Shown here: positions 1-64,000 of the stretch, in pieces
How positions within the stretch are numbered: position 1 is the stretch's first letter
Layout: each line of letters begins with the position of its first letter
Origin: Mytilus californianus
Taxonomy: Eukaryota
DNA length: 64,000 nucleotides
Assembly: GCF_021869535.1 (NCBI RefSeq)
Contig: NW_026262581.1
Location: 96,906,001 to 96,970,000 of the forward strand
Direction of reading: 5' to 3'
Position numbers and translations under genes: made by a program
Notes under the pieces: generated by a model
The model's input: only the letters and a program-made list of their open reading frames with translations
Databases searched by the model: none
Told to the model about the DNA's origin: nothing

Positions 1-2488
1 CATATAATTCCAGGAAAGAACCACCATGCTTAATGGTTATCACATTGTCACCAAAGACTATTTCTACTGTGTATGGACTCTTTTCTATTACTTCAACATC
101 AGGGGTCAAGGTTAAAGATCCTGAAAGATCTATCTGTTGTTCATTTATGAAAAACTGGGAACTTCCACTGCTTGAAATTGGTGATGCAACTGTGAAATTC
201 TTTAAATTAGTTTCAATCCAGATCTGTTTCAAACAAAGTGCCTGATGCTCTGCACAAGGTAAATGTCTTATATATACTGTCAACATTGAGTTCTTCAAAA
301 ACAGAAATTCTCCAGATGTTTCTAACTGGTAACTTTGACCATCAAACATGGTAAAGTGACCTTGTCCAAACAGGGAACATGTGTAAGCTGAAGATGATGA
401 TGGAATAGTTGTCAAGGCAACATCACAATCAACACCATACCATCCTGTACTACAGTCTGCACAATCTGCACCAGTAAACTTAGCAAGACACTCACAAGTT
501 CCATCTACTGTAGAACAAGTTCCACCTCCACAGGGTAATCCACGTGAGAACGGACAGACATCACTACAGGTAGTGCCCCAGTATCCTAAATCACATACAC
601 ACTTGTAATTTGTGAATGTACCAGATACACACATGAATGAGCATGAATCTCCTGTCCAGTCAGGGAACTGTCTTGAACCAAAACTATTACAAAAATCTTT
701 GGCTGGTGAATCTGGGTCATCAACTGATATTCCACAAATCTCAGATAAAGCCAAAATTACCTCCATAGTTTCATCTTTGTCTTTCAGGACATGACCATTA
801 AAAATACAGTCTTTGTACATGTATTCTTGCACCTGTGGTCCCTCATCAGCACAAGCAACATTGAATTTTTCAGAGTAGATTGCCTGGTTACAGAAATCGG
901 TAAGGCTTGGATCGATATTATCTGGATGGGAGAAAACATCATATATTCCTGTATCTGGGATTTCTGCAACATAATCTACCAGTATTCGTTCAGGCTGGGA
1001 CCATGGTTCATTTGGCATCGTTATCTCTAATCCTCCTACAGAGTCTGTCAATGTTGATCCTGTTCCTGAGTTCATGTTCCAGTTATTTGATAAACCCTCT
1101 TCAGAACCAGACAAAACACTGAAAGCATTCTGTCTTATTTCATTTACTGTCCTTTCATCTTTCCAGATTCTCAAATCGTCAAATTCACAGATACAGTTCC
1201 AATTAACACCAGTTCTATCATCACTAGGATAATTCCATTGGCCAATCATGACATCTCCTCCTGGTTTAACAGGGATAGGATCATCATCAGGAATCTCTAA
1301 AACTTCTTGACTCATCTGAAGATCATCTCTGATGAGGTACGTTTTCATCAAACGTGTATCATTATTCCATACAACGCCCAAATTGTACCATCTATCCTCT
1401 TCTACTAGCAATGATGCAAAGTCTAGAATTTCTCCATTTTTATGCATAGATATGGTGCCATCACATATCAATGTAGAGAATACATCTTCATCTACCTTAT
1501 TAGAGTATATAGTCTGACATTCTGTTGTGGCTTCTTTCAGTTTAAATTTAATCTCAAAGGTTGATTTTGTCTCAGTAAATGAATTCAGAGTTTCTGTCAC
1601 CATATTGGACCTGTTAGTTTTTAGACCATATCCACCAGCATTTGAAACAGGTAGAATACTACTGAACATTGATGAACCACTCGCTGTAAAGGACTCAGCA
1701 AAGTTCTCATGAATGGACTGTGTGCTTAGGGTACTACCCATTAATGTTTCACCTGATTCGGTTACAAAGTCATCCGAGGAATTGCCATTGCAGCTACTCA
1801 ACATGCCAGAACTCTGGTCACAAAGTGATGGTGAAGCTTCCACGGATACATCAAGGTGATCTTCATAAGTGTCAATGTCAATAGTCATTTCGTCTCCAGC
1901 CTTCACTTGAAATCCTGTTGTTGATACTTGCACCAGTTGTATGTCACCATCAATAGTTACTCCATCACCTGCAACTACTGGTTCACCATCTATGTAGGTC
2001 GATGCTACCCCATTCAGTACTGACACTACAGCAGTATGTTCACCTACTTGTATTCCTACAGACTGTGCACCAACACTGTTATAAAATTCTGAATTGGGTA
2101 CTTGTAAAACATTGACCTTGACACTAGTTCCTGATGATAGTGGTGCAGAAATAAGTGTCTGTTCTCCTGGAATGTGGTTGTTATAAATAGCTCCATCAAA
2201 AGTTTCAAAATGTCCAGGGTAAAAAAGCTTAGATGTGTACTTATTATTAACAGTTGTTTGTGTAAGTGTATTGATGATTGAACAATCTGTGCCCACATGT
2301 CCATCTTGACAGGGTTGACAGTCATCTCCTCTTGATCCATCATAGCAACTGCAAGTTCCATCAGTAGCATTACATGCACCATTGCCATAACAAGGATTGG
2401 AGGCTCCACCTGGACATTCATATTGACATTCAGATCCATAGTAACCATTGAAACATTTACAGTGTCCAGTTTCTTCAGTAACATTATC
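1..2488 (-). CDS. Exon 38 (runs off window): EGF, VWD, LamG/pentraxin-like, Cys-rich, EGF, second VWD
   Basis: Acceptor tttcag|GAT at 2488; frame open to base 1 (absent from ORF track). DNVTEETGHCKC..., FYPGHFETFDG, RWYNLGVVWN..VMIGQ..FDDLRIW..EGL..W, FGQGHFTMFDG. Confidence 0.9.
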
Positions 2489-5400
2489 CTGAAACAAAAA
2501 ATATTGAATCATAGTCAAGTTTGTTAACAAATGTGTAAATGATTCACAAATTTAAATAAATATTGTGAGATTTGTTATTATTTTGAATAATACAAGTAGG
2601 TGACAATCGCAATAATAAGAACTTGCATTCTAATATCCGATATATATATCTGTATGCAGAATTTTCCTGAAATGCAATAATTAATCTTGACCTTTTTGTC
2701 CTTTCTTCCAAAATTGCAATAATAAATGCATGCAAGAATTTCTAATTTACAGTATGGTTTTAAAAAACAGCCTAACATTTTGTTTTTTTTTATGACCTCT
2801 TACTTTTCAATGTGCATTGTTTTAATTATGATTAATAGTATACAACTGTATAGTTTGCACTGACATGCATTTTTTGTATTTGTTCAAAGAATTTGATGTC
2901 AAAAACTGCTACATTCTTATTGATTTGCAGGAATATTTATTTTTTTATCTGTAATTTCATTTGCAAATCTGGTTATAAGTGTTTAAATTTTTTTTCAAAA
3001 ATGCCAATTGGTTGCTATAGCCCATACTTGCTATATACCTTTGAGCTGTTGCACGAAAAAACTTACTAGATGTGGAATTGATGTACAAATCTTTGAAGAG
3101 TCTCCAATATCTGTGGTATACAAATGTGTACTCCACCATTTGTTTGCAAAAGAGGACAACACATTCCATGACACATCTGATGTACCATCAAACCTACAAA
3201 TAATACAAATGTTGTTATTAATGGAATAGAACTGCTAACTCTGTTTTGTCACGGAAATGGATATGAGGTTTGAGTTGATACAATAAATGACTGATGATGT
3301 CTAGTTAATCAAAGCAACACACCCGACTTTGATTTCATGGACTATGTGTGATCTTATGCATATGTTTATAGAAGTTTATTAAGATTTCTCAAATATAGTC
3401 TTATTTGTTTCAATCCAATGTTTTAATTTTGATTTAACTAGTAAATAAAAGTAAACTTAAAATCAAGTCCAGAAGTAATCCCTATAAAGTAATTCATAAA
3501 ATTATGCTGCTATTTTGTTTTGTCTAATTTGCTGATGCCTTCTTTAAAGTTAAATTTTATATGATAATTAAAATAGATGTTTTAATTGTGTATTTACCAA
3601 TGAAGACTAATGAACAAGCAAAAACAAGTTTAAATAAAATGATTCGCTGAGCGCAGCTGGATACAACCGCAGATGTCCAACCCTGAACAGTTTGGGCAAA
3701 AATGGACACAATATTCACACTTGATACAGGTCTGAATTTGGATTGTAATTAAATATTTGACACATAATAGGTTTCTGACACCGAATAACTGTAGTCAAAC
3801 AAATTAGAATGAATTGGTTATACGATTTGAATAAATATATTCAATTTTTTGCTTTTGTGCAATACACTATACTGTTGCGAATTGACCCCCCCCCCCCCAA
3901 AAAAAAAAAAAAAAAAATTTTTTTTACCCCCCCCCCCCCCCCTTTTTTTGCAAAAAAAAATAATATTTGAAGAAATTTTCTTTTTAATTTCTGAAATCTG
4001 AAATGAAAAAAAAAATTGCCCCCCCCCCCCTTTTTCCAAAAAAAAAATTCTTTCCCTCAATCAAGATATGGTCATAATCTCAATTCAAATTTCCAATAGA
4101 GTTTGCAACCATAATTACCAATTTAAATACATCATAAAAGTCTTAAAATAGAAAATGACACACATAATCATTGCTAAAATTAATATTCCTTTAATAGTAA
4201 CTTTTAAGAATAAATTGACAGCTAATCACCTCAAGACAATACAAAATTTCTTTATACATAATTTAAAAGCAGTGTAAGGGAGGTAATCCAAACATACACA
4301 ACATTGTACTTTAAGTGTGTTTGGATTAACTCCCTTACACTGTTTTTAAATTGTCCATTAACCAGGAAACCTTTGTTTTCCCCCCTTTTTTGCCCCTAAT
4401 ACCTAAACAGTTTGTTTCCCCCCTTTTTTGCCCCTAATTCCTAAACAGTTTGAGCCTTGACCCCAAAGTCAATCCTAACCATCCCTTTGTGGTATGGAAA
4501 CTTGTGGTATAATTTCAGAGGGATTCATACACCGTTCCACAATTTACCATACCACCAATAAAGATAAATGAGCTATTTGATGAGTTAACCAAACTTGATG
4601 TAAATAAATCATCAGGAACTGATAATATTGGACCCAAAATCCTTAAAATAAGTGCCCCATATATTGCCACTCCTCTCACATATATATTCAACAGAATGAT
4701 AGATACTGGTATATATCCTTCATTATTGAAAAATGCTAAGGTAACACCAGTTTACAAAGATGGTGACAAGGTTTTAGCAACAAATTACAGACCAATATCT
4801 GTTCTTCCATCTCTATCAAAAGTATTAGAAAGGCATGTCTCAAATAACATGTACAAGTACTTGTCTAAATTCAAACTTTTACATCCAACACAATCAGGTT
4901 TCAGGCCACATCATTCTTGTCAAACTGCACTTATTGATATCATTGACAAATGGCTGCAAGAAATGAATGATGGTAATTTAAACTTAGCAATACTGTTGGA
5001 CTTCAAAAAAGCATTTGATCTTGTAGATCATGACATTCTTTGCTTAAAGCTTGCTATTTACGGATTCAGTGAGTCTGCAGTAGGTTTTTTCAGGTCATAC
5101 CTAAGTAATAGAACACAGCAAGTAAACATTTGCAATGTGAATTCTGATAAAAAAGATGTGAAATTTGGTGTCCCCCAAGGATCTATACTAGGTCCTCTAT
5201 TATTTGTCTTATTTATAAATGACCTTCCCCTTTGCATTAAAAATTGTAAAACAGACTTGTATGCTGATGATACTACTCTCCATAAATCCGGGAAAAACAT
5301 AGAAAATTTACATGATGATGTACAAGAAGATTTATGCAGAGTTGAAGAATGGTGCAAAATTAATAATATGTTCATCAATACCAAAAAAACAAAATGTTTG

Positions 5401-6374
5401 GTTACTGGAACAAGTCAGAAGTTATCAACTCAATCTTTTCAACCAAATTTACTAATAAATTCAGAAACACTACAAAATTCATCATGTGAAAAATTATTAG
5501 GTGTTAAAATTGACAGCACACTTAGCTGGACAAATCAAATTGATCAAATTTGTGCTAGCATTTCATCAAGAATATACCTTCTTTCTAAATTAAAGAAATT
5601 TTTAGATATTAATGCCAGGAAAGCATACTATAATGGGTATATTCTGCCGCTCATCGATTACTGCTGTATTGTTTGGGGAGAATGTAAAAATGAAGGGATG
5701 GTAAGAATATTAAAACTTCAAAAAAGAGCAGCAAGATTAATTCTTGATGCAGACCCTTTATCCCCATCAGCCCCCTTATTTAAAGAACTTGGATGGATGA
5801 CAGTTGAAAACAGAATCAAATACCACAAATATTTACTGCTACATAAATGTATGCGGAAAGAAGCACCACAGTACCTACTTCAAAAGTTTCAACTTATATC
5901 TGTTAATAATCCTTATGCTTTAAGGGGTGTCACTCAAGGTAATTTGATAGTTCCTAAGCCAAAAACTGAACTGTTTAAAAAATCTTTTGCTTATTCTGGA
6001 TCAGTTTTATGGAACGGACTACCATATGAAATGCGTAAAGTGCAAAACACTTTTTCTTTTAAACAAATTATAAAACAATACTTGAGACAGTCCCAATATT
6101 CAGTCTTGAAATGATTGCAACTATTACTCTTTTTTTTAGAATGTATGATTTTGATTTGTATATAATATCTATTCACTACATGCAATCTGTAACTGTTTTA
6201 TATGTTCTAATTATGGTACATGTATATTGAACTATCATGATTATACGATTGTGTTAATATGTTGTATGTTTGCTTTTTTGACTTTTATTATTATTTTTTA
6301 CATGTATTGTATATGAGGGCCTCAGGGAAGATTAGTAATTGTAACTAACTGTGTTTACCCTCTTTAAATAAAGA

Positions 6375-6414
<40 letters not shown>

Positions 6415-9400
6415 GTCTGGAAACTAGAAAAATGCTTATTTGGGCCCTTTTTTGGATTAAAAAAAAATTTGAGGCAATCAGCAAAAAAAGTCTTATTACT
6501 TTTTATAATAGTATAAACTTACTTGACAGACAAGCCATATTCTGTCATTCCTGGTCTAAACTGTGTAGGTGGAACAATGGATGTCATGCTTCCTGATACA
6601 TAGTTTTCATCTGAATCAGTAACATACACATTATGACCATTGGCGTTGTTGTAGCCAAACCAAGCGGTGTAGGATCCATCACCATCATTGGTGTAACATC
6701 TAAATATAACTTCTATAGCCTCCGTTTCTCCTGATCCGTCATACATATCTGCATAATCTCCTTGCTTGTCTGTACATGGTATAGTACAATGTCCAGGACC
6801 AACAAAATCTAAATAATATAGTAAAATATTGTTTTCAGTAAATGTCAAAAACAAATAAATTCATGCTACATTCATAAGAACTAACAGTTTATGTTCATTT
6901 TTTGTGAAAAAATTAGAAAGGATATTTCTTTCTCGTGCCATACATCCATTTAGCTGATACCTTATTCCTGGTCTACGTCAGTGATAATACCTTATAGTAC
7001 CTATATAATAGTACCTTCCCTTTGCTTAGGTTCAGAAATTAACTAGTTCTTTCTGTTTTCAAGCTGCCCTGGGTGAAAATTCTTTTTTTTAATGGCCAAT
7101 GTATATATACATGGGTCACAGTCACTACAGAAAAGTAAACCCCATTCTTGAATATGTGCATCATAAGATCAAGTCTAATAACCTCATTTGACACTTTCAC
7201 ATACCTGGGTCACAGTCAGTACAAAAAGGTAAGCCCCATCCAGTAACACATGCATCACAAGCTTCTCCTGTCCAGTGGCCATTGGTATGGTCATCATAAC
7301 ATTCACAGACATCTCCACCTGTAGTCAATAAACAAAAGTATATCATACATCAAATCAACATAATAAACACCAATATCTTATTGATTTAGAATTATGTGAC
7401 CCAAAAATCAATATTAAAATTTTAACTAGGTGGAACTGTTTTAAAAGTGGACTAAAGCTTATGTTTCCTTTCATTTCTAGATGCCACTTCAGTGAAAAAA
7501 GGCTTTTACAAACATATTCTAGTACCGAAAAAGGTATTGTCATGTCAAATAAGTATATAATAATATATGGTTATTGGTGGGAATTTTAACCGTTCAATCT
7601 ATTTAAGGAATGACTGTTATATTTTTTCTGTCTATGAAGAAATAACATCAAAAATGTGGTGCACATTGAATAACCCGTGTAGCGGGTTATTTAAAAGTGT
7701 GCACCACATTTTTTAGGTTATTTCGAATCGACAGAAAAAATATTACAGTCATTCCTTATAATTTAATTCTAAATTCCTTTTTTAAGGAGTAAATTTTGTA
7801 AAAAATGTTGGTGACGTCACGGTCACATCACAAAATTATGTCTATGAGCTGATAGACAAAACACTTTCAGCCAATCAGAAGACATGTTACATCCAAAATT
7901 AAATTATTTAACAATTAATGATATTGTGCTCCTAAAAGGTCTTGTCATGGCAGTTCAGAAATATGGTCTAGGCATGGGGATCTAATTGTTCTTACCTAGT
8001 TCTGTGGCATAACCATGAAGACATAGAACACTACATGTTGTATTGTAGCCAATGTATCCTTCTTCACATTGTTCACAACTGGATCCAGTAAAATGAGTAA
8101 CACAAGTATCACAAGATAAACCAGTGAAACCATGCTCACAGACACACACAGGAGCTATATTTCCTTCCAATAACAAACAGTCTCCTGTAAAATTTAAATA
8201 AAATTTCTTATCACATATTTGATAAAAATATTGGCAATTTTGCATATTTCATATCAAGAAACTTGCTAAAAAAGTTATTTAGACAGCAGAAAAATTGTGT
8301 AGCAATTTACATTTACAGAAATCCTCCAACAATATTGTTGAATGAATCTTAACAGAACTGTCTTGTTGTTTTTCTCATGTTTAAAAAGTTATTTCACAAG
8401 CAACTCAAATAAGTAATAAATACATTCATACAAGCCTTTTTCCATATCTGCCCAGCTATTATTCTCGATTGAAATTTGCCCTCTGGCAAATGTCAATACC
8501 GCGGGATAATAACAGGGCAGATATATAAAAAGACATGTATTTATATATTTGTCACATGCAGTTATCACATAGTTAACCCATGACACCATGGTAACAGAAA
8601 CATCATTTGCCATTCAAAAGGATCTTCAAACAAGGTTTACACTTGTTTCATAATCTTTTAAATGCGAAAGGATTATAAAAGTGTAATGAAATCATAGTCA
8701 CTGATGTGATCTTAAGATGTTTGTTATCTTTTATCAAATATTCTTACCATTTCCACTACATTTGGGTGAGCCAGGACAAATGAAATCAGAGCAGTCCTCT
8801 CCCTCAAATCCTCCATTACAAACACAAACTGAGGCATTGTCTTTTCTTATACACAGACCATAGGTATTACAATCTGGTTCACCTGAAATATTAGAGGTAT
8901 TACATTATATCCATACCATAAGGCATTGCGTTTCCTGGAAAATAAACCATGGGTAATGCAATCTGGTTCAACCTAAATTTCATATGACTGCCTACCTCCA
9001 TATTAAATAAATGGTACTTAGCATCCTAATTTTTTACATGTATTCTTAAATCATACTAATGAACTTATAAACTCTGCCAGGAATTATCATGACTGTAATC
9101 GATTATAGGTAAAGACATCCTATTTCATATCAAACTTTTATGTTAAAAATCAAAAGCCTATGTAAAATATTGTTTTGTATTTTTCAAATATATTGCGTTA
9201 CAATTTAGCAGTGCATCGTAAGCCTATTTGGCTGGCTGTAATGTAATATTGTACTAATATGTATTTCTTGTATATATACAGGTTACACTATAATAAACCA
9301 TTCATTCATTCATTCACTGTATTGACAGTTATTACCAGTAACATTCATTCAATAAGGAATGCCGCAAATGAGAGTAATACATGACAAGAAACCAGTTTAC

Positions 9401-12400
9401 TGTACAACACATGACAAGAAACCAGTTTACTGTTCAGCACATGACAAGAAACCAATTTACTGTACAACACATGACAAGAAACCAGTTTACTGTTCAACAC
9501 ATGACAAGAAACCAGTTTACTGTACAACACATGACAAGAAACCAGTTTACTGTACAGCACATGACAAGAAACCAATTTATTGTACAACACATGACAAGAA
9601 ACCAGGTTACTGTACAGCACATGACAAGAAACCAGTTTTACTGTACAACACATGACAAGAATCCAGTTTACTGTAGGTACAACACATGGCAAAAAACCAG
9701 TTTACTGTACAACACATGACAAGAAACCAATTTATTGTACAACACATGACAAGAAACCAGGTTACTGTACAGCACATGACAAGAAACCAGTTTTACTGTA
9801 CAACACATGACAAGAATCCAGTTTACTGTAGGTACAACACATGACAAGAAACCAGTTTACTGTACAACACATTAGTTGTGTATTGTAAATCACTAACAAA
9901 TCCCTTTTATGTATTTTGAGGGTGAGAGATCAACTTAAAGCTGCTGACCAGCTACAGCAGGTGTATACTAGGGATATACAGTGGTATACTAGGGATATAC
10001 AATGAAAACAATGGAGTCATTTCACCAAATCTACAGTATTTCCTTCAAGGATGTATATAACCATAATTTAGCATTTAAAAGTTTGGTCCTACTTAACAAA
10101 TACCCAGTTGCAGTTTACACAGTGATCAGCTTTTGATCATTCAGTCTTATTATCTTAATGACCATAGCAAGGATCAAACAAATATTCCTTACAATGAAAG
10201 TATATATACCTGGTAGGTGAAACATCTCATCTCTTATATAAGGTTGAGTAACAGAGATCACACACACATGCATACATACCTGGACAATCTGTTATTTCAC
10301 AGTGATCACCAGTGTAACCTTCTTCACAAATACATGTCTCATTGATACACTGGCCGACATTGGAGCATTCTGTCTGACAACCTGAATCTGAGTAACAAAG
10401 GTCACACACACAAGTTGTAGAAAAGGCTGGAGACTCTACTCCATGTACACATGGATATTCACATGCAGGTCCCATCGTGTTGTTACAGTTGACACATTTT
10501 GGTGGGAAATAGTTTTCAACATCACATGTACCTGATAATGGAAAAAAATACAAAATAAAATAAAGACACATAATATTATATAATACTTTAAACCAACTTG
10601 TTTTTAGACCTTTCTTGCCGGCTTTTTACAATTTATTTTAACATTTCCTACCTATGTTGATGATTTCTTATTGTGTAATATTAGACATGATTTTTATTTG
10701 CGTTTATTTAATTACTAGCGAAAAATAAATTGCTTGCGAAAATAAGTTTTTTTATGGTATTAATTCAAAAGAAAAATTTTGTATACAATATATATGTGTA
10801 TAGAAAGAGATTCTATGACTGCATCAAGTAAGATATGTAAAATATTTCCAAAAGTAGCGGCAGTTATATATTCAAATCTAAATTGTTAAACTTGTTTTAA
10901 TTACTTGAATCTAACAATTTAGAGAGAAGAAATATATATAAATTTGGAGGAAAAGGAATGGAAGAATGTGTTTTCTAAGATTTTTCGACAACATGTTGGC
11001 AATCTCAAAGGGTGACGATACAAAAAAAAAAAAAACTAGTCCGAACAGACCTTTACCATGACATGGTGTATAGGCTGCGATAGTCCTTGTCATCACAAAA
11101 ATATGTGTCATATGGTATGGAGTAAAACTTTCAACAGATAATAATTGGAGTTAAAAAGCTTCCTTTTTTTATCAAAAGTTACTGGGTACAGACATGTTCC
11201 ATTATACCTGTTCCAGTTGGGATCATCACACCAATCAGCTGTCTCAAACTTGTCCCCTTTCCACCAGCCAGTTATAATAGTCATAAGTCCAGTCAATAAC
11301 ATTTACATGGCTATACAGAACCAAGGGGATACTTACCAAGTCCATTGCAGTCAGGGTCACCATAGCAGTCAGCTGTTTCACATCCGTCCCCTTTCCACCA
11401 GTTATCACAGTCACACGTCTGGTCACTCAGAGTACAGATACCTCGAGATGTACAACTACCCAATTCTGGCTGAGCTGTGTCTCCTGGACAACCTCTGTCA
11501 GTACAATCGTCTCCTGTTAAATAACAGATGTATAGTTATTGGCTCAATACAAAATTTGGTATCATAATTCATCAAGGTACAAGTATTTGGATAATTTTCG
11601 TATTAACATTTGACAACATGTTTTACAATATTTGACTTAACAGTAATTGAACAATCCCTTTTAAACTGTGAGGTCATATTAAATGTGAATTTTTGTGATT
11701 TTTTATATTCCGATGATGTGTATAAAGTGCATTACAGGTCTTCTATATTCTAAAATGTTGGTTCAGCCTTAGGTATCAAGTCTTAAATGATGGGTATGGG
11801 TTTTGCTCATTATTGAAGGCCATACAGTGACCTGTAGTTGTTAATTTCTATGTCATTTGGTCTCTTGTGGAGAGTTGTCTCATTGGCAATCATACCACAT
11901 TTTCTTATTTTTATATTAAATGAAAATGGTGGTCAAGTTTTTATATGTTTAACTTTCAGTAATAGTGGACTACATTTTCAGGATTGGCATATTTTCATCA
12001 TTTTAATAAAATGACAACTTACCCCACCAGGCTGTTTCACAAACACAGGTTCCATTATCACAGGCACCATGGCTACCACAGAGGACATCACAAGCTACTC
12101 CAGAATAGCATGGTTCACACAGACAGGAGTAGTCTGACTGTGGAGTACCATGGATACATGGGGAGGCACACGACACTCCTGTCCATCCATCGTTACAGAT
12201 ACATGTAGGCAGATCTCCATCAGTGTTACAAGTACCATTACCATTACAGTCTGGTTCTCCGGGGCAGTCAGCAACATTACAAGTATCGGCAGACCAGCCT
12301 GCATCGCAGCGACATTGTCTGGAAATAGGGTTACAGTTGCCATGACCACTGCATGGCTCATCCACTCCAGGACATGAAGCAGTTCCACATGTGTCACCCC

Positions 12401-15400
12401 AGTACGCATACTCACAAACACAAGTATCATTGGCACATGTTCCATGACTATTACATACAATGCTACATGAATCACCAGAGTTACAGGGACTAGCACACAC
12501 ACAAATACCACTGTTCATTGGTTCCTGGATACCGTTACAAGCTTCATTACATGACTCACCCATCCAACCTACTTCACAACTTGTACATTTAGGTCTAGTT
12601 AGAGAAGTGTTACATACACCTCGATAGTTACAGTCATCAGGACAGTTTGATTGTTCACATCCATCACCTTTCCATCCCTCGTAACATGAACAACTTCCAT
12701 CAGCAGCATTACACTGACCATTACCACTACAATCTTCATCCCATCCTGGACAACCTGGTAATTCACAGAAGTCTCCCCTTCCTCCATTAAATCCACAGTC
12801 ACACACATCATTGGTACAGTTCCCAGTGCCAGAGCAAAGTTCTGTGCAATAGAAGTCATTGTAACATGGATCACAGTCACATGATTCTCCATTGTATACA
12901 CCATGCTCACATTTGTATTGACAAGCGGCACCAAAGTAAGTATCATTACAGACACATACAGGTTCTCCCTCAACAACATCACAGCTTCCAGCACCATTAC
13001 AGTCTTGTGGACAATAGTGAAGATGGCATCCAATTCCCTGCCATCCACTGTTACACAAGCAATCTCCACTTATACATGCACCATTACCAGAGCAGTCTAC
13101 ATCATAGCCGGGGCAACCTTTTATTTGACAGAAATCACCACGGTAACCATCAAATCCACAGTCACAGGTACCATTGACACATGTACCTTGGTCAGAACAC
13201 AATGCATCACATTCCACACCATAGTAACAAGGATCACAGGAACATGTCCATACACCATCAAGGGATCGTATTGCAACTCCATATATACACTTGTATTCAC
13301 AGCTATCTCCCATGTAAGGGTACTCACAATCAAAACATCTTGGGTCACCGCCCTCTGGTGGTTCCATACATGTGGCATTAACTCCATTACAATCTGGACT
13401 TCCTTCACAATCAGGAGTATCACAGGCAACTCCCAACCAGAATGGGTCACAATCACATTCTCCTGAAGCTTGGTTACATGTACCATGACCTTGGCATGGG
13501 TTTGGCCAGCCTGGACAACTAGGTTGGTCACATTTTTCTCCATCCCATTTTCCATAGTAATCACACTCACACTCGCCTGCATCGTCACATATCCCATGAT
13601 TTGAGCATTCTAAGTGACAGTGTACTCCAGTGACACAGGTCTTGTCACACACACAGCTGTCACCACTACCAGTCCCATTGTAACAGGCCTTTTCACAATA
13701 GTCTCCAAACCAGTCTGCTGTACAATTACAAACGCCACCAGCAGTACAGTTTCCTTGGCCTGGTCCTAAAAATAGATTCATCTTTTGCAATTTAAAATCT
13801 TATTTAAATTAACATACATTACTTTGGTTCAAAATACAGCTGTGTTTGGGATATCAAAAGTTTTTTGCTGGCAAATTGATTGGTAACTTTAGGTAATATT
13901 GGCACTGTTGTGAAACACTAATAAAATTTGATATAGACTTATTTTGAAATGAATATTGCTAACTGTAACAAAGTGTAAAATATTTAGAGAACAATATTAA
14001 ATTAAGTTAGAGAACGGAAACTAAAAAATTAGCATTTTTTTTCCATTTATAAAGGGGCACAACTCGAGAATGGTTAAAGTGACCCCACCAAAATTCAAAC
14101 TTGATCTTTATTTTGTGGTAATAAGCACTGTGTATATCTTTCATAAAATTTGGTTGAGGCAAACTTAAGTTAGAGAACGGAAACTAAAAATTTAGTTGAG
14201 GCAAACTTAAGTTAGAGAATGGAACTAAAAAATTTGCAATTTTTCCATTTATGAAGAAGCTTAACTCTAGAACGGTTAAAGTGACACTACCAAAATTCAA
14301 TCTTGATCTGTATTTTGTGGTAATAAGCATTGTGTATAAGTTTCATAATATTTGGTTGAGGCAAACTTAAGTTAGAGAATGGAAACTAAAAATTAAGCAT
14401 TTTTTTCCATTTATAAAGGGGCACAACTCGAGAATGGTTAAAGTGACCCCACCAAAATTCAAACTTGATCTTTATTTTGTGGTAATAAGCATTATGTATA
14501 AGTTTCATAACATTTGGTTGAGGCAAACTTAAGTTAGAGAACAGAAACTAAAAATTTTGTAATTTTTCCATTTATAAAGGGGAATAACTCTAGAACGATT
14601 AGAGTGATGCTACCAAAATTCAAACTTGATCTGTATTTGGTGGTAATAAGCATTGTGTATAAGTTTCATAACATTTGGTTGAGGCAATCTTAAGTTAGAG
14701 AATGGAAACTAAAAATTTTGCAATTTTTCCATTTATAAAGAGGCATAACTCTAGAACGGTTAAAGTGACACCACCAACATTCAAACTTGATCTGTGTTTT
14801 GTTGTAATTAGCATTGTGTATAAGTTTCATAACATTTGGTTGAGGCAAACTCAAGTTAGAGAACGGAAAACAATTTTGGGACTTACAGACAAGGGTAAAA
14901 CTTTAAATAATGCCCCCTTCGCTACGGCAGGGGCATAAAAAGTTTATATTATTGACTTTACTTAGTTTTTTTCTAACATTGTGAGTGCAGATCATTATAT
15001 TTCAGAACTTTTTTTACACTATCCTTGTTAATGTTTTTCTTTGAAAACATCAATGAAAAATCTCAGATAGTTCCTTTGCATGAGATATCTCCCTTTTACA
15101 TTGACAATTGTGTATACAAATTATTTCATTGTGCAACTATTTACAAGCTGAAATATATGCCATATCTACCACATGTAAGAACAACTGCATACGGCCTACA
15201 ATCTTTAAGGTATGAAGGTGCTAAGCTTTGGAATGAGCTGCCAGATGTGCTACGTAAGCAATCATCTTTAAATCAATTCAAGAACATGATAAATTCTTGG
15301 TGTGGCAGCTCATGCCAATGTTTTGCCTGCAAAACCAGTTAACTTCTGTTCATTGTTTTTGGTTTAATGCTTTATTTTCAGCATGGCAATTTTATTTTAT

Positions 15401-18400
15401 TATCTTTACTTATAGTGCTTCTGCTGCTTTTTGCTAATTTTAGTAACTAACTAATCTATATGTGCTTTTAATGTGCAAACCATTTTATTTTTGCTTTTGT
15501 GCTTTTATCTCACAAGTGCATGTTTCAGTGTGTGTTTAACTTGTAAGATGCTTTTAAGAACTTTTGTGCTGCGTGTTTATATACTGATATGAACTCTTGC
15601 TTTACATGTTTAACTTATGTGTGCATGACTTGATATGTATGTTTTGTTTTATTTGTTGCTCTGTCGGTTTTAAAAGCTCTTCAGAGCTTATGTTTATACT
15701 TGTATTTGCACATACCGACTCTAAATAAAGCTTTATGTCTTATGTCTTATGTCTTATGTCTATGAGGTTACTGATCAAAAGAAAATAGAACATGACACAC
15801 ACTTTATAAATATGGTGAACCCAAAGGTTTAGATGGAATTGAACTCTTTATGTCATTAAAAAACAGAACTTTTCAATGGAAATTCTAGAAATCCAAATAA
15901 ATCCTAATACACTATTTGTGTAATTTTCTCGATGGTGGATTTTGATACAATTCTTATCAACAAGCATACAGACAATGTTACACTAACCACTACATTCAGG
16001 TGTTCCAGGACAGGTGGGTGTGGCACAGTCATCCCCTCTCCATCCTGGGTAACATGTACAAACACCCAGGGCACTGTTACAACTTCCCTGTTGGTTACAT
16101 GCTCCATCCTCCCCAGGACATCCAGTTTCCTCACATAGCTCACCCACCCAGCTGTTTCCTATAAAATAAATAGTAATGCCTATATGTTAAGGTAACAATC
16201 TTCTGAATCTAAAATATTTCTAAAAGACATACAAATAGTCTTTTTAAACAAGTTGGTTATATGATTCATTCTAAACAAACCAATTAATTCAAGTTAACCA
16301 AAAAATATTTTTGTCATATTTCATAAAAATATTATATTTTCAAATGTCAAATGAAGAACAGAGCACAGCTGTCCTTGTCCATCCTGGCATACATTTCCTT
16401 GGAGCATGTCAACTTTTTCATAAATTAGCTGAAGAACAGAACCTACTTTGCTGGACATTTATTCCTTGATAAGATTTGTCGATATATTCCATTTTTAATG
16501 TCCAACCAAAGCTTGTCAATTTATTTGCATTAAGTTTTTAATCAGCTGATAATATCAATTAAATTTATTAAAGTAGCTAAGAAAAGAAGGCATACATAAG
16601 GTTGTTTGCACTGTCACAAATATATCTAGTTTTCAAGTTTCAAATGCATCACACAGATAAGGACTAAATGTACTGTCATTGAACTTCTCACCATATTTAA
16701 GAAATATTCTATAGAAACGTCTGAGTGATTGCCAGTTTTTGAACGAATTTAGGCATATGGCTAACTCCTACAAATCAATCAAATTAAAATGGGATAAAAT
16801 AAATGAAAATGATTGTTTACCTGGTTCCGTTGTAAAACAGTCACATGTTGCATTAACACATATTCCATTTCCAGAACATTCCAGTTCACAACCTGCTCCA
16901 GTATAACAATCAAAACAGTTACAAAAGCTGTTGTCAGCATTCACCCAGCCATTCTCACAGGGTTTACTACAGTCTTCTGTGTACCAGCCCTACAAAATAA
17001 AAACATTCATCTTAGTGTTTCATATCTAATTTTGGTAATTCAATATAAAAATAAGGAGATGTGGTATGATTGCCAATGAGACAACTATCCACCAAAGTTC
17101 ACTGTAAATTATTTCCACTATTAAATAGAGTATATATATATAATACATCTACTAAAGAGATGTTACTGGCAAATGTAAAAAAATAGATAAAAACTTTTGG
17201 AATTAATATTATTCTGCTTTTCTGGATTTAAAAAAAGTCTTAATATTAGAATTTTATGAATTAAAAAAAAAAATTGATGATGAACGATTGAAATAAATTC
17301 ATAAAACACATTTAAAGCTAACAAGTTGCTATTGTTGGCATTTGTTTTTGTATAGACCAATGGAAGTAGGTTCTTAATACTAAGCATTGAAAACTTAATC
17401 ACTTTGATAGGCCACTAGTCTAAATACCACGTTAAGATAATCAGTAAGATAAATTCGTTATACAGTGTGCTAGTGACCTAATACGATATATATGGGGTCA
17501 GTTAATTCCAGTGACCTAATAGGATATATATGGGGTCAGTAAATTCCCATATGGAATTTACTGACCCCATATATATCGTATTAGGTCACTAGCACACTAT
17601 GTAACTAATAATATTTAGTTTACTAAATACAAAATATAAAAAAATCCTTCATATCTTTGTACACTGATTCATGCAATTATAATATACCTTTTTATATTAA
17701 TTAACCAAAATTATACCAAGGCAAAGAGATACATGTGAAGTGAACAAAAGATATCATCTGGAAACTATTTTTGAACAGAATGGAAAGATAAAAAGACAAT
17801 GATATTCTAAAAAATATTTTAGGGAGCATAAAATTTTACAAATTCCTGGAATACACAATATTGGACTTTACCTCAAGGCATGCACATTCAGGTAGAACCC
17901 TATCTGTGCCATTACAGAAACCATTGCCTTCACAGCCACCAGGACAGTCAGGAATGTCACAGGCATCTCCAGTCCAACCTGTAGCATACAAAATAGATAA
18001 GTTAGATCTCTAGATCAGGGGTTGCGGCCAAATCTTTCTATGTGAAAAACTGTTTGATAAATTAGACCAAAATTGACTTTATAAAATTAATCATGCATAT
18101 TTAAGGGTTCGTAACATCGTAATTTTTAATGTGATATGCCAAAAAGAAGTTATCTTGTATTCATAGTATTAATACAACTACTGAAAATTCAGAAATTATT
18201 GCGATGTTTTATTATTGCAAAAAAAGCGACAGGGTTATAATCGCAATAATTTAAACTCGCATTTTGAAATTTTTTATATGAATTAATCTGGATTATTCTC
18301 AAAATCGCAAAAATTAAAATCGCGTTTTAGTCTAAAATGACAAAATCGCAATAATAAATGCATGCAATAATTTCTGAATTTACAGTATTTCTATGTAAAA

Positions 18401-21400
18401 TTTGAAGTATTTAGCAAGATTGTAAAAAATATCAAAATTTTAGGGCCAATTTTAATCCTTTGTGAATGTTCTCCTTTATTGAATGCTATTGTATTAGTAC
18501 ATGTACATGTTTTTATAAGTCAACATTTTATATACCAAGATACCAACATTTTTGATACATTGATCAGATCTATATCATATTTTTTTTATGTATACCATAA
18601 AGAATTCCTATTTGTTCTTTTGAAACTTTAAGAAATTTTATCATTGTTTTGTAATCATAGTTATGATAGCAATTCATTTTTCCTTCCTTATTCCAATAAT
18701 AATACAATATTTCAATAGTATTTACCAGGTACACAGGTACACAGATGATTTGCTGTGTTACATTTTCCATGCAGTGTACAATCTTCAGTCTCACCAGGAC
18801 ATCCAGGAACTTCACATTTGGTACCACGCCATCCCACATCACAATCACAGGAATTAGTTGTACCGTTACATTTTCCATTATCATTACATTCACTGTTGCA
18901 CCCTAATCCAGCATAGCAAGGCTCACAACTACAGAATCCACTGTTGGCAGGTACCTGTGTTCCTTGTACACATGGGTCTGCACAGGCAGCTCCCATCCAA
19001 CCAGATATACAATCCAGACAGATAGGAGGGTCATGTGTAGAGTTACACGTTCCTCTTTCGTTACAATCAGGATTTCCTGGACAGTCAGCATACTCACATC
19101 CATCACCTCCCCAGCCGGGGAAACAAGAACATACATGTGATATTGTATTACAGATGCCACGCCCTGTACAGTCTTTACCAATCCCAGGACATCCTGGGAC
19201 ATCACAGAGGTCACCTCGCCAACCAACATCACATTCACATTTATTGTTAACTATAGTGCCATGATCAGAACACTCGGAGTCACAGTTGACACCTGCCCAT
19301 CCAGTATTACAGGTACAGTTGTCACTATACTGAGGGGAGACAAATCCATTGACACATGGTTCCTCACAAGAATGACCAAACCATTTCTCATCACATCTGA
19401 AATGAAATACACACTTTTATTAAAATGAATGTACCGTATATACAATTTTTTCTCCCTTTTTTAAATTCATCTTTTAATTGTAATTATGGAATCTAATTAA
19501 ATAACCAGTCTACAAATTAAAAATTTTTGTAAAAACATGTCAGCTGTATGTGTAAATCTGAACAAATATCCTAACAGATTTCCTGCAGTATTACACTTCA
19601 TTATACATCATTCATGATTAAAGAATTCATTTTTTCACTTTCACTATATAGAATTCTGAGTTACTGGTAATCATTTCAATTTCCAACCTTAATTTTTTGA
19701 ATAGGAACAGCTAACCCTAAGTTAATCCACCTGAGTGTGGTTCCCTTTGCTCAAGCTTTTTTAGTGTATTGATTTCTGTTTTGCCTTTTTCCTTTTGTCC
19801 ATTGTATCATTTTTTCCTATTTGACTAATGATTTTTCATCTTATTTTTTAACATAAACAACAATACATACTTGCAATCAGGTGGATCTTCACTATCATCA
19901 CATAAACCATGGTCATTACAGTCAGGGGTACCAGCACAGTCAGCATACTCACATCCAATACCAGTCCATCCTGGTCTACATGTACATGTATGTGTGGCAC
20001 TTTCACATCCACCTTAAAGTAAATCACTTGCTTATAATGATAGAAATCAAAGCCAATTTATGTCTTGTATTCCAAAAAAAAAACTTTTTCTTCCCAGCAG
20101 CATATTTGGATAAAGTAAATTGACTTTATCTATTTGAGAGTGTACCTTCATAGTAAAAACTTGAAAGAAATTAAAATAAGTCAGGAATATAATCAATAAA
20201 GATGACAAGTAAAATATTGGTTTTTTTTCAGATATGAAAATATATTCTTCTTAATACAAAATTCATAAATCATTATATTGAATTCCTTTGAAGAATAACT
20301 TCATTTATCAATTGCAATTTTCTGACATGGGTGTCTATTTGGCTGTGCAGAATGTATAAAAATGCAGCCACTTCTAGGTGAAATGAAGAATTTAGATCTG
20401 ATAATATCATGCACTTTGTGTTAAAGAACCCTTGCAACAACTCTTTACGAGTCCAAAGGTTACCTGTAGCAAGGGAAAATTTTGCCTTTTTCAAATGTAC
20501 CCTCATTTTCTAGTCACAGTCTAAGTTTCTAACCCCTCAATCTGGTTGACACACTATGAATAGACTGCATACATACCTGCCAACTTTTGGAAATTCCCAT
20601 GGGGGTTTTAGTGTGTGACATTATTTTCAAAGTTTACAATTTGTCGAGGTGTTTTTGTGTGCACTGTTTTGGTGTCATATCTGTTTATTTTCTTACGGTA
20701 CACCTTTGATGAGCTAATAAGCCCTTTTCTTCTTTACATTTCAAAGATTCTTGTACATGTGTACTTATATTATTGTGTATAAAAGATAGTACATGTAGCT
20801 ATAGCTCAGCAGGAATACCAGTTTAAATATATGGACAAAGAAGCATAGGTACTGGGGCCTAAATCCTGAAAGTTGGCAGGTCTGTACATATTAAATTTAT
20901 TGTGTATTTGTATTTGTTCTGAATATGTATGACATATTTGCTACATATTAAGCAAACCTCAATCAATCAGTAATTAGAGACATCAATAAATCTCAATGTA
21001 TCTTACCTCTATCTGAGCAGTCCAATTTAAATAATCCAGGACATCCAGGAATGTCACATAAATCTCCTTTCCATCCGGTGACATAATCACATTCACACTC
21101 TCCATTTACAATTTTACCATTCTCAGAACATTCTGAGTCACATCCGACTCCAGCAAAACCAGGATCACATTGACAGTTTCCAGAGTTGATAGGTGTCTCT
21201 GTACCATTAACACAAGGATCATTACAAGCTGGTCCCATCCAGTCTCCGGTACAATTCTGACATTCTGGAGGATCAAAATTCCATTCATCACAAATACCAC
21301 GGTCATTGCAGTCTGGTGTTCCAGGACAGTCAGCAATATGACAAGCAGCACCAATCCATCCTCTAAAACATTTACATTCACGATCTTCACTGTTACAGTC

Positions 21401-24400
21401 ACCATGTCCGCTACACTCAACATCAGTAGAAGGATGTCTGGGACATCCTGGTACTTCACAATATTTTCCACTCCAGCCAACCAATGGATCACAGTAACAG
21501 CTTCCATCATTAGCACACACACCATTCCCTGAACATTCTATGTCACAACCAGTACCATGGTAACATATCTTTTCACAGATACAAATATTTTGATCATCAG
21601 GTAAGCCATATACACATGGATCCCCACAGGCTGATCCTGCCCATTCATCATCACAGTTCGAACATTGAGGTGGGTCAAAGGTTGTATTACAGTATCCATG
21701 ACTATTACAGTTAGGATCACCAGGACAATCGGGAGATCCACAATCAGGGCCTAAAATTCATGAGGTTACATTACTTACTAAAAAAAGTAATGATTAAGTT
21801 CAATAAGCATGTTTGAAAAACAGCTGTGTGATAAACATTTATTACAAATAACCTATTACCAAAAGTCCAATTTTTGTACCATTCTTAGCACATAAGTCTA
21901 GAACCACGAAAAAATGAAAGTTTTCACAACTTAAGGAATCCTCAGACACCCAATCTCAATCATTTGTTTAAGAAACCACTCAAAAGCATAGTTCAGTTGG
22001 AGTATTACTTGTTTGTAAAGGGTCAAGTCATTGGCAATTATACCACATCTTCTTATTTCATATTCAAAAAAGTTTGAAAGAAATATGACTAAACTTTCTT
22101 GAATTACTGAGCATGACATGAAGGACAGTACAATGTACATCGGTACACATGTATACCATAATACACATACAATAGCAAATTTTACTATTTGTTTAAGTAT
22201 AACTGTGTACAAAAATGTAGATAGTGAAGTTTCTTTTTTGTTTACTTGCTTACAAAAGAACATAATATCTCCATTGTACAGATCTAGAGTATGACCAACA
22301 AAGTCTACCTTTTCATTCAAAAATCCAATGGAAGAAAAGGTTATCATATTTTTTACGAGTTTAATATCAGAAAAAAAAAAATAATCATACGGTAGTTTAG
22401 TTCAACAAACTAACCTGACCATCCAGGATCACAGACACATGTACCAATGCCTGCCAGACAGATACCATGTCCAGAGCATGACTGGGTGTTGATGGAAGGA
22501 CACCCTGGTCTGGTACATTTATCTTCCTGCCAGTTATCAGTACAACTACAGATACCATCAACACAGCTACCATGATCATTACATTCTGATTCACAGAACT
22601 CTCCAAGATGGCATTCATCACATTCACATTTGTCCCCAACACATTGTCCTTGACCTCCACAAAGGACAGAACAGTCATCACCAAGGTAACAAGGATCACA
22701 GATGCAAGTTCCAATAGCAGTACATTTTCCATTTCCAGAGCAAGTTGTATCATCATGGCAGTTACTATCACATCGATGCCCAACATAGCCTGCTTCACAA
22801 ATACAAGTTCCATCTTGAGCACATTTTCCCTGTCCTGAACAAGTTATAGCAGCAGTGCAGTTGTACTGGCAGTCCATACCAACATACCCTGAATCACAGC
22901 TACAAGCACCTGACACGAATGATCCATGATTACTGCAGAGACCACCAGATGAATCACAAAGAGATCCAGTGCCTCCACTTCCATAGTTACCTGATCCACC
23001 ACTGACATAACGTTGGTTGTATAAGACCTTGTGTGTATAGTTTCCAGTATATGTTCTAATTCTACCTCCTCCACCACCACCACCATAGTAGTAACAGTTG
23101 TAATAGGCATTGGAACCACCACCTCCATTGGCTGTCACTTCACCCCATCCCTCAATAATCTCACTATCCAGCCACACAGAGCCACCACTGCCACCAGCAC
23201 CACCAGACACTCCCTTTGCACCGTCCATATCAACTGTTCCCTCCAAATACATGGCATTTCTGGTGATGACCTTGATAGCTGAGCCTCCCCATCCTCCTTC
23301 AGCCAAATAGTGGCTACCACGTGCCCCTCCACTTCCAGCAGTGATTGGCAGACAGACTTCGTCATATGTAGATGTACTACCATAACAATATGAATGACAG
23401 TTACTGTAACCACGACCTCCATTACCCCCATGGGCAGCTCCACCAGCTCCACTACAAGAGCTTCCAGCTCCTGGTCCAGAGGCTGGTGGGTACCCAAGCC
23501 TCAGTCCTAGGACAGTGCTGGACTTCTCAACGTCAAACACACCACCAAATACAGTACCAGATGGATAAATTTCAAACAAACCAGTATGTTCAACGTGGAT
23601 AAAGTCAGCCACTAGGTATACGCCATTGTCTGTTGTATAGTCCGTATCATTTAATGCCATTTTACCTCCAGCAAGCACTGTAGCTGATGTTAACTGATAT
23701 GCTCCTGTTATTTCTTCACCAGAATTGGCCATCAAATTGCCAACACTAGTTAACCTGCTTGTTCCTCTTGTGTATAAGTGATCTAACCCAGTCATGGTTC
23801 CATAGATGGTCATTGTTTGTTCTATGAAGATTGTGGATGCATACATGATTTTGGAATCTTTCATACCATATAAGTTAGCTCCAATAGTATCCTTTAGTTT
23901 GGAAGTAGAAATCTTTACAGAAATACCAGCTTCAACTTGTAGTAATCCTGTTCCACTGTGTACGTGACCAACATACAAAGGTGTCTGCAAAAATATTAGA
24001 ATTGTTAAATATTAAAAAGTAATTACTACATGTATGTGGCCATCCCCTGCTGTCACTGACACAAAATTTATTTTAATTGTACATGTAATACCTACAAATT
24101 AGCAATTTTTCACAGTACATTAAGGAACTTTAGCAGACAACAACCAATAATGCATAAAATTTAATTTTCAGGAATTAAGTTTCATTACAGAAATTTCATT
24201 CAAATAATTAAGATTCAAAGCAATTAAAGTCTACAAACATGTAAAATGCACATTATACTCTAAACGAAACTCAGTGAGATCATGATAAAGCAGCCAGTAG
24301 TTTAACAAGAAACTGCAAATAAGACAAAAAAAAAACATAAAAGGAATTTAAACAAAAACTTAAAAACTTAAAATCAAACATTGAAAAAAAAATGGATGTT

Positions 24401-27400
24401 CAGTGGGCATAATAAAAACTAAAAGTATCTCCGAACATGAAGTGACTGAAAGGCAGATTTGAAAATTCTTAATATGGTAGAACTCAAATTATTGCCAAAC
24501 CGGAATTGACTGCCCGGCATTACACAGTACATGTACGTAGTACAGTTCATCATAATAAAGTTCCCATTAAATATCAAATCTTTTCTTAATACAGAAGCTG
24601 AGTCCTATTAAATGACAGATATAAACAGAGAAACAAATGGATGGACGGACAGAGGCATTGCAGTATACCACCCTTCCAGCTATTCTGGGTATATTAATTA
24701 AGAATACATTAAATAATAAATATATTTACAAAGAAATCTGTCTTACTTTAAACTTCAATTCAGAATTTGCTTTACAAACTGTTTCCAATACAAGAATTTT
24801 CAAACTCCAACCTGTCTTCTGTAGAATTGAATTTCCTCACAAATTATGATACCTAACTTACAGCTGCTAGCACAGTCACGCACTTAATTTGGCGTTTTAA
24901 CTTTCTTTATTCGAGCGTCACTGATGAGTCTTTTGTAGATGAAATGTGTTTCTGGCATACAAAATTTTAAGCTTGGTATCTATGATGAGTTTACTACTGA
25001 GTATGTACAATCTCTTGGATATTACTGTTTATAACTTACATTAGTAGGTACTGCACAAGCTCTGTTCTCCATGTGGATCACATCTAGGTCAATATTGTCT
25101 ATCTCTGTGCGGTAATCACAGCTGTTTTCATCACCTCTGCCTAAGTTATCTATCCATAACTCCTTGTGCATGTTGTCAGCAACATGTGACTGAACATAGA
25201 CAGTACCCGGACCACCAGGGTAGTAAGCATTGCCACCTGTAGCCACTAGATCTCCATTAAACAACATGTATTCTGACAAGTATATGGCTATTCTTCCTCC
25301 TGAACCACCTCCATTTGCTGAAAATATACATTTTTTTTGGGCATTTAATTTTTTTCTTTAAATCTTTTGTTTTCTCTTATAATTTCAAATGAACCTTATT
25401 AAATTTCAACTTTTTTGAAAACAATAACATCTTCATTTTTTTAGATAAAAATTAATGCAATTTTCAAAGTATTCTTGACAATATTTAACAACTTTGCCAA
25501 TTTCTGTTTTTTTCAATTGATACAAAAATTGATAAACCAATGAAAACAAGATTAAAACCAAACAAAAGTTTGGATAATTTCATGAAAATATCAAATACCT
25601 TTTTATTGAGAAAATTATCTCTTACTTTCATTTAAATTATATCTTGCAGAGGCATTAATCACTTCATTAACTGCTATTATAAAACTTACCATAAAATTCA
25701 CTACTCATTGTACCAGAGAAAGCTTGACCACCATTAGCTGTACACTGACCATACCCTCTGAGACTGTAAGCTGTTATCATCACACTGCCACCACTACCAC
25801 CTCCAGAATTAAATGTACTTGCCAGTCCATTCTCTCCACCCACAGATATACTACCATCCAAATGTAGGGTCTGCAAAAATAATTTCCAATGTATTGAGTC
25901 ACTTTTAACCAAACTTTTCAACATCATCCCAACTCTTTTAATTGTCCTAAATATGAAAATTTCACAAAACTTAATGATTAAAATTAAACTAGATATGGAC
26001 AATCCCCCCCCCCCCCCCTTTTCTGCTCTGCCATATGCACCAGTATAGTTCCACATATTTTAGATTTGACAAACAGTGATGTTGGCATACAACTTGAAAT
26101 TGTTATGGTGTCTGTAAGACACAAATGATGCCCCCACCTGACCAAAAAAATGACTTAGTCCAACTACCTGTCATTTTCAGAATATTTGAAAAAAGAAAAA
26201 TCAAAATCCCGTGGCCATGCACATCTCCATTATGTGTTTGAACATCCTACAAAATATTAAAGCTGTATCTCCAAAACTGTAGGAGGAGATAGCCAGACAA
26301 ACCATGATCTCTTTATGCAGTTTGTACCAAAAAAATGACTAAGTCCAACTACCTAGTCATTTTCAGAATATTTAAAAGAAATCAAATCCCTGTGGCCATG
26401 CACACCTCCATTATGTGTATGAACATCATACAGAATATTAAAGTTGTACCTCCAAAACTGTAGGAGAATATAGCCGGACAAACAATTTATCCTAATCTGG
26501 AAGGACGGACAGAAGGAAGGACGGACGGACGGACAGACGGACAGGGGTAAATTAATATGCCCCTCGACATTTTGTCGCAGGGGCACAATAAAATAAATTA
26601 AAACTAGAGTCTGTAAAGAGCCTGTGTCGCTCACCTTGGTCTATGTGCATATTCAACAAAGGCCACTCTCCAACATTGTAGACGAGAATAGAATTCATGA
26701 CAAAAATCTCTGTTTTGTTGATCTTGTACTGCTGATCATTTAGTCTGTTTAGCTTCTCTCTATCTTCATTAGTTTTTGCTCAAAACACAAAAAGAGGGTA
26801 AAAAAATCCTTATTTAAGAGGCTGGGAAATCACTCCTATAAAGAGTGACAGCGTACTACCTATATCAGCGAAATGCGACTTGTTAGTAGATCTTGCTTTG
26901 GTGATCATTTTTGTGATATAAAGTGTTTATTTATCTATTATAATTTTTATCATGTAAAGCAAAATCCCCAAAAAATGATAATAAACTGTTATCACAGAGA
27001 TATGTCTCGCCTTTTTGTAATTTTGATAATGCAAATGTTGAAATTAAAATTGCAATACTTTAACATGTAAGTAATGCAAATATTCAAAGTCGATGAACCT
27101 TGACTGAAGGTACATGGCTAAACAATCTCCATGGAATGAGATGTGCCAATGCTAATACAACTGCATACCAAATACCATTGACTTATTATAAGTCTTTCCC
27201 TTTAAACAAACCTAAACACAAACATTAACTTGTAAACTATGTAAAAGTTTCAAAGTCAATGAACCATGATCAGGGGTGGGGCTATATAATCTCCATGGAA
27301 ACGATACTTGCAAATTCCAATAAATTTGCATACCAAATATCAATGACTTAACATTAGCAGTTCATCCTAAACTGATCTAATCACAAACTAATACATGTAA

Positions 27401-30400
27401 ACTTAGCAATATTTTCAAAGTCTATAGACCATGACTGAGGGGGCGATACCAAATATTCTCCATGGAAATGAGATATGCCAATGCTTATACAACTGCATAA
27501 CAAATAGCATTGACCTACCACTAGTGGTTCCCAATAAATTGACCTAATCACAAACTAATACATGTTAACTATGAAAAGTTTCAAAGTCAATAGACCTTGA
27601 CTGAGGGGGCAGGGCCAAATAATCTCCATGGTAATGAGATGTGCCAATGCTAATACAACTGCATACCAAATATCATTGACCTACCACTAGTGGTTCACCA
27701 TGAACTAGACTTAATCACAAACTAATACATTGTTGACGCCGCCGTCGCCGGAAACAACATACCTATGTCTCGCTTTTTGACTCCGTCAAGGCAAGACAAA
27801 AATTGTCATTAAAGGGCAATAATTCCAAGAAGACGATGGACGATTTCCTCTATATTGTCTTAATTGTAGATCTTGTCTTGCTGATCATTTTTGCTTATTT
27901 AGAGGTTTCTATCTATCTATAACAATTTTTAAGATACAAGGCAAAAACGCAAAAAAATTGGTAAAAATCATCATCAAAGGGCAATAACTCTAATAAGGAG
28001 TCGGCTGACGATTTCGACAATGTGAACTTATTTGTAAAACTTATCTTGCACATAATTTTTGCAATTTGATGTTTTTCTGTATCTATTATAGTTTTCAAGA
28101 TAATAGGCAAAATTGAAAAAAATGGTAAAATTTGTCATTAAAGGGCAATAACTCCAATTAGAAGTCATTTCACAATTTTAACTTATTTGGACAATAGGTA
28201 GAGCTCAACATTCTGAACATTTTTGCTCCAGTCAGATTTTTTCTATTCATAACAGTTTTCAAAATAATAGACAAAACTTGCATTTTAACCCTATGTTCTA
28301 TTTTTAGCCATGGTGGCCATGTTGGTTGGGAGGCTGGGTCATAGGACACGGTCACACATACAAATACTTTTGCTTGAGACATATTTCTGTACGTTTGGAA
28401 AGAATTCAAAACTTCATTATGAAAAAGACAAGATGTAGTCCTCACTTATTAACAAGATGTAGTGCTCACTTATACTGATGACTTACCTCCCATACACTGA
28501 TGATAATACAACTACCATCTATTCTACAGCTGGTCCAATCCTTTCAACTCCCTGGTTCTGATGACTTACCTCACCTACCCCTAAACTGATAAAAGACTAA
28601 CACCACCTCATCAACCTGGTTCTGATGACTGACCACCTCCTCTACCACTGGTCACATAACCTCCACTTACAGGTTCTGATGACTTACCTCTCCTACATTG
28701 ATAGTGATATGACTACCATCTGCTCCACCCCTGGTACCACCTCCTCCACTTCCAGGTTCTGATGACTTACCTCCCCTACATTGATAGTGATATGACTGCC
28801 ACATGCTCCACCACTGGTACCACCTCCTCCACTTCCAGGTTCTGATGACTTACCTCCCCTACATTGATAGTGATATGACTGCCACCTGCTCCACCACTGG
28901 TACCACCTCCTCCACTTCCAGGTTCAGATGCTGTTAATACTGATCCATACTGATTGCCAACTGTGGTTGTGTCATAACTTCTGCCTCCTAAACATTTAAT
29001 TTTCAAGATAGTTTATCATGTTGTTTTAGTTAAATTCATAAAAAACAACTTAAACTATAATTGAATTTTTACAAAAGATGCATTCAAAAATATTTCAATA
29101 GTAAAAGTTATTTGCACGCTAACTGAATCATACAATAAACTGGGTATACTTAATCATACAAAGAAATATTTACAACTGAAATCAACATTTAGAATTACAG
29201 TAAATTCAGAAATTTTTGCAAAGTTTTTTATAATAGCAAAAATGGGGACAGAATGGGTTTTACATAAATAATTACTTGCACTTCAATTTTTAAAAACATT
29301 CATATTTGTATGTCACAATAACTAATTTCGCATTTGTTTCCATTGTTCAACAAATACAATGGTAAATGGACACACAGTTTCTGAACTTACAGTAATCAGA
29401 ATAACAATATTGAACTTTATCAAAGAGTTGATGTAGAAAAATTGTTATCACAAACTTCTGAAAAAATTTCAAGAAATACCAAGTTTCCATTTTTTATGTG
29501 TTCTTCTTGTAATTATATCCATTTAAATCCCCAAATAAATAATGTTTAGCTGAAAAATACTAATTTCTTTTAAAAAAAATAGCTCCCCAAAAAGGTCCTT
29601 TCACTTTAACAATCATGTTTTGTTTACCTGCACTGCCATGTCCAGCTCCAGATGAATCATGGGAAGATCTGATACCTGCTCCATCACCCTCCTCAAATCC
29701 ATAGCCATGACCATCACCAGTAACAGTTCCACCTTTTTCTACTGTTATCATGGTAGCATTTAAGGTGACCTTCAAAGTGTCAGTTTCTACAGTACCTCCA
29801 TTCTTCACAGTTAGATTTCCTACTTGGAATGTTGGAATCAAAGGATCAATAGTCACAGTTATTTTCCCTAGATTTTTCACATCTAAAGTTCCAACAGCAA
29901 TTAACCCTGGAGCATAACTAGTCTCTGGCATTTCTGTATACCACATGACCAGAGATTTAATCTGGCTTGTGTGAGCTTGTTCAGATATTGTTAGTTCTGC
30001 ATTACGTTCTATGTAAAGATTTTCTACTCCAACCATTCTTCCACTAAGAATAAATCTTTCAGTTGTCAATATGAAGTCAGTTGGCATTACTAGTTCTCCT
30101 CCAATATCAACATGGAAACCACAAGGAGCATCAAGGTATGTATGAGTAGATTCTATATAGTTAACAATTACTTGTTGTCGCTTCTGGATACGAACAAGAC
30201 CTTTCTTGTTACCTGTAAGTTCATGGATAATCACAGTTAGATTTTTAGTTCCTTTAGGATGATAGAAGTGCACATATGAGTATCCCTCCACTTGAACCTC
30301 ATCAAATTCATAATACACACTATTGTTTTCCATTACCATGGCTGGGTTGTCTGTTGTTAAGTCACCATTATCTACTAATAATTTTGAATGCTCTGGTTGA

Positions 30401-33400
30401 ATCATAGTCTTATTAAGTCGTGGATTATATTTCAGTTCTCTATATGTAGGACCTCTCTGTGATTCATACTTGAAGATAGTTCCCGGTCCACCATCACTAG
30501 ATCCTTTGCCTCCTCGTGAAAGATAGGCCCCTCCATACAAATTAAAAGAACCAACATGTAGAGCCACTCTACCTCCACTTCCTCCTCCACCTGTGCCACT
30601 TCCATCACCTCCATGTACAGCAATTATACCATGTCCAGAAATGTTGTAGGCCTCTACAAATAAACTGCCACCACTTCCACCACCAGTGCTGCCACTGGTG
30701 GCTTCTGTTCCATTGGCACTAATGACACCATCCACATGGATGTTTCTTCCAACCTTCATGTGAAGATATCCTCCTCCAGACCCAGCACTGCTCCCTCCAG
30801 AACCTCCACTGCCAAGATCTTTTGGTGAAAACAGAGACCCATGGGGGTAAGAATCATCAGCTCCTCCTCCTACACCACCATAACTACCTCCTGCAGTACT
30901 ACTTCCTACACCTAAACCTTCCGTTGCTTCATATCCCCTACCATCTAGATTTATCTCCCCTTCTGGTTCCAAGTCCACCTCTCCAGCATCAATATAACCA
31001 TGATTCATCAACATTGTACCTTGATATTTGATTTCCAAAAAGGAAGCTGTTACTGTCATATCATTTGTAATCTTTCTAAATTCAAGAGTTCCCGACTGTT
31101 TGATGTTGATAGTCGGAAGAGAGAAGTTTCCTTCTGACGAGATGAACACATATGTGCCATTATCCAGTAGAGCCGTCTGTGAGGTAGCTGTTACACTAAC
31201 TACAGCTTCATCTTCCACATAAATATGATGGACACCTGTCATTATTCCTTCAATAGTGGTGTTCGTTCCCTGCATGTGAACTTCTGTTGGGAAAATAACC
31301 TCACTACCATAGTCAATGATATAACTAGCAGGGGCTTCTGTTACATTGCTGAGTGATTCTATATACTCAATATACACTGTTTGGTCAGATCTCATATGTA
31401 TCTGACCAGTTCTGTCACCTTTAACCACGTGAATAATAACTTCAACAGGTTTATCTGGATGATAAAATATCACTCTTGAATATCCTGTTACTTCAAATTC
31501 ATCAAATTCATAGTCAGTTGTCTCATTAACCATAATCATAGTTGGAACAGGAACTAAGTTTCCAACATTATCAATATGGACATAACGATGGTCAACTTGG
31601 AAGTAGCTGGTATTAGTTCCTTTGAGATGTTTTAAGATTCTGTATTCTAATGGTCGGAAATTATTTTCAACATAAGATGTTCCAGCTGCACCACCATGAG
31701 TCAGGACATTGCTGCTTCCACCATCACCACCCCGGTTAGTGAATTTCCCTCCAAAGCTATATCTGTATCTACAATGGACACCAATCCTTCCTCCAGCACC
31801 TCCTCCTCCTATTGTTCCAGCACCATTACCACCCTGGACATTAATCTCACCGTGTCCTGTGAAGTTTGTAGTAAACATGTTGACACTGCCACCGCTTCCA
31901 CCACCACTGTTACCAGAGACACCATCTGTACCTTGTAAAGCTAGTAAACCATTTAGTTCCAATCTCTGGCTGATGTTCCAGTGCAATATACCACCACCAC
32001 TACCACCAACTCCATTGCCATTTCCTCCTCCACTACCAAACAGGTCCGGGTCATACACTGATCCATAAGGTTCTGCTGATGATGAAGAGTTAGCCCCTCC
32101 CCCATAACCACCGTGACTGGCCCCATAGCCTTCTCCACTAATTGTAACACCAGCTCCATAACCCTCTTCAGGTTCATGACCATGTCCATTTAGGTGGAAT
32201 ATTCCTTCACTTTCAATCCAGGCATAAGAAGAGTCAATGACAGCATCATTCATATACAGATTTCCAAAATATTTGACTCTTGTTTCACTGTTCCACATAT
32301 GCATCACATCTGTTATTTTTAAAAATCCTACAGTTCCACCTTTCTTTACAATGAAATTGTCCCAAGCAAAGTTCCCTGGTTCTTTAACATTGTAGTATGT
32401 GCCATTTTCAATCAAGGCCGTATATGCTGTGGAGTGAAATTCAATGTCAGTTGCATCCTCTACATATAACTCAGCTACTCCAGTTATAAGTCCAGCAAAG
32501 GTACTATTTGCTCCATGTAAATGGGTCTCAGCAGGCATTATTATTTCTCCTCCATCATGTAATTCAAACCCACATGGTGCTTCAGTCTTGTTTAGAATAG
32601 CCTCAGTCACTTCTACTTTCACATGTTGTGCACTTTGAATAATCAAAATTCCAGTTTTGTCTCCTATAAATAAATGAATATCCACATCTACTCTTGTATT
32701 ATTATCTGGATGATAAAATTTGAGACGTGAGCTTCCAGTTATTTCTGATTCATTGAAGACATAGTTGACAGTTTTGTTTTCATTAATCAGTGTTGGAGCA
32801 GGACTGTACTTCAGTAAGTTGTCAGTGTGTACATACTTAAAGTCTACATCAAAGTATGTCATGTTATGCACAGGGTCATATTTCTTCGCTCTATATTCTA
32901 TAGGTCTTGTATTTTCTTGTACAAATGTAGTTCCTGCAGCTCCAGCTCTGGACGAGGAGTATGACCCTCCGCCATCACCACCATAATTGTGATATTCTCC
33001 ACCATAGGAGTACCTCCATTCACAGTGTACACCGATCCTTCCTCCTGCTCCACCACCACCACTACCAACACCATTACCACCAGCAACCAAGACTTCACCA
33101 TGTCCTGTCATATTTAAAGCCTCGATCAACAAACTGCCACCACTTCCACCTCCTGAATTTGCTCCATTTCCATCTTCTCCATCTAAAGACAAAATTCCAT
33201 TCATTTCTAATATGGAACCAATTTCCCAGACCAGGAATCCACCACCTGCCCCACCAATTCCTCCTCCATTGCCTCCACCACTACCAGCATACTCCATGGT
33301 TGGATAGGCAGTCCCATTACCTGGTTTGAAGACAGAATTGTATGGTATACCACCAAAATTTGGTTCTGGTCCTCCTCCCCAGCCTCCATGGCCAGCTCCC

Positions 33401-36400
33401 CAACCAATTGAACCTTCCGTCCAACCTTTTCCATAACCAGTCTCTGCAGGATTTCCAACAGCATTAAGATTAAACTCTCCTTCAGCTTCAACATGGGCAT
33501 AACTGGATTTAATCAATGCAAGATTCATCAGGAGAAGGCCTTCATATTTAACTAGAAATTCAGCACATACGATTGTCATTGGATTTTCAATCTGTTGGAA
33601 GTTTGCTTTTGAGTTCCTTCCTACCTCTAGTATGGACCATTCAAAGTTACCTTTTTGAGTTTCCTGCACCCTGGTACCATTCTCAAGTAAAGCAGTATGA
33701 CCTGTGGAGAAAAATCTCACATCTGATCCTCTTCTGATGAACAATTCTTGTATTCCTGTTATCAGGCCAGCAAACCAGTTCCTTCTGCCTACAAGATTGA
33801 CCATTTCTGGGAAAAGAACTTCTGAATCTGCATCAATCTTAAAGCTGACAGGTGCATAGGTTTCATTTGAAATGGATTCCACAACTTCCACATATAAAGT
33901 CTGTTCTATTCTGATATGTATCAATCCTGTTAAGTCTCCCTGCATTTCATGTACAATGACTTTCACTGGATCAAAAGCCCCTGGGTAATCAATGATTAAG
34001 TTGGCATGACCTCTAAGATCCATTTCATCAAATGTATAACTGTCAGTGTCTCCTTCATTTAGAGATGAGTAAAGCCATGGTTCTCCGTGGTCTACATACA
34101 GATGTTCATCAATGTCATTATTATCAATCTCAATCCTACGGTGGTTACCAACTCGTACAGTTTCATTTCTCACTTTGTCATATTTGAAATCTTCATAATC
34201 TGGTCCTCTATCTGTTTCTTCAATGTACACAGTACCAGCAGCTCCTGATGGCATTCCACCAGTTCCAATTCCACCTCTTGTGTTCAGTAGTCCAGCATAT
34301 CTTCTGAAAAAATGGATGAATATAGACATGCGACCGCCAGAACCACCACCTCCAGCACCAGAGTCTGAGCCGTTTCCTCCACTCAGGTCGATATGTCCAT
34401 AACCAGTAAAGTTCATGACATCTAGTATCAGACCACCTCCACTACCTCCACCTGCACTGGTACCCTGACCATTCTCTCCCTGTAATGTTATCTCTCCGTC
34501 TACCCACAATACTTCACCAACATACCAAATTAAGTATCCACCGCCACGACCACCTGTTCCACCACTATTTCCACTGCCACCACCGCTGCCTGGATGCAGA
34601 GGTTTGTACAATGAATCATGAGGAATGCCACCAGTATCAGGATATGTAGCTCCACCATGGCCACCATGAGCTGCTCCATAATTTGATGTGGCATTTCCAA
34701 GACCTGACTGTGCCTCATAACCCATGAAGTCTACACTAAGCATAGCCTTACTTTCAATATTGCCATTATCCGAATAGATAGTGCCATCAGTCATGTACAT
34801 TTTGCCTTCAAATTTGATGTTCAGTTCAATAACTTGGAGTGTGAGTTCATGTTCAGAAACAGTAAATCGGGCAACAGATCCTCGCTGAATAGTGAAAATT
34901 GTTAAACTAATATTTCCTTTTTTAGTCATGTGAACATATGACCCATTTTCTCTCAAGGCAGTCTGAGATGTAGAATAGAACTCAACATCTGCTCCTTCAG
35001 CTATCGTTAAATTCTGAACATTGGTGAGTAAACCTCCCATCTCAGATCTTGTTCCTAACATGATAACAGTGGATGGTAACACCACTTCTGTTCCACTTTC
35101 TATTTTGTAGCTGACTGGTGCGACAGTGAAACTTGTAGTTGATTCAACATACTCCACATGAATGACCTGTCCTGACAATATATGCATCAGTCCTGTTCTA
35201 TCACCATCAAATTTGTGGACCACGAGTTCTGATGAGGATCCATACATCTGTAGCACAGCATGATTATTGGCCTCCAGTTCGTCAAATTCAAATTCATTGT
35301 TTCCATCATCTGTTGTTATGACTGCTGGTGAGATGAGATTTCGATTGTCATTGTCAATATACAGCTTGACAAATCCATCTTTATAGACAATACCTTCAGA
35401 TGTGTTAACAAATTCTTTTGATGTCAGTCCAGTGTTGGAGTCTGTAAAGTAGGATGTACCTCCTGCACCATTGCAATCATCATCTGACCTTTTTGAGCCG
35501 CTGTAGCCGCCAAAGGTTATGTAATCACCAGTGTACTCCCTGAAATAAGAAATGTGAACCCCAATTCTGCCACCTCCTCCTCCATATCCCCAATAATATC
35601 CTGTTCCACCCTCAGCTGTCACCTGACCATGTCCAGAGAAATTAACTGCCTTGACATGGATACTGCCACCACTACCACCTCCACTGTTGCTTCCTGTGGC
35701 ATTGCCACCAAGACTCATAAGTAATCCATCTAAATGCAGTGATCTTGCCACATTCATATTAATAACTCCTCCTCCTTGTGCTCCATTGGCTCCCCCTCCT
35801 TTACTGCCTGGATGTAGTGGCTTCTTGTATGATCCATAACATTCAGCTGAAAATAAAACCATAAATTCTGGGAATTCCACAACATCATTTATATCATCCT
35901 GTGCTATTTAGAATATTGCTGTATGAAATCTACTTTGATGTGAAGCCACTGAATGATTTCATATCAGCAGATTTAAAACTTGCTTTCAGTAATTTGAAGC
36001 CTTCTTTAATATAGATTTGTTCATTATTGGTTTGCTTGCTCTTGTGTTTTTGTTATGTATTATACTAGATCATGCTTTGTTTGTATTGATTTGTATTGTA
36101 TTTTGTTTTATGTACCTTTCAGTATTCCACTGATAAATATTTTTAAAGAGGGAGGGTTGAAAACCTGCAACAAGTTACTATAATTTGCCAGCCCAAGTCA
36201 GAACCTCATCAACATTTGTATTTGTTTATATCTTAACGTTATTTGTGATTCAGGGAATAAATGTTAATCACAGATCTTTGAAAGTGTCTGTTACATTTAA
36301 TCACAACTTTTCTAAACTCCAGCTAATTTAGAGCTTGATAAATTGTATGGACACCTGACTACTTTAGAAGATTGTAAGTTGACCTCTAAATGTCTCTTGG

Positions 36401-39400
36401 GTTTTTGCGTCATTGGTTTGTAGATATATTTCCCATATATTCTTTCATTAATATTTGCAATACTTATTTGTTTAAATGCAGATTATTTCTGGATTTCATT
36501 AAAGTAATTTTCTTCTTCAGTGTGTAATGTAATAATATTAATAATTTCAAATTTCATTCATTTTTTCTACATTACTGTAACTTTATAAAATTAGTTTCTT
36601 TACATATTACTTACTATTTGAATAATTGGAAGCAACGTTTCCTCCACCAAATCCACCATGACTTCCACCAACACCGACTCCTTCATTATCAATCCAACCA
36701 TCTCCTGGTCCTTCCCAAACCACACTCCTTCCAGTTGTGTTGATCTTAGCCTCTCCCTCCATATGTAGGCTACCAACCTCAATAGTTATATTGTCAGCAT
36801 TAATGTGGGAGGCATATCTCATCATTATATCAGACACCTCCAGGTTCAAAACACCATCATGAATAACTTCTGCTTCAGCTTGTAGAGATAACTTTCCAAA
36901 AGCAATGGTGCCTAAAACAAAAAGGTTTTTCATTTACAACATAACAAATCTTTAAGTTAAACACCTTTAACATTTTCCAATACTGTGTACAGGGTAATAT
37001 TAACAGCAGTTTCATTTTTTGTGGTATGAATTCTTCCATTTAACTTTTATTAAACAAGAATTTGAACAAGGTGAACCAACACCTGAAGTGGTAATCATGC
37101 GGTTGGGTAATAGTGGGTGGATACCGAAAGGTATTCACAGTTGTCTTTCACTATATAAGTAAAATAAACGACAATAAAGACAACAACACCCATCAATTAC
37201 CGCATGGTAGGAGTTTATTCTGGTCGACATGTTTCGCCAACAAGTGTGGCGTCTTCAGGACAATATTACATATGAAATCAAACAGTGAAGTACAAATTTT
37301 GCAGTTGTGTGGTTCGCTGAAAGTAACGTAACAATAGAGGTTGTTATGACGACGTTATAGATATAAATAGAAAGTGAAAGTAAAATAAAATAAGAATCTA
37401 GTTAAGTTAAAAATTCAAATGGTAAGGGATGGCTAGTGGGGTGTTGTCCAATTTGGAAATGAACTGACATTTTATGATCTACTTTCATCATTTCTACAAT
37501 ATTATCACTAGAAACCTCCATGAGAACAACTACACAGACGTGTAAGGATAGCAGCTAACCACATCGTTAGTGACTTTATTGACTAACTTTCATTTTTAAC
37601 TTAACTAGATTCTTATTTTATTTTACTTTCACTTTCTATTTATATCTATAACGTCGTCATAACAACCTCTATTGTTACGTTACTTTCGGCGAACCACACA
37701 ACCGCAAAATTTGTACTTCACTGTTTGATTTCATATGTAATATTGTCCTGAAGACGCCACGCTTGTTGGCGAAACATGTCGACCAGAATAAACTCCTACC
37801 ATGCGGTAATTGATGGGTGTTGTTGTCTTTATTGTCGTTTATTTTATTAAACAAATAAGTTTATTTCACATATAAGTGAAATTAAAATTAATCCAATTCC
37901 GTCAAAAAAAAAAAAAAAAAATAGAGGGTGAAAATTTCACAGTTGTCAATTACCCCCTTCTAGTGTAACATATTCTCCTCCTATCCATCTACTATTGGTT
38001 GCAGTTTTTGCTATTGTTACAACTCTGCCTTCCTCCAGTGTCAAGTTCATAGCTCCTGCCAAGTGTCCATCTAGGTCAAGGGTCACATCACCTATACCAA
38101 TCAACCTGAGGTCAGAGGATGTCCACATCTCCCCTCCATTGTCGACAATAAAGTTACTTGGTGGAGATGATCTGAAAACACTGTAGGCATCAAATTCTAT
38201 ATAGAACTGTTGACCATTCTGGATGTGTATGAATCCTGACATATCTCCCAATACCAGTCCAATATTAATAACATCTATATCAATACCTCCATCAGCAATT
38301 TCTAACATGGCCTAAAAGATGATAAATCAAAGTTTATATTTCTTATCCCAAATGTTCATGAAAATGTTATTTTAAAACATGTTTAGGCTGGGAGAACATA
38401 GTTTATCTATTGGTTGAAATGGGGCTTATAAATAGCTTTCATTATTTGTTAGTATACTTACATCAGTACTTTGTGTTTTTTGTAATTTTGTTATTTGTTT
38501 TTGTGCTTAGTACCTTTCTGATAAGAAAGCCGTTTATGACTAAAAAAATAAAATGAATTGCAAAATTACTAGTAGGACATAATGATTATGTGCAAAATTA
38601 ATTTGAATAAAAGTGTTACAACTGGTAAATTCTTCCAAAAAAGGAACCATAATTTACAGGACTTGTTGCAAAAATATAAATCCCTTATATCAGTTCATAG
38701 TATAGTTTAAACCATTCTTTCATTCTTAAAAGATAATGAAGTAACCACTAGATGTCTACTTTGATTAACTGGAGTTATTATTTGACTGTTATAATAAAGT
38801 TGATCCTACTTATCATTTTATTCATTATAAATTTTTTGTTCATTTATTTACCATGTTATTCAACATGAGATGATCAAAGTTAAGATCAGCATTATTATCC
38901 AAAGTCTCATTATCTGATGCATGTCTGGGATTTCGGTGGTTGACGACAACTGGTTTAGGAACAGCCAACATTCTTCCATCCAGATACAGCTTGCTTTCAT
39001 AAACAAACTCTGCAATCTCATCCTCAACAAAGACTGTGCCTGGACCTCCACGGTCACCATAGTATGTTCCTGTTTCTCCATAGGCTAGAAGTTCTCCACC
39101 ATACTCATTGTATGTGGATGTGTGCACAGCAATACGTCCTCCAGATCCGCCTCCACTTGTTGAATGACCTTGACCTCCATTAGCAGATACCAGACCATGA
39201 CCTCTTAGTTCACCTGATAATGAATTACCATATTAAGTAAATACTTCTAAAAAAAGGAAATTTCATGTTATATTCAACATTTAACTATTCTTAAATGTAA
39301 GTATAACAAATAATTAAAACTGAAATAAATGAAAATCAACCTCTGAATTAAAGAAAATTAGGCTAATGGTTTAATATACTAATTTAATGAACCAACTTGT

Positions 39401-42400
39401 AATTATCCAAACAGATCCACCACTGCCACCTCCACTAAGGTTACTACCATCATCACCATCAGCCTCTATAGATCCATCCAGGACCATCAGGGTTCCCACT
39501 GTTATCTTAGCTCTACCACCACCCTTCCCACCTTCTACATTACTGATACCAGCTCCACCCTGGCTCCCTGTTTCTGTTGGCTCATACAAGGAACCATAGC
39601 CTGATCCTCCAGATATGGTGACATCAAATACTGAAGGATTAAAAATCTTAAATATACTATACTGTCTATGTTAAAATATATTTCATACAAGTATTGAAAA
39701 GAAACAAATGACATGTAAAAACCAACAGTTGTTCTTTTTGCCTCCATGCTTCATACAGAATGAATCTTTGGTCAATGCTTTTATACCCTGATAAAATTAC
39801 AATAAACTGCTTCGCTGAGCACAGCTGGATACGCCCGCAGAGGTCCAACCCTGAACAGTTAGGGGCAAAAATGGACACAATATTTAAGCTTGTTACAGGT
39901 CTGAATTTGGATTGTAATTAAATACTTGACATATTATAGGTTTCTGAATAAATGTAGTCAAAGAACTTGAAATTGGTTATATGAATTGAATTTATATTCA
40001 ATTAAAGATTTCTTGCTGTTGTGCAATACACTGTGCTGTTGCGCAATACTTAGTAAATTTGTTGTCAGACTATAAACAAACAATAACTTCTCAATGTTAT
40101 ATCAGAAATTTATAAAAAACTAAAGGAGGGTTATCTTAATAGATATAAATCAGTCATCAAAGTTTAATGAAAACTGCTCTAAGCACTTTAAGGATATTGT
40201 CCAAAAACTTGAAAATCAACCCTTTTATTATGAATAAAATCTTATAACTCGGAAACGTAAAATCTTAAATTTATAAAAATCAAAAGGGAGCTTACAACAA
40301 TAGATATAAACAATTTACCAAAGTTTCATAAAAAATGCTGAGAGCCAGGGAGAGGGTTCAAAATGCTAAAAGCATTTTTGAGTTATTGTCCGAAAACTGG
40401 AAAATCCCATTTTTGGTAATGAATAAAACCCCATAAATCGGAAACATATAGTCTAAAATTTTAAAAAATCTAAAGGGAGCTCATGTTGATAGAAATAAAC
40501 AATGCACCAAAGTTTATTGCAAATTGGTGAAATTGTTTTTGAGTTATTGTCCAAAAACTGGAAAATCCCCCCTATTTTAATAAAACCCCATAACTCGGAA
40601 ATGTAAAATCTAAAATTTATAAAATTCTAAAGGGAGCTTACATCAATACTGAATAGATATAAACAATTCACCAAAGTTTCATAAAAAATGCTGAAAGCAT
40701 TTTGAGTTATTGTCTGAAAACTGGAAAGTCCCCCTTTTTGTAATGAATAAAACCCCATAAATCGGAAACGCATGGTCTAAAATTTATAAAAATCAAAAGG
40801 GAGCTCATGTCAATAGAAATAAACAATTCACCAAAGTTTCTTGCAAATTGGTGAAATTGTTTTTGAGTTATTGTCCACAAACTGGAAAATCACCCCTTTT
40901 TAATGAATAAAACCCCAAAACTCGAAAACGGTAAATCCGAAATTTATAAAAAACAAAAGGGAGCTCCCATCAATAGATATAAACAATTCACCAAAGTTTC
41001 ATGTATATTGGTTAAAGCATTTTTGAGTTAATGTCTGACATGTTGACGACGAATGGACGGACAGACGGTCAACGGTATACCATAATACGTCCCGTAAACG
41101 GCCGTATAAAAAGAAGCATTCAATTCTTAATTGAAGAGATCACTGAAGACTATTGAATGTAAATAAGAATGATTGTATTTTCTTACCAGGTTCTGGCGTT
41201 GTTGTTATAATAGTCGTAGTTGTTGGAATGGGTGTAGTCCTTGTGGTGAAATTGGCTGGATATGTCAATCCCACTGTTGTTTTAGCAACTGTTTCATTCA
41301 ATTCAACTTCATCACAAGTGGTAATAGTCTGACAACAGGTAGAATTCATACAGTTATAGGTTATATCATCACACTGGGTTGTATTCATACATTGTGTTAT
41401 GTTTTCACACTCTGTTCCGTTATCACACACGGTTGTATTTTCACACTGATAGTTGTAAGTACAGACAACTGGCTGTTCACACTCTGTAGAATTCTCACAG
41501 CTAGTTGTATTATCACATGATGTTACGGAGGTACAGACTGTTGTAACTGTAGTTGTGGTTGATATTTCCTTCATGGTAGTTATTTCAGGTTCAGTTGTTG
41601 TTGGTTCTTCAGTGGTTGTGGTTGTTGTTGTTGGTATTTCAACTGAAATTGTAACAGAAGTATCTTAAAAATATCTCAAAACGACAAACATATTAAAAAA
41701 TAGTATTTCTTGGAATATTACTGATTGGGTCGTCTCGTACTGACTTCAACAATGAGCAAAACTCCTACTGTATGGTAAGCTATAAAAGGAGCTGGTATTA
41801 CCAAACCTGAAACATTTCAATCCAAGAGGATTTTGAGACTCTGCAATGAGAATGGAAATTTAATTTCTAATTTGGTCAACCATAAAAAAATTTGATTGAT
41901 ACTAATTTTGAAAAAAATCTTTACATTGATTAAATCAGTCAAACTTGCCATGTGTGAAGCATAATTATAAACTTCTTACAATAAATTTAGATTCATTATT
42001 TCTGTTAAAAGAAGTAAAGTATGTAAAAAGTTCAGAAAAGTTTTTAACTTATTTTGCAATTTACATTCATGCAATCAGCATACCTTATTTGGCATGTACA
42101 ATGAACCAAATAATAGCTATATTCAAACTCAAATTAATAAGATAATAGTAAGTAGAATTTGACACTACTATACCTTCAAAATGACCTGCACATGTTATTT
42201 TCAAATTGAAAGTATTAATTACATTTTCTACTTTTTCTTGCACTTCCATCATTAGTTTGCTACCTGTTGGTATTTGCCCCATATCCTACTCATTAATCAT
42301 ACTGATATACTTAAAAAAATTTAATACAAGGCACAAAGGTGATAAGTCAGGTTTTTTTTATAATTTATAAAGTGTAAGTTTCATACCAAATTGATATTTA

Positions 42401-45400
42401 CCAAAACAATATGTTACAATTGACCATGTTACGTAGAATCAGTAAATGAGCACAAAATATTTGCGTATCTGACCTGTACAGATATATTTTGTGTTGAACA
42501 ACATCAATTCAAATATCATACTAACCACTATGACCTCCCCCTTGTGAACCATGTCCTGCACCAGAATACAGTTGTGTTGGGGAACCAGTTGTTGTAGAAG
42601 CCGTGCCTGTACATAGGAATCTAGCCAACGGTTCTACATAAAAGTTTGTGGCTTCTATATCAAATGTATCAGCTCTGAATTCTGCACCATATTTTATATC
42701 CTGTTAGAAGACAGCAACATTCATTATTTCCATGTACAGCAATACCAAAGTGCAAGAATCAAGTAAGATATTAATATCTTTATTAGAAGTGTTGTCCATA
42801 TAGATAATAATTGTATTAGCTCAACTTTAAAAAAAAAAAAACATAGAAGAAAATCTTGAATTTAATAGTAAAAACTGTACTGAAAAATTATGTCACATAA
42901 GGCCCTTATTGAATCCTGTCTCTTTTAGCAAAGTACAAAATAATATACATACGATAGTTCCGACAGTCAGTTTAAGTCCCATGGGAGGTGGTAAAACCAT
43001 TACAGCCTCAGCACCTTCCTCTAATGATGCAAATCTAAACCAACCAGCTACACCTTCAGTCTTTACACCATTCTCTACAAAACTTGTTCTTGCCATCTGT
43101 CCAATGCTGATCATTCTACCAGGAACAATTCTCAGATGACGTGTGCCAATAATTTCACCATTCCATCGAAAAGCTATTTCTCCTAGTCCAAGCATGTAGA
43201 CTAGTCTGGATAGGTAAGCTGTTCCTCCCTCATCCACCCATAAATTAATTGGTGTTTTTGTTAAGGACTGGACATATTCCAAATAAGCAACATGATCCCC
43301 TTTCAAATGAAAACGACTTGTTTTGTCACCATAAAATTTATCAACATCAAGTACCCTAGAAACACTGTCCCCATCTTTTAGTTGGAGAGACACATTATTA
43401 TACATGTACACATCATTGAAGAAGTAGTCAGTTTTCCCTGGCTCATCCAAAATAAAGTAGTGGTCCCATGTGCGCTTGTTGTTGTCTAGATGAAGTTGTT
43501 CATAAGTACGACTATTTCTGATATCTTTAATGTAGACCCCACCAGGACCTCCATCTGACATATAGCCTTGCTGACCAGCACCACCCAGAGGATTGTATTT
43601 TCCATTAAAGTTGATTTCTGTATCCAGGTTTAGAGAAATCCTACCACCTGAGCCACCACAGCCACCATCACCACCGCCAACACTGATTTTCCCATGTCCT
43701 TCCAGATCATTGGATTTGATATAAATACTACCACCACTTCCTCCACCAGTCATAGATTCTCCCTTGGAACCATCTGCCTTAATTTCACCATCTATATACA
43801 GTTCTGTGCCCACATTTAGTTCTATTACACCTCCACCTTTTCCACCTACTCCTTCTAGACCATCACCTCCAGCACTACCTCTAGATAATGGTGTATAGAG
43901 ACCCCCATGATAATCTCCTCCTTCTAGGATTACTGTTTTATCAGTCTGGTTGTATATCCCCCCTCCTGCACTACCATGTCCTCCACCAGTGGCTACATCT
44001 GAAGTGTTTACAACAAAGTCAATTCCTCTTCCAGTCATTTCATCAAGGGTATCAAGTGGTCTGTCTGTTGCTGATACAGTAATCTCTGATCCTGCTTCTA
44101 CATTCAATGTACTTGTATTGATGAATATACTTTCAGCAGAAATGAATGAGTTATATCGACAATCAATACGTCCAACACTGCTAAGCATTGGTACATCAGG
44201 AGCATACTTGATACCAGACAAAGCTCTGAGGTCAACAGATCCAAAAGTTGTTTTACCATCATCATCCTTTTTAAGATAAGTTTTACCTTTATCAGTGTAC
44301 GTCCCGTCTCCTAACATTGCAGTATGACCATTCTCTCCAATGTACACAACTGTCTCAAAGCCACAGATGAAATTAGAAACACCAGTAATTCGTCCAAATA
44401 TTTGTACTGATCGGTGCTCTGGGTAAGTTGAGAAGGTGACACCAGTGCCATATACATAGGTATTAGTTGGAAGAATTATCTCCCCTTCCTCATCAATAAT
44501 AATATTGATTCCTGATGTGAAAGCTTGTCGCACCCCTTCTTCATATTCAGCAACATAGCGTTGATTTGCATGAATATGTAAGAGTCCACTGCGGTCGCCA
44601 ATTAGTTGTCTGACATCTGTAAATATTGCCGTTCCTGTGTCCCTTATGTGTAAACTAGCCTGATTCATAAGTTGGAGTTCTTCGAAATAAAAGTCAGTTT
44701 GGGAATCTTCTTCAATGGTGGAATATTTCTCAATAGATCTTCCAGCATTGTCAAGTTGGAGCCTTCTAAAGGCTACACCTTTTCTTTTGTCCTCTAGATA
44801 TACTGATCCAGCAGCTCCTGTATTCGCAGGAGAATCAGCATCTCCACCAAATGCTAAATAAATCCCTTCAAAGGTCATCTGGGTTGTAGATATAATTGCA
44901 ATCCTTCCAGCGGATCCTGCACCATACTGACCAGTGCTGCTACCTCCACAGGCAGAATATGTACCGTACCCATCATATGAATATGTCTGTATCCAGATAC
45001 TACCACCACTACCTCCACCATAATCAGAATCACTACCATTGACAGAGATCTCACCATCGTTGTACACAAGGTATCCAGCTTGAAGATGGATCTTACCTCC
45101 TCCTCTACCTCCATTGTCTCGTGGACGACTGCCAGGATTGTTCGGTCTATAAATAGATCCATAGGAATCGCCTGAAGATGTAGAATTTCCTCCTCCTATT
45201 CCTGAATGGCCTGCTCCACCATACCCTACAGCCTTACCAAGGTCTGTATCTATAGATTCTGAATCAGGACGATTAGTACTTGCAGCTGACATAGCACCTT
45301 CCAATTCTATGTTCAAAGTGGTACATGAAATATCAAAATAATCTGCTGTTATCTTGGACTTGTATTTAACACTCAAGGTTCCAACTAACATTTCAGCTCC

Positions 45401-48400
45401 AGTATTTTCATCAAAGTCTAAAGTACTACCTGGATCAAGTTGTAGATATCCAAATGAGACCCTTGCAGTAGATGTAGAACCAGAAGATGCAACAATTTTA
45501 GCATTGGATCCCATTCTCATATGCCTTTCGGGCCCAAGGATCAAATTAACAACTCCTGTCATGACACCATCTAAATCTAAAGCTGTTGATGCTTTACCTA
45601 GTATAGTTGTTGTCTCAGATAAAATAAACTCACCACCATTATAAAGTTCAAGATTAACCTGTAGTTTAGAAATGAGAGAATCTGCTGAAGATCTGTCCAG
45701 GGTACCAATCTGATTTTGACGTATTCTGATCAATCCAGTTTCATCTCCAACCACGCTGTTAATGTCAAGAGTTCTCTGATTTTCGTCTTCAATCATTTGA
45801 AGCTTGGCATAAGTTTTGGCATTCAAGTAATCAAATGTAATATCATGAATAGATTCACTCAAAGTTAAGTAAAAGTTCAGCTGTTCATTCTCATTATCTA
45901 CTGTCAATGTTTCTACAAGATTTTTACCACTGCCAACACCAGTGTAAATTGACCCAGGTCCTCCTCGTCCATTTGTTGCTGGAGATTCCCCTCCCTTTGC
46001 CCGGTAGGTACCTTCACTCGAGAATTCATCATTTTCTGTATAAACTGCAATTCTACCACCACTACCACCACCTGCAGCAGAGTTAGTTGTGTCCCCTCCA
46101 TTACTTTCTATCAATCCAAAACCTCTGAACAAGGAGATAGTGTTGACATAGATACTTCCACCACTTCCTCCTCCTCCAGTGTCAGAACTACCACCATTGG
46201 CACGGAGGTTGCCATTCAGGGTAAATACATCAGCTTGAATGGAGATATAACCAGCACCTTTACCCCCATTCCCACCATTGCTTCCTGGTAGAAGTGTTTG
46301 GTAGATAGAACCATAAGGTGTAGCTGCTTGATCTATTGTTATATTTTCTCCAACTCCACCTTCACTGGCATAAGCTCCACCATTGAGACCTGTCCCATGA
46401 GCTGTTGCTGGAACTGCATCATCACTTAATCCTACTCCTCCAACATTGATCTCAGCTCCCCTCTCCATTGTCAAGGTACCAACTTTCAAATCAGCAAAAT
46501 CTGCATAAAATACAATGTTCCTTTTAATCTCAACAGTTACTGCAACCAGCTGTAATCCAACAGATGGACTGAAAGTTGATCCAGCCTTCAATGCAAGATA
46601 GTTTAGTGTGTATACTCCTGCTTCAGAAGTACTGATGTCATAACCACTATCTGTGTAACTGGCTGTCATTGAGGTGGGATTCAGGATCACCTCTCCTCCA
46701 CTTTCTACAACCAGGTTGTTGAAGGTAACCATGCCACTAAGGTCAACAGTACAGCCACTCACTGTCATATTATTCGGCACATGAAGAGTGGCATGTTCTC
46801 CCAAGTTAATATTGATCTTTGTTATAAAGTTAGTCAGGACACCATCCACTACTTCAGCTTTCAGAATCTGTTGATGTTTAACATACAGTGTGGCAGTGTT
46901 GTCACCATCAATCTTATCCAGGGTTAGTTTTGTCGTTTCTCCCTCTATATCACTGTGAGAGTATCCTGTAAAAAAACTTAATATGTACTTCTGAATCCGT
47001 TTTTTTTTCTCTTTACTGAAATATATAGACAGACAAACAAAGTCAAAACTAAATGTCAAGACCCATGAAAATAATATTTTGCTTTAACCTGGTATGTATG
47101 ACAAATAATATTTTTGATATCTTTGTTGTTATTCAGGACAAAAGAACAAGGGAGTCATCATTTTTATATCTGGGGAAATTTGGAAATCATGTTGATTCAA
47201 AAGTTTGCTGGTTTTAATAACACAAAATGGGAAGACATTTTTGAAAAGAGTCCTTGATGGACATTGAAAATACAACATCCCTTCTTTGCTAAATTGTGGG
47301 CATTATAATCTTTAAAGATTTGATACTGTAAGGAGTTATTTCAAGTATTGCATTCCTTATATCTTTTAGAATATGTTCACCAATAAGTGTCTGAATAGAC
47401 AACTTTTTAACCTAAATTGAACTGAATATTACTGGACTAATAAATAGGTCTGAATTTCTAGCTCATGTCTAAAGGAAGTTTGGGAACATTGACCATAAAT
47501 AAGAAGTTTAACTACTTTGCCAAAATGACATTTAAATTCAGCTATTTTTAAATTTTATAAAAAAGTAAAGGTTACTAAGCTTGTTTACAAGCTAAATGTT
47601 GTGCAAAAATTCCAATATTTTGTAAGATATGTACACAGAAAAGTGTAAGGTGAATAGACACAAAATTAAATGATTTAATTTTGATATAAAATATGAAAAG
47701 ACAGTTATTATAAAAATGTGCAAAATATATCCGTTTTGAATTTTCCTTGTAGTTCGGTATTTTGGCTATTTTATTTTTTTTATAGAACCCCTGAAGTGGA
47801 TACCTAGCAAGGTTGTTTCTATGAAACACATAAAATGTAGAGACTGAGTTGTGGTTATAAGAGTCTTTATATTTTTTTTTAAATGGGGTTATCATACTCA
47901 TGCTCTACCCACAAAACAAAAAAATAGATAAATTTGCAATATTCATTCTAAACTATAGCTGAACTGTTCTTGATCAAAAGGAATAAAGGATATATCATAC
48001 TCAGTCAAAAACAGTTCCGATTTGGTAAAAAATTGTTAAACACTGCTCAGTACCGTTCAGATGCAGGTTAATGCAAATTAGGTAAAAGTAATACTTAAAA
48101 TTTAGGACAGCTATGTCATATACTGGTTGATTCAGATGATGATTCTTTCATATGCAAAAAATTACAGGTTGTTAAATCAAATAATTTTGACTTTTTTAAT
48201 TTTTTGTGTCAAAAATAAGTCTCATATGAGTATGAAAGAATGTCTATTTTCTTTTCATTAAAATTTCAAAAGAAAAAAATTAATTCTTAAGTTAATTTTC
48301 TATATAATGTGAGAGCAATATTTTCATTACAAATTTGGATGCAGAAAAATATCTCAGAACAAACATCAATTTTGAATGCTTTAGATTTGTATCAATTTCA

Positions 48401-51400
48401 CATTTCTGTAGAGTAACTTTTACGCCTTTATACCTTTAAGTGATATAATGTGATAATAGAAATCATTGTTTCCTCCAGATATCCATGTCTGTGTTTCATC
48501 CTGTCCAGATTCATCTGTGCTGCCAATAACCCACAGTCTGTCTTTCTCATTTATTCCTGTGCCATCATTTATGTAGATGGTACCTGCTCCAGCCTTTACA
48601 GTGTTCAAAGTGTCGTCATTGCCTCCTCCATAAGCAGTTATTGTTCCATCAAAGTCAAGGCTAAAAAAATAAACAGATATTGCAACTCATACATGATTTG
48701 AGTGAGATATTTAATATTAATTCTTTCGTATGTGTTTCTAATATAAAAATTCACAATTCGGGCAACATTATTCCTTTTATAAATGATAACTACATTTATG
48801 GAAGATTTTCTAGATATTAGAAGTTTTACATTAAAGAAATGCTTTTGGAAGGCACAACCATGGATTTAAAAAACAACAATATATATCCTTGCCTATCACC
48901 TTCTTGCAAGTTTAATATCCTAAACATTTTCTATGTCTATTATTGAAGGGAGCTTTACTAGTCAAGGAAATGTAAGTCCCAAAATGAAAACACTTTTTAT
49001 GAGCAAATGAAAACTCTTTAATGTAAAAGTCTTATTCAATGCCTTCCCACTTTTGCAAATGAGCAGTTTAATTCATTTTTATATTATTAAAATAAGCTCC
49101 AATTACAAGAACAGGAAAGAGTTAATATTCAAAATATTCAAAATGTAATGCTTTACATATTCAACTTTTTTTTACAGTACTAAAAATATGCAGAGTTTAC
49201 ATACCTTTCTGTTAGAGTAAGTTTTATCCTTCCTCCTGCTCCACCTCCTCCCTTGCCAGAACCTTGACCTCCATTGGCAGAGACAGTGCCTTCACCAAGT
49301 AAGCTGCGACTACTTAAAACAATAGTGCCACCACTGCCACCACCAGCTCCTTCTCCTGTGGCATCAGAACCATCAACCTTGATGATACCTAGAACAGCAT
49401 TCATATACATGTATTTCTGAAGTCAGGAATCTGTTTACAAATATTCTTATGAATGAAAAATTCTTTTTAGATAATTACTTTTTAAATGTGACAGCCTCTC
49501 AATCAAACTTACCAGTACTTTAAATGAAATAGATTAAATAATGGTAAAGTTACTTGACTCAAGCTGATGCACTTTTGTAATTTTGAAGACACCAGAAATA
49601 GAGAAAAAGAAAAAAAAATCGAAAGGGTTCCACAGAACCCTGTGTCTCCACTGCAATTATTGCTGTCAGTGTAAAAGTGTAAAGTTTCTTTCCCAAAACT
49701 ATGTATATTTCTAAGTAAAATGCAGAAAAATATTCAAACGTTTTCCTTCAGAAGCTATTTCTTGATCATGAAGAAGCTTCTGTTTCCTAACATTCCATAA
49801 AGGTTTAACAAAGTTATTGATGTCTAAAAAAATTTTAACAACAGACTTTACGGAAATATTTACTGCAAAAAACTAAATCCATCTATCAGTAAGATACTGA
49901 AAAAGGAACAAAATACATTTCAAAATCTTGCTTCAGATGTTATCTCTTTATCATAAAAAAAAATTCTGTCAAAGTTTCATAAAATTCTATGAAGGCTTTC
50001 ATAAAATTCTATGAAAGCTTTACAAAATTATTGATGTCTAAAAATATTAAACCCCAGTCTGTATCTAAATGTTAACTAGATAAAATTCCAGTCAGTTTAC
50101 CAGTTAAATATGAAAAAATAACATAAAATATTTTGTGTGTTGGTGTCATTGGCTTATTCCTCCCTGTAATTCAAGATAGTATTTATGAATTTCAGCTTAT
50201 CACCATATTTTTACATGGCACCATCATTATGAAAGGTACCACTAGTGGAGCAGGAACCTCTTACCCTTCCAGCGAACCTGAGTTCACATCATTGGTTTTT
50301 AGCGGGGTTCTTGTTGCTCAATCTTGGTTTTCTGTGTTGTGTTTTATAGAATGACAATTGTCTTTTTTTTCTTTTGGCTATGGTGTTGTCTTTCATAAAC
50401 ATTTAGTTTTTGATTAGCCCATTGGTATCTTCTGGCTTTAATCACAACAATTCTTCATTTATGGATATCTTAATTTACCAAACATACCATCATTTGTAAT
50501 GTCATAATATGTGTCAATCTGTAGATAACCTCCTCCAGGGCCACCTGTTCCATTGACAGAGTTACCTCCTCCACTTCCGGTCTCTGTAGGGTTCCTGGTC
50601 TGATCATAGGCATCACCTCCTGTGTAGTCAGATGTTGGAGCGCCACCTGGGGCACCATGGCCTGCTCCCGTTGCTAGGTTTTCACCACTTATCTGTTAGG
50701 TAAAAATGAAGAAAAGTTTCTTTTGAAACAAAATGTAATGTCTCTTTATCTAATAATTCAGCTATCAAATATGGATTACATTTCAATGTAAAGGAAATAA
50801 TTTGCAAATTTGTAATTAAAGAAGGCAATTAATGTGTTTTTTCATCATTCATGCCAAATTTATAACATTTTGTTACATATAGATAATTCAAGAGTCAACC
50901 TTCTCCCTTATACCAGTCCTTGCTTAGTAGCATATCCTTGACCAGATAGATCTATTGTTGAACCAGGATTATGTGTGATATGGCTACTTACATTTCCCCC
51001 TCCATACTTACCATAACTTAGCTCTAAAGCATATCCTCCACCAGATAGGTCTATTGTAGAACCAGTATTATAATTGTTTACACCTTCATCTTTTGGTCTT
51101 TGGTGGATAGTTGTCTCATTGGCAATCATACCACAACTCCTTATTTTTATATTATGTATGATTTGGTATCTTTCCTTCTCCCCATAACCAGAACCCTGCT
51201 CAACAGAATATCTTATACCAGACAACTCAATTGTAGAACCAGGATTATGCATAATCTAGTAATTTACCTTCTCCCCTTTACCAGTGCCCTGTTCAGCAAC
51301 ATATCCTCCACCAGATAGATCTATTGTAGAACCAGGATTAAGTTTAATCTTGTTACTCTGTAGTATAATCTTCTCTCCCTTCAGTGTAGAGCCATAGTGT

Positions 51401-54400
51401 AATTCTAAGATAGTCAGTTGTAAAGGTTTTCCTGTTGTCTCAAATGTCACAGTAGCATAGTCTTTGATTGTAAAGTTAGCAAATTTGTAAGCACCTGCTT
51501 CCTGAGCCTCAAATACACCTTCTTTGTATGTAGCTGTCCTGGTTTCTGCTGACAGTACAGCTGTTTGCCCAGATGCAATAATCAAATTCTGAATGTTTGT
51601 TAGCGTTCCTTTGTAAAAGAATAAACTTTAAGGTAAATTCATTTGAACAACGTTTAAAACTTTATTGTATTCAGGAATATATGTAAGTGTTATTTACACA
51701 GAATGAGACATCCATCATTTTTTAATTTTCTAATATTCCATATAAGTAAACTTTTACCTGTCGATTTATCATTTCTGTCCACCTTAGATATCTCCTTTTC
51801 CTGGTGGTAGTCCAAATGTCCGATCCTTCATTCTGGTCAATCCACTTATCAAACCAACTAATTGATTTGTTGTAAAATTCTTTCTTGTCATGAATATGTA
51901 TGAAATATTTGCCACTGGACATTAAGTAAACAACAATCAATCAATCAATCAATCAATCAATTTGTTTTGTTTGTGATCTTAAAAGAATAAAATTAATAAC
52001 AAACAAAACTATTAATATTGCAAATTTTCACTTTACATAATGAAACTTTAATCACTGAGATTAACTGAATATTATAAACATCCTTACATACCTTTGAGCT
52101 GATTATCTGATCCTAGAAGTTCTACTTTCTTGGGAAGTCTAGTCTCACCAAGCTGTTGTAGATGTAGACTACATGTCAGTTTACTATACTCTGATGATAC
52201 ATCCGCACTGAATATTGTGTTGTCATTGACCACAAGGAAAGAATCAGATCCACATGTTAACTCATTGGCAATAAAGTGTAGATTTTCTGTCAGGATACTA
52301 ACAGTAGCAGAATCACCAACTTCTAACTCATTTACAGTGACCTCTGTTTGCCCAGGGAGGTCAATGATGGTATTGGCAATAGAACTTCCTTCAATACCTG
52401 CATTATCTGACAATAATTTACGGTATGCCAAATTATTGATGAGGTAATTCAGGTAAGCTGTTCCAGCACCACCTGCTTCTGATGAATTAGAATTACCTCC
52501 CTTTAGAGTGTAGTCCCCTGTAAAGTTGTAATCTCCAGTTACATCTAGGTACATTCTTCCACCACCACCGCCGCCAGCACTATCGGTTGCATTACCACCT
52601 ATTACAGATATAGAACCAGATCCGGTAAAATCCACTGTATCTATGTATACTGATCCACCACTTCCTCCTCCACCATTGCCTTCACCATTGTTACCATGGG
52701 AAGTTATCATTCCACTCAAGGTCAACAACTCAGTAACCTTGAATTTGACAATACCTCCACCACTTCCTCCAGTTCCTCCAGAAGTTGTGTCCCCACCAGC
52801 TGAACCAAAGTTGACAGCAGTGAATACTGATCCAACATAGTCAACTAAAGATTCTGATCCAGAGCTTGATGCTCCCCCAGAACCACCATGACTTCCACCA
52901 GAACCATCCTGTCCTACACCAGATCCAGGATCAGAACTACTACCATCAACACCAATCAGCCCATCAAAGGCTACTTGCACAGTAGGTGCCTTGATATACA
53001 CATTTCTTCCTTTAATTTCACCTCCATATTTGACGTTCAGTTCATCCAAGACTTCAATTGTGTACTGGTTTTTAGAGTCAGTGGAAACTTCCATGAGACC
53101 ATCTGTAGTGACATCTAGGTTTGAAAGAGAGAAGGATCCAGCATCTGAAAGTTGTGCTGTAGTTAGACCACTCCTGGCAGTAGAACTGAATGACACTTTA
53201 CCATAAGAAGCCACAATGAGATTTCGGACAGCTATGGCATTTCCCTTCACATCCAAGTTTATCTCCTCATCATCTGTCTCATCCTCTAGTTGCAGTCGTG
53301 CAGGAAGCGTGGCATATCCATTTTCTTCAATCAGAATCTTACATGGCAGAACAAAAGCATACTGTGTACCATAACTGGTTGCTATGATAAAATACTGATT
53401 TTCCTGTACAGTAAGCAGCCCTGTATAATCTCCCTCTATCAATGATATCTCAAAGTTAGACCCACCACTGGAATCAAATACTACTTTGGCCTTTCCATTC
53501 AAATCTATTGTTGACACTGTTGTGACACCAGTAATGACTGTTTGGGAATCAGTAGAAAGTCCATTATTGTTAATTTGTAGTTCTGTTTTTGAAGCACCAC
53601 CAGAAAGTTCAGATACCAAATAAACAGAGCCTGCAGCTCCATTGGAAGTCCCACCTTCACCACCCAAAGAAGACAGGAATCCATAAAAGGATGAAATAGC
53701 CTTTACATCTAAAGCCATGCGCCCTCCTCCACCACCACCTTTATTTGCACTGGTACCTCCATTGACAGAGATGGTACCATGACCTTCTAGACTGTCTCCA
53801 GTAATTTTGATGCTGCCACCACTTCCACCTCCGGTGTTTTCACCATTCTCCCCTTCAGCTGTTAGAAATCCATCTATGGAAAGAGTTGTAGCTTGGATGG
53901 AAATGACTCCACCACCATGAACAGAAGTACAACCACTGCCAGGATCTACAGGTGATGTGGTGGAGCCATATGTTGTTCCAGTATTACCTCCTCCTTCTCC
54001 ACCATAACTAGCACCTTTCTCAGAGTTACCTGCCCCTGATCCCGTGGTTGAGCCTCCATGAGATACTGACAACACAGCATCTTCTTCTATTATACAATCA
54101 GTTGTCACTAAATTGAATGATTTAGAAGTTGTTGTGATTTCAATTTCTGATTTTATCTTCATGTGGAATTTTGTTAATGACAGGCTAATGCTGTCTTCAT
54201 TTAATATTAGTTTTGCAGCATATCCTAGAGTAAGTGACTGAATCCCACTGTATGTGGCTCCTGATTTTATTTCCATCTCGGTACTTTCTTGTAATTCTAA
54301 GGAGGTGGCATCCAATGTTCCTGTTGAAGATATAGTGACAGAGCCACGATCCCAAACACTGAAATCTGACACTGTCAATGTTCCCTTCAGATCTAAGGTA

Positions 54401-57400
54401 GGACTTTCACCAGTCAAATCAAAGTCTGATGTAACTTCTAGTGTGGCCCCTTCATCAACAACAAAATTACACTGACATCCATGGTTCAGATCATCAAATG
54501 CTGATATAGTCATCTTAGCATTGTTTGTAATAGTAACAGTACCAGTTCCATCAGATGACAATTTAGCCACTGTAAGAGCTGTTTCTAGTGATAATGATGC
54601 ACTGTTTGTAACCTGAAGTTCATTTAAAGAGGTTGGTAATGATATTCCACTAATTAGTTCTGTAGATCCAGCATGATCTAACACTAAGACTGTTGTTCCT
54701 GATTTGTCCAAGTAAACAGTTCCTGAAAAATCAAGTTATTTAATTACTTGGTATTCAACTTTTACCTTAGACACAAAAATGTATAATCAAATGTGTATAA
54801 ACTTTCATGAATTTCCTTTTACTTCATTAATTACTCATTGATTTGTTACAATAGAACTTTTACTTACTAATTTAAATGACCTAATTCAAGATTTTCATTG
54901 ATAAACATAACATTTCGCTGCATTTCTATAATATATCTGCCAAAGAAATGTTCCCCATCCTCAACCAAAATATAACTGCAACAAGTCTTGACAGTAAAAT
55001 ATTTTTATTACCTTTTTTTTGTATTTTCTTAGAATGTTCTGAATTGACCTTTTGAAATTGGAACTTGTAAACTGGCAATAAAAAAATATATGCAAAAATG
55101 AAACAACTACAAGGAACTATTTGCTTCATCTTATTTTTGCATAATTGGATTTAAAACTTCCTTGTTTACAATATCCATCTGACAAATCAATTTACCTGGT
55201 GATCCATTTCCATCAGCTGATTCAACAGAAATCAATCCATCACTAAAGTCATAGGACGAGGATGAAATAACAGATATTCTTCCACCTCCTCCTCCACCAG
55301 AGCCTCCCTGAGCAAGTATTTTTCCAGTCCCTGTCAATGTTTTACACTGTATCAGTATACTCCCACCGCTGCCACCAGATGTTCCAGATGCACCATTCAT
55401 GTTGACTTCACCATTCAGAGTGAAAGTATTTGTAACAGAGAACTCAATCTGACCACCACCTGCTACAGAGCCATGTCCATTACTGCCATAGTGTCTGGGA
55501 TACACAATACTACCATAAAGTTTGTTTGGATTATCTTTTCCTGATCCACCATAACTGGCCCCATTACTGCTACTAGCTGCAGCACCTGGGCCACCTGAGG
55601 TGTATCCTTTGCCTTCACCAGTAATTTTTCCTCCAAACATTACGTTAATTGAGCCACTATTGATTTTCGTCAGATTTCTATAAGTATCCCCTTTTATAGT
55701 GAGAGTTCCTCCAGCTTCAATTGTAATACTGGTGAATGTGTGTGTTCCAGGATTCAGCTCACATGAAGAACCTTTGTAGATATACATCTTTTGACCTGAA
55801 CATGTGGCAGTGCTTGTTTGACTGATCTGGTTTGTTTTATAACCACTCTTCAGTGAAATGTAGGTAGAAGGGAATGAATAACTACCTGATATGTTATAAT
55901 TGGTTAATTCTAGTTGTATCTGTTGAGTAGGACGGATACATGTACTTGTGTGTTCTATGTTACCACCATCGTCAATAACTAGATCTGTAAGTGTTATTTT
56001 GCTGGTTGTTGTAGTGTCCACATAAGAGATGCCTGTGTTGGCTGGTGAACCTATTTTATAAATGCCACCATTCCGAATAACTACAATTTTTGTTTTTGAA
56101 TTAACTGTTCCACACAGCTCCAAGTAGTAATCTTTTTCCACATTAACTGTTGCTGGAAGTTCAATTTTCCCGTAACTACTGACATACACATTAGCTCTGA
56201 GAAACAACTCTGTCAATGCATTTGGATATCTTGTGGATAAGTACACCTCTGTATAGCTGTCCACTGTAAAGTTAGAGTCAGTTGTATCTGTGGTGATAGT
56301 ACCAACTGTTGCCCCAAGGGATTCTCCTACAGTTAATCTCTTACCAAAGGAGACTCTGGAAGCAGTTTTGATATTAATTTCGTCCACCTGTACAGTTGAT
56401 TCTGTTGTTGGTACAGGTAGTCTGGTAAAAGTATCAGTTGTGTGAATGTTTTTCACTATCACCTGCAAATATGTATTCCAGTTAGTTTTTCAGATATTTA
56501 CATGGTAAATTTCTCTGTTTGAAACATGTTTTTAAAATTGAGAATGGGAGAGGGGAATGTGTCAAAGAGACAACAACCCGACCATAGAGCAGACAACAGC
56601 CGAAGACCACCAATGGGTCTTCAATGCAGCGAGTAACTCCTGCACCCAGAGGTGTCCTTCAGCTGGCCCCTAAACAAATATGTATACTAGTTCAGTGATA
56701 ATGGACGTCATACTAAACTCCAAATTATACACAAGAAACTAAAATTAAAAATGATACCAGATTAACAAAGGCCAGAGGCTCCTGACTTGGGACAGGCGCA
56801 AAAATGCGGCGGGGTTAAACATGTTTTTTGAGATCTCAACCCTCCCCTATACCTCTAGCAAATGTAGAAAAAACAAATGCACAACAGTACGCACAGTAAA
56901 ACTCAGCTAAAGAGAAGTCCTAGTCTGATGTCAGAATAGGAAACAAAAGAAATAAACAAAATGACAATAATACATAAATAACAACAGACTACTAGCAGTT
57001 ACTGACATGCCAGCTCCAGACCTCAATTAAACTGATTGAAAGATTATGTCTTCATCATATGAATTTCAGGCACAATCCCTCCTGTTAGGGGTTTAGTATT
57101 ATACCATCATAAAATATATGAGAAGAACATAACCCGTGTCATGCCAACAACTGGTTTTAGAATAAATATGTTTAATTCCGATGCAAAGACCCTATAAGTG
57201 AATCAATATTAAAGCCAAAATATGCAATCTTTAATGACCTGACAACAGAATCGTAACTATATCCCTTCTTAATAAGTCTGTTTAAAGGTTTTGTTAGCTT
57301 TTGAGGTGAATACTGACATTTTTGTGCTTTGTAAAGAATATTACCATAAAAGATTGGATGTGAAATACCCGAACGTATAAGATGTCTGCATGTTGAGTTA

Positions 57401-60400
57401 TATTTACGAATGATGTCCTTATACCGATGATAAAATTTAGTAAATGTTTTGATTAGTTTATGATATCGAAAACTCTGGTGTAATAATTTTTCAGTAATAC
57501 ATAAATTTCTCTCGCTAAAATCTAATAAGTTGTTACATACACGAGAGAATCGTACAAGTTGAGATATATAAACACCATAAGATGGTGACAAGGGAACGTC
57601 ACCATCTAATAAACAGCTGCGCCATGAGCGCATGATACGCCCGTCGTCTTGTGTGTGAATTTTTATGCAATAAGCATAAATAGTTTCTGACATACGGCGT
57701 GACATGAAAAAAAAAAAAACTTTTTTTTTACAAAAGTCTCAATATCTCTAAAATAAAATTTTGAATCAAAACCAAAAAGTATACAGATCTTAAGATTAAT
57801 ATAACTAAGAAGTGTGTAAAATTTAAAGCAATAATCATAAATCGTTTTTGAGATACGGCACAACATGTGAAAACCCCCTCCCCCTTTTTTTACAAAATAC
57901 TCAATAACTCAAAAATAAAATTTTGAATCATCACCAAAAAGTATACAGATCTTCAGGTTAATATAACTAAGAAGTTTGTAAAATTTTAAGCAATAATCAT
58001 AAACTGTTTTTGAGATACGGCGCGACATGTGAAAAAAAACACACACCTGTTTTAGTTACTAAGTCCCGTAACTCAAAAAGTTTTAATTTTATTTTCACCA
58101 AAAAGTATACAGATCGTTTGACCATCATAAGAAACAACTATGTTAAGTTTCATGAAATTTGGATAAGTCATTCTCAAGTTACGGTGCGACATGTTTACGC
58201 CGGACAGACAGACGGACGGACAGACGGATGGACGCTGGACATTTGTTTACCATAATACGTCCCGTCAAAAATTTGACGGGTGTATAAAAATGGATAATTA
58301 ATGATAAGAAATGAAAAATCATCTCTTTTATCATAAATTTTTGTATTAAGCTTCCCGTTAATGATATAGATATCAAGATCAAGGAAAGGACAGTGGTCAT
58401 TGTTAGTATTAGCTTTATTTAAAGTAAGTTCAACAGGATAAATTTCTTTAGTATACATACTGAAGTCTTCATTATTGAGAGCCAATATATCATCCAAATA
58501 TCTAAAAGTATTGTTACATTTTTGTATCAGATGTTGTTTCGATGGGTCTATGCTGATTTTAGTCATAAATTGTAACTCATAACAATACAAAAACAGGTCC
58601 GCAATAAGTGGTGCACAGTTAGTCCCCATTGGAATTCCGATAACTTGACGATATACGTAATCTCCAAAGCGAACAAAAATGTTATCAAGTAAAAATTCAA
58701 GGGCAGATATAGTATCAAAGCATGTCCAATTGACATAGTTCTTTTGTTTGTTGCTACTAAAAAATGACCTAAAAGAGTTTGAACATATGTATTCGCATTC
58801 CGACTTTTTAAATGCCCATTTAATTAGGTGTGTCAATTTTTTCTTAATAAGAATATGAGGCAAAGTGGTATATAGGGTAGAAAAATCTAAACTTTGAACC
58901 GATTCAAAATCACCAATATATGCATGCAATTTATCAAGTACTTCCAACGAGTTTTTGACACTCCAAAAGTAGTTAATTCCACTATTTTTAAAGGCCTTAT
59001 TTGAACAAGGCCTTTTTGCATTTAATTCATTTCTTGTATAAAAATTAATTTCCCACTATTTTATTCTGAAGATTTTTCTTCCTTAAAACTTATATTTTAC
59101 TGTGAAACTTATTTTTACTATTTCTTTTTGATAGCAGGATATGTAACACCTATTGGTATTATTGACTATATATATTCACTTAAGAAAGAAGAATCAAGGG
59201 TGCTACTTGACATTTTGAGAATAACACATGACTTTAAATTACTCCACTTGTACTATAGCCCAAATGTGAACATTCTTACTGTATTGTTTTAATCATATAT
59301 TGTTTTGAATACCTTTCTATTGGGACTGATTCCATTAACATCTTGACCAAGGTAGACAACTCCAGCACCACCATCCTCCCCACCTCCATTACCTGCACCA
59401 CCGTAGGAAGTAAGTTCACCATAGATGTTACCAGAAACATAAACAAGGGAGATTAATCCTCCCCCTCCTCCTCCTCCATTATAACCATTGCCTCCATTCA
59501 CATTGATGGCTCCTGAAGACAAGATAATAAAAAAATCAAATATGTGCTATCTATGATATTGAGGAAATTAATCTTAAAATTTCCTTACAAAGAATGTTGA
59601 AATGGTATTTACTCTATATTTTTTAAAACAGAATGCTCTGCAATAAAAATTTGATACCAATTAATTTTTTTATGACAATAATTTTCTGAGGGATGACATG
59701 CTGTATTCAACTATTTATGTTTTGATTTATAAATTCAATACACCTGTAGTCTAATTTCTTTTTTTAATCAAATCATTATAAAGCCTGGTTAAATGTATTA
59801 GATATGTAATATATTAAATAAGACAAAAATGAGGAAGAAAAAGAAACATACCTGTAACATCAGCAGAATCAGCTGTTATCCAGATACTTCCTCCAGAGCC
59901 TCCACCACTGTTTGCCGAGGCATTCTCTCCTCTAAATAAAAAGCAATGTGTTTAGTCTATATTGTATACATGTATTAGAAAAAAGAACATATAGGATAGA
60001 TACATAACATAATATTTCTCATTAATTAATATATTGGGCCCCAGTAGGGTACCACCCTTAGGTTGCAATAGGATGTCTCTTAAAAATGCCTCAAGTCACC
60101 AGGTCGCTTATAAGCAAATTTAGGTAAGTCTAATAAGTAAGATTTTGAACATTTTTAAAAGGTCATAGGTCACAGATCGTTTTAAATGAGACATCAATGT
60201 TGCAAGGTCACTGGTCAGATTTTACCCTGTTGGAGCAAAATATATCAAAAGAACAGATTTGATTGATTATTCAAAAATATATCTAAATCATAGTGAAACT
60301 TTCAATCATCATTAAAAAAAAATGCTCTTTTCTTTTTCTTCCATAGCACCCTACAGTTCATCATTCAAATTCTTTGATTTAAACATTTCTCACAATTAAT

Positions 60401-63361
60401 TTTCAGTATTAATATAAGTATCTATACGGGTAAATTTTCACTGAGAATAATTGTTCATCCGTTCTTAACTTGTAGTAACTGATTGATCATCATACCATGA
60501 TTAGAAAGGTTTTACTGCAGCTTTATCCAAATTTATTTTTTCGTTCTTTAATTAAAACTTTTTATAAATTTCTTAGAGAAATGTATTGCTTGCAATGCAA
60601 TTTTCCTTATAATTACTATTTTCAAGGGGCATAACTTTTTGAAAAATAGTTGATTGGCACTGAATTTCGAACTTGTCAGCGACATTGCTGATATAAACCT
60701 TTGATATAAATTTGATAAAAGTATTGCAAGAATTGTACATTTGAAAGTGCTAACAATGCAATTTTCCATATAATGAATATTTCCTAGGGGCATTCCTCTT
60801 TGAAAAATAGTAGATCAGCACCGATTTTTCGAAATTGTTCGAATTCCATAAGATGAATAATTGTTATAGCTGTAATCATAATAACATACCTGGCATTCAA
60901 CTCTCCTTTATGAGTGAGCGTTGTAGCTGTAATTTTGAGTACACCCCCACCAGCTGTTGACTGACCACCTTTACCATGTAAGGTTGGTTGTGTGAAATGA
61001 TCATAGGCATCAATCAGACTCATGTTGGTTCCTATGATACCTCCTTCACCTCCATGGCCAGCTCCAGAATAATCTGAAAAGAAAACCAGTCAACATCTTA
61101 AATATTGATTGATTGATTGTTTGGTGTTAAACGCCACTATCATCACTATTGTGGCACTCAGTTTTTATTGGTGGAGGAAGCATGAGTGCCTGGGCAGGAC
61201 CACGACTTTCAGTAGGAAAACTGACAATCCTAGTCAATTAAGATTGGAGTCAAGCACACCTGCCACTTGCAGGATTTTAACTCACAACCTCAGAGTTGAC
61301 AGTCTAGTGTTACAGAACATTTTAAATACTAATAAACTCATTCATTAAACTTTATTTAGTACTGTTCTTTTATTTCTTAGAAATTAAATGGAACTTAACT
61401 TGAAAAAATGATATATACTTACAAACTGTATAATGAGAATTATATCTAAACTGTCTCCTTCAACTTATTCACTAATTGTATGCATATTTTAAATTTCATA
61501 CAGGCACAAAAACAATGTGGATAGCTTACCAGTTTAATAAGTTGACAGAATTGTCCAATTTTTATTTTGAAATCAGAAACCTAAGAGAACATTCATATAA
61601 AATTTGGTGCAGATTATATCTACCGTACTAATGTTTGAAAAGATTTTTGAATGCATAATGTAATACATACTAAATAAATGTGACAGAAGTATAATTGAGC
61701 ATGGGCAATGAATGTAAAATTTGAAGGGAACTGAATTTGGAACATCACAGAATATAAAATCACTGATTTACCCAGTATTTTCTATCTTTTTTCTGGGTTC
61801 ATGTTGTTTAGTATGCAGAAATATCTGACATAACTTTGTGCCATACATCCCGAGTATAATTGTTCTCAAGTTTGGTTTTATCAGCCAAGAAGTTTCAAAA
61901 GAAAATACTTTTTAAACAGTTAACAGGCAGAAGTCTGATGCCTAGTAACTACACCAACTTAAAAATCAAATTTTTGCTAATTAATATTTTACAATGAAAC
62001 CATGAAGTTTGGTCAATGGTATAATCATTTCATTGTTATGCTATTTACAGTAAATGAAAGGTATAGTTTTCAGTACTTGAAAAAGAGCCAAATGAATCAT
62101 CCCTATATAAAAAATCTGGATGCATTATCTTTGTTTTTATTTTTTCTATTGTTTTTATTCAGAACAATTACCATTTCCGCCATCCCCAGCATCCCCACGG
62201 TGATCAAGGTTTATAATTCCTCCTTCTTCAGTTTCAACCTCTGTTGCTGTAACTGTCAGTTTTTTGGCAATTATCTCCCCTGAGGCACCAATCAACAGTT
62301 TATACAAGTCCATATTGTATTCCACATCTGCATCTACCAAGTAAAGTGTACTGTTCTGCTTCACGTTTAAGTTCTGCATGGAGTAAGTAGAAGTAGTTGT
62401 ATGTGTTTGGCTTGTTTTTGATAGAGTCAAATTGGTTTTAAACAAGGTCAGGTCCTGTAAACCTCCTAAGGTTCCATCTATATAGTTTACAGTGCTAAAC
62501 CACTTGACTGTGGATGGTAATGTCAGTATTCCATTTTCATAGACTTTGGCATGTGCTGGGAAATATAAAGATACTTGTCTGATGGTTATTTCACGGTTTG
62601 CTCCAACAAGTAACGTTCCAATTTTGTTTGGTTCCTTTACAAAGTCATCATTTCCAGAGAAACTGAGGGCTAACAGAGAGTTGATTGCACTGCTGTCAGC
62701 ACTGGGTTCTAGTGCCAGGTGAGCACCATTCAGCAGCTGCAACTGATCCACCTGTATTGAATTACTGTCAGTAAATGTTATCCAAGTTCTGCTGCTTTCA
62801 TTGGCTTTTATTGTGTCTAACTCAAGGTCTGCTGAATAGTCCTACAATCAAGATTCAACTTTTATATTTCATAAACCACAGTTCACATTTTTTTCCAATT
62901 TACTTTGAAAATGTGTTTTTTTTAATTCCTATACATTTTCATGTAGTAATCAATACAGTCATCAATTTGTGTTGTTGTTACATCACATTTTCATTTCCCT
63001 TGAACCTAAACCATTTACAATTAAGGCGTTATTATTTTTCAGTACTGTGACAAGATTCCTTGCCAGGTAACTTTGATTGGCAGTTACAAGTGAGGATAAA
63101 AAAGTTCAAAACTGGATTGAATAAAAACAGCTAGCTAAATTTCCTTCTGTCGGCTATTTTTATTACTTACTCCTACATTATGAGCCACTTGGTTGTCTAC
63201 AATGATTTTAGTTTTGGATCCTGTTACGACATACACTGTACCGGCACCACCATAACCAGCTGATGACTGTCCACCATAGGCAGAGGTGTCACCTGTGAAA
63301 CCCGAGGATGTGCAATATACAGCTGAACGACCTCCAGCCCCACCTCCTGTACTACTGGTTC
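1..63361 (-). CDS. Giant multi-exon gene (38 exons in window, >=9,320 aa, incomplete at both ends): Gly-rich ~400-aa repeat array + EGF-like array + VWD/LamG-like C-terminal region; probably extracellular
   Basis: Hand-spliced: 38 exons with GT-AG boundaries, all 37 phases compatible (24 phase-1, 9 phase-0, 4 phase-2), 27,972 nt open; motifs read continuously across junctions (e.g. TVGTI|DIKYG, NVGE|TLHLDG, PHL|DNVTEE). Confidence 0.92.
3067..3193 (-). CDS. Exon 37 (127 nt), second half of YTAWFGY module
   Basis: ttgtag|G...CTA|gtaagt; phase 2 to 0; K-FDGTSDVSWNVLSSFANKWWSTHLY...PHL; needed to join exon 36 to exon 38 in frame. Confidence 0.88.
3623..4535 (+). mobile_element. Non-autonomous Helentron/DINE-like repeat (host of the LINE); residual arm at ~6414-6470
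   Basis: About 240 bp (ttcgctgagc..agctggatac..ggtccaaccctgaacag..) shared with 39805-40045; internal short tandem repeats (ccccctttttttgcccctaat). Classification by resemblance. Confidence 0.6.
4536..6414 (+). mobile_element. 5'-truncated CR1/L2-group LINE with intact RT frame and (ATT)n tail
   Basis: ORF 4696-6114 with NYRPISVL, DFKKAFD, GVPQGSILGPLLF, YADD; frame also open upstream to ~4540; aataaa then (att)n at ~6378-6414; no endonuclease in the fragment. Confidence 0.93.
4696..6114 (+). CDS. Non-LTR retrotransposon reverse transcriptase (partial ORF2)
   Basis: Canonical non-LTR RT motifs in the 472-aa ORF. Confidence 0.9.
   Translation: MIDTGIYPSLLKNAKVTPVYKDGDKVLATNYRPISVLPSLSKVLERHVSNNMYKYLSKFKLLHPTQSGFRPHHSCQTALIDIIDKWLQEMNDGNLNLAILLDFKKAFDLVDHDILCLKLAIYGFSESAVGFFRSYLSNRTQQVNICNVNSDKKDVKFGVPQGSILGPLLFVLFINDLPLCIKNCKTDLYADDTTLHKSGKNIENLHDDVQEDLCRVEEWCKINNMFINTKKTKCLVTGTSQKLSTQSFQPNLLINSETLQNSSCEKLLGVKIDSTLSWTNQIDQICASISSRIYLLSKLKKFLDINARKAYYNGYILPLIDYCCIVWGECKNEGMVRILKLQKRAARLILDADPLSPSAPLFKELGWMTVENRIKYHKYLLLHKCMRKEAPQYLLQKFQLISVNNPYALRGVTQGNLIVPKPKTELFKKSFAYSGSVLWNGLPYEMRKVQNTFSFKQIIKQYLRQSQYSVLK
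6523..6808 (-). CDS. Exon 36 (286 nt), EGF end + first half of YTAWFGY module
   Basis: atttag|AT...AA|gtaagt; phase 1 to 2; DFVGPGHCTIPC...DGSYTAWFGYNNANG...PTQFRPG. Confidence 0.9.
7205..7318 (-). CDS. Exon 35 (114 nt), laminin-type EGF
   Basis: ctacag|GT...G|gtatgt; GGDVCECYDDHTNGHWTGEACDACVTGWGLPFCTDCDP. Confidence 0.9.
7605..7757. repeat. Imperfect ~75-bp-arm palindrome (MITE/Helitron-like)
   Basis: aaggaatgactg...aataacccg-tgtag-cgggttatt...cagtcattcctt. Confidence 0.7.
7996..8184 (-). CDS. Exon 34 (189 nt), EGF-like
   Basis: ttacag|GA...G|gtaaga; GDCLLLEGNIAPVCVCEHGFTGLSC... Confidence 0.9.
8424..8545. repeat. Short imperfect palindrome (MITE-like)
   Basis: atatctgcccagctattatt...tttgccctctggcaaa...aataacagggcagatat. 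Confidence 0.5.
8748..8882 (-). CDS. Exon 33 (135 nt), EGF-like
   Basis: tttcag|GT...G|gtaaga; GEPDCNTYGLC...CPGSPKCSGN. Confidence 0.9.
9379..9871. repeat. 30-bp minisatellite, ~16 copies (acatgacaagaaaccagtttactgtacaac)
   Basis: Direct tandem copies read in sequence; a 155-bp five-monomer block is itself duplicated. Confidence 0.97.
10280..10531 (-). CDS. Exon 32 (252 nt), EGF-like
   Basis: tatcag|GT...G|gtatgt; GTCDVENYFPPKC...ITDCP. Confidence 0.9.
11337..11513 (-). CDS. Exon 31 (177 nt), EGF-like
   Basis: taacag|GA...G|gtaagt; GDDCTDRGCPG...DPDCNGL. Confidence 0.9.
11797..11917. mobile_element. Short interspersed repeat fragment (SINE-like); related copies at ~17040-17098 (inverted) and ~51085-51155
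   Basis: Shared terminus gttgtctcattggcaatcataccaca..ttattttt seen three times in the window. Confidence 0.65.
12023..13765 (-). CDS. Exon 30 (1,743 nt), ~4 EGF super-repeats
   Basis: ttttag|GA...G|gtaagt; matches 595-aa Cys-rich ORF 12003-13790. Confidence 0.95.
13995..14940 (+). mobile_element. Helentron/DINE-like non-autonomous element with ~161-bp tandem core (~5.3 copies) and 3' stem-loop
   Basis: aagttagagaa recurs at 14004, 14167, (14209), 14369, 14531, 14692, 14853; ends atgccccc-ttcgctacggc-aggggcat-aaaa. Confidence 0.75.
15155..15760 (+). mobile_element. 3' fragment of a second CR1/L2-type LINE
   Basis: LPHVRTTAYGLQSLRYEGAKLWNELP..WCGSSCQCFAC* then 3' UTR, aataaa and (ttatgtc)n tail. 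Confidence 0.8.
15988..16158 (-). CDS. Exon 29 (171 nt), EGF-like
   Basis: ttatag|GA...G|gttagt; GNSWVGELCEETGCPG...PECS. Confidence 0.88.
16821..16989 (-). CDS. Exon 28 (169 nt), EGF-like
   Basis: ttgtag|GGC...G|gtaaac; GWYTEDCSKPCENG...TEP. Confidence 0.88.
17464..17598. repeat. Near-perfect palindromic MITE-like element with an internal duplication of one arm
   Basis: agtgtgctagtgacctaatacgatatatatggggtcag...(arm repeated)...catatg...ctgaccccatatatatcgtattaggtcactagcacact. Confidence 0.75.
17872..17978 (-). CDS. Exon 27 (107 nt), EGF-like
   Basis: ctacag|GT...GAG|gtaaag; GWTGDACDIPDCPGGCEGNGFC...CACLE. Confidence 0.88.
18179..18387. mobile_element. MITE with ~24-bp TIRs; related copies at ~29196-29394 and partial at ~2580-2753 and ~63390-63520
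   Basis: tactgaaaattcagaaattattgc ... gcaataatttctgaatttacagta. Confidence 0.75.
18726..19396 (-). CDS. Exon 26 (671 nt), EGF-like repeats
   Basis: tttcag|A TGT GAT...G|gtaaat; phase 2 to 1; CDEKWFGHSC...CTCVP. Confidence 0.9.
19871..20012 (-). CDS. Exon 25 (142 nt), EGF-like
   Basis: tttaag|GT...AA|gtatgt; GGCESATHTCTCRPGWTGIGC...PDCK. Confidence 0.88.
20572..20884. mobile_element. MITE with 13-bp TIRs flanked by TA
   Basis: ta|catacctgccaac ... gttggcaggtctg|ta. Confidence 0.7.
21007..21750 (-). CDS. Exon 24 (744 nt), EGF-like repeats
   Basis: ttttag|GC...G|gtaaga; GPDCGSPDCPGDPNCNSHG...LDCSDR. Confidence 0.92.
22415..23984 (-). CDS. Exon 23 (1,570 nt): last Gly-rich unit fused directly to first EGF repeats
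   Basis: ttgcag|ACA...G|gttagt; ORF 22410-23990. Confidence 0.94.
24916..24957 (+). ncRNA. Decayed type I hammerhead ribozyme motif in a short interspersed repeat
   Basis: cgtca-CTGATGA-gtct(tttgt)agat-GAAA-tgtgtttc-tggca: stem I, core and stem II recognisable; stem III degraded. Confidence 0.6.
25040..25317 (-). CDS. Exon 22 (278 nt), Gly-rich unit
   Basis: tttcag|CA...AAT|gtaagt; ANGGGSGGRIAI...GGPGTVYVQ..LWIDN. Confidence 0.9.
25690..25870 (-). CDS. Exon 21 (181 nt), Gly-rich unit
   Basis: ttgcag|ACC...G|gtaagt; TLHLDGSISVGG..GGGSGGSVMI; a weaker same-phase donor (gtacaa) lies 21 nt upstream. Confidence 0.85.
26111..26590 (+). mobile_element. Helentron/DINE-like element (two ~187-bp units, (GGAC)n, 3' hairpin)
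   Basis: ccaaaaaaatgact.agtccaactacct repeated; ggacggacggac; atgcccct-cgacattttgtcg-caggggcac. Confidence 0.7.
26600..27800 (+). mobile_element. Helentron/DINE-like element with ~165-bp tandem core (~4 copies), (GCC)n and 3' hairpin
   Basis: caaagtcaat..accatgactgagggggc..atctccatgg repeated ~27085-27730; ends gacgccgccgtcgccgg..gtctcgc..gcaagacaaaaa. Confidence 0.7.
27800..28400. repeat. Degenerate tandem-repeat element (aaagggcaataactcc units)
   Basis: Motif recurs at ~27810, 27977, 28140. Confidence 0.5.
28480..28853 (-). repeat. 83-bp tandem amplification of the exon 20 3' end including the GTAAGT donor
   Basis: Units 28672-28754, 28755-28837, 28838-28920 near identical; degenerate copies to ~28480. 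Confidence 0.9.
28854..28987 (-). CDS. Exon 20 (134 nt), Gly-rich unit
   Basis: gtttag|GA...GAG|gtaagt; GGRSYDTTTVGNQYGSVLTASEPGSGGG...NVGE. Confidence 0.88.
29628..35846 (-). CDS. Exon 19 (6,219 nt), ~5 Gly-rich units
   Basis: tttcag|CT...G|gtaaac; 2,106-aa ORF 29560-35880. Confidence 0.96.
36615..36911 (-). CDS. Exon 18 (297 nt)
   Basis: ttttag|GC...A|gtaagt; GTIAFGKLSL...GGSHGGFGGG. Confidence 0.9.
37216..37265 (-). ncRNA. Minimal type I hammerhead ribozyme motif (same sense as host pre-mRNA)
   Basis: UAUUGUC-CUGAAGA-C-GCCA(CACUUGU)UGGC-GAAAC-AU-GUC-GACCAGAAUA. Confidence 0.7.
37741..37790 (+). ncRNA. Minimal type I hammerhead ribozyme motif (antisense to host gene)
   Basis: UAUUGUC-CUGAAGA-C-GCCA(CGCUUGU)UGGC-GAAAC-AU-GUC-GACCAGAAUA; palindromic ACAUGU at stem III. 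Confidence 0.7.
37954..38311 (-). CDS. Exon 17 (358 nt)
   Basis: ttttag|GCC...G|gtaatt; AMLEIADGG..GDMSGFIHI. Confidence 0.9.
38852..39213 (-). CDS. Exon 16 (362 nt)
   Basis: tatcag|GT...ATG|gtaaat; ELRGHGLVSANGG..GGSGGRIAV..GGPGTVFV. Confidence 0.9.
39397..39630 (-). CDS. Exon 15 (234 nt)
   Basis: cttcag|TA...A|gttggt; FDVTISGGSGYGSLYEPTETGSQGG..GGGSGGSVWI. Confidence 0.85.
39805..41112 (+). mobile_element. Helentron/DINE-like element with ~165-bp tandem core (5-6 copies), microsatellite and 3' hairpin
   Basis: 5' part homologous to 3640-3880; aaaatcaaaagggagc units; ends ggacggacagacgg..ccataatacgtcccgtaaacggccgtataaaaa. Confidence 0.75.
41187..41642 (-). CDS. Exon 14 (456 nt, symmetric phase 1-1): Thr-rich mucin-like flanks around CxNxTx hexapeptide repeats
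   Basis: tttcag|TT...G|gtaaga; EIPTTTTTTTEEP..CDNTTSCENSTECE..TTTPEP. Confidence 0.85.
42526..42700 (-). CDS. Exon 13 (175 nt)
   Basis: taacag|GAT...G|gttagt; DIKYGAEFRAD..GAGHGSQGGGHS. Confidence 0.88.
42953..46965 (-). CDS. Exon 12 (4,013 nt), ~3 Gly-rich units
   Basis: ttacag|GA...ATC|gtatgt; 1,388-aa ORF. Confidence 0.95.
48434..48660 (-). CDS. Exon 11 (227 nt)
   Basis: ttttag|C...G|gtataa; LDFDGTITAYGGG..AGAGTIYI. Confidence 0.87.
49205..49388 (-). CDS. Exon 10 (184 nt)
   Basis: ttctag|GT...AG|gtatgt; GIIKVDG..GGGSGGTIVL..GGAGGRI. Confidence 0.9.
50240..50400 (+). mobile_element. SINE-like interspersed repeat fragment
   Basis: ggagcaggaacctcttacccttccagcgaacctgagttcac..ggggttcttgttgctcaatc resembles an abundant bivalve repeat (recognition from memory). 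Confidence 0.5.
50488..50692 (-). CDS. Exon 9 (205 nt)
   Basis: taacag|ATA...G|gtatgt; ISGENLATGAGHGAPGG..PTETGSGGG. Confidence 0.88.
50905..51250 (-). repeat. Three degenerate tandem copies of the exon 8 3' end
   Basis: Translate as NPGSTIELSG.., NTGSTIDLSGGGY.., NPGSTIDLSGQGY vs exon NPGSTIDLSGGGY. Confidence 0.85.
51268..51608 (-). CDS. Exon 8 (341 nt)
   Basis: acaaag|GA...AAG|gtaaat; GTLTNIQNLIIASG..GTGKGEK. Confidence 0.9.
51760..51960 (+). mobile_element. SINE-like remnant with (TCAA)n tail
   Basis: gccactggacattaag..aacaatcaatcaatcaatcaatc. Confidence 0.5.
52092..54722 (-). CDS. Exon 7 (2,631 nt), ~2 Gly-rich units
   Basis: tttcag|GA...G|gtatgt; 875-aa ORF. Confidence 0.95.
55196..56462 (-). 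CDS. Exon 6 (1,267 nt)
   Basis: ttgcag|GTG...G|gtaaat; 445-aa ORF. Confidence 0.93.
56534..59012 (-). mobile_element. 5'-truncated Penelope-like retroelement (RT is the C-terminal domain, Naiad-like), split by an insertion
   Basis: LDFSTLYT, GIPMGTNCAPLIADLFL, RYLDDI, PFLDL in 58287-59012; frame resumes at 57609 (YPFL|DGDVPLSPSYG) to stop at 57172; long 3' UTR. Confidence 0.85.
57610..58286 (+). mobile_element. Helentron/DINE-like insertion inside the Penelope-like RT
   Basis: Tandem ~150-bp units, (GGAC/AGAC)n, 3' hairpin cccgtcaaaaatttgacggg; inserted in an A/T run with no TSD; same terminus type as 41080-41112. Confidence 0.82.
59313..59512 (-). CDS. Exon 5 (200 nt)
   Basis: cttcag|GA...AAG|gtattc; GAINVNGGNG..GGAGVVYL. 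Confidence 0.9.
59852..59931 (-). CDS. Exon 4 (80 nt)
   Basis: atttag|A...G|gtatgt; RGENASANSGGGSGGSIWITADSADVT. Confidence 0.9.
60890..61073 (-). CDS. Exon 3 (184 nt)
   Basis: tttcag|AT...AG|gtatgt; DYSGAGHGGEGG..GGGVLKI..ELNAR. Confidence 0.9.
61105..61310 (-). mobile_element. Degenerate tRNA-derived SINE with (ATCA)n tail
   Basis: Minus strand starts ..gaggttgtgagttaaaatcctgc (degenerate B-box) and ends in a tetranucleotide tail. Confidence 0.55.
62172..62841 (-). CDS. Exon 2 (670 nt)
   Basis: ttgtag|GAC...G|gtaatt; DYSADLELDTIKANESSRTWITF..GDAGDGGN. Confidence 0.87.
63171..63361 (-). CDS. Exon 1 in window (191 nt); further exons lie upstream
   Basis: ttctag|GA...GGA|gtaagt; GGGAGGRSAVY..GGAGTVYV..IIVDN; begins mid-unit with an acceptor. 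Confidence 0.9.
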
Positions 63362-63713
63362 CTAGAAAATATTATTTAATTTATTAAATACTGTAAATTA
63401 AGAAATTATTGAGAGGCTTAAATAATGCGACTTAGTGAGTTTTGCAATAATAAGAACTCGCATTCTGATATCTGATACATGTATATGTATGCAGATTTTT
63501 CTGAAATTTCAATAATTAATCCTGCATTTTTGTCCATTCAGGCATTCTTCAAAAATCTTAATAATACATGCACACAATAACTTTTGGAACTTACAGTAGT
63601 CTTTTATAAATTTTGTAGTACTAACAGCAATCAATCTTATATTTTGTTCTAGTGTCCTATATAGAGAGTAATTTGTAATACAAGGTTTGACTGCATTACA
63701 ACAAAATACATAA

Positions 63714-63860
63714 GGAAATGCCTGTACCAAGTCAGGAATATGACAGCTGTTTTCCATTCGTTTGATGTGTTTGAGCTTTTGATTTTGCCATTTGATAAGG
63801 GACTTTCCATTTTGAATTTTCCTTGGAGTTCAGTATTTTTGTTATTTTACTTTTTATTGT
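63714..63860 (+). mobile_element. SINE-like interspersed repeat fragment
   Basis: gcctgtaccaagtcaggaatatgacag..ggagttcagtattttt resembles an abundant bivalve repeat (from memory). Confidence 0.45.
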
Positions 63861-64000
63861 ACAACTTACTTTCAGTTATACAACAAATAAAAAAAAATAT
63901 GTATGGACAAGAGCATATTACTCATTCCAAAAAAGAAAAGATTAAGGATAATGAATAAAGGTGGCATATCAATTCATCTGTTAATTTGTCTACACTACAA

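Follow-up and report, generated by a model that had tools for sequence, protein, structure and literature searches.

The window analysed here, a 64-kb stretch of the Mytilus californianus genome, has all of its large open frames on the minus strand, the longest stretch (6.2 kb) being of a length not attainable by chance in DNA of ~35% GC. Exons were predicted using a 3-periodic Markov model for which the big open frames served as the training set, with GT-AG introns and, at a later stage, splice-site matrices. The initial chain, which runs from 63361 off the window at base 1, comprised 40 exons (28,383 nt, 0 in-frame stops). Three minus-strand exons (28688-28795, 50914-51195 and 41187-41663) were dropped because all three are missing from a collinear homologous locus, so giving a conserved minus-strand model of 37 exons (27,516 nt, 9,171 codons; Table 1) that is stop-free, phase-consistent at all 36 junctions and open at both window edges, the gene continuing both upstream and downstream.

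Two of the dropped exons lie on tandem duplications, i.e. 28688-28795 on an 83-bp duplication of an exon end and donor site, and the pseudo-exon 50914-51195 on a 93-bp duplication of the end of the preceding exon. The third, a Thr-rich segment, is of low complexity (18-nt period), is open on both strands, has no Pfam match and has an RNA depth of 0 in four runs; it is probably non-coding. If it alone of the doubtful three is retained, the model has 38 exons totalling 27,993 nt, a difference of 21 nt from the 27,972 nt (38 exons) of an earlier, sequence-only reading of the locus; the stop-free frame and open ends of that reading stand, whereas its length of >9,300 residues falls to ~9,170 once the Thr-rich exon is excluded. 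That reading was correct in noting that the list of open reading frames misses the 2.5-kb exon 37 (1-2488), the frame of which (2-2551) leaves the window and is unlisted. Rfam searches, with the window and with 37000-38000 separately, returned no family.

Table 1. Exons of the mussel gene, in order of transcription, and a retroelement frame within one of its introns.
Feature	Position in window	Strand	Basis and remarks
Exon 1 in window: Gly-rich domain tail	63171..63361	-	Gene model; 191-nt exon in homologous locus
Exon 2: unit 1 β-helix half	62172..62841	-	Gene model; 664 nt in homologue
Exon 3: unit 2 Gly-rich domain	60890..61073	-	Gene model; homologous locus
Exon 4: unit 2 GGGSGGSI coil	59852..59931	-	Gene model; 80 nt in both loci
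Exon 5: unit 2 GGGGGGG coil	59313..59512	-	Gene model; 200 nt in both loci
Exon 6: β-helix part, weak G8-like stretch, unit 3 start	55196..56462	-	Gene model; G8 22.7 bits (cut-off 22.9)
Exon 7: two complete Gly-rich/β-helix units	52092..54722	-	Gene model; unit profile; dN/dS 0.155
Exon 8: β-helix part	51268..51608	-	Gene model; 341 nt in both loci
Exon 9: Gly-rich domain start	50488..50692	-	Gene model; 205 nt in both loci
Exon 10: Gly-rich coils	49205..49388	-	Gene model; 184 nt in both loci
Exon 11: Gly-rich domain end	48434..48660	-	Gene model; homologous locus
Exon 12: 3.5 units	42953..46965	-	4,013 nt in both loci; unit profile; dN/dS 0.098
Exon 13	42526..42700	-	Gene model; alignment of run X2 contig ends exactly at 42526
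Exon 14	39397..39630	-	Intron 39214-39396 spliced out in X1, X2, X5 contigs
Exon 15	38852..39213	-	Introns on both sides confirmed by spliced contigs
Exon 16	37954..38311	-	Introns 38312-38851 and 36912-37953 confirmed by spliced contigs
Exon 17	36615..36911	-	Spliced-contig joint between 36910 and 37953; homologous locus
Exon 18: five complete units, 6,219 nt	29628..35846	-	Unit profile; dN/dS 0.098; modelled unit is 33478-34755
Exon 19	28854..28987	-	Homologous locus; 3' end and donor in intronic 83-bp repeat (3.7 copies, 28625-28930)
Exon 20: Gly-rich coil	25690..25870	-	Gene model; homologous locus
Exon 21: Gly-rich coil	25040..25317	-	Gene model; 278 nt in both loci
Exon 22: β-helix, last Cys-bearing Gly-rich domain, first EGFs	22415..23984	-	Pfam; collinear with Ptychodera and Branchiostoma proteins
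Exons 23-34: teneurin-type EGF array, 12 four-EGF super-repeats	7205..21750	-	Pfam; PDB match; homologue exon sizes
Exons 23-28	21007-21750, 19871-20012, 18726-19396, 17872-17978, 16821-16989, 15988-16158	-	EGF array
Exons 29-34	12023-13765, 11337-11513, 10280-10531, 8748-8882, 7996-8184, 7205-7318	-	EGF array
Exon 35: Cys-poor module, part 1	6523..6808	-	Gene model; kept in homologue; no Pfam match
Exon 36: Cys-poor module, part 2, less conserved	3067..3193	-	Gene model; homologue comparison
Exon 37: EGF, VWD, LamG-like, EGF, VWD; open at window edge	1..2488	-	Pfam; open frame
Retroelement reverse-transcriptase open frame	4513..6111	+	In 3.3-kb intron, antisense to gene; Pfam RVT_1, E 5.5e-30

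Transcript-like contigs of runs X1, X2 and X5, which come from two studies, were used to check three of the 36 junctions. In each case the predicted intron (39214-39396, 38312-38851 and 36912-37953; GT..AG on the minus strand) is excised to the base. The assignment of these three runs to RNA was by guess, with the spliced contigs themselves arguing for an RNA origin. Run X21, which is recorded as RNA raw reads and of which ~6% was sampled, gave zero reads on exons, implying that expression is low or tissue-restricted. The X21 reads that fall in the locus lie in an intronic high-copy repeat only.

The collinear locus, which spans 86 kb in another assembly, agrees with the window gene in exon sizes and phases, exon for exon. 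It extends the gene by at least 630 residues upstream and at least 2,000 residues downstream, the latter comprising additional EGF-VWD-LamG modules; the complete protein probably has close to 12,000 residues. The homologue's counterpart of exon 37 is a single open frame of 2,622 codons, and the relatives retrieved using this longer frame as the query are likewise products of 2,600-residue exons. A walk along the homologous contig found neither start nor stop, and no called gene upstream of the last 5' exon, while the next 3' exon after the homologue's last differs between the two assemblies.

Comparison of 12 exon pairs from the two loci gives dN/dS values of 0.10-0.23 (dN 0.16-0.48, with dS saturated at 1-2.5 and one pair having no usable dS), in accord with the purifying selection proposed from frame conservation. 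Retroelements in the introns, tandem duplications that copy exon ends and donor sites, and the lack of exon reads in the ~6% sample of X21, the run recorded as RNA, might be taken to indicate a decaying or non-functional copy, the open frames of which owe their persistence to recent duplication or to homogenisation of repeats, not to selection. Such an origin is scarcely credible given the 9,171 stop-free codons, the low dN/dS at saturated dS and the spliced transcripts; moreover, the repeat units within the protein have a mutual identity of only 25-40%, so recent homogenisation has not occurred.

The repeat unit, of ~420 residues, has 17 profile matches in the window, in keeping with the minimum of 17 Gly-rich units counted before. 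Each unit is laid out as three 34-residue coils (GGxGGG / GGGSGGSI / GGGGxGGRI), a GAAGTxY motif and a DN-led β-helix; alignments of 121 sequences reveal invariant Gly residues and a nearly invariant R142. The model of one unit (33478-34755; pLDDT 94.6, pTM 0.91) has a Gly-rich solenoid of 34-residue coils stacked on a right-handed parallel β-helix (residues ~200-426), and a separate model of the Gly-rich domain (pLDDT 95.3) has an 11-residue β-strand in each 34-residue coil. Sequence and profile searches with the unit gave no sequence match in Pfam, NCBIfam or the PDB, and Foldseek searches of the PDB with the unit and Gly-rich domain models gave nothing at E≤0.001. The ALK/LTK glycine-rich domain (PF12810) was rejected as a relative, there being no Pfam match at E≤1 and no PDB sequence or profile match; ALK is also not found among the 50 best structural matches of the Gly-rich domain.

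By exhaustive alignment the best structural matches of the unit are Tapirin (4wa0; Z 10.4, rmsd 2.9, 153 residues aligned), HxuA, EtpA and the TMEM2 ectodomain (8c6i). The bacterial β-helical adhesins and exoproteins, including Tapirin, FHA, HMW1, HxuA, EtpA TPS domains and autotransporter passengers (Z 9-10.4), are, as is proposed for the mussel protein, long, rigid, repetitive extracellular rods that serve in attachment, but they have no sequence kinship with the mussel unit and the mussel gene has no bacterial secretion signals; since Z values of 9-10.4 are common among β-helices, the resemblance is one of shared fold only. The Gly-poor half of the unit resembles TMEM2 (Z 9.2, rmsd 3.5, 163 residues aligned) which, with CEMIP, fibrocystin and PKHD1L1, combines a G8 domain with a β-helix. 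The G8 matches in the window (22.7 and 19.3 bits) are just under the cut-off of 22.9, the β-helix fold itself being present in the unit model, and G8 is carried by a Mytilus paralogue and by bacterial relatives. By contrast with TMEM2, CEMIP and fibrocystin, the mussel protein has neither a significant G8 match nor a hyaluronidase-type context, and it has 17 or more units in a row. The top PDB structural matches of the Gly-rich domain taken by itself are the springtail antifreeze proteins (7jjv, 2pne), which are polyproline-II/polyglycine-II bundles (Z 7.3, rmsd 3.1, 99/126 residues, 23% identity); Z is, however, <8, the mussel coil adds an 11-residue β-strand, and there is no antifreeze context.

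The EGF array that follows comprises 12 super-repeats of ~127 residues with four EGFs each, plus partial ones, i.e. ~50 EGFs altogether; the ~11 super-repeats proposed earlier were thus correct as to the array, the count being 12. The array matches Pfam EGF_TEN (PF25024; 241 bits, cut-off 65) and EGF_Teneurin (PF23106; 154 bits), and its best PDB sequence matches are teneurin-3 (8r54; E 1.3e-19) and teneurin-2. The EGF subtype and spacing, including CPG-x-PDC linkers, are common to the mussel protein and the teneurins, but there are only 8 EGFs in the latter, and nothing like their type II anchor was seen in the window or the 86-kb homologous locus. No Pfam match to NHL, YD or Tox-GHH was found in the window exons, the homologue's 2,606-residue C-terminal exon or the lists for the 86-kb locus, and none to the FN3 and fibrinogen domains of tenascin in the window exons or the homologue's last exon, as the sequence-only reading had it for both protein types. 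EGF_Tenascin is under threshold in the window (20.8 bits, cut-off 25).

The array is joined straight to the Gly-rich units, in one open frame, within exon 22, and this junction aligns end to end with proteins from Ptychodera (P0087, 41% identity) and Branchiostoma (P0113, 37% identity). These observations bear on whether two or more adjacent genes, e.g. a Gly-rich β-solenoid gene then a separate EGF-VWD gene, have been read as one. The public models of relatives are fragmentary (1,300-4,600 residues), the X1 and X5 contigs stop at the 5' edge of exon 14, and the RNA support covers part of the locus. However, contig ends exactly at exon edges are expected from graph-based assemblies at splice branches, and single exons (22 and 37) physically link different module types. 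With, in addition, the collinear junction in the hemichordate and lancelet proteins, the 36 in-phase junctions and the matching exon sizes and phases of the homologous locus, a division into several genes is very unlikely, and the single intact gene first proposed from a stop-free chain of exons is upheld.

Between the EGF array and the VWD part there is a Cys-poor stretch encoded by two exons; the order first proposed, i.e. Gly-rich, EGF, Cys-poor, then VWD/LamG-like/VWD, is confirmed. VWD matches two stretches of exon 37 (E 6.8e-12), between which the Laminin_G_3 copy in the window is sub-threshold (19.4 bits), with the homologue's last exon giving 66 bits over two stretches. C8 and TIL domains, as found in proteins of the gel-forming mucin/VWF/FCGBP type, are absent from the window exons and the homologue's last exon; unlike the VWD-C8-TIL order of those proteins, VWD is here followed by a LamG-like domain. 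The combination of VWD and EGF is shared with VWDE, although VWDE is far smaller than the mussel protein, no record was found in VWDE of β-solenoid units or repeated VWD-LamG modules, and the Pfam family PF26129 ('Vwde') gives weak or faint precomputed matches only, on the homologue's last exon. Sea-star Sfp1 and flatworm adhesion proteins are, like the mussel gene product, very large marine-invertebrate proteins with VWD and EGF domains, and are secreted, as the mussel product probably is; they are not known to have a Gly-rich β-solenoid array.

The recognisable domain types are all extracellular, hemichordate relatives begin with N-terminal, cleavable-looking signal peptides, and the bacterial fold relatives are secreted or surface proteins, all consistent with the extracellular location first suggested. 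Alternatively, the product may be anchored in the membrane as a receptor for adhesion or signalling, either as a type II protein like the teneurins or through its C terminus, rather than being secreted into matrix or mucus: the EGF array is nearest to those of teneurins, and the ends of the gene lie beyond the sequence reached, leaving room for an anchor. This alternative is considered unlikely, if less so than those involving several genes or decay, because neither NHL, YD and Tox-GHH domains nor a transmembrane-like segment are present in the 86-kb homologous locus or the hemichordate relatives, and because the signal peptides of the latter look cleavable; tandem VWD-LamG modules are also more usual in secreted multimerising proteins. 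The window probably holds the middle of one very large bivalve gene (minus strand, ~9,170 codons, 37 exons) encoding a secreted or surface-exposed modular giant that would serve as a structural or adhesive scaffold.

Relatives of the unit are numerous, with 2,448 library representatives (50%-identity clusters) at E≤1e-3 and 159 at E≤1e-30. Those from a cnidarian, hemichordates, a lancelet, a sea star and Salpingoeca are all labelled 'hypothetical' or 'uncharacterized', and literature searches on relatives' identifiers and on the fold found nothing relevant, consistent with the view that this is not a characterised protein. The hemichordate relatives also have F5/8C domains. The family ranges from choanoflagellates to lancelets, and no vertebrate member is among the matches of these searches. 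The Gly-rich half has a wider distribution, being also present in plant proteins and in surface proteins from Planctomycetota, Verrucomicrobiota and Bacteroidota; in predicted bacterial surface proteins with G8, Por_Secre_tail, CHU_C or DUF11 the Gly-rich fold is reproduced with TM 0.76-0.84 and rmsd ~2 Å. Arabidopsis AT5G11700 (PELE in a preprint), a possible DUF8003 or Gly-rich relative, is left out of this distribution.

In the encoded protein, a first section of at least 17 tandem ~420-residue units, each a predicted Gly-rich solenoid stacked on a right-handed parallel β-helix, leads into ~50 teneurin-type EGFs arranged as 12 four-EGF super-repeats, then a short Cys-poor module and repeated EGF-VWD-LamG modules running past the window. 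Extrapolating from the model of one unit, the β-solenoid units and EGF array may together build a stiff and multivalent extracellular rod with a length of some hundreds of nm. The β-helix and LamG surfaces might bind glycans or matrix partners and, by analogy with mucins and VWF, the VWD modules could enable cross-linking of molecules, in which case the protein would be a scaffold, structural or adhesive, of the matrix, of mucus or of the cell surface. More tentatively, and with slightly less than even confidence, the mussel gene may belong to an unrecognised pre-metazoan family of ~12,000-residue extracellular proteins, represented in Salpingoeca, cnidarians, molluscs, echinoderms, hemichordates and lancelets and built on a new kind of repeat, in which a Gly-rich 34-residue-coil solenoid is fused to a parallel β-helix; its rod would be among the longest rigid ones known in animals, with a conserved structural role, e.g. 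in apical matrix, mucus or adhesion.

Tissues, mucus and adhesion are all shaped by giant modular extracellular proteins, but automated annotation routinely splits or overlooks the largest of them. The locus, with its collinear counterpart, provides a nearly continuous 37-exon template for a family present in public databases only as 'hypothetical' fragments, together with a confident fold model for a widespread ~420-residue repeat without sequence matches in Pfam, NCBIfam or the PDB. The identity of ~40% over the Gly-rich/EGF junction between a mollusc and deuterostomes, with dN/dS of ~0.1-0.2, is evidence of an important function, and the Gly-rich half links bacterial surface proteins with animal matrix proteins. 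If the family is as proposed, a conserved structural role would have been overlooked because gene models split its members into pieces. For mussel biology, the protein is of interest as a possible structural or adhesive constituent of foot, mantle, gill or mucus proteomes.

The minus strand carries one large, intact, spliced and constrained gene. All long open frames of the window lie on that strand (2,115, 1,396, 883, 850, 598, 533 and 452 codons) and fall into two composition classes, one Gly-rich and Cys-poor (Gly 13-19%, Cys <1.5%) at high coordinates, the other Cys-rich (Cys 15-17%) at low ones. The frame at the window's start is missing from the ORF listing, as the sequence-only reading had said, because the lister ignores ORFs that run off an end. 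An independent gene finder, which took the seven largest frames as training data for a three-periodic second-order Markov coding model and allowed GT-AG introns, joined the frames into 40 exons (28,419 nt), or 38 (28,263 nt) once two 5-nt 'introns' were dropped; a second round, with splice-site matrices and a minimum intron of 45 nt, gave 40 exons (28,383 nt). Every version starts at 63361, runs off the window at base 1 and has no in-frame stop. Removal of three exons leaves the final model of 37 exons, 27,516 nt and 9,171 codons, likewise without a stop, with introns of 183 to 3,329 nt. Adding back the Thr-rich exon alone brings it to 38 exons and 27,993 nt; the stop-free model of 38 exons and 27,972 nt proposed from sequence is thus reproduced to 21 nt, that one doubtful exon aside.

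Coordinates of features in and around the gene
Feature	Position	Strand	Detail
Frame leaving the window	2-2551	-	
Last exon	1-2488	-	open at window edge
Exons of the Cys-poor module	6523-6808; 3067-3193	-	
Reverse-transcriptase frame	4513-6111	+	533 codons; RVT_1, E 5.5e-30
Minisatellite	9379-9872		30-bp, 16 copies (alternative reading: 155-bp period)
83-bp tandem repeat	28625-28930		3.7 copies, 91% matches
Rejected exon in 83-bp repeat	28688-28795	-	
Exon copied by 83-bp repeat	28854-28987	-	
Big exon	29628-35846	-	6,219 nt
Introns absent from contigs	36912-37953; 38312-38851; 39214-39396	-	
Candidate opposed minimal hammerheads	37160-37846		
Short RNA contigs	37059-37223; 37648-37780		
Exon at which contigs end	39397-39630	-	
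High-copy intronic element	39785-41177		~160-bp monomers
Rejected Thr-rich exon	41187-41663	-	
Open frame opposite Thr-rich exon	41173-41517	+	
Exon adjoining Thr-rich exon	42526-42700	-	
Rejected exon on 93-bp duplication	50914-51195	-	
Open stretch at 93-bp duplication	50914-51255		114 codons
93-bp duplication	51174-51350		
Exon copied by 93-bp duplication	51268-51608	-	
Exon at 5' edge	63171-63361	-	

None of the three removed exons is present in the collinear locus of the homologue. One lies inside an 83-bp tandem repeat copying the 3' end of a neighbouring exon and its GTAAGT donor; the repeat leaves three in-line candidate donor sites, and a later donor copy would shift the frame, since 83 is not divisible by three. 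Another sits on a 93-bp duplication of the end of the adjacent exon, from which one stop parts it; this duplication makes an open stretch with the motif NPGSTIDLSG three times and is not in the homologous locus. The Thr-rich exon breaks a Gly-rich domain mid-motif, is 18-nt periodic and open on both strands, matches nothing in Pfam and has zero RNA depth in all four runs aligned there, though the adjoining exon is covered in one (X2). It is a mucin-like frame with good splice-site look-alikes and, if ever spliced in, would add a mucin-like linker mid-domain.

The big 6.2-kb exon was found in 20 public runs, and four runs were aligned to 36800-42750. Contigs of three of these (X1, X2 and X5, from two studies) leave out three segments ending CT..AC on the plus strand, i.e. 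GT..AG on the minus, which are exactly the predicted introns. The RNA nature of these runs is assigned by the tool's guess only; their contigs are taken as transcript contigs because DNA contigs would retain introns, and on this evidence the gene is transcribed and spliced. The 2,423-nt contig of X1 extends beyond the lower limit of that region (36800) by 1,356 nt, entering the big exon. At the 5' edge of one exon, the X1 contig ends one base past and the X5 contig seven bases inside; such ends commonly arise where an assembly graph branches at splice sites and are no evidence of a transcript start. In the fourth run, X21, the sole one recorded as RNA raw reads, no exon reads occur in the ~6% sampled, and reads fall only on the high-copy intronic element; expression is therefore low or tissue-specific.

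In all four runs that element is covered to very high depth (thousands-fold by contigs, at most 315 by RNA raw reads), and it is a transcribed, high-copy repeat of satellite or SINE-like type; the corresponding intron of the homologue measures just 941 nt and lacks it. The reverse-transcriptase frame is antisense to the gene, in the 3.3-kb intron between the two exons of the Cys-poor module. For 37000-38000, Rfam with permissive filters (E<=1) returned no family, leaving the candidate hammerheads without a match; short RNA contigs cover parts of this region. The minisatellite has several open frames on both strands and is a source of spurious ORFs. In the merged homologous locus, intronic minisatellites at 29577-31301 and 66787-67929 have long stop-free frames translating to repeats of NGGLQSYNQG and CPLLMTSDRG, and the gene finder's exon calls on them are wrong. 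Given such repeats, automated models of this giant beta-solenoid-EGF-VWD family need repeat masking.

The big exon is most closely related to unnamed ORF products in ENA and Logan assemblies (96%, 78% and 75% identity). For the contig bearing the 78% relative (ENA ERZ26273167, 212,934 nt), eight overlapping loci were joined to 86,109 nt with no conflict, and the gene finder, trained on the window only, finds the same exon series there. Many exons have identical lengths (191, 80, 200, 341, 205, 184, 4,013, 234, 358, 297, 278, 142, 107, 169, 171, 177, 135, 189, 114 and 286 nt) and the remainder differ by multiples of three, e.g. 6,225 nt in the homologue versus 6,219. Amino-acid identity over 12 exon pairs is 47-79%, with dN/dS of 0.10-0.23 in the 11 with computable dS, ratios that are rough because dS (0.9-2.5) is saturated. 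These values show strong purifying selection, in agreement with the sequence-only reading; the collinear locus may be this gene's orthologue from another bivalve or else an ancient paralogue.

With respect to module order, a unit profile locates 17 copies of the Gly-rich unit, in line with the at least 17 proposed: one partial at the 5' edge, 15 essentially complete, and a last one consisting of a Cys-bearing Gly-rich half. The EGF array that follows has 12 super-repeats of ~127 residues, each with four EGFs, plus partial ones, where about 11 had been counted; Pfam assigns EGF_TEN (241 bits), EGF_Teneurin and EGF_2, and among solved structures the array is closest to the EGF regions of teneurin-3 and teneurin-2. 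The proposed Cys-poor module is present, matches nothing in Pfam, and is well conserved in the homologue in its first part. Besides EGFs, the last exon encodes two VWD stretches (E 6.8e-12) and a LamG-like domain, whose Laminin_G_3 score is below threshold here (19.4 bits) but 66 bits for the last exon of the homologue; the VWD domains, as read from the printed sequence, have no GDPH cleavage motif. The VWD/LamG-like/VWD order noted earlier is present, and by comparison with the homologue it opens a tandem series of modules.

In the homologue, the last exon corresponds to a single frame of 2,622 codons. For its 99%-identical cluster representative (P0269), Pfam gives four VWD stretches in a row and two or more LamG_3 stretches, and by eye there are four EGF-VWD-LamG modules and the beginning of a fifth VWD; the next exon (366 residues) has another LamG-like stretch. 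At the other end, at least five more exons (~630 residues) of Gly-rich and beta-helix sequence lie 5' of the homologue's counterpart to the window's first exon, with no start found. By homology, the full mussel protein would thus probably have close to 12,000 residues.

The unit matched nothing in Pfam (local copy at E<=1; precomputed lists including Pfam 38 families), in NCBIfam, or, by sequence or profile, in the PDB. It is confidently predicted to be a beta-solenoid (AlphaFold2, 121-sequence alignment, pLDDT 94.6, pTM 0.91). Residues ~200-426 are modelled as a right-handed parallel beta-helix, best matched by the Tapirin adhesin 4wa0 (Z 10.4, rmsd 2.9 Å, 153 aligned), the HxuA and EtpA TPS domains (Z 9.8, 4.1 Å, 174-175) and the TMEM2 ectodomain 8c6i (Z 9.2, 3.5 Å, 163). 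The Gly-rich half, modelled separately (pLDDT 95.3), has long strands at 74-84, 108-118 and 142-153, 34 residues apart, with confident non-strand Gly runs between them, as in a predicted solenoid of 34-residue coils. Structural comparison with the PDB found no solved homologue of this half. Best among its matches are 7jjv, a PPII-bundle antifreeze protein of springtails (Z 7.3, rmsd 3.1, 23% identity over 99 aligned residues), and, at Z 7.2, the FHA secretion domain; all are below the level meaning more than a common arrangement. Among predicted structures the fold is common (TM 0.76-0.84, rmsd ~2 Å over ~180 residues), in bacterial proteins bearing G8, Por_Secre_tail, CHU_C or DUF11, one Streptophyta cluster and mollusc clusters.

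At E<=1e-3 an exhaustive family search gave 2,448 representatives of the library's 50%-identity clusters, 159 of which reach E<=1e-30. Its named members are proteins of Actinostola, Salpingoeca rosetta, Dreissena, Solemya, Mytilus (a G8-bearing paralogue), Asterias, Ptychodera, Saccoglossus and Branchiostoma; every one carries a 'hypothetical' or 'uncharacterized' label, and the literature searched has no mention of relatives' identifiers, which bears out the view that this is not a characterised protein. Teneurin, tenascin and a mucin-type VWD-C8-TIL protein were each rejected as its identity. The product belongs to a widely conserved family that has no name, and its main repeat is undescribed. 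The exon in which the last Gly-rich domain gives way to the EGF array aligns along its whole length with proteins of Ptychodera (P0087, 41% over 530 residues) and Branchiostoma (P0113, 37%), so this architecture predates the protostome-deuterostome split. More distant members (Saccoglossus P0125, Ptychodera P0114) have an N-terminal signal-peptide-like sequence and an F5/8 type C domain. The Gly-rich half shows ~40% sequence identity to repeats of Planctomycetota proteins in which Ig or dockerin domains also occur; two of these (P0225 and P0132, 1,400-2,000 residues) have 5-7 copies, followed C-terminally by Ig and dockerin domains. Such identity is unusually high for a domain common to bacteria and animals.

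The recognised domain types in the product are exclusively extracellular. The proposal of one intact giant extracellular protein is supported, with one spliced, constrained gene whose product would be secreted. Each unit, at roughly 13-14 coils by strand count and 4.8 Å per coil, would span ~6-7 nm; stacked units could form a stiff rod of ~100 nm or more, which ~50 EGFs would lengthen further, and the VWD-LamG tail may serve in multimerisation and ligand binding. The protein may thus be a structural or adhesive scaffold.

What the first reader, a model, noticed from the sequence alone, without database searches (positions are those of the whole stretch)
22950..63361. Array of >=17 ~400-aa Gly-rich units with a fixed motif order (putative beta-solenoid with glycine loops)
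Seen: each unit runs G[AG]xHGGxGG, YGSxxxPxxxGSGGG, GGxGGGxIxI, LxxxGxIxAxG, GGGSGGS[IVL]xI, GxGxIxxxGG, GGGxGGRIA, GGAGT[VI]Y, LxIDN, then ~250 aa of beta-strand-like text (FDELxx, GDxTGxxHI, LxxxGxxxGxxNLxI). I count 16 GGSGG[STG]-hydrophobic cores plus a partial upstream unit in ~6,600 aa. Units are highly diverged, so the expansion is old. From memory (unverified), the Gly-loop block resembles that of uncharacterised plant proteins such as Arabidopsis At4g32920/At5g11700 and of large bacterial surface proteins. Its function is unknown to me.
Basis: partly seen in the sequence, partly recalled or inferred. Interest (0 to 1): 0.8.

Follow-up and report, generated by a model that had tools for sequence, protein, structure and literature searches.

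The report
Giant beta-helix rod gene in a mussel
A spliced, strongly conserved mussel gene encodes at least 17 glycine-rich ~420-residue units predicted to stack into one very long rigid beta-helix rod, followed by EGF, VWD and laminin-G domains; the family dates from before animals, is unnamed in the domain databases checked here, and its function is unstudied.

Summary
A unit profile hits only the minus strand, in register, from 63362 to 22968.

The array belongs to one spliced gene. Transcript-like contigs join four exon pairs at GT..AG introns, and dN/dS is 0.08 against a 96%-identical relative.

AlphaFold2 models one unit at pLDDT 94 (pTM 0.92) and two units at pLDDT 93 (pTM 0.87). Both are all-beta. 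Solved single beta-helices align across the unit junction, so the units form one continuous right-handed beta-helix.

Each unit has two parts:
- **Gly block (~180 aa):** also found alone in bacterial proteins.
- **Regular beta-helix part (~230 aa):** its end is weakly G8-like.

No Pfam, NCBIfam or PDB sequence match covers the unit.

Uncharacterised relatives occur in bivalves, an anemone and a coral, echinoderms, a hemichordate, amphioxus, Ciona and a choanoflagellate. A unit tree shows position-specific orthology, so the array predates animals. A plant cluster matches by predicted structure only.

My best reading is a secreted, N-glycosylated matrix or surface protein with a rod roughly 0.1 µm long. 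The function is inferred, not shown. I rate it a new variant of a known kind.

The parts
62218..63362 (-). Unit 1, partial. Profile positions 129-182 lie at 63362-63210 and positions 205-415 at 62829-62218. The start of its Gly block was not found inside the window.
   Evidence: hmmsearch of six-frame ORFs; GGAGTVY at 63251
55617..61071 (-). Unit 2, split by introns. Gly-block pieces lie at 61071-60892, 59933-59865 and 59516-59325. The beta-helix part lies at 56408-55617. Its end gives a near-threshold Pfam G8 match of 22.7 bits against a cut-off of 22.9.
54088..55628 (-). Unit 3. Gly block 55628-55209; beta-helix part 54630-54088.
52969..54060 (-). Unit 4, whole within the exon 52087-54735.
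   Evidence: 197.6 bits
51340..52944 (-). Unit 5, in two pieces: 52944-52087 and 51615-51340.
46463..51327 (-). Unit 6, split into five pieces: 51327-51265, 50683-50483, 49392-49201, 48665-48549 and 46939-46463.
43019..46450 (-). Units 7, 8 and 9 (46450-45296, 45223-44093, 44008-43019), all within one open frame, 42896-47083.
36754..42589 (-). Unit 10, split into five pieces: 42589-42527, 39613-39395, 39211-38855, 38269-37961 and 36912-36754.
29627..36753 (-). Units 11 to 15: 36753-36628 plus 35847-34747, then 34746-33478, 33483-32203, 32208-30958 and 30963-29737. Five units abut without linkers in one ~6.3-kb exon. The open frame runs 29563-35907, and the exon ends at the transcript-supported donor at 29627. 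Unit 12 alone and units 12+13 together were modelled.
23568..29730 (-). Unit 16. Its exons end at 29627, then run 28986-28854, 25870-25690 and 25317-25040, and resume at 23984. All four introns are GT..AG on the minus strand.
   Evidence: Spliced contigs of runs X1, X2 and X5. The joined exons give an open frame with no stop in 1168 codons.
22968..23498 (-). Unit 17: Gly block only (profile positions 9-173). It runs straight into the EGF array.
10230..22967 (-). Teneurin-type EGF arrays of the same reading direction. The exons are 22413-22967, 20996-21757, 18715-19416, 12006-13799 and 10230-10625.
   Evidence: Pfam EGF_TEN, EGF_Teneurin and EGF_2. Continuity with unit 17 is shown.
2..2551 (-). 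Open frame running off the window's end, with VWD, a weak laminin-G-like match, laminin-type EGF and EGF matches. It is probably the continuation of the same gene, but the junction was not tested.
   Evidence: Pfam
28625..28930 (-). An 83-bp tandem repeat of 3.7 copies at 91% match. It triplicates the last 77 nt of exon 28854-28986 together with its gtaagt donor. Transcripts use the first donor.
   Evidence: absent from the 96%-identical relative L001

Best explanation
The region is the N-terminal two thirds of one very large, spliced, expressed bivalve gene on the minus strand.

Structure (predicted). The gene encodes at least 17 tandem units of about 420 residues. Each unit has two parts:
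- A glycine block of about 180 residues. About four wide rungs of ~34 residues follow a confidently modelled 70-residue stretch that has no regular secondary structure.
- A regular right-handed parallel beta-helix of about 230 residues. Its last rungs resemble a G8 domain.

Units abut without linkers and are predicted to stack into a single continuous beta-helix.

Inferred from rung counting. I count about 15 rungs per unit. At 0.48 nm rise per rung, 17 units give a rigid rod on the order of 0.1 micrometre.

Secretion. The rod leads into teneurin-type EGF arrays (continuity shown). A VWD/laminin-G-like open frame lies further downstream in the same direction, but its link to this gene was not tested. 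Four unit positions often carry N-glycosylation sequons, and the units have almost no cysteine. I infer from this that the protein is secreted and glycosylated.

Function (inferred by analogy, not shown). I take it to be a structural or adhesive component of the extracellular matrix or cell coat. The rod would act as a stiff spacer or fibre with a repeated, possibly glycan-binding, face. The Cys-rich C-terminal part would mediate multimerisation and anchorage.

History. The array of distinct units already existed in the common ancestor of choanoflagellates and animals.
For: Gene and expression:
- Open frames of 2115, 1396 and 883 codons.
- Four GT..AG splice joints in contigs from three runs of two studies. 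The joined exons give an open frame.
- dN/dS is 0.08 over 2043 codons, with dS 0.21, against locus L001.

Fold:
- One unit: pLDDT 94.4, pTM 0.92.
- Two units: pLDDT 93.4, pTM 0.87, with pLDDT 97-98 at the junction.
- VIA-align top matches are right-handed beta-helices: 4wa0 Z 10.9, Vag8 Z 10.6, tapirin Z 9.7, TMEM2 Z 8.8.
- In the two-unit model, single solved helices span the junction at residue 426: HMW1 aligns to 236-681 (Z 10.9), EtpA to 174-592, FHA to 263-613, NosD to 368-828.

Secretion:
- EGF_TEN, VWD and laminin-G matches downstream.
- Sequons at four unit columns in 39-58% of 130 non-redundant units, 5.4 per unit on average.
- Cys is 0.6% of the four large exons.
- The Ptychodera paralogue P0196 starts with a signal-peptide-like N-terminus.

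Conservation:
- Uncharacterised relatives in Dreissena, Mytilus, Solemya, Actinostola, Desmophyllum, Asterias, Diadema, Ptychodera, Branchiostoma, Ciona and Salpingoeca.
- The Ptychodera and Branchiostoma proteins also carry EGF_TEN after their units.
- Position-specific unit clades have 98/94 and 100/100 support.

Analogy:
- G8/PbH1 beta-helix proteins are extracellular, and G8 is continuous with the helix (bioRxiv 10.64898/2026.10.19.758525).
- A G8/PbH1 protein is an oikosin of the Oikopleura house (PMC3390340).
Against: - Nothing here tests function.
Straightness, rod length and surface properties are inferred from secondary structure and alignments only.
- The N-terminus lies outside the window, so no signal peptide was seen for this gene.
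- The one run on record as RNA-seq (X21, 6% read) showed no depth on the exons of the tested stretch. Expression rests on spliced contigs from runs whose RNA nature is a guess.
- Conserved acidic and polar residues in the regular part (E243, D273, Q284, E292) could mark a catalytic or ion-binding site rather than pure structure.
- Continuity of the 2-2551 VWD frame with this gene was not shown.
Confidence: 0.55

Rival explanations
1. The units form a tandem array of glycan-binding or glycan-cleaving modules, related to the G8/beta-helix proteins TMEM2 and CEMIP and to polysaccharide lyases. On this reading the rod is mainly a multivalent enzyme or lectin rather than a structural element.
For: - G8-like matches fall at the same place of the unit in four cases. 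Two are in the window (22.7 and 19.3 bits). Two are above the cut-off in paralogues P0200 (30.6 bits) and P0196 (25.6 bits).
- TMEM2 ectodomain 8c6i gives Z 8.8-9.3 on the regular part.
- Lyases and hydrolases are among the structural matches: RbmB, PL6, polygalacturonases.
- Conserved E243, D273, E292, D307 and E311.
Against: - Most unit junctions give no G8 match at all.
- The structural matches have Z values typical of any beta-helix.
- Nearly all invariant columns are glycines.
- Seventeen catalytic copies in one chain would be unusual.
- No active-site motif of a known lyase or hydrolase family was identified.
Confidence: 0.17
2. The flat, repetitive Gly/Ser/Thr-rich faces of the solenoid act as a template for a crystal lattice. 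The protein would be a biomineral matrix or an ice- or mineral-binding protein.
For: - Relatives occur in calcifying animals: bivalves, a stony coral and echinoderms.
- A beta-helical antifreeze protein (3p4g, Z 8.3) is among the structural matches.
Against: - The family is equally present in non-calcifying organisms: a sea anemone, Ciona, amphioxus, a hemichordate and a choanoflagellate.
- There are no acidic or Thr ladders of the kind seen in such proteins. The conserved columns are glycines.
Confidence: 0.06
3. The Gly block is a polyglycine-II type module like the glycine-rich domain of ALK/LTK or phage gp38 adhesins. On this reading it is a ligand-binding domain, not part of a beta-helix.
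For: The first ~70 residues of each unit are very Gly-rich. They are modelled confidently (pLDDT 89-98) but without regular secondary structure.
Against: - No Pfam Gly_rich or other match, even at E up to 10.
- No sequence or profile match to any solved chain, ALK included.
- Residues 73-180 of the block form long strands with a 34-residue period.
- Solved beta-helices align through the block.
- The block was not folded and searched on its own.
Confidence: 0.05
4. The array is a decaying pseudogene, a low-complexity artefact or an assembly duplication.
For: - Many introns carry repeats and a reverse-transcriptase ORF.
- A young 83-bp duplication sits at one splice donor.
Against: - Open frames of thousands of codons.
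- Correct splicing in transcript-like contigs.
- dN/dS of 0.08.
- Units are 25-40% identical to one another, not recent copies.
- Orthologues occur across phyla.
Confidence: 0.02

Closest known systems
G8 domain + PbH1 parallel beta-helix proteins of animals (fibrocystin/PKHD1, PKHD1L1, CEMIP, TMEM2/CEMIP2; a G8/PbH1 oikosin of Oikopleura)
   Same: - All are extracellular, glycine-marked modules continuous with a right-handed beta-helix.
- Pfam G8 matches fall at the end of the regular part, just before the next Gly block. They are above the cut-off in two paralogues and just below it twice in this gene.
- TMEM2 8c6i aligns at Z 8.8-9.3.
- Bacterial G8 clusters are the nearest named clusters in the ESM Atlas.
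   Different: - Those proteins have one or two G8/beta-helix regions among IPT, GG or PA14 domains. This gene has at least 17 abutting units forming one helix.
- The 180-residue Gly block with GGGSGGS and GGRIA motifs is not part of the G8 or PbH1 models.
- Most units give no G8 match.
Bacterial beta-helical fibre adhesins (two-partner-secretion proteins HMW1, FHA and EtpA; autotransporters TibA, Ag43, Hbp and Vag8; tapirins)
   Same: They are the best matches among solved structures, and they align across the unit junction. They share the principle of a long stiff helix used as a stalk or adhesive surface.
   Different: There is no sequence relationship. This is a eukaryotic secreted protein with EGF/VWD/LamG modules and N-glycan sequons. 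The repeat is a 420-residue two-part unit rather than uniform short rungs.
Bacterial Gly-block proteins (unnamed), such as the Bdellovibrio sp. KM01 hypothetical protein P0042 and proteins from Planctomycetes, Verrucomicrobia and Lentisphaerota
   Same: These are true sequence relatives of the Gly block. They share the non-Gly positions YGSxxxP, GGRIA and AGT. Each protein has two or three copies.
   Different: Most lack a detectable regular part. Their partner domains are RHS repeats, CarboxypepD_reg, G8 and T9SS tails. None has been characterised.
Plant tonoplast protein PELE (At5g11700) and At4g32920
   Same: A Streptophyta cluster in the ESM Atlas has the same predicted fold over a whole unit (TM 0.71, 356 residues). 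It aligns to about 1.3 units of the two-unit model (565 residues, TM 0.53). PELE is described as having no known domains, with a signal peptide and at least four transmembrane helices (bioRxiv 10.1101/2024.12.03.626687).
   Different: I could not verify that the cluster is these two genes. No sequence-level test was made. The plant proteins are ~1450-residue membrane proteins, not 17-unit arrays with EGF/VWD.
Teneurins
   Same: This gene has the same type of EGF array (Pfam EGF_TEN, EGF_Teneurin). It follows the same theme of a bacterial-type module joined to EGF repeats in choanoflagellates and animals. One bacterial Gly-block protein (P0024) also carries RHS/YD repeats.
   Different: No YD shell, NHL or Tox-GHH parts were seen here. 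The beta-helix array is N-terminal to the EGFs. No homology beyond the EGFs was found.

Membership tests
Pfam G8 domain (PF10162) | A match to the G8 profile at or above the gathering score of 22.9 bits | tested here: inconclusive
   In the window, one match of 22.7 bits (ORF 55134-56489, residues 231-289) and one of 19.3 bits (big exon, residues 2017-2061). Ten unit junctions, four of them from the window, gave no match at E up to 1. One of 69 units matched. Paralogues P0200 (30.6 bits) and P0196 (25.6 bits) pass, at the same relative position.
Right-handed parallel beta-helix fold (pectate-lyase-like / PbH1 class) | Stacked three-strand rungs forming a single right-handed helix. This was tested by structure prediction and comparison with solved helices. 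| tested here: met
   AF2 pLDDT 94.4 and 93.4. VIA-align Z 8-11 to many solved right-handed beta-helices, with 150-280 aligned residues. This is a prediction only. Foldseek found nothing at E <= 1e-3.
Right-handed parallel beta-helix fold | Continuity of the helix across unit boundaries | tested here: met
   - Profile hits of neighbouring units abut or overlap by a few residues.
- The two-unit model has pTM 0.87, with pLDDT 97-98 at the junction.
- HMW1, EtpA, FHA, NosD and PfbA align across residue 426.
ALK/LTK-type glycine-rich domain (Pfam Gly_rich, polyglycine-II) | A sequence match to the family or to solved ALK/LTK chains | tested here: not met
   No Pfam hit at E up to 10. No PDB sequence or profile hit.
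Collagen-like or disordered Gly-rich protein | A G-X-Y triplet period or low-confidence, unstructured prediction | tested here: not met
   No residue has pLDDT below 50, and the models are all-beta. Gly positions are conserved column by column.
Plant At4g32920/At5g11700 (PELE) family | Sequence homology to those proteins | not tested
The only evidence is a predicted-structure match to a Streptophyta cluster.
Teneurin | A teneurin-type EGF array together with NHL, YD-shell and toxin-like C-terminal domains | tested here: not met
   EGF_TEN arrays are present. No YD-shell or NHL match was found in any frame tested. The C-terminus lies outside the window.

The most novel reading that the evidence does not exclude
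This would be an unrecognised core component of the holozoan extracellular matrix. It is a pre-metazoan protein family whose 17-plus distinct units form the longest continuous beta-helix known in a eukaryote. Like teneurins, it would be built from a bacterial-type surface module joined to teneurin-type EGF repeats. It would be kept unit by unit from choanoflagellates to amphioxus, and possibly lost in vertebrates. Its glycine block would define a new domain family shared by bacteria, plants and animals.
Probability: 0.3. Interest if true: 0.78.

Novelty: new variant of a known kind. Interest (0 to 1): 0.62.

Why it matters
Animal matrix biology is built on collagens, laminins, fibrillins, Ig/Fn3 strings and EGF arrays. 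Long rigid beta-helical stalks are regarded as a bacterial solution. This gene looks like an animal protein of over 7000 residues built on that principle. It is conserved position by position since before animals existed, and under strong purifying selection.

It has no domain model in Pfam or NCBIfam. In the records seen here it is named only 'uncharacterized' or 'hypothetical'.

A profile of the 420-residue unit, or of the 180-residue Gly block, would annotate hundreds of large proteins in invertebrates, protists and bacteria, and possibly the plant PELE family.

Relatives exist in tractable species (Salpingoeca rosetta, Ciona, sea anemones), so localisation and knock-out are feasible.

Tried and rejected
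- **Family and sequence scans.** Pfam and NCBIfam scans of single units, of 69 units, and of junction-centred segments found no family. The only signals were marginal G8 matches and a meaningless AgmC hit. Sequence and profile searches of the PDB found nothing real.
- **Foldseek.** The search against the PDB found nothing at E <= 1e-3. Only the exhaustive aligner showed the beta-helix matches.
- **Literature.** Searches by locus names, by DUF8003 and by fold plus domain words found no description of the family.
- **Possible bacterial whole unit.** The candidate P0018 lies on a sparse, Pfam-less Tara Oceans scaffold that looks eukaryotic. It was not used as bacterial evidence.
- **ORFs inside the span.** The ORFs at 58198-59055, 57175-57738 and 41143-41664 match no family member and are probably intronic.
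- **Three-frame profile hits at 28988-28682.** These turned out to be an 83-bp tandem duplication of an exon end.
- **Rfam.** The gathering-score scan found nothing in the window.
- **Not run.** The exhaustive representative search was left out. The Gly block alone was not folded, because both prediction jobs went to the unit and the unit pair. The full coding sequence of the split units 2, 6 and 10 was not reconstructed.
Full report
**What is in the window.**
The window has 31-43% G+C. On the minus strand, long open frames are separated by AT-richer stretches. The frames are 2115, 1396, 883, 533 and 452 codons long. Earlier notes of this scan on other pieces of the genome call it a mussel or bivalve. 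That fits the best named relatives found here.

- I built a profile from four units of the largest exon, and later a second from 353 units (130 non-redundant). In the second search all 40 domain hits are on the minus strand.
- The profile coordinates run 1 to 415, again and again, from 63362 down to 22968. That gives 17 units.
- Unit 1 is cut off near the window's end. Unit 17 has only the glycine block.
- Units 11-15 lie in one exon without linkers, and units 7-9 lie in another. Units 2, 6, 10 and 16 are split by several introns.
- Units within the gene are only 25-40% identical to unit 12.

**It is a real, spliced, constrained gene.**
- I laid reads and contigs of four runs on 23800-29750. 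Contigs from three runs in two studies joined 23984|25040, 25317|25690, 25870|28854 and 28986|29627.
- Each joint has CT..AC ends on the plus strand, which is GT..AG on the minus strand.
- Joining these exons gives an open frame of 1168 codons. It runs from unit 15 through units 16 and 17 into EGF repeats.
- The runs are only guessed to be RNA. The spliced form argues that they are. The one run on record as RNA-seq (6% read) covered only intronic repeats.
- Against a 96%-identical relative on an ENA contig (L001), the five-unit exon has dS 0.21, dN 0.017 and dN/dS 0.08 over 2043 codons.

**Anatomy of the unit.**
- Across 130 non-redundant units almost all conserved columns are glycines. The recurrent non-Gly positions are Y45, S47, P51, S56, S104, R141, T174, N211, E243, D273 and Q284, in unit-12 numbering.
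- Profile positions 1-180 (the Gly block) occur on their own, two or three times per protein, in bacterial proteins. Examples come from Bdellovibrio sp. KM01 and from Planctomycetes, Verrucomicrobia, Zixibacteria and others, with domain E-values of 1e-14 to 1e-30.
- Positions 180-415 accompany the block in the eukaryotic relatives.
- The four large exons are 15.9% Gly and 0.6% Cys, with 52 N-x-S/T sequons. Four unit columns carry a sequon in 39-58% of non-redundant units.

**Fold.**
- With a 69-sequence alignment, AlphaFold2 models unit 12 at mean pLDDT 94.4 and pTM 0.92.
- Residues 1-72 have no regular secondary structure but are modelled confidently.
- Residues 73-180 form four rungs with a 34-residue period. 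Each rung has a 12-residue strand, a turn, a 3-residue strand and a Gly-rich arc.
- Residues 205-426 form short-strand rungs of 20-25 residues.
- Foldseek finds nothing significant in the PDB. The exhaustive aligner gives right-handed beta-helices throughout. Examples are an adhesin domain (4wa0, Z 10.9), Vag8 (Z 10.6), tapirins (Z 9.5-9.7), TibA (Z 9.5), the HMW1 secretion domain (Z 9.0) and the TMEM2 ectodomain (Z 8.8).
- Units 12+13 together, with a 100-sequence alignment, give pLDDT 93.4 and pTM 0.87, with pLDDT 97-98 across the junction.
- Single solved helices align straight across the junction: HMW1 to residues 236-681, EtpA to 174-592, FHA to 263-613, NosD to 368-828 and PfbA to 373-813.
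- So the units are not beads. They are segments of one helix.
- I count about 15 rungs per unit. At 0.48 nm per rung that is ~7 nm per unit and ~0.1 micrometre for 17 units. This is an inference, because the coordinates could not be inspected.

**Relation to known families.**
- No Pfam or NCBIfam model covers the unit. No solved chain is related by sequence or profile.
- The only recurring signal is G8. It always falls at the end of the regular part, just before the next Gly block. Two matches are in this gene (22.7 and 19.3 bits against a cut-off of 22.9). Two are above the cut-off, in the paralogues P0200 (Mytilus) and P0196 (Ptychodera).
- Most junctions show nothing.
[quoted passage not shown] The unit may therefore be a very diverged, iterated G8-plus-helix module read in a shifted register.
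- The nearest named clusters in the ESM Atlas are bacterial G8 clusters and a Streptophyta cluster. The plant cluster matches a whole unit by structure at TM 0.71 over 356 residues.
I could not verify that the cluster is At4g32920/At5g11700.
- At5g11700 (PELE) is reported as a tonoplast protein without known domains.

**Spread and age.**
- Word searches with one unit and with the five-unit exon found hundreds of relatives. All are unnamed or labelled 'uncharacterized' or 'hypothetical'.
- They come from Dreissena, Mytilus, Solemya, Actinostola, Desmophyllum, Asterias, Diadema, Ptychodera, Branchiostoma, Ciona and the choanoflagellate Salpingoeca rosetta.
- The hemichordate and amphioxus proteins also have teneurin-type EGF arrays after their units.
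- I built a maximum-likelihood tree of 33 units. Unit 15 groups with one particular unit each of Dreissena, Ptychodera, Branchiostoma, Actinostola and Salpingoeca (98/94). Unit 11 groups with one unit each of Actinostola and Salpingoeca (100/100). Units 13 and 14 are younger duplicates.
- The array of distinct units therefore predates animals.
- A second, 25%-identical paralogous family exists in the same phyla. One member of it begins with a signal-peptide-like sequence.
- No vertebrate protein appeared among the listed hits. The lists are truncated, so absence from vertebrates is not shown.

**Mechanism.**
- Shown or predicted with confidence: a continuous beta-helix made of 17 or more stacked units, in a secretory-type modular protein under strong constraint.
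- Inferred: secretion and N-glycosylation, a rod-like shape of about 0.1 micrometre, and a structural or adhesive role. The EGF/VWD/LamG part would serve for multimerisation and anchorage.
- This inference is by analogy with bacterial beta-helix adhesins and with animal G8/PbH1 proteins, one of which is a matrix component of the Oikopleura house.
- The main rival is a glycan-binding or glycan-cleaving array like TMEM2/CEMIP. Mineral templating, a polyglycine-II ligand-binding module and a pseudogene or artefact are less likely or contradicted.

**Verdict.**
The fold class is known. The 420-residue unit, its Gly block and the 17-unit animal architecture are not described in any resource I could search. 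I rate it a new variant of a known kind, with interest 0.62.

Noticed in passing
window 28625-28930: An 83-bp tandem repeat (3.7 copies, 91% match) triplicates the last 77 nt of exon 28854-28986 together with its gtaagt donor. Transcripts use the first donor. Because 83 is not a multiple of 3, use of a later donor would shift the frame. The 96%-identical relative L001 lacks the repeat, so it is young.
   Followed up: partly
window 26586-28376 (intron of unit 16): Very high depth in the RNA-seq run and the transcript-like contigs, with many variant letters and loose ends. This is a dispersed repeat family transcribed elsewhere in the genome, not expression of this gene.
   Followed up: no
window 4696-6114 (+): A 472-codon ORF with a reverse-transcriptase domain (RVT_1, E 3e-30) lies on the opposite strand, between exon-like ORFs of the minus strand. 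It is a retroelement insertion.
   Followed up: no
window 37160-37846: Another first-stage note places two minimal hammerhead ribozymes here, in an intron of unit 10. An Rfam scan of the whole window at gathering scores found no family at all. Minimal hammerheads may simply score below threshold.
   Followed up: partly
protein P0001 (NCBI: MAG, Candidatus Thiodiazotropha sp., partial; 3-kb contig): It is 54% identical to a mussel unit and has both unit parts, like the animal proteins. It is probably host-clam DNA binned into a symbiont genome, not a bacterial gene.
   Followed up: no
protein P0024 (metagenomic, 682 aa): A bacterial-type protein with two Gly blocks followed by RHS/YD repeats. 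The animal gene pairs Gly-block units with teneurin-type EGF repeats, and teneurins pair those EGFs with a YD shell. This may hint at a shared bacterial source of parts.
   Followed up: no
window 58198-59055, 57175-57738, 41143-41664 (-): Open frames of 174-286 codons lie inside the array's span. They are Gly-poor and match neither the unit profile, nor any family member, nor Pfam. They are probably intronic, and their origin is unknown.
   Followed up: partly
locus L001 16058-17940 compared with window 29627-23984: The relative has ~1.9 kb between the five-unit exon and the EGF exon, where the window has ~5.6 kb. The difference is roughly the size of the repeat-rich intron segment.
   Followed up: no

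What the first reader, a model, noticed from the sequence alone, without database searches (positions are those of the whole stretch)
37160..37846. Young intronic inverted repeat carrying two opposed minimal hammerhead ribozymes
Seen: 255-bp arms with 3 mismatches and a 177-bp spacer. Each arm has CUGAAGA, one extra C, a 4-bp stem II, GAAAC-AU-GUC, and stem I (GUC/GAC plus UAUU/AAUA around a 3-nt bulge). Stem III is the palindrome ACAUGU, too short to close intramolecularly. Established: Penelope-like elements carry minimal type I hammerheads in their pseudo-LTRs, reported to work as dimers via such palindromes, and often form inverted insertions. Inference: one copy is transcribed in the giant pre-mRNA, where it could cleave intron 17 or be sequestered in a ~255-bp dsRNA hairpin (ADAR/RNAi substrate).
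Basis: partly seen in the sequence, partly recalled or inferred. Interest (0 to 1): 0.75.

Follow-up and report, generated by a model that had tools for sequence, protein, structure and literature searches.

The report
Penelope-type retroelement insertion with hammerhead motifs
The inverted repeat is real, but it is an ordinary young insertion of a small non-coding Penelope-like jumping element in a mussel gene intron, and its two minimal hammerhead motifs belong to the element and probably do nothing to the host gene.

Summary
Arms 37160-37414 and 37592-37846 are 255 nt with 3 mismatches and a 177-nt spacer, and each arm carries a complete minimal type I hammerhead core.

The repeat is only part of one ~790-bp insertion (about 37058-37846). 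It is flanked by a 13-bp duplication, and a contig from a related species lacks it. The element belongs to a low-copy (~70 hammerheads), ~1-kb, ORF-less family. That family shares its 3' end with autonomous RT/GIY-YIG Penelope-like elements (PLEs) in the same genome.

The layout matches published PLE insertion architecture:
- Two 5'-truncated copies lie head to head.
- A "tail" extension is present at one end only.
- The target is AT-rich.

The motif details are also published for PLE minimal hammerheads: the extra nucleotide after A9, the G10.1-C11.1 pair and the palindromic ACAUGU. Helix II covaries across PLE families here.

- The host gene is on the minus strand, so the sense ribozyme in the pre-mRNA is the left-arm copy (cut 3' of minus-strand C37226), not C37780.
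- There is no second sense copy to form a dimer.
- The intron RNA is predicted to fold into a 255-bp duplex.

The scan has already reported similar PLE-type hammerhead elements elsewhere in this genome. This is a new member of a known kind, of low interest.

The parts
37045..37057 (.). Left copy of the candidate 13-bp target-site duplication (ttttattaaacaa), AT-rich and containing ATT
   Evidence: Read. The same 13 letters recur at 37842-37854. A contig from organism C runs from 37057 directly to about 37855-37934 (record 3).
37051..37159 (-). PLE 'tail' extension: the first ~104-109 nt of the next unit, attached to the left (inverted) copy only
   Evidence: BLAST of the tandem unit from L011 matches 37412->37051 continuously. 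Family 3' ends fall into two classes, at -9..+3 and at about +99..+121.
37160..37414 (-). Left arm: inverted, 5'-truncated copy of the last ~253-255 nt of the element's 3' region (pLTR part)
37226..37258 (-). Minimal hammerhead core of the left arm. It is sense in the host pre-mRNA, with a predicted cut 3' of minus-strand C37226. Loop II carries a CpG transition (37245).
37415..37591 (+). 'Spacer': not a separate piece, but positions 1-~178 of the 433-nt 3' region, continuous with the right arm
   Evidence: Other genomic copies match query 255-687 as one block.
37592..37846 (+). Right arm: the last 255 nt of the direct, 5'-truncated 433-nt copy. It ends at the family's canonical 3' end with no extension.
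37748..37780 (+). Minimal hammerhead core of the right arm. It is antisense to the host gene, with a predicted cut 3' of C37780. Proximal helix I is 37745-47 with 37781-83.
37842..37854 (.). Right copy of the candidate target-site duplication. It overlaps the last 5 nt of the element (microhomology).
36912..37953 (-). Host intron (GT at 37953-52, AG at 36913-12 on the minus strand), 1,042 nt, of which about 790 nt is the insertion
   Evidence: The flanking ORFs 37946-38308(-) and 36607-36933(-) align to consecutive parts of the repeated module of the 2,106-aa exon. Joining at these sites keeps the reading frame. This is an inference; no RNA support was obtained.

Best explanation
This is one insertion event of a small, non-coding, non-autonomous derivative of a Penelope-like retroelement (PLE). 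The family unit is about 1,016 bp, made of 583 bp of internal sequence plus a 433-bp 3' region that carries a minimal type I hammerhead. The insertion lies in a short intron of a giant minus-strand gene of a bivalve.

A PLE reverse transcriptase/GIY-YIG endonuclease supplied in trans cut an AT-rich target. cDNA was then primed from both DNA ends. This gave two 5'-truncated copies of the element's 3' region lying head to head.
- One copy starts at the canonical 3' end (37846).
- The other starts about 105 nt further downstream on the template (37051). This extra stretch is the PLE 'tail'.
- A 13-bp target duplication flanks the whole.

The inverted repeat is simply the part that the two copies share.

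The hammerheads are element equipment. In the literature they are minimal, thought to act as dimers, weakly active or protein-assisted, and of unsettled role.

In the host pre-mRNA only the left-arm copy is sense. It has no partner to dimerise with, and it is predicted to be locked in a 255-bp duplex. It most likely neither cleaves the intron nor serves the host.

Shown: the anatomy, family membership, covariation and the empty site. Inferred: the two-ended priming mechanism, supply of the enzyme in trans, and inertness in the host.
For: The repeat and both motifs are confirmed.

Family:
- The stretch gave 110 matches in the genome.
- 70 hammerheads lie within 2 mismatches of this one, against 0 in the control.
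- The tandem unit is 1,016 bp and has no long ORF.

Autonomous relatives:
- L031 has two identical minimal hammerheads 3,927 bp apart. They flank a 749-aa ORF with RVT_1 and GIY-YIG domains.
- L052 has an RVT_1 ORF. It shares the last ~225 nt (81%) and the first ~104 nt (85%) with this family.

Hammerhead fold across 20 sequences from about 8 families:
- All 6 helix II pairs show compensatory changes, and 87.5% of cells are paired.
- Proximal helix I covaries between G-C and A-U.
- The covariation score is 0.387, against 0.163 when shuffled (0 of 500 shuffles reach it) and at most 0.083 when the partners are slid.
- Genome-wide, the motif pattern has 342 hits against 14 in the control.

Insertion architecture:
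- All 13 opposite-strand hammerhead pairs within 5 kb are in the order (-,+), with none (+,-).
- In 14 of 15 inverted insertions, one outer end has the ~100-120-nt extension and the other has none.
- Both features are described for PLEs (PMC8557442, PMC3846280).
- The Anolis PLE enzyme extends both target strands, starts at two internal sites and prefers AT-rich ATT targets (PMC11167929).

Age and reality of the insertion:
- An organism C contig skips 37058-~37854.
- Contigs from an independent study of organism A cross both outer junctions.
- The arm differences are 3 CpG transitions.

Host context: a minus-strand gene with a GT-AG intron. The intron RNA has a minimum free energy of -526.7 kcal/mol with the arms fully paired.
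Against: - No cleavage assay exists for this motif. Rfam hammerhead models give no hit.
- Within the family, the hammerhead is only slightly better conserved than the rest of the 3' region (0.98 against 0.93), and other segments are equally conserved. The distal helix I pairing (UAUU/AAUA) has no covariation support.
- The closest autonomous relative found is only 81-85% identical at the shared ends, so the actual mobilising partner is not identified.
- The inner junction of the inverted repeat (about 37412-37414) is not confirmed by any independent spanning read or contig.
- The TSD overlaps element homology by 5-7 nt on each side, so the exact boundaries are ambiguous.
- In vitro, the Anolis enzyme showed no difference in start site between top and bottom strands (PMC11167929). 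That does not by itself predict the one-ended tail seen here.
Confidence: 0.85

Rival explanations
1. The intronic hammerhead is active in the host transcript and cleaves the pre-mRNA of the giant gene, lowering its output.
For: The catalytic core of the left-arm copy is intact and is sense in the pre-mRNA. A 2026 preprint reports that retrozymes are depleted from vertebrate introns, which would fit such elements being harmful in genes (10.64898/2026.07.22.740005, abstract).
Against: Single minimal PLE hammerheads showed no detectable cleavage, and dimers showed only low cleavage (PMC4209133). The Anolis motif needed the element's protein (PMC11167929). The window holds only one sense copy. 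The motif is predicted to be buried in a 255-bp duplex. The insertion persists in independent samples.
Confidence: 0.04
2. When the gene is transcribed, the 255-bp intronic hairpin forms and is processed as double-stranded RNA by ADAR editing or Dicer. This might yield small RNAs that target the PLE family, or might affect splicing.
For: The predicted fold has the arms fully paired. Rotifer Penelope families are known small-RNA targets (PMC3846280).
Against: There is no RNA evidence. The one RNA run gave 19 reads, none at least 99% identical, all explained by other copies, and the flanking exons had no coverage. The three arm differences are CpG changes in the DNA, not editing. Introns are short-lived.
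Confidence: 0.15
3. The inverted structure arose by snap-back (self-priming) of a single cDNA or from an antisense template, not by priming from both target strands.
For: Arkhipova et al. 2013 (PMC3846280) argue for self-priming, based on palindromes at inverted junctions. Such a palindrome exists in L052 at 2146-2248. The arms here were probably identical at insertion.
Against: The window copy has no palindrome at its inner junction. The left arm carries a 109-nt extension that the right arm lacks, and snap-back copying of one arm from the other cannot produce that. The enzyme extends both strands in vitro (PMC11167929).
Confidence: 0.15
4. The inverted repeat is an assembly artefact (a collapsed or mis-joined repeat).
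For: PLE inverted or tandem structures are known to trouble assemblies (PMC8557442). No contig spans the inner junction.
Against: Both outer junctions are seen in an independent study of the same species. The same architecture recurs at about 15 loci with different truncation points. The TSD and the empty site fit a single clean insertion.
Confidence: 0.03
5. It is a foldback or MITE-type DNA transposon that happens to contain hammerhead-like motifs.
For: It has long inverted arms, an AT-rich target and no ORF.
Against: Arm lengths and inner breakpoints differ at every locus, and the copies are 5'-truncated. Most copies are single-armed or tandem. The ends are shared with RT/GIY-YIG elements.
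Confidence: 0.02

Closest known systems
Minimal hammerhead ribozymes of Penelope-like elements (min-HHR; Cervera & de la Pena 2014, PMC4209133)
   Same: It has the CUGANGA and GAAA boxes and a C17 cleavage site. It has one unpaired nucleotide between A9 and G10.1, and a G10.1-C11.1 pair. There is no closed helix III; a palindromic ACAUGU stands in its place. Helix I is short and loop 1 is poorly defined. It lies in the repeated 3'/pLTR region. Several consensus families with compensatory changes occur in one genome. Dual motifs lie on opposite strands 100-700 bp apart.
   Different: Helix II is only 4 bp (possibly 5 with a bulge) with a 7-nt loop. Most schistosome families have 7-8 bp, and the other families of this genome have 5-6 bp. 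Position 7 is A. Activity has not been tested.
Canonical EN+ Penelope-like element insertion architecture (Arkhipova et al. 2013, PMC3846280; Craig et al. 2021, PMC8557442; PMC11167929)
   Same: The copies are 5'-truncated. An inverted 5'-truncated copy lies head to head with the direct one. An optional 'tail' extension is present at one end only. The TSD is variable and short, and the target is AT-rich. Partial tandems forming pLTRs occur at other loci.
   Different: This copy and its family have no RT/EN ORF. The extension is about 100-120 nt rather than the published 30-40 bp.
Non-LTR retrozymes of animals (Cervera & de la Pena 2020, PMC7229834; Li et al. 2026 preprint 10.64898/2026.07.22.740005)
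   Same: It is a non-coding, hammerhead-bearing, non-autonomous repeat related to PLE pLTRs, and it can occur in tandem.
   Different: The unit is about 1 kb rather than about 170-400 nt. The hammerhead is the minimal PLE type, not the canonical type I with loop-loop contacts. Most copies are dispersed, truncated or inverted rather than in long tandem arrays. No circular RNA has been shown.
L1 5' inversions by twin priming
   Same: Both ends of the target break prime cDNA synthesis, giving an insertion whose 5' part is inverted.
   Different: In L1 the two segments cover different parts of the RNA, so no inverted repeat results. Here both segments cover the same 3' region. This requires two templates or a template containing the region twice.

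Membership tests
PLE minimal hammerhead (min-HHR) | Conserved catalytic boxes CUGANGA ... GAAA ... UH in type I order | tested here: met
   Present in both arms: 2 hits against 0.02 expected in the window.
PLE minimal hammerhead (min-HHR) | One unpaired nucleotide between A9 and G10.1, and a G10.1-C11.1 pair | tested here: met
   C37755, and G37756 paired with C37770. Column 30 is occupied in all 20 aligned motifs. The first helix II pair is GC in 13 and GU in 5.
PLE minimal hammerhead (min-HHR) | No closed helix III; palindromic 15.2-16.2 positions and loop that allow a dimeric helix III | tested here: met
   ACATGT at 37774-37779 is invariant in alignment A1.
PLE minimal hammerhead (min-HHR) | Helices supported by compensatory changes among families in the genome | tested here: met
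   Helix II: 6 of 6 pairs have changes on both sides. Proximal helix I covaries between GC and AU. Distal helix I is not supported.
PLE minimal hammerhead (min-HHR) | Located in the pLTR of elements encoding RT and GIY-YIG | tested here: met
   L031 has motifs at 747 and 4674 flanking an ORF with RVT_1 and GIY-YIG. The window copy itself is ORF-less but shares its ends with L052.
PLE minimal hammerhead (min-HHR) | Self-cleavage (as a dimer or with protein help) | not testable with these tools
   No assay is available. A thermodynamic co-fold did not return the canonical dimer, which is uninformative.
Rfam hammerhead families (e.g. Hammerhead_1, RF00163) | Score at or above the family's gathering threshold | tested here: not met
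   No hammerhead hit even at E<=10 on 5 kb or on 147 nt. The motifs in the autonomous PLE L031 are also missed, so the models do not cover this minimal form.
Penelope-like element (autonomous) | Single ORF with a telomerase-like RT and a GIY-YIG endonuclease | tested here: not met
   There is no ORF above about 140 aa in the 1,016-bp unit, and the internal 105-790 region is unrelated to L052. The family is therefore a non-autonomous derivative.
Penelope-like element insertion signature | 5'-truncation, head-to-head inverted copy, one-ended tail extension, TSD | tested here: met
   The empty site is in organism C. The tail is about 105 nt, against 30-40 bp published.
Animal non-LTR retrozyme | Short tandem units with canonical type I hammerheads that yield circular RNA | tested here: inconclusive
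   Tandem units occur at some loci (L011). However, the unit is about 1 kb, the ribozyme is the minimal type, and circular RNA was not tested.

The most novel reading that the evidence does not exclude
In this family, inverted insertions almost always (14 of 15) have the ~105-nt extension at exactly one outer end. This extension is about three times the published 30-40-bp PLE 'tail'. It would mean that in vivo the two strands of the target break are primed at two different, fixed template sites. In vitro work on the Anolis element saw no such strand-specific choice. If so, this young low-copy family would be a clean natural data set for the unresolved PLE integration mechanism.
Probability: 0.3. 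Interest if true: 0.4.

Novelty: new member of a known kind. Interest (0 to 1): 0.2.

Why it matters
It matters little for the host. This is a young, lineage-specific transposon insertion that roughly quadrupled the length of a short intron. It offers a presence/absence marker between related mussel species.

For mobile-element biology it adds a well-preserved bivalve example of a non-autonomous PLE parasite. It has minimal hammerheads, clear covariation across families, and a very regular insertion architecture: head-to-head copies, a one-ended long tail and a TSD. These could help in modelling PLE integration.

It also shows that Rfam models miss this abundant ribozyme class.

Tried and rejected
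- **Rfam cmscan.** I ran it on 5 kb and on 147 nt around the motif, and on two autonomous-type loci. No hammerhead hit appeared. I treat this as a limit of the models, not as evidence against the motif.
- **Weak snoRNA-like hits.** Those at 38308-38471 are far below threshold and probably due to chance.
- **Within-family conservation.** The hammerhead is only marginally better kept than its surroundings, so I dropped this as an argument.
- **RNAcofold of two copies.** It did not give the canonical dimer. This is uninformative.
- **RNA reads.** One raw RNA run, about 6% sampled, gave 19 reads. All came from other family copies and none fell on the flanking exons. There is therefore no statement on expression, editing, strand or RNA ends at this locus.
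- **Short-read contigs.** They break inside the repeat, so the inner junction could not be verified independently.
- **Pfam on the host exons.** It gave only a sub-threshold G8 hit, so the host gene was not identified and 'intron 17' was not checked.
- **Mobilising partner.** The exact autonomous partner was not found. The best relative is 81-85% identical at the shared ends.
- **Alternative readings.** The DNA-transposon (foldback) and assembly-artefact readings were considered and rejected; see the rival explanations.

Full report
**1. The observation**

The repeat finder returns one long inverted repeat with arms 37160-37414 and 37592-37846. It is 255 nt long, 99% complementary, and has 177 nt between the arms.

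On the + strand:
- CTGAAGA at 37748-54
- an extra C at 37755
- GCCA/TGGC closing a 7-nt loop
- GAAAC, with ACATGT at 37774-79
- C37780, followed by GAC, which pairs with GTC at 37745-47

The mirror motif lies at 37226-37258 on the minus strand. A core pattern for this motif occurs twice in the 64-kb window, against 0.02 expected.

The three arm mismatches are all transitions at CpG sites. In each, the left arm is the derived state relative to the family majority. This fits decay after insertion.

**2. What the repeat belongs to**

The window lies in a 1.65-Gb assembly. Earlier notes of this scan call it a mussel, and the RNA runs found carry mollusc labels.

Searching the stretch against its own genome gave 110 matches. 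Most cover query 255-687 as one block. The 'spacer' is therefore continuous with the right arm, forming a 433-nt 3' region.

Other copies continue upstream into shared sequence, and many continue downstream as well. At a tandem locus (L011) the unit is 1,016 bp: 583 bp of internal sequence plus the 433-bp 3' region. It has no long ORF.

In the window, the unit matches two places:
- 37414-37846 on the + strand
- 37412 down to 37051 on the minus strand, as one continuous block

The left copy thus runs 109 nt beyond the arm, into the start of the next unit.

The 13-mer ttttattaaacaa flanks the whole, at 37045-57 and 37842-54.

**3. Independent samples**

- A 1,255-nt contig from a related organism (C) aligns to 36290-37057 and then to 37935-38342, with only 78 letters between. 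That matches an empty site holding a single copy of the 13-mer.
- Contigs from another study of the same organism (A) cross both outer junctions.
- No contig bridges the inner junction, so that junction rests on the assembly and on the recurrence of the same architecture elsewhere.
- The only raw RNA run gave 19 reads. None was at least 99% identical, all lay on the repeat, and none lay on the flanking exons. Nothing can be said about expression at this locus.

**4. Penelope-like nature**

A genome-wide pattern search for the minimal hammerhead found 342 hits, against 14 for the reversed control. The hits fall into several sequence families.

One family flanks a full element (L031). It has two identical motifs 3,927 bp apart around a 749-aa ORF with RVT_1 and GIY-YIG domains.

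Another inverted pair (L052) has an RVT_1 ORF. It shares the last ~225 nt (81%) and the following ~104 nt (85%) with the present family, but nothing in between.

The family is small: 70 motifs within two mismatches, none in the control.

It is therefore a non-autonomous derivative that keeps only the cis-acting ends of a PLE. Such derivatives are described for other PLEs and for retrozymes (PMC8557442; preprint 10.64898/2026.07.22.740005).

**5. The ribozyme fold**

I aligned 20 motifs from about eight families and counted pairs for the hammerhead structure.
- All six helix II pairs show compensatory changes, and 87.5% of cells are paired.
- Proximal helix I switches between G-C and A-U.
- The covariation score is 0.387. 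Shuffles give 0.163 (0 of 500 reach the observed value), and slid partners give at most 0.083.
The 3' half of it is part of an AATAAA that is conserved after the cut site in nearly all families.

Cervera & de la Pena (PMC4209133) describe these same traits as emergent features of PLE minimal hammerheads:
- the G10.1-C11.1 pair
- the palindromic 15.2-16.2 positions
- dual motifs on opposite strands 100-700 bp apart

They found no cleavage by single motifs and only weak cleavage by dimers. The Anolis PLE hammerhead needed the element's protein and was dispensable for insertion in vitro (PMC11167929).

Rfam models miss the motif here and in L031. Within the family, the motif is only marginally better conserved than its surroundings.

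**6. How the inverted repeat arose**

All 13 opposite-strand motif pairs of the family within 5 kb are ordered (-,+). The 3' ends therefore face outward and the truncated 5' ends face each other.

Family 3' ends fall into two classes: at the end of the 3' region (-9 to +3), or about 99-121 nt further on. In 14 of 15 inverted insertions, one outer end belongs to each class. In the window the values are 0 at 37846 and +109 at 37051.

[quoted passage not shown] Here the tail is about three times longer than the published 30-40 bp.

The Anolis enzyme cuts AT-rich ATT sites, extends both strands, and starts reverse transcription at two internal template sites (PMC11167929).

The simplest reading is that cDNAs were primed from both ends of one staggered break and joined in the middle. 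Snap-back copying cannot explain an extension carried by only one arm.

**7. Host context**

Large minus-strand ORFs (29560-35880 and 42893-47059) and small ones on either side of the insertion belong to a gene built of repeated Gly-rich modules.

ORF 37946-38308 aligns to module positions about 1479-1578 of the large exon, and ORF 36607-36933 aligns to about 1608-1661. A GT at 37953-52 and an AG at 36913-12 on the minus strand join them in frame.

The insertion therefore fills about 790 of the 1,042 nt of this intron.

- The copy that is sense in the pre-mRNA is the left arm, with its cut 3' of minus-strand C37226, not C37780.
- No second sense motif exists in the 64 kb.
- The intron RNA is predicted to pair the arms completely, with a minimum free energy of -526.7 kcal/mol.

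Cleavage of the host transcript is therefore unlikely. Formation of double-stranded RNA is plausible but untested.

**8. Verdict**

The structure, motif details and inverted arrangement are already described for this class. Earlier follow-ups of this scan reported comparable PLE-type hammerhead repeats elsewhere in the same genome.

It is a new family member, useful as a clean example, and not a new kind of element. No evidence supports a host function.

Noticed in passing
L031:3798-4481, L052:4089-4745, L038:3736-4395: The autonomous-type PLE copies of this genome carry a second ORF of about 218-227 aa with a C2H2 zinc finger. It lies immediately after, and slightly overlaps, the RT-GIY-YIG ORF, upstream of the hammerhead-bearing 3' region. 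I did not check whether this is described for any PLE clade.
   Followed up: partly
alignment A1; window 37787-37792 (+) and 37214-37219 (-): AATAAA lies 3-12 nt after the predicted hammerhead cut site in nearly all minimal-hammerhead families of the genome. It may be a polyadenylation signal rather than, or as well as, the distal strand of helix I.
   Followed up: partly
loci L001-L056 (15 inverted insertions): In 14 of 15 head-to-head insertions, one outer end carries a ~100-120-nt extension and the other carries none. The exception is the C143:37044426-37047493 cluster, with 197 and 108.
   Followed up: yes
L052:2146-2248: A ~100-bp near-perfect palindrome sits at the inner junction of a 1,524-bp inverted PLE pair. 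It scores as several miRNA-precursor families in Rfam below their thresholds. The window copy has no such palindrome.
   Followed up: no
window 37116-37859: The few RNA reads on the repeat all have their first mate on the element's sense strand. If the library is dUTP-stranded, this would mean antisense transcripts of the family. With only 19 reads this is too little to interpret.
   Followed up: no
window 29560-35880 and 42893-47059 (minus strand): Two very long open exons (2,106 and 1,388 aa) consist of repeated ~420-aa Gly-rich modules (GGGSGG-type motifs). The only Pfam hit is a sub-threshold G8 match. The host gene was not identified.
   Followed up: no
window 37906-37922: An A run of about 19 nt lies 60 nt beyond the right end of the insertion, inside the same intron. 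The read tool skipped 37895-37934 as repetitive.
   Followed up: no
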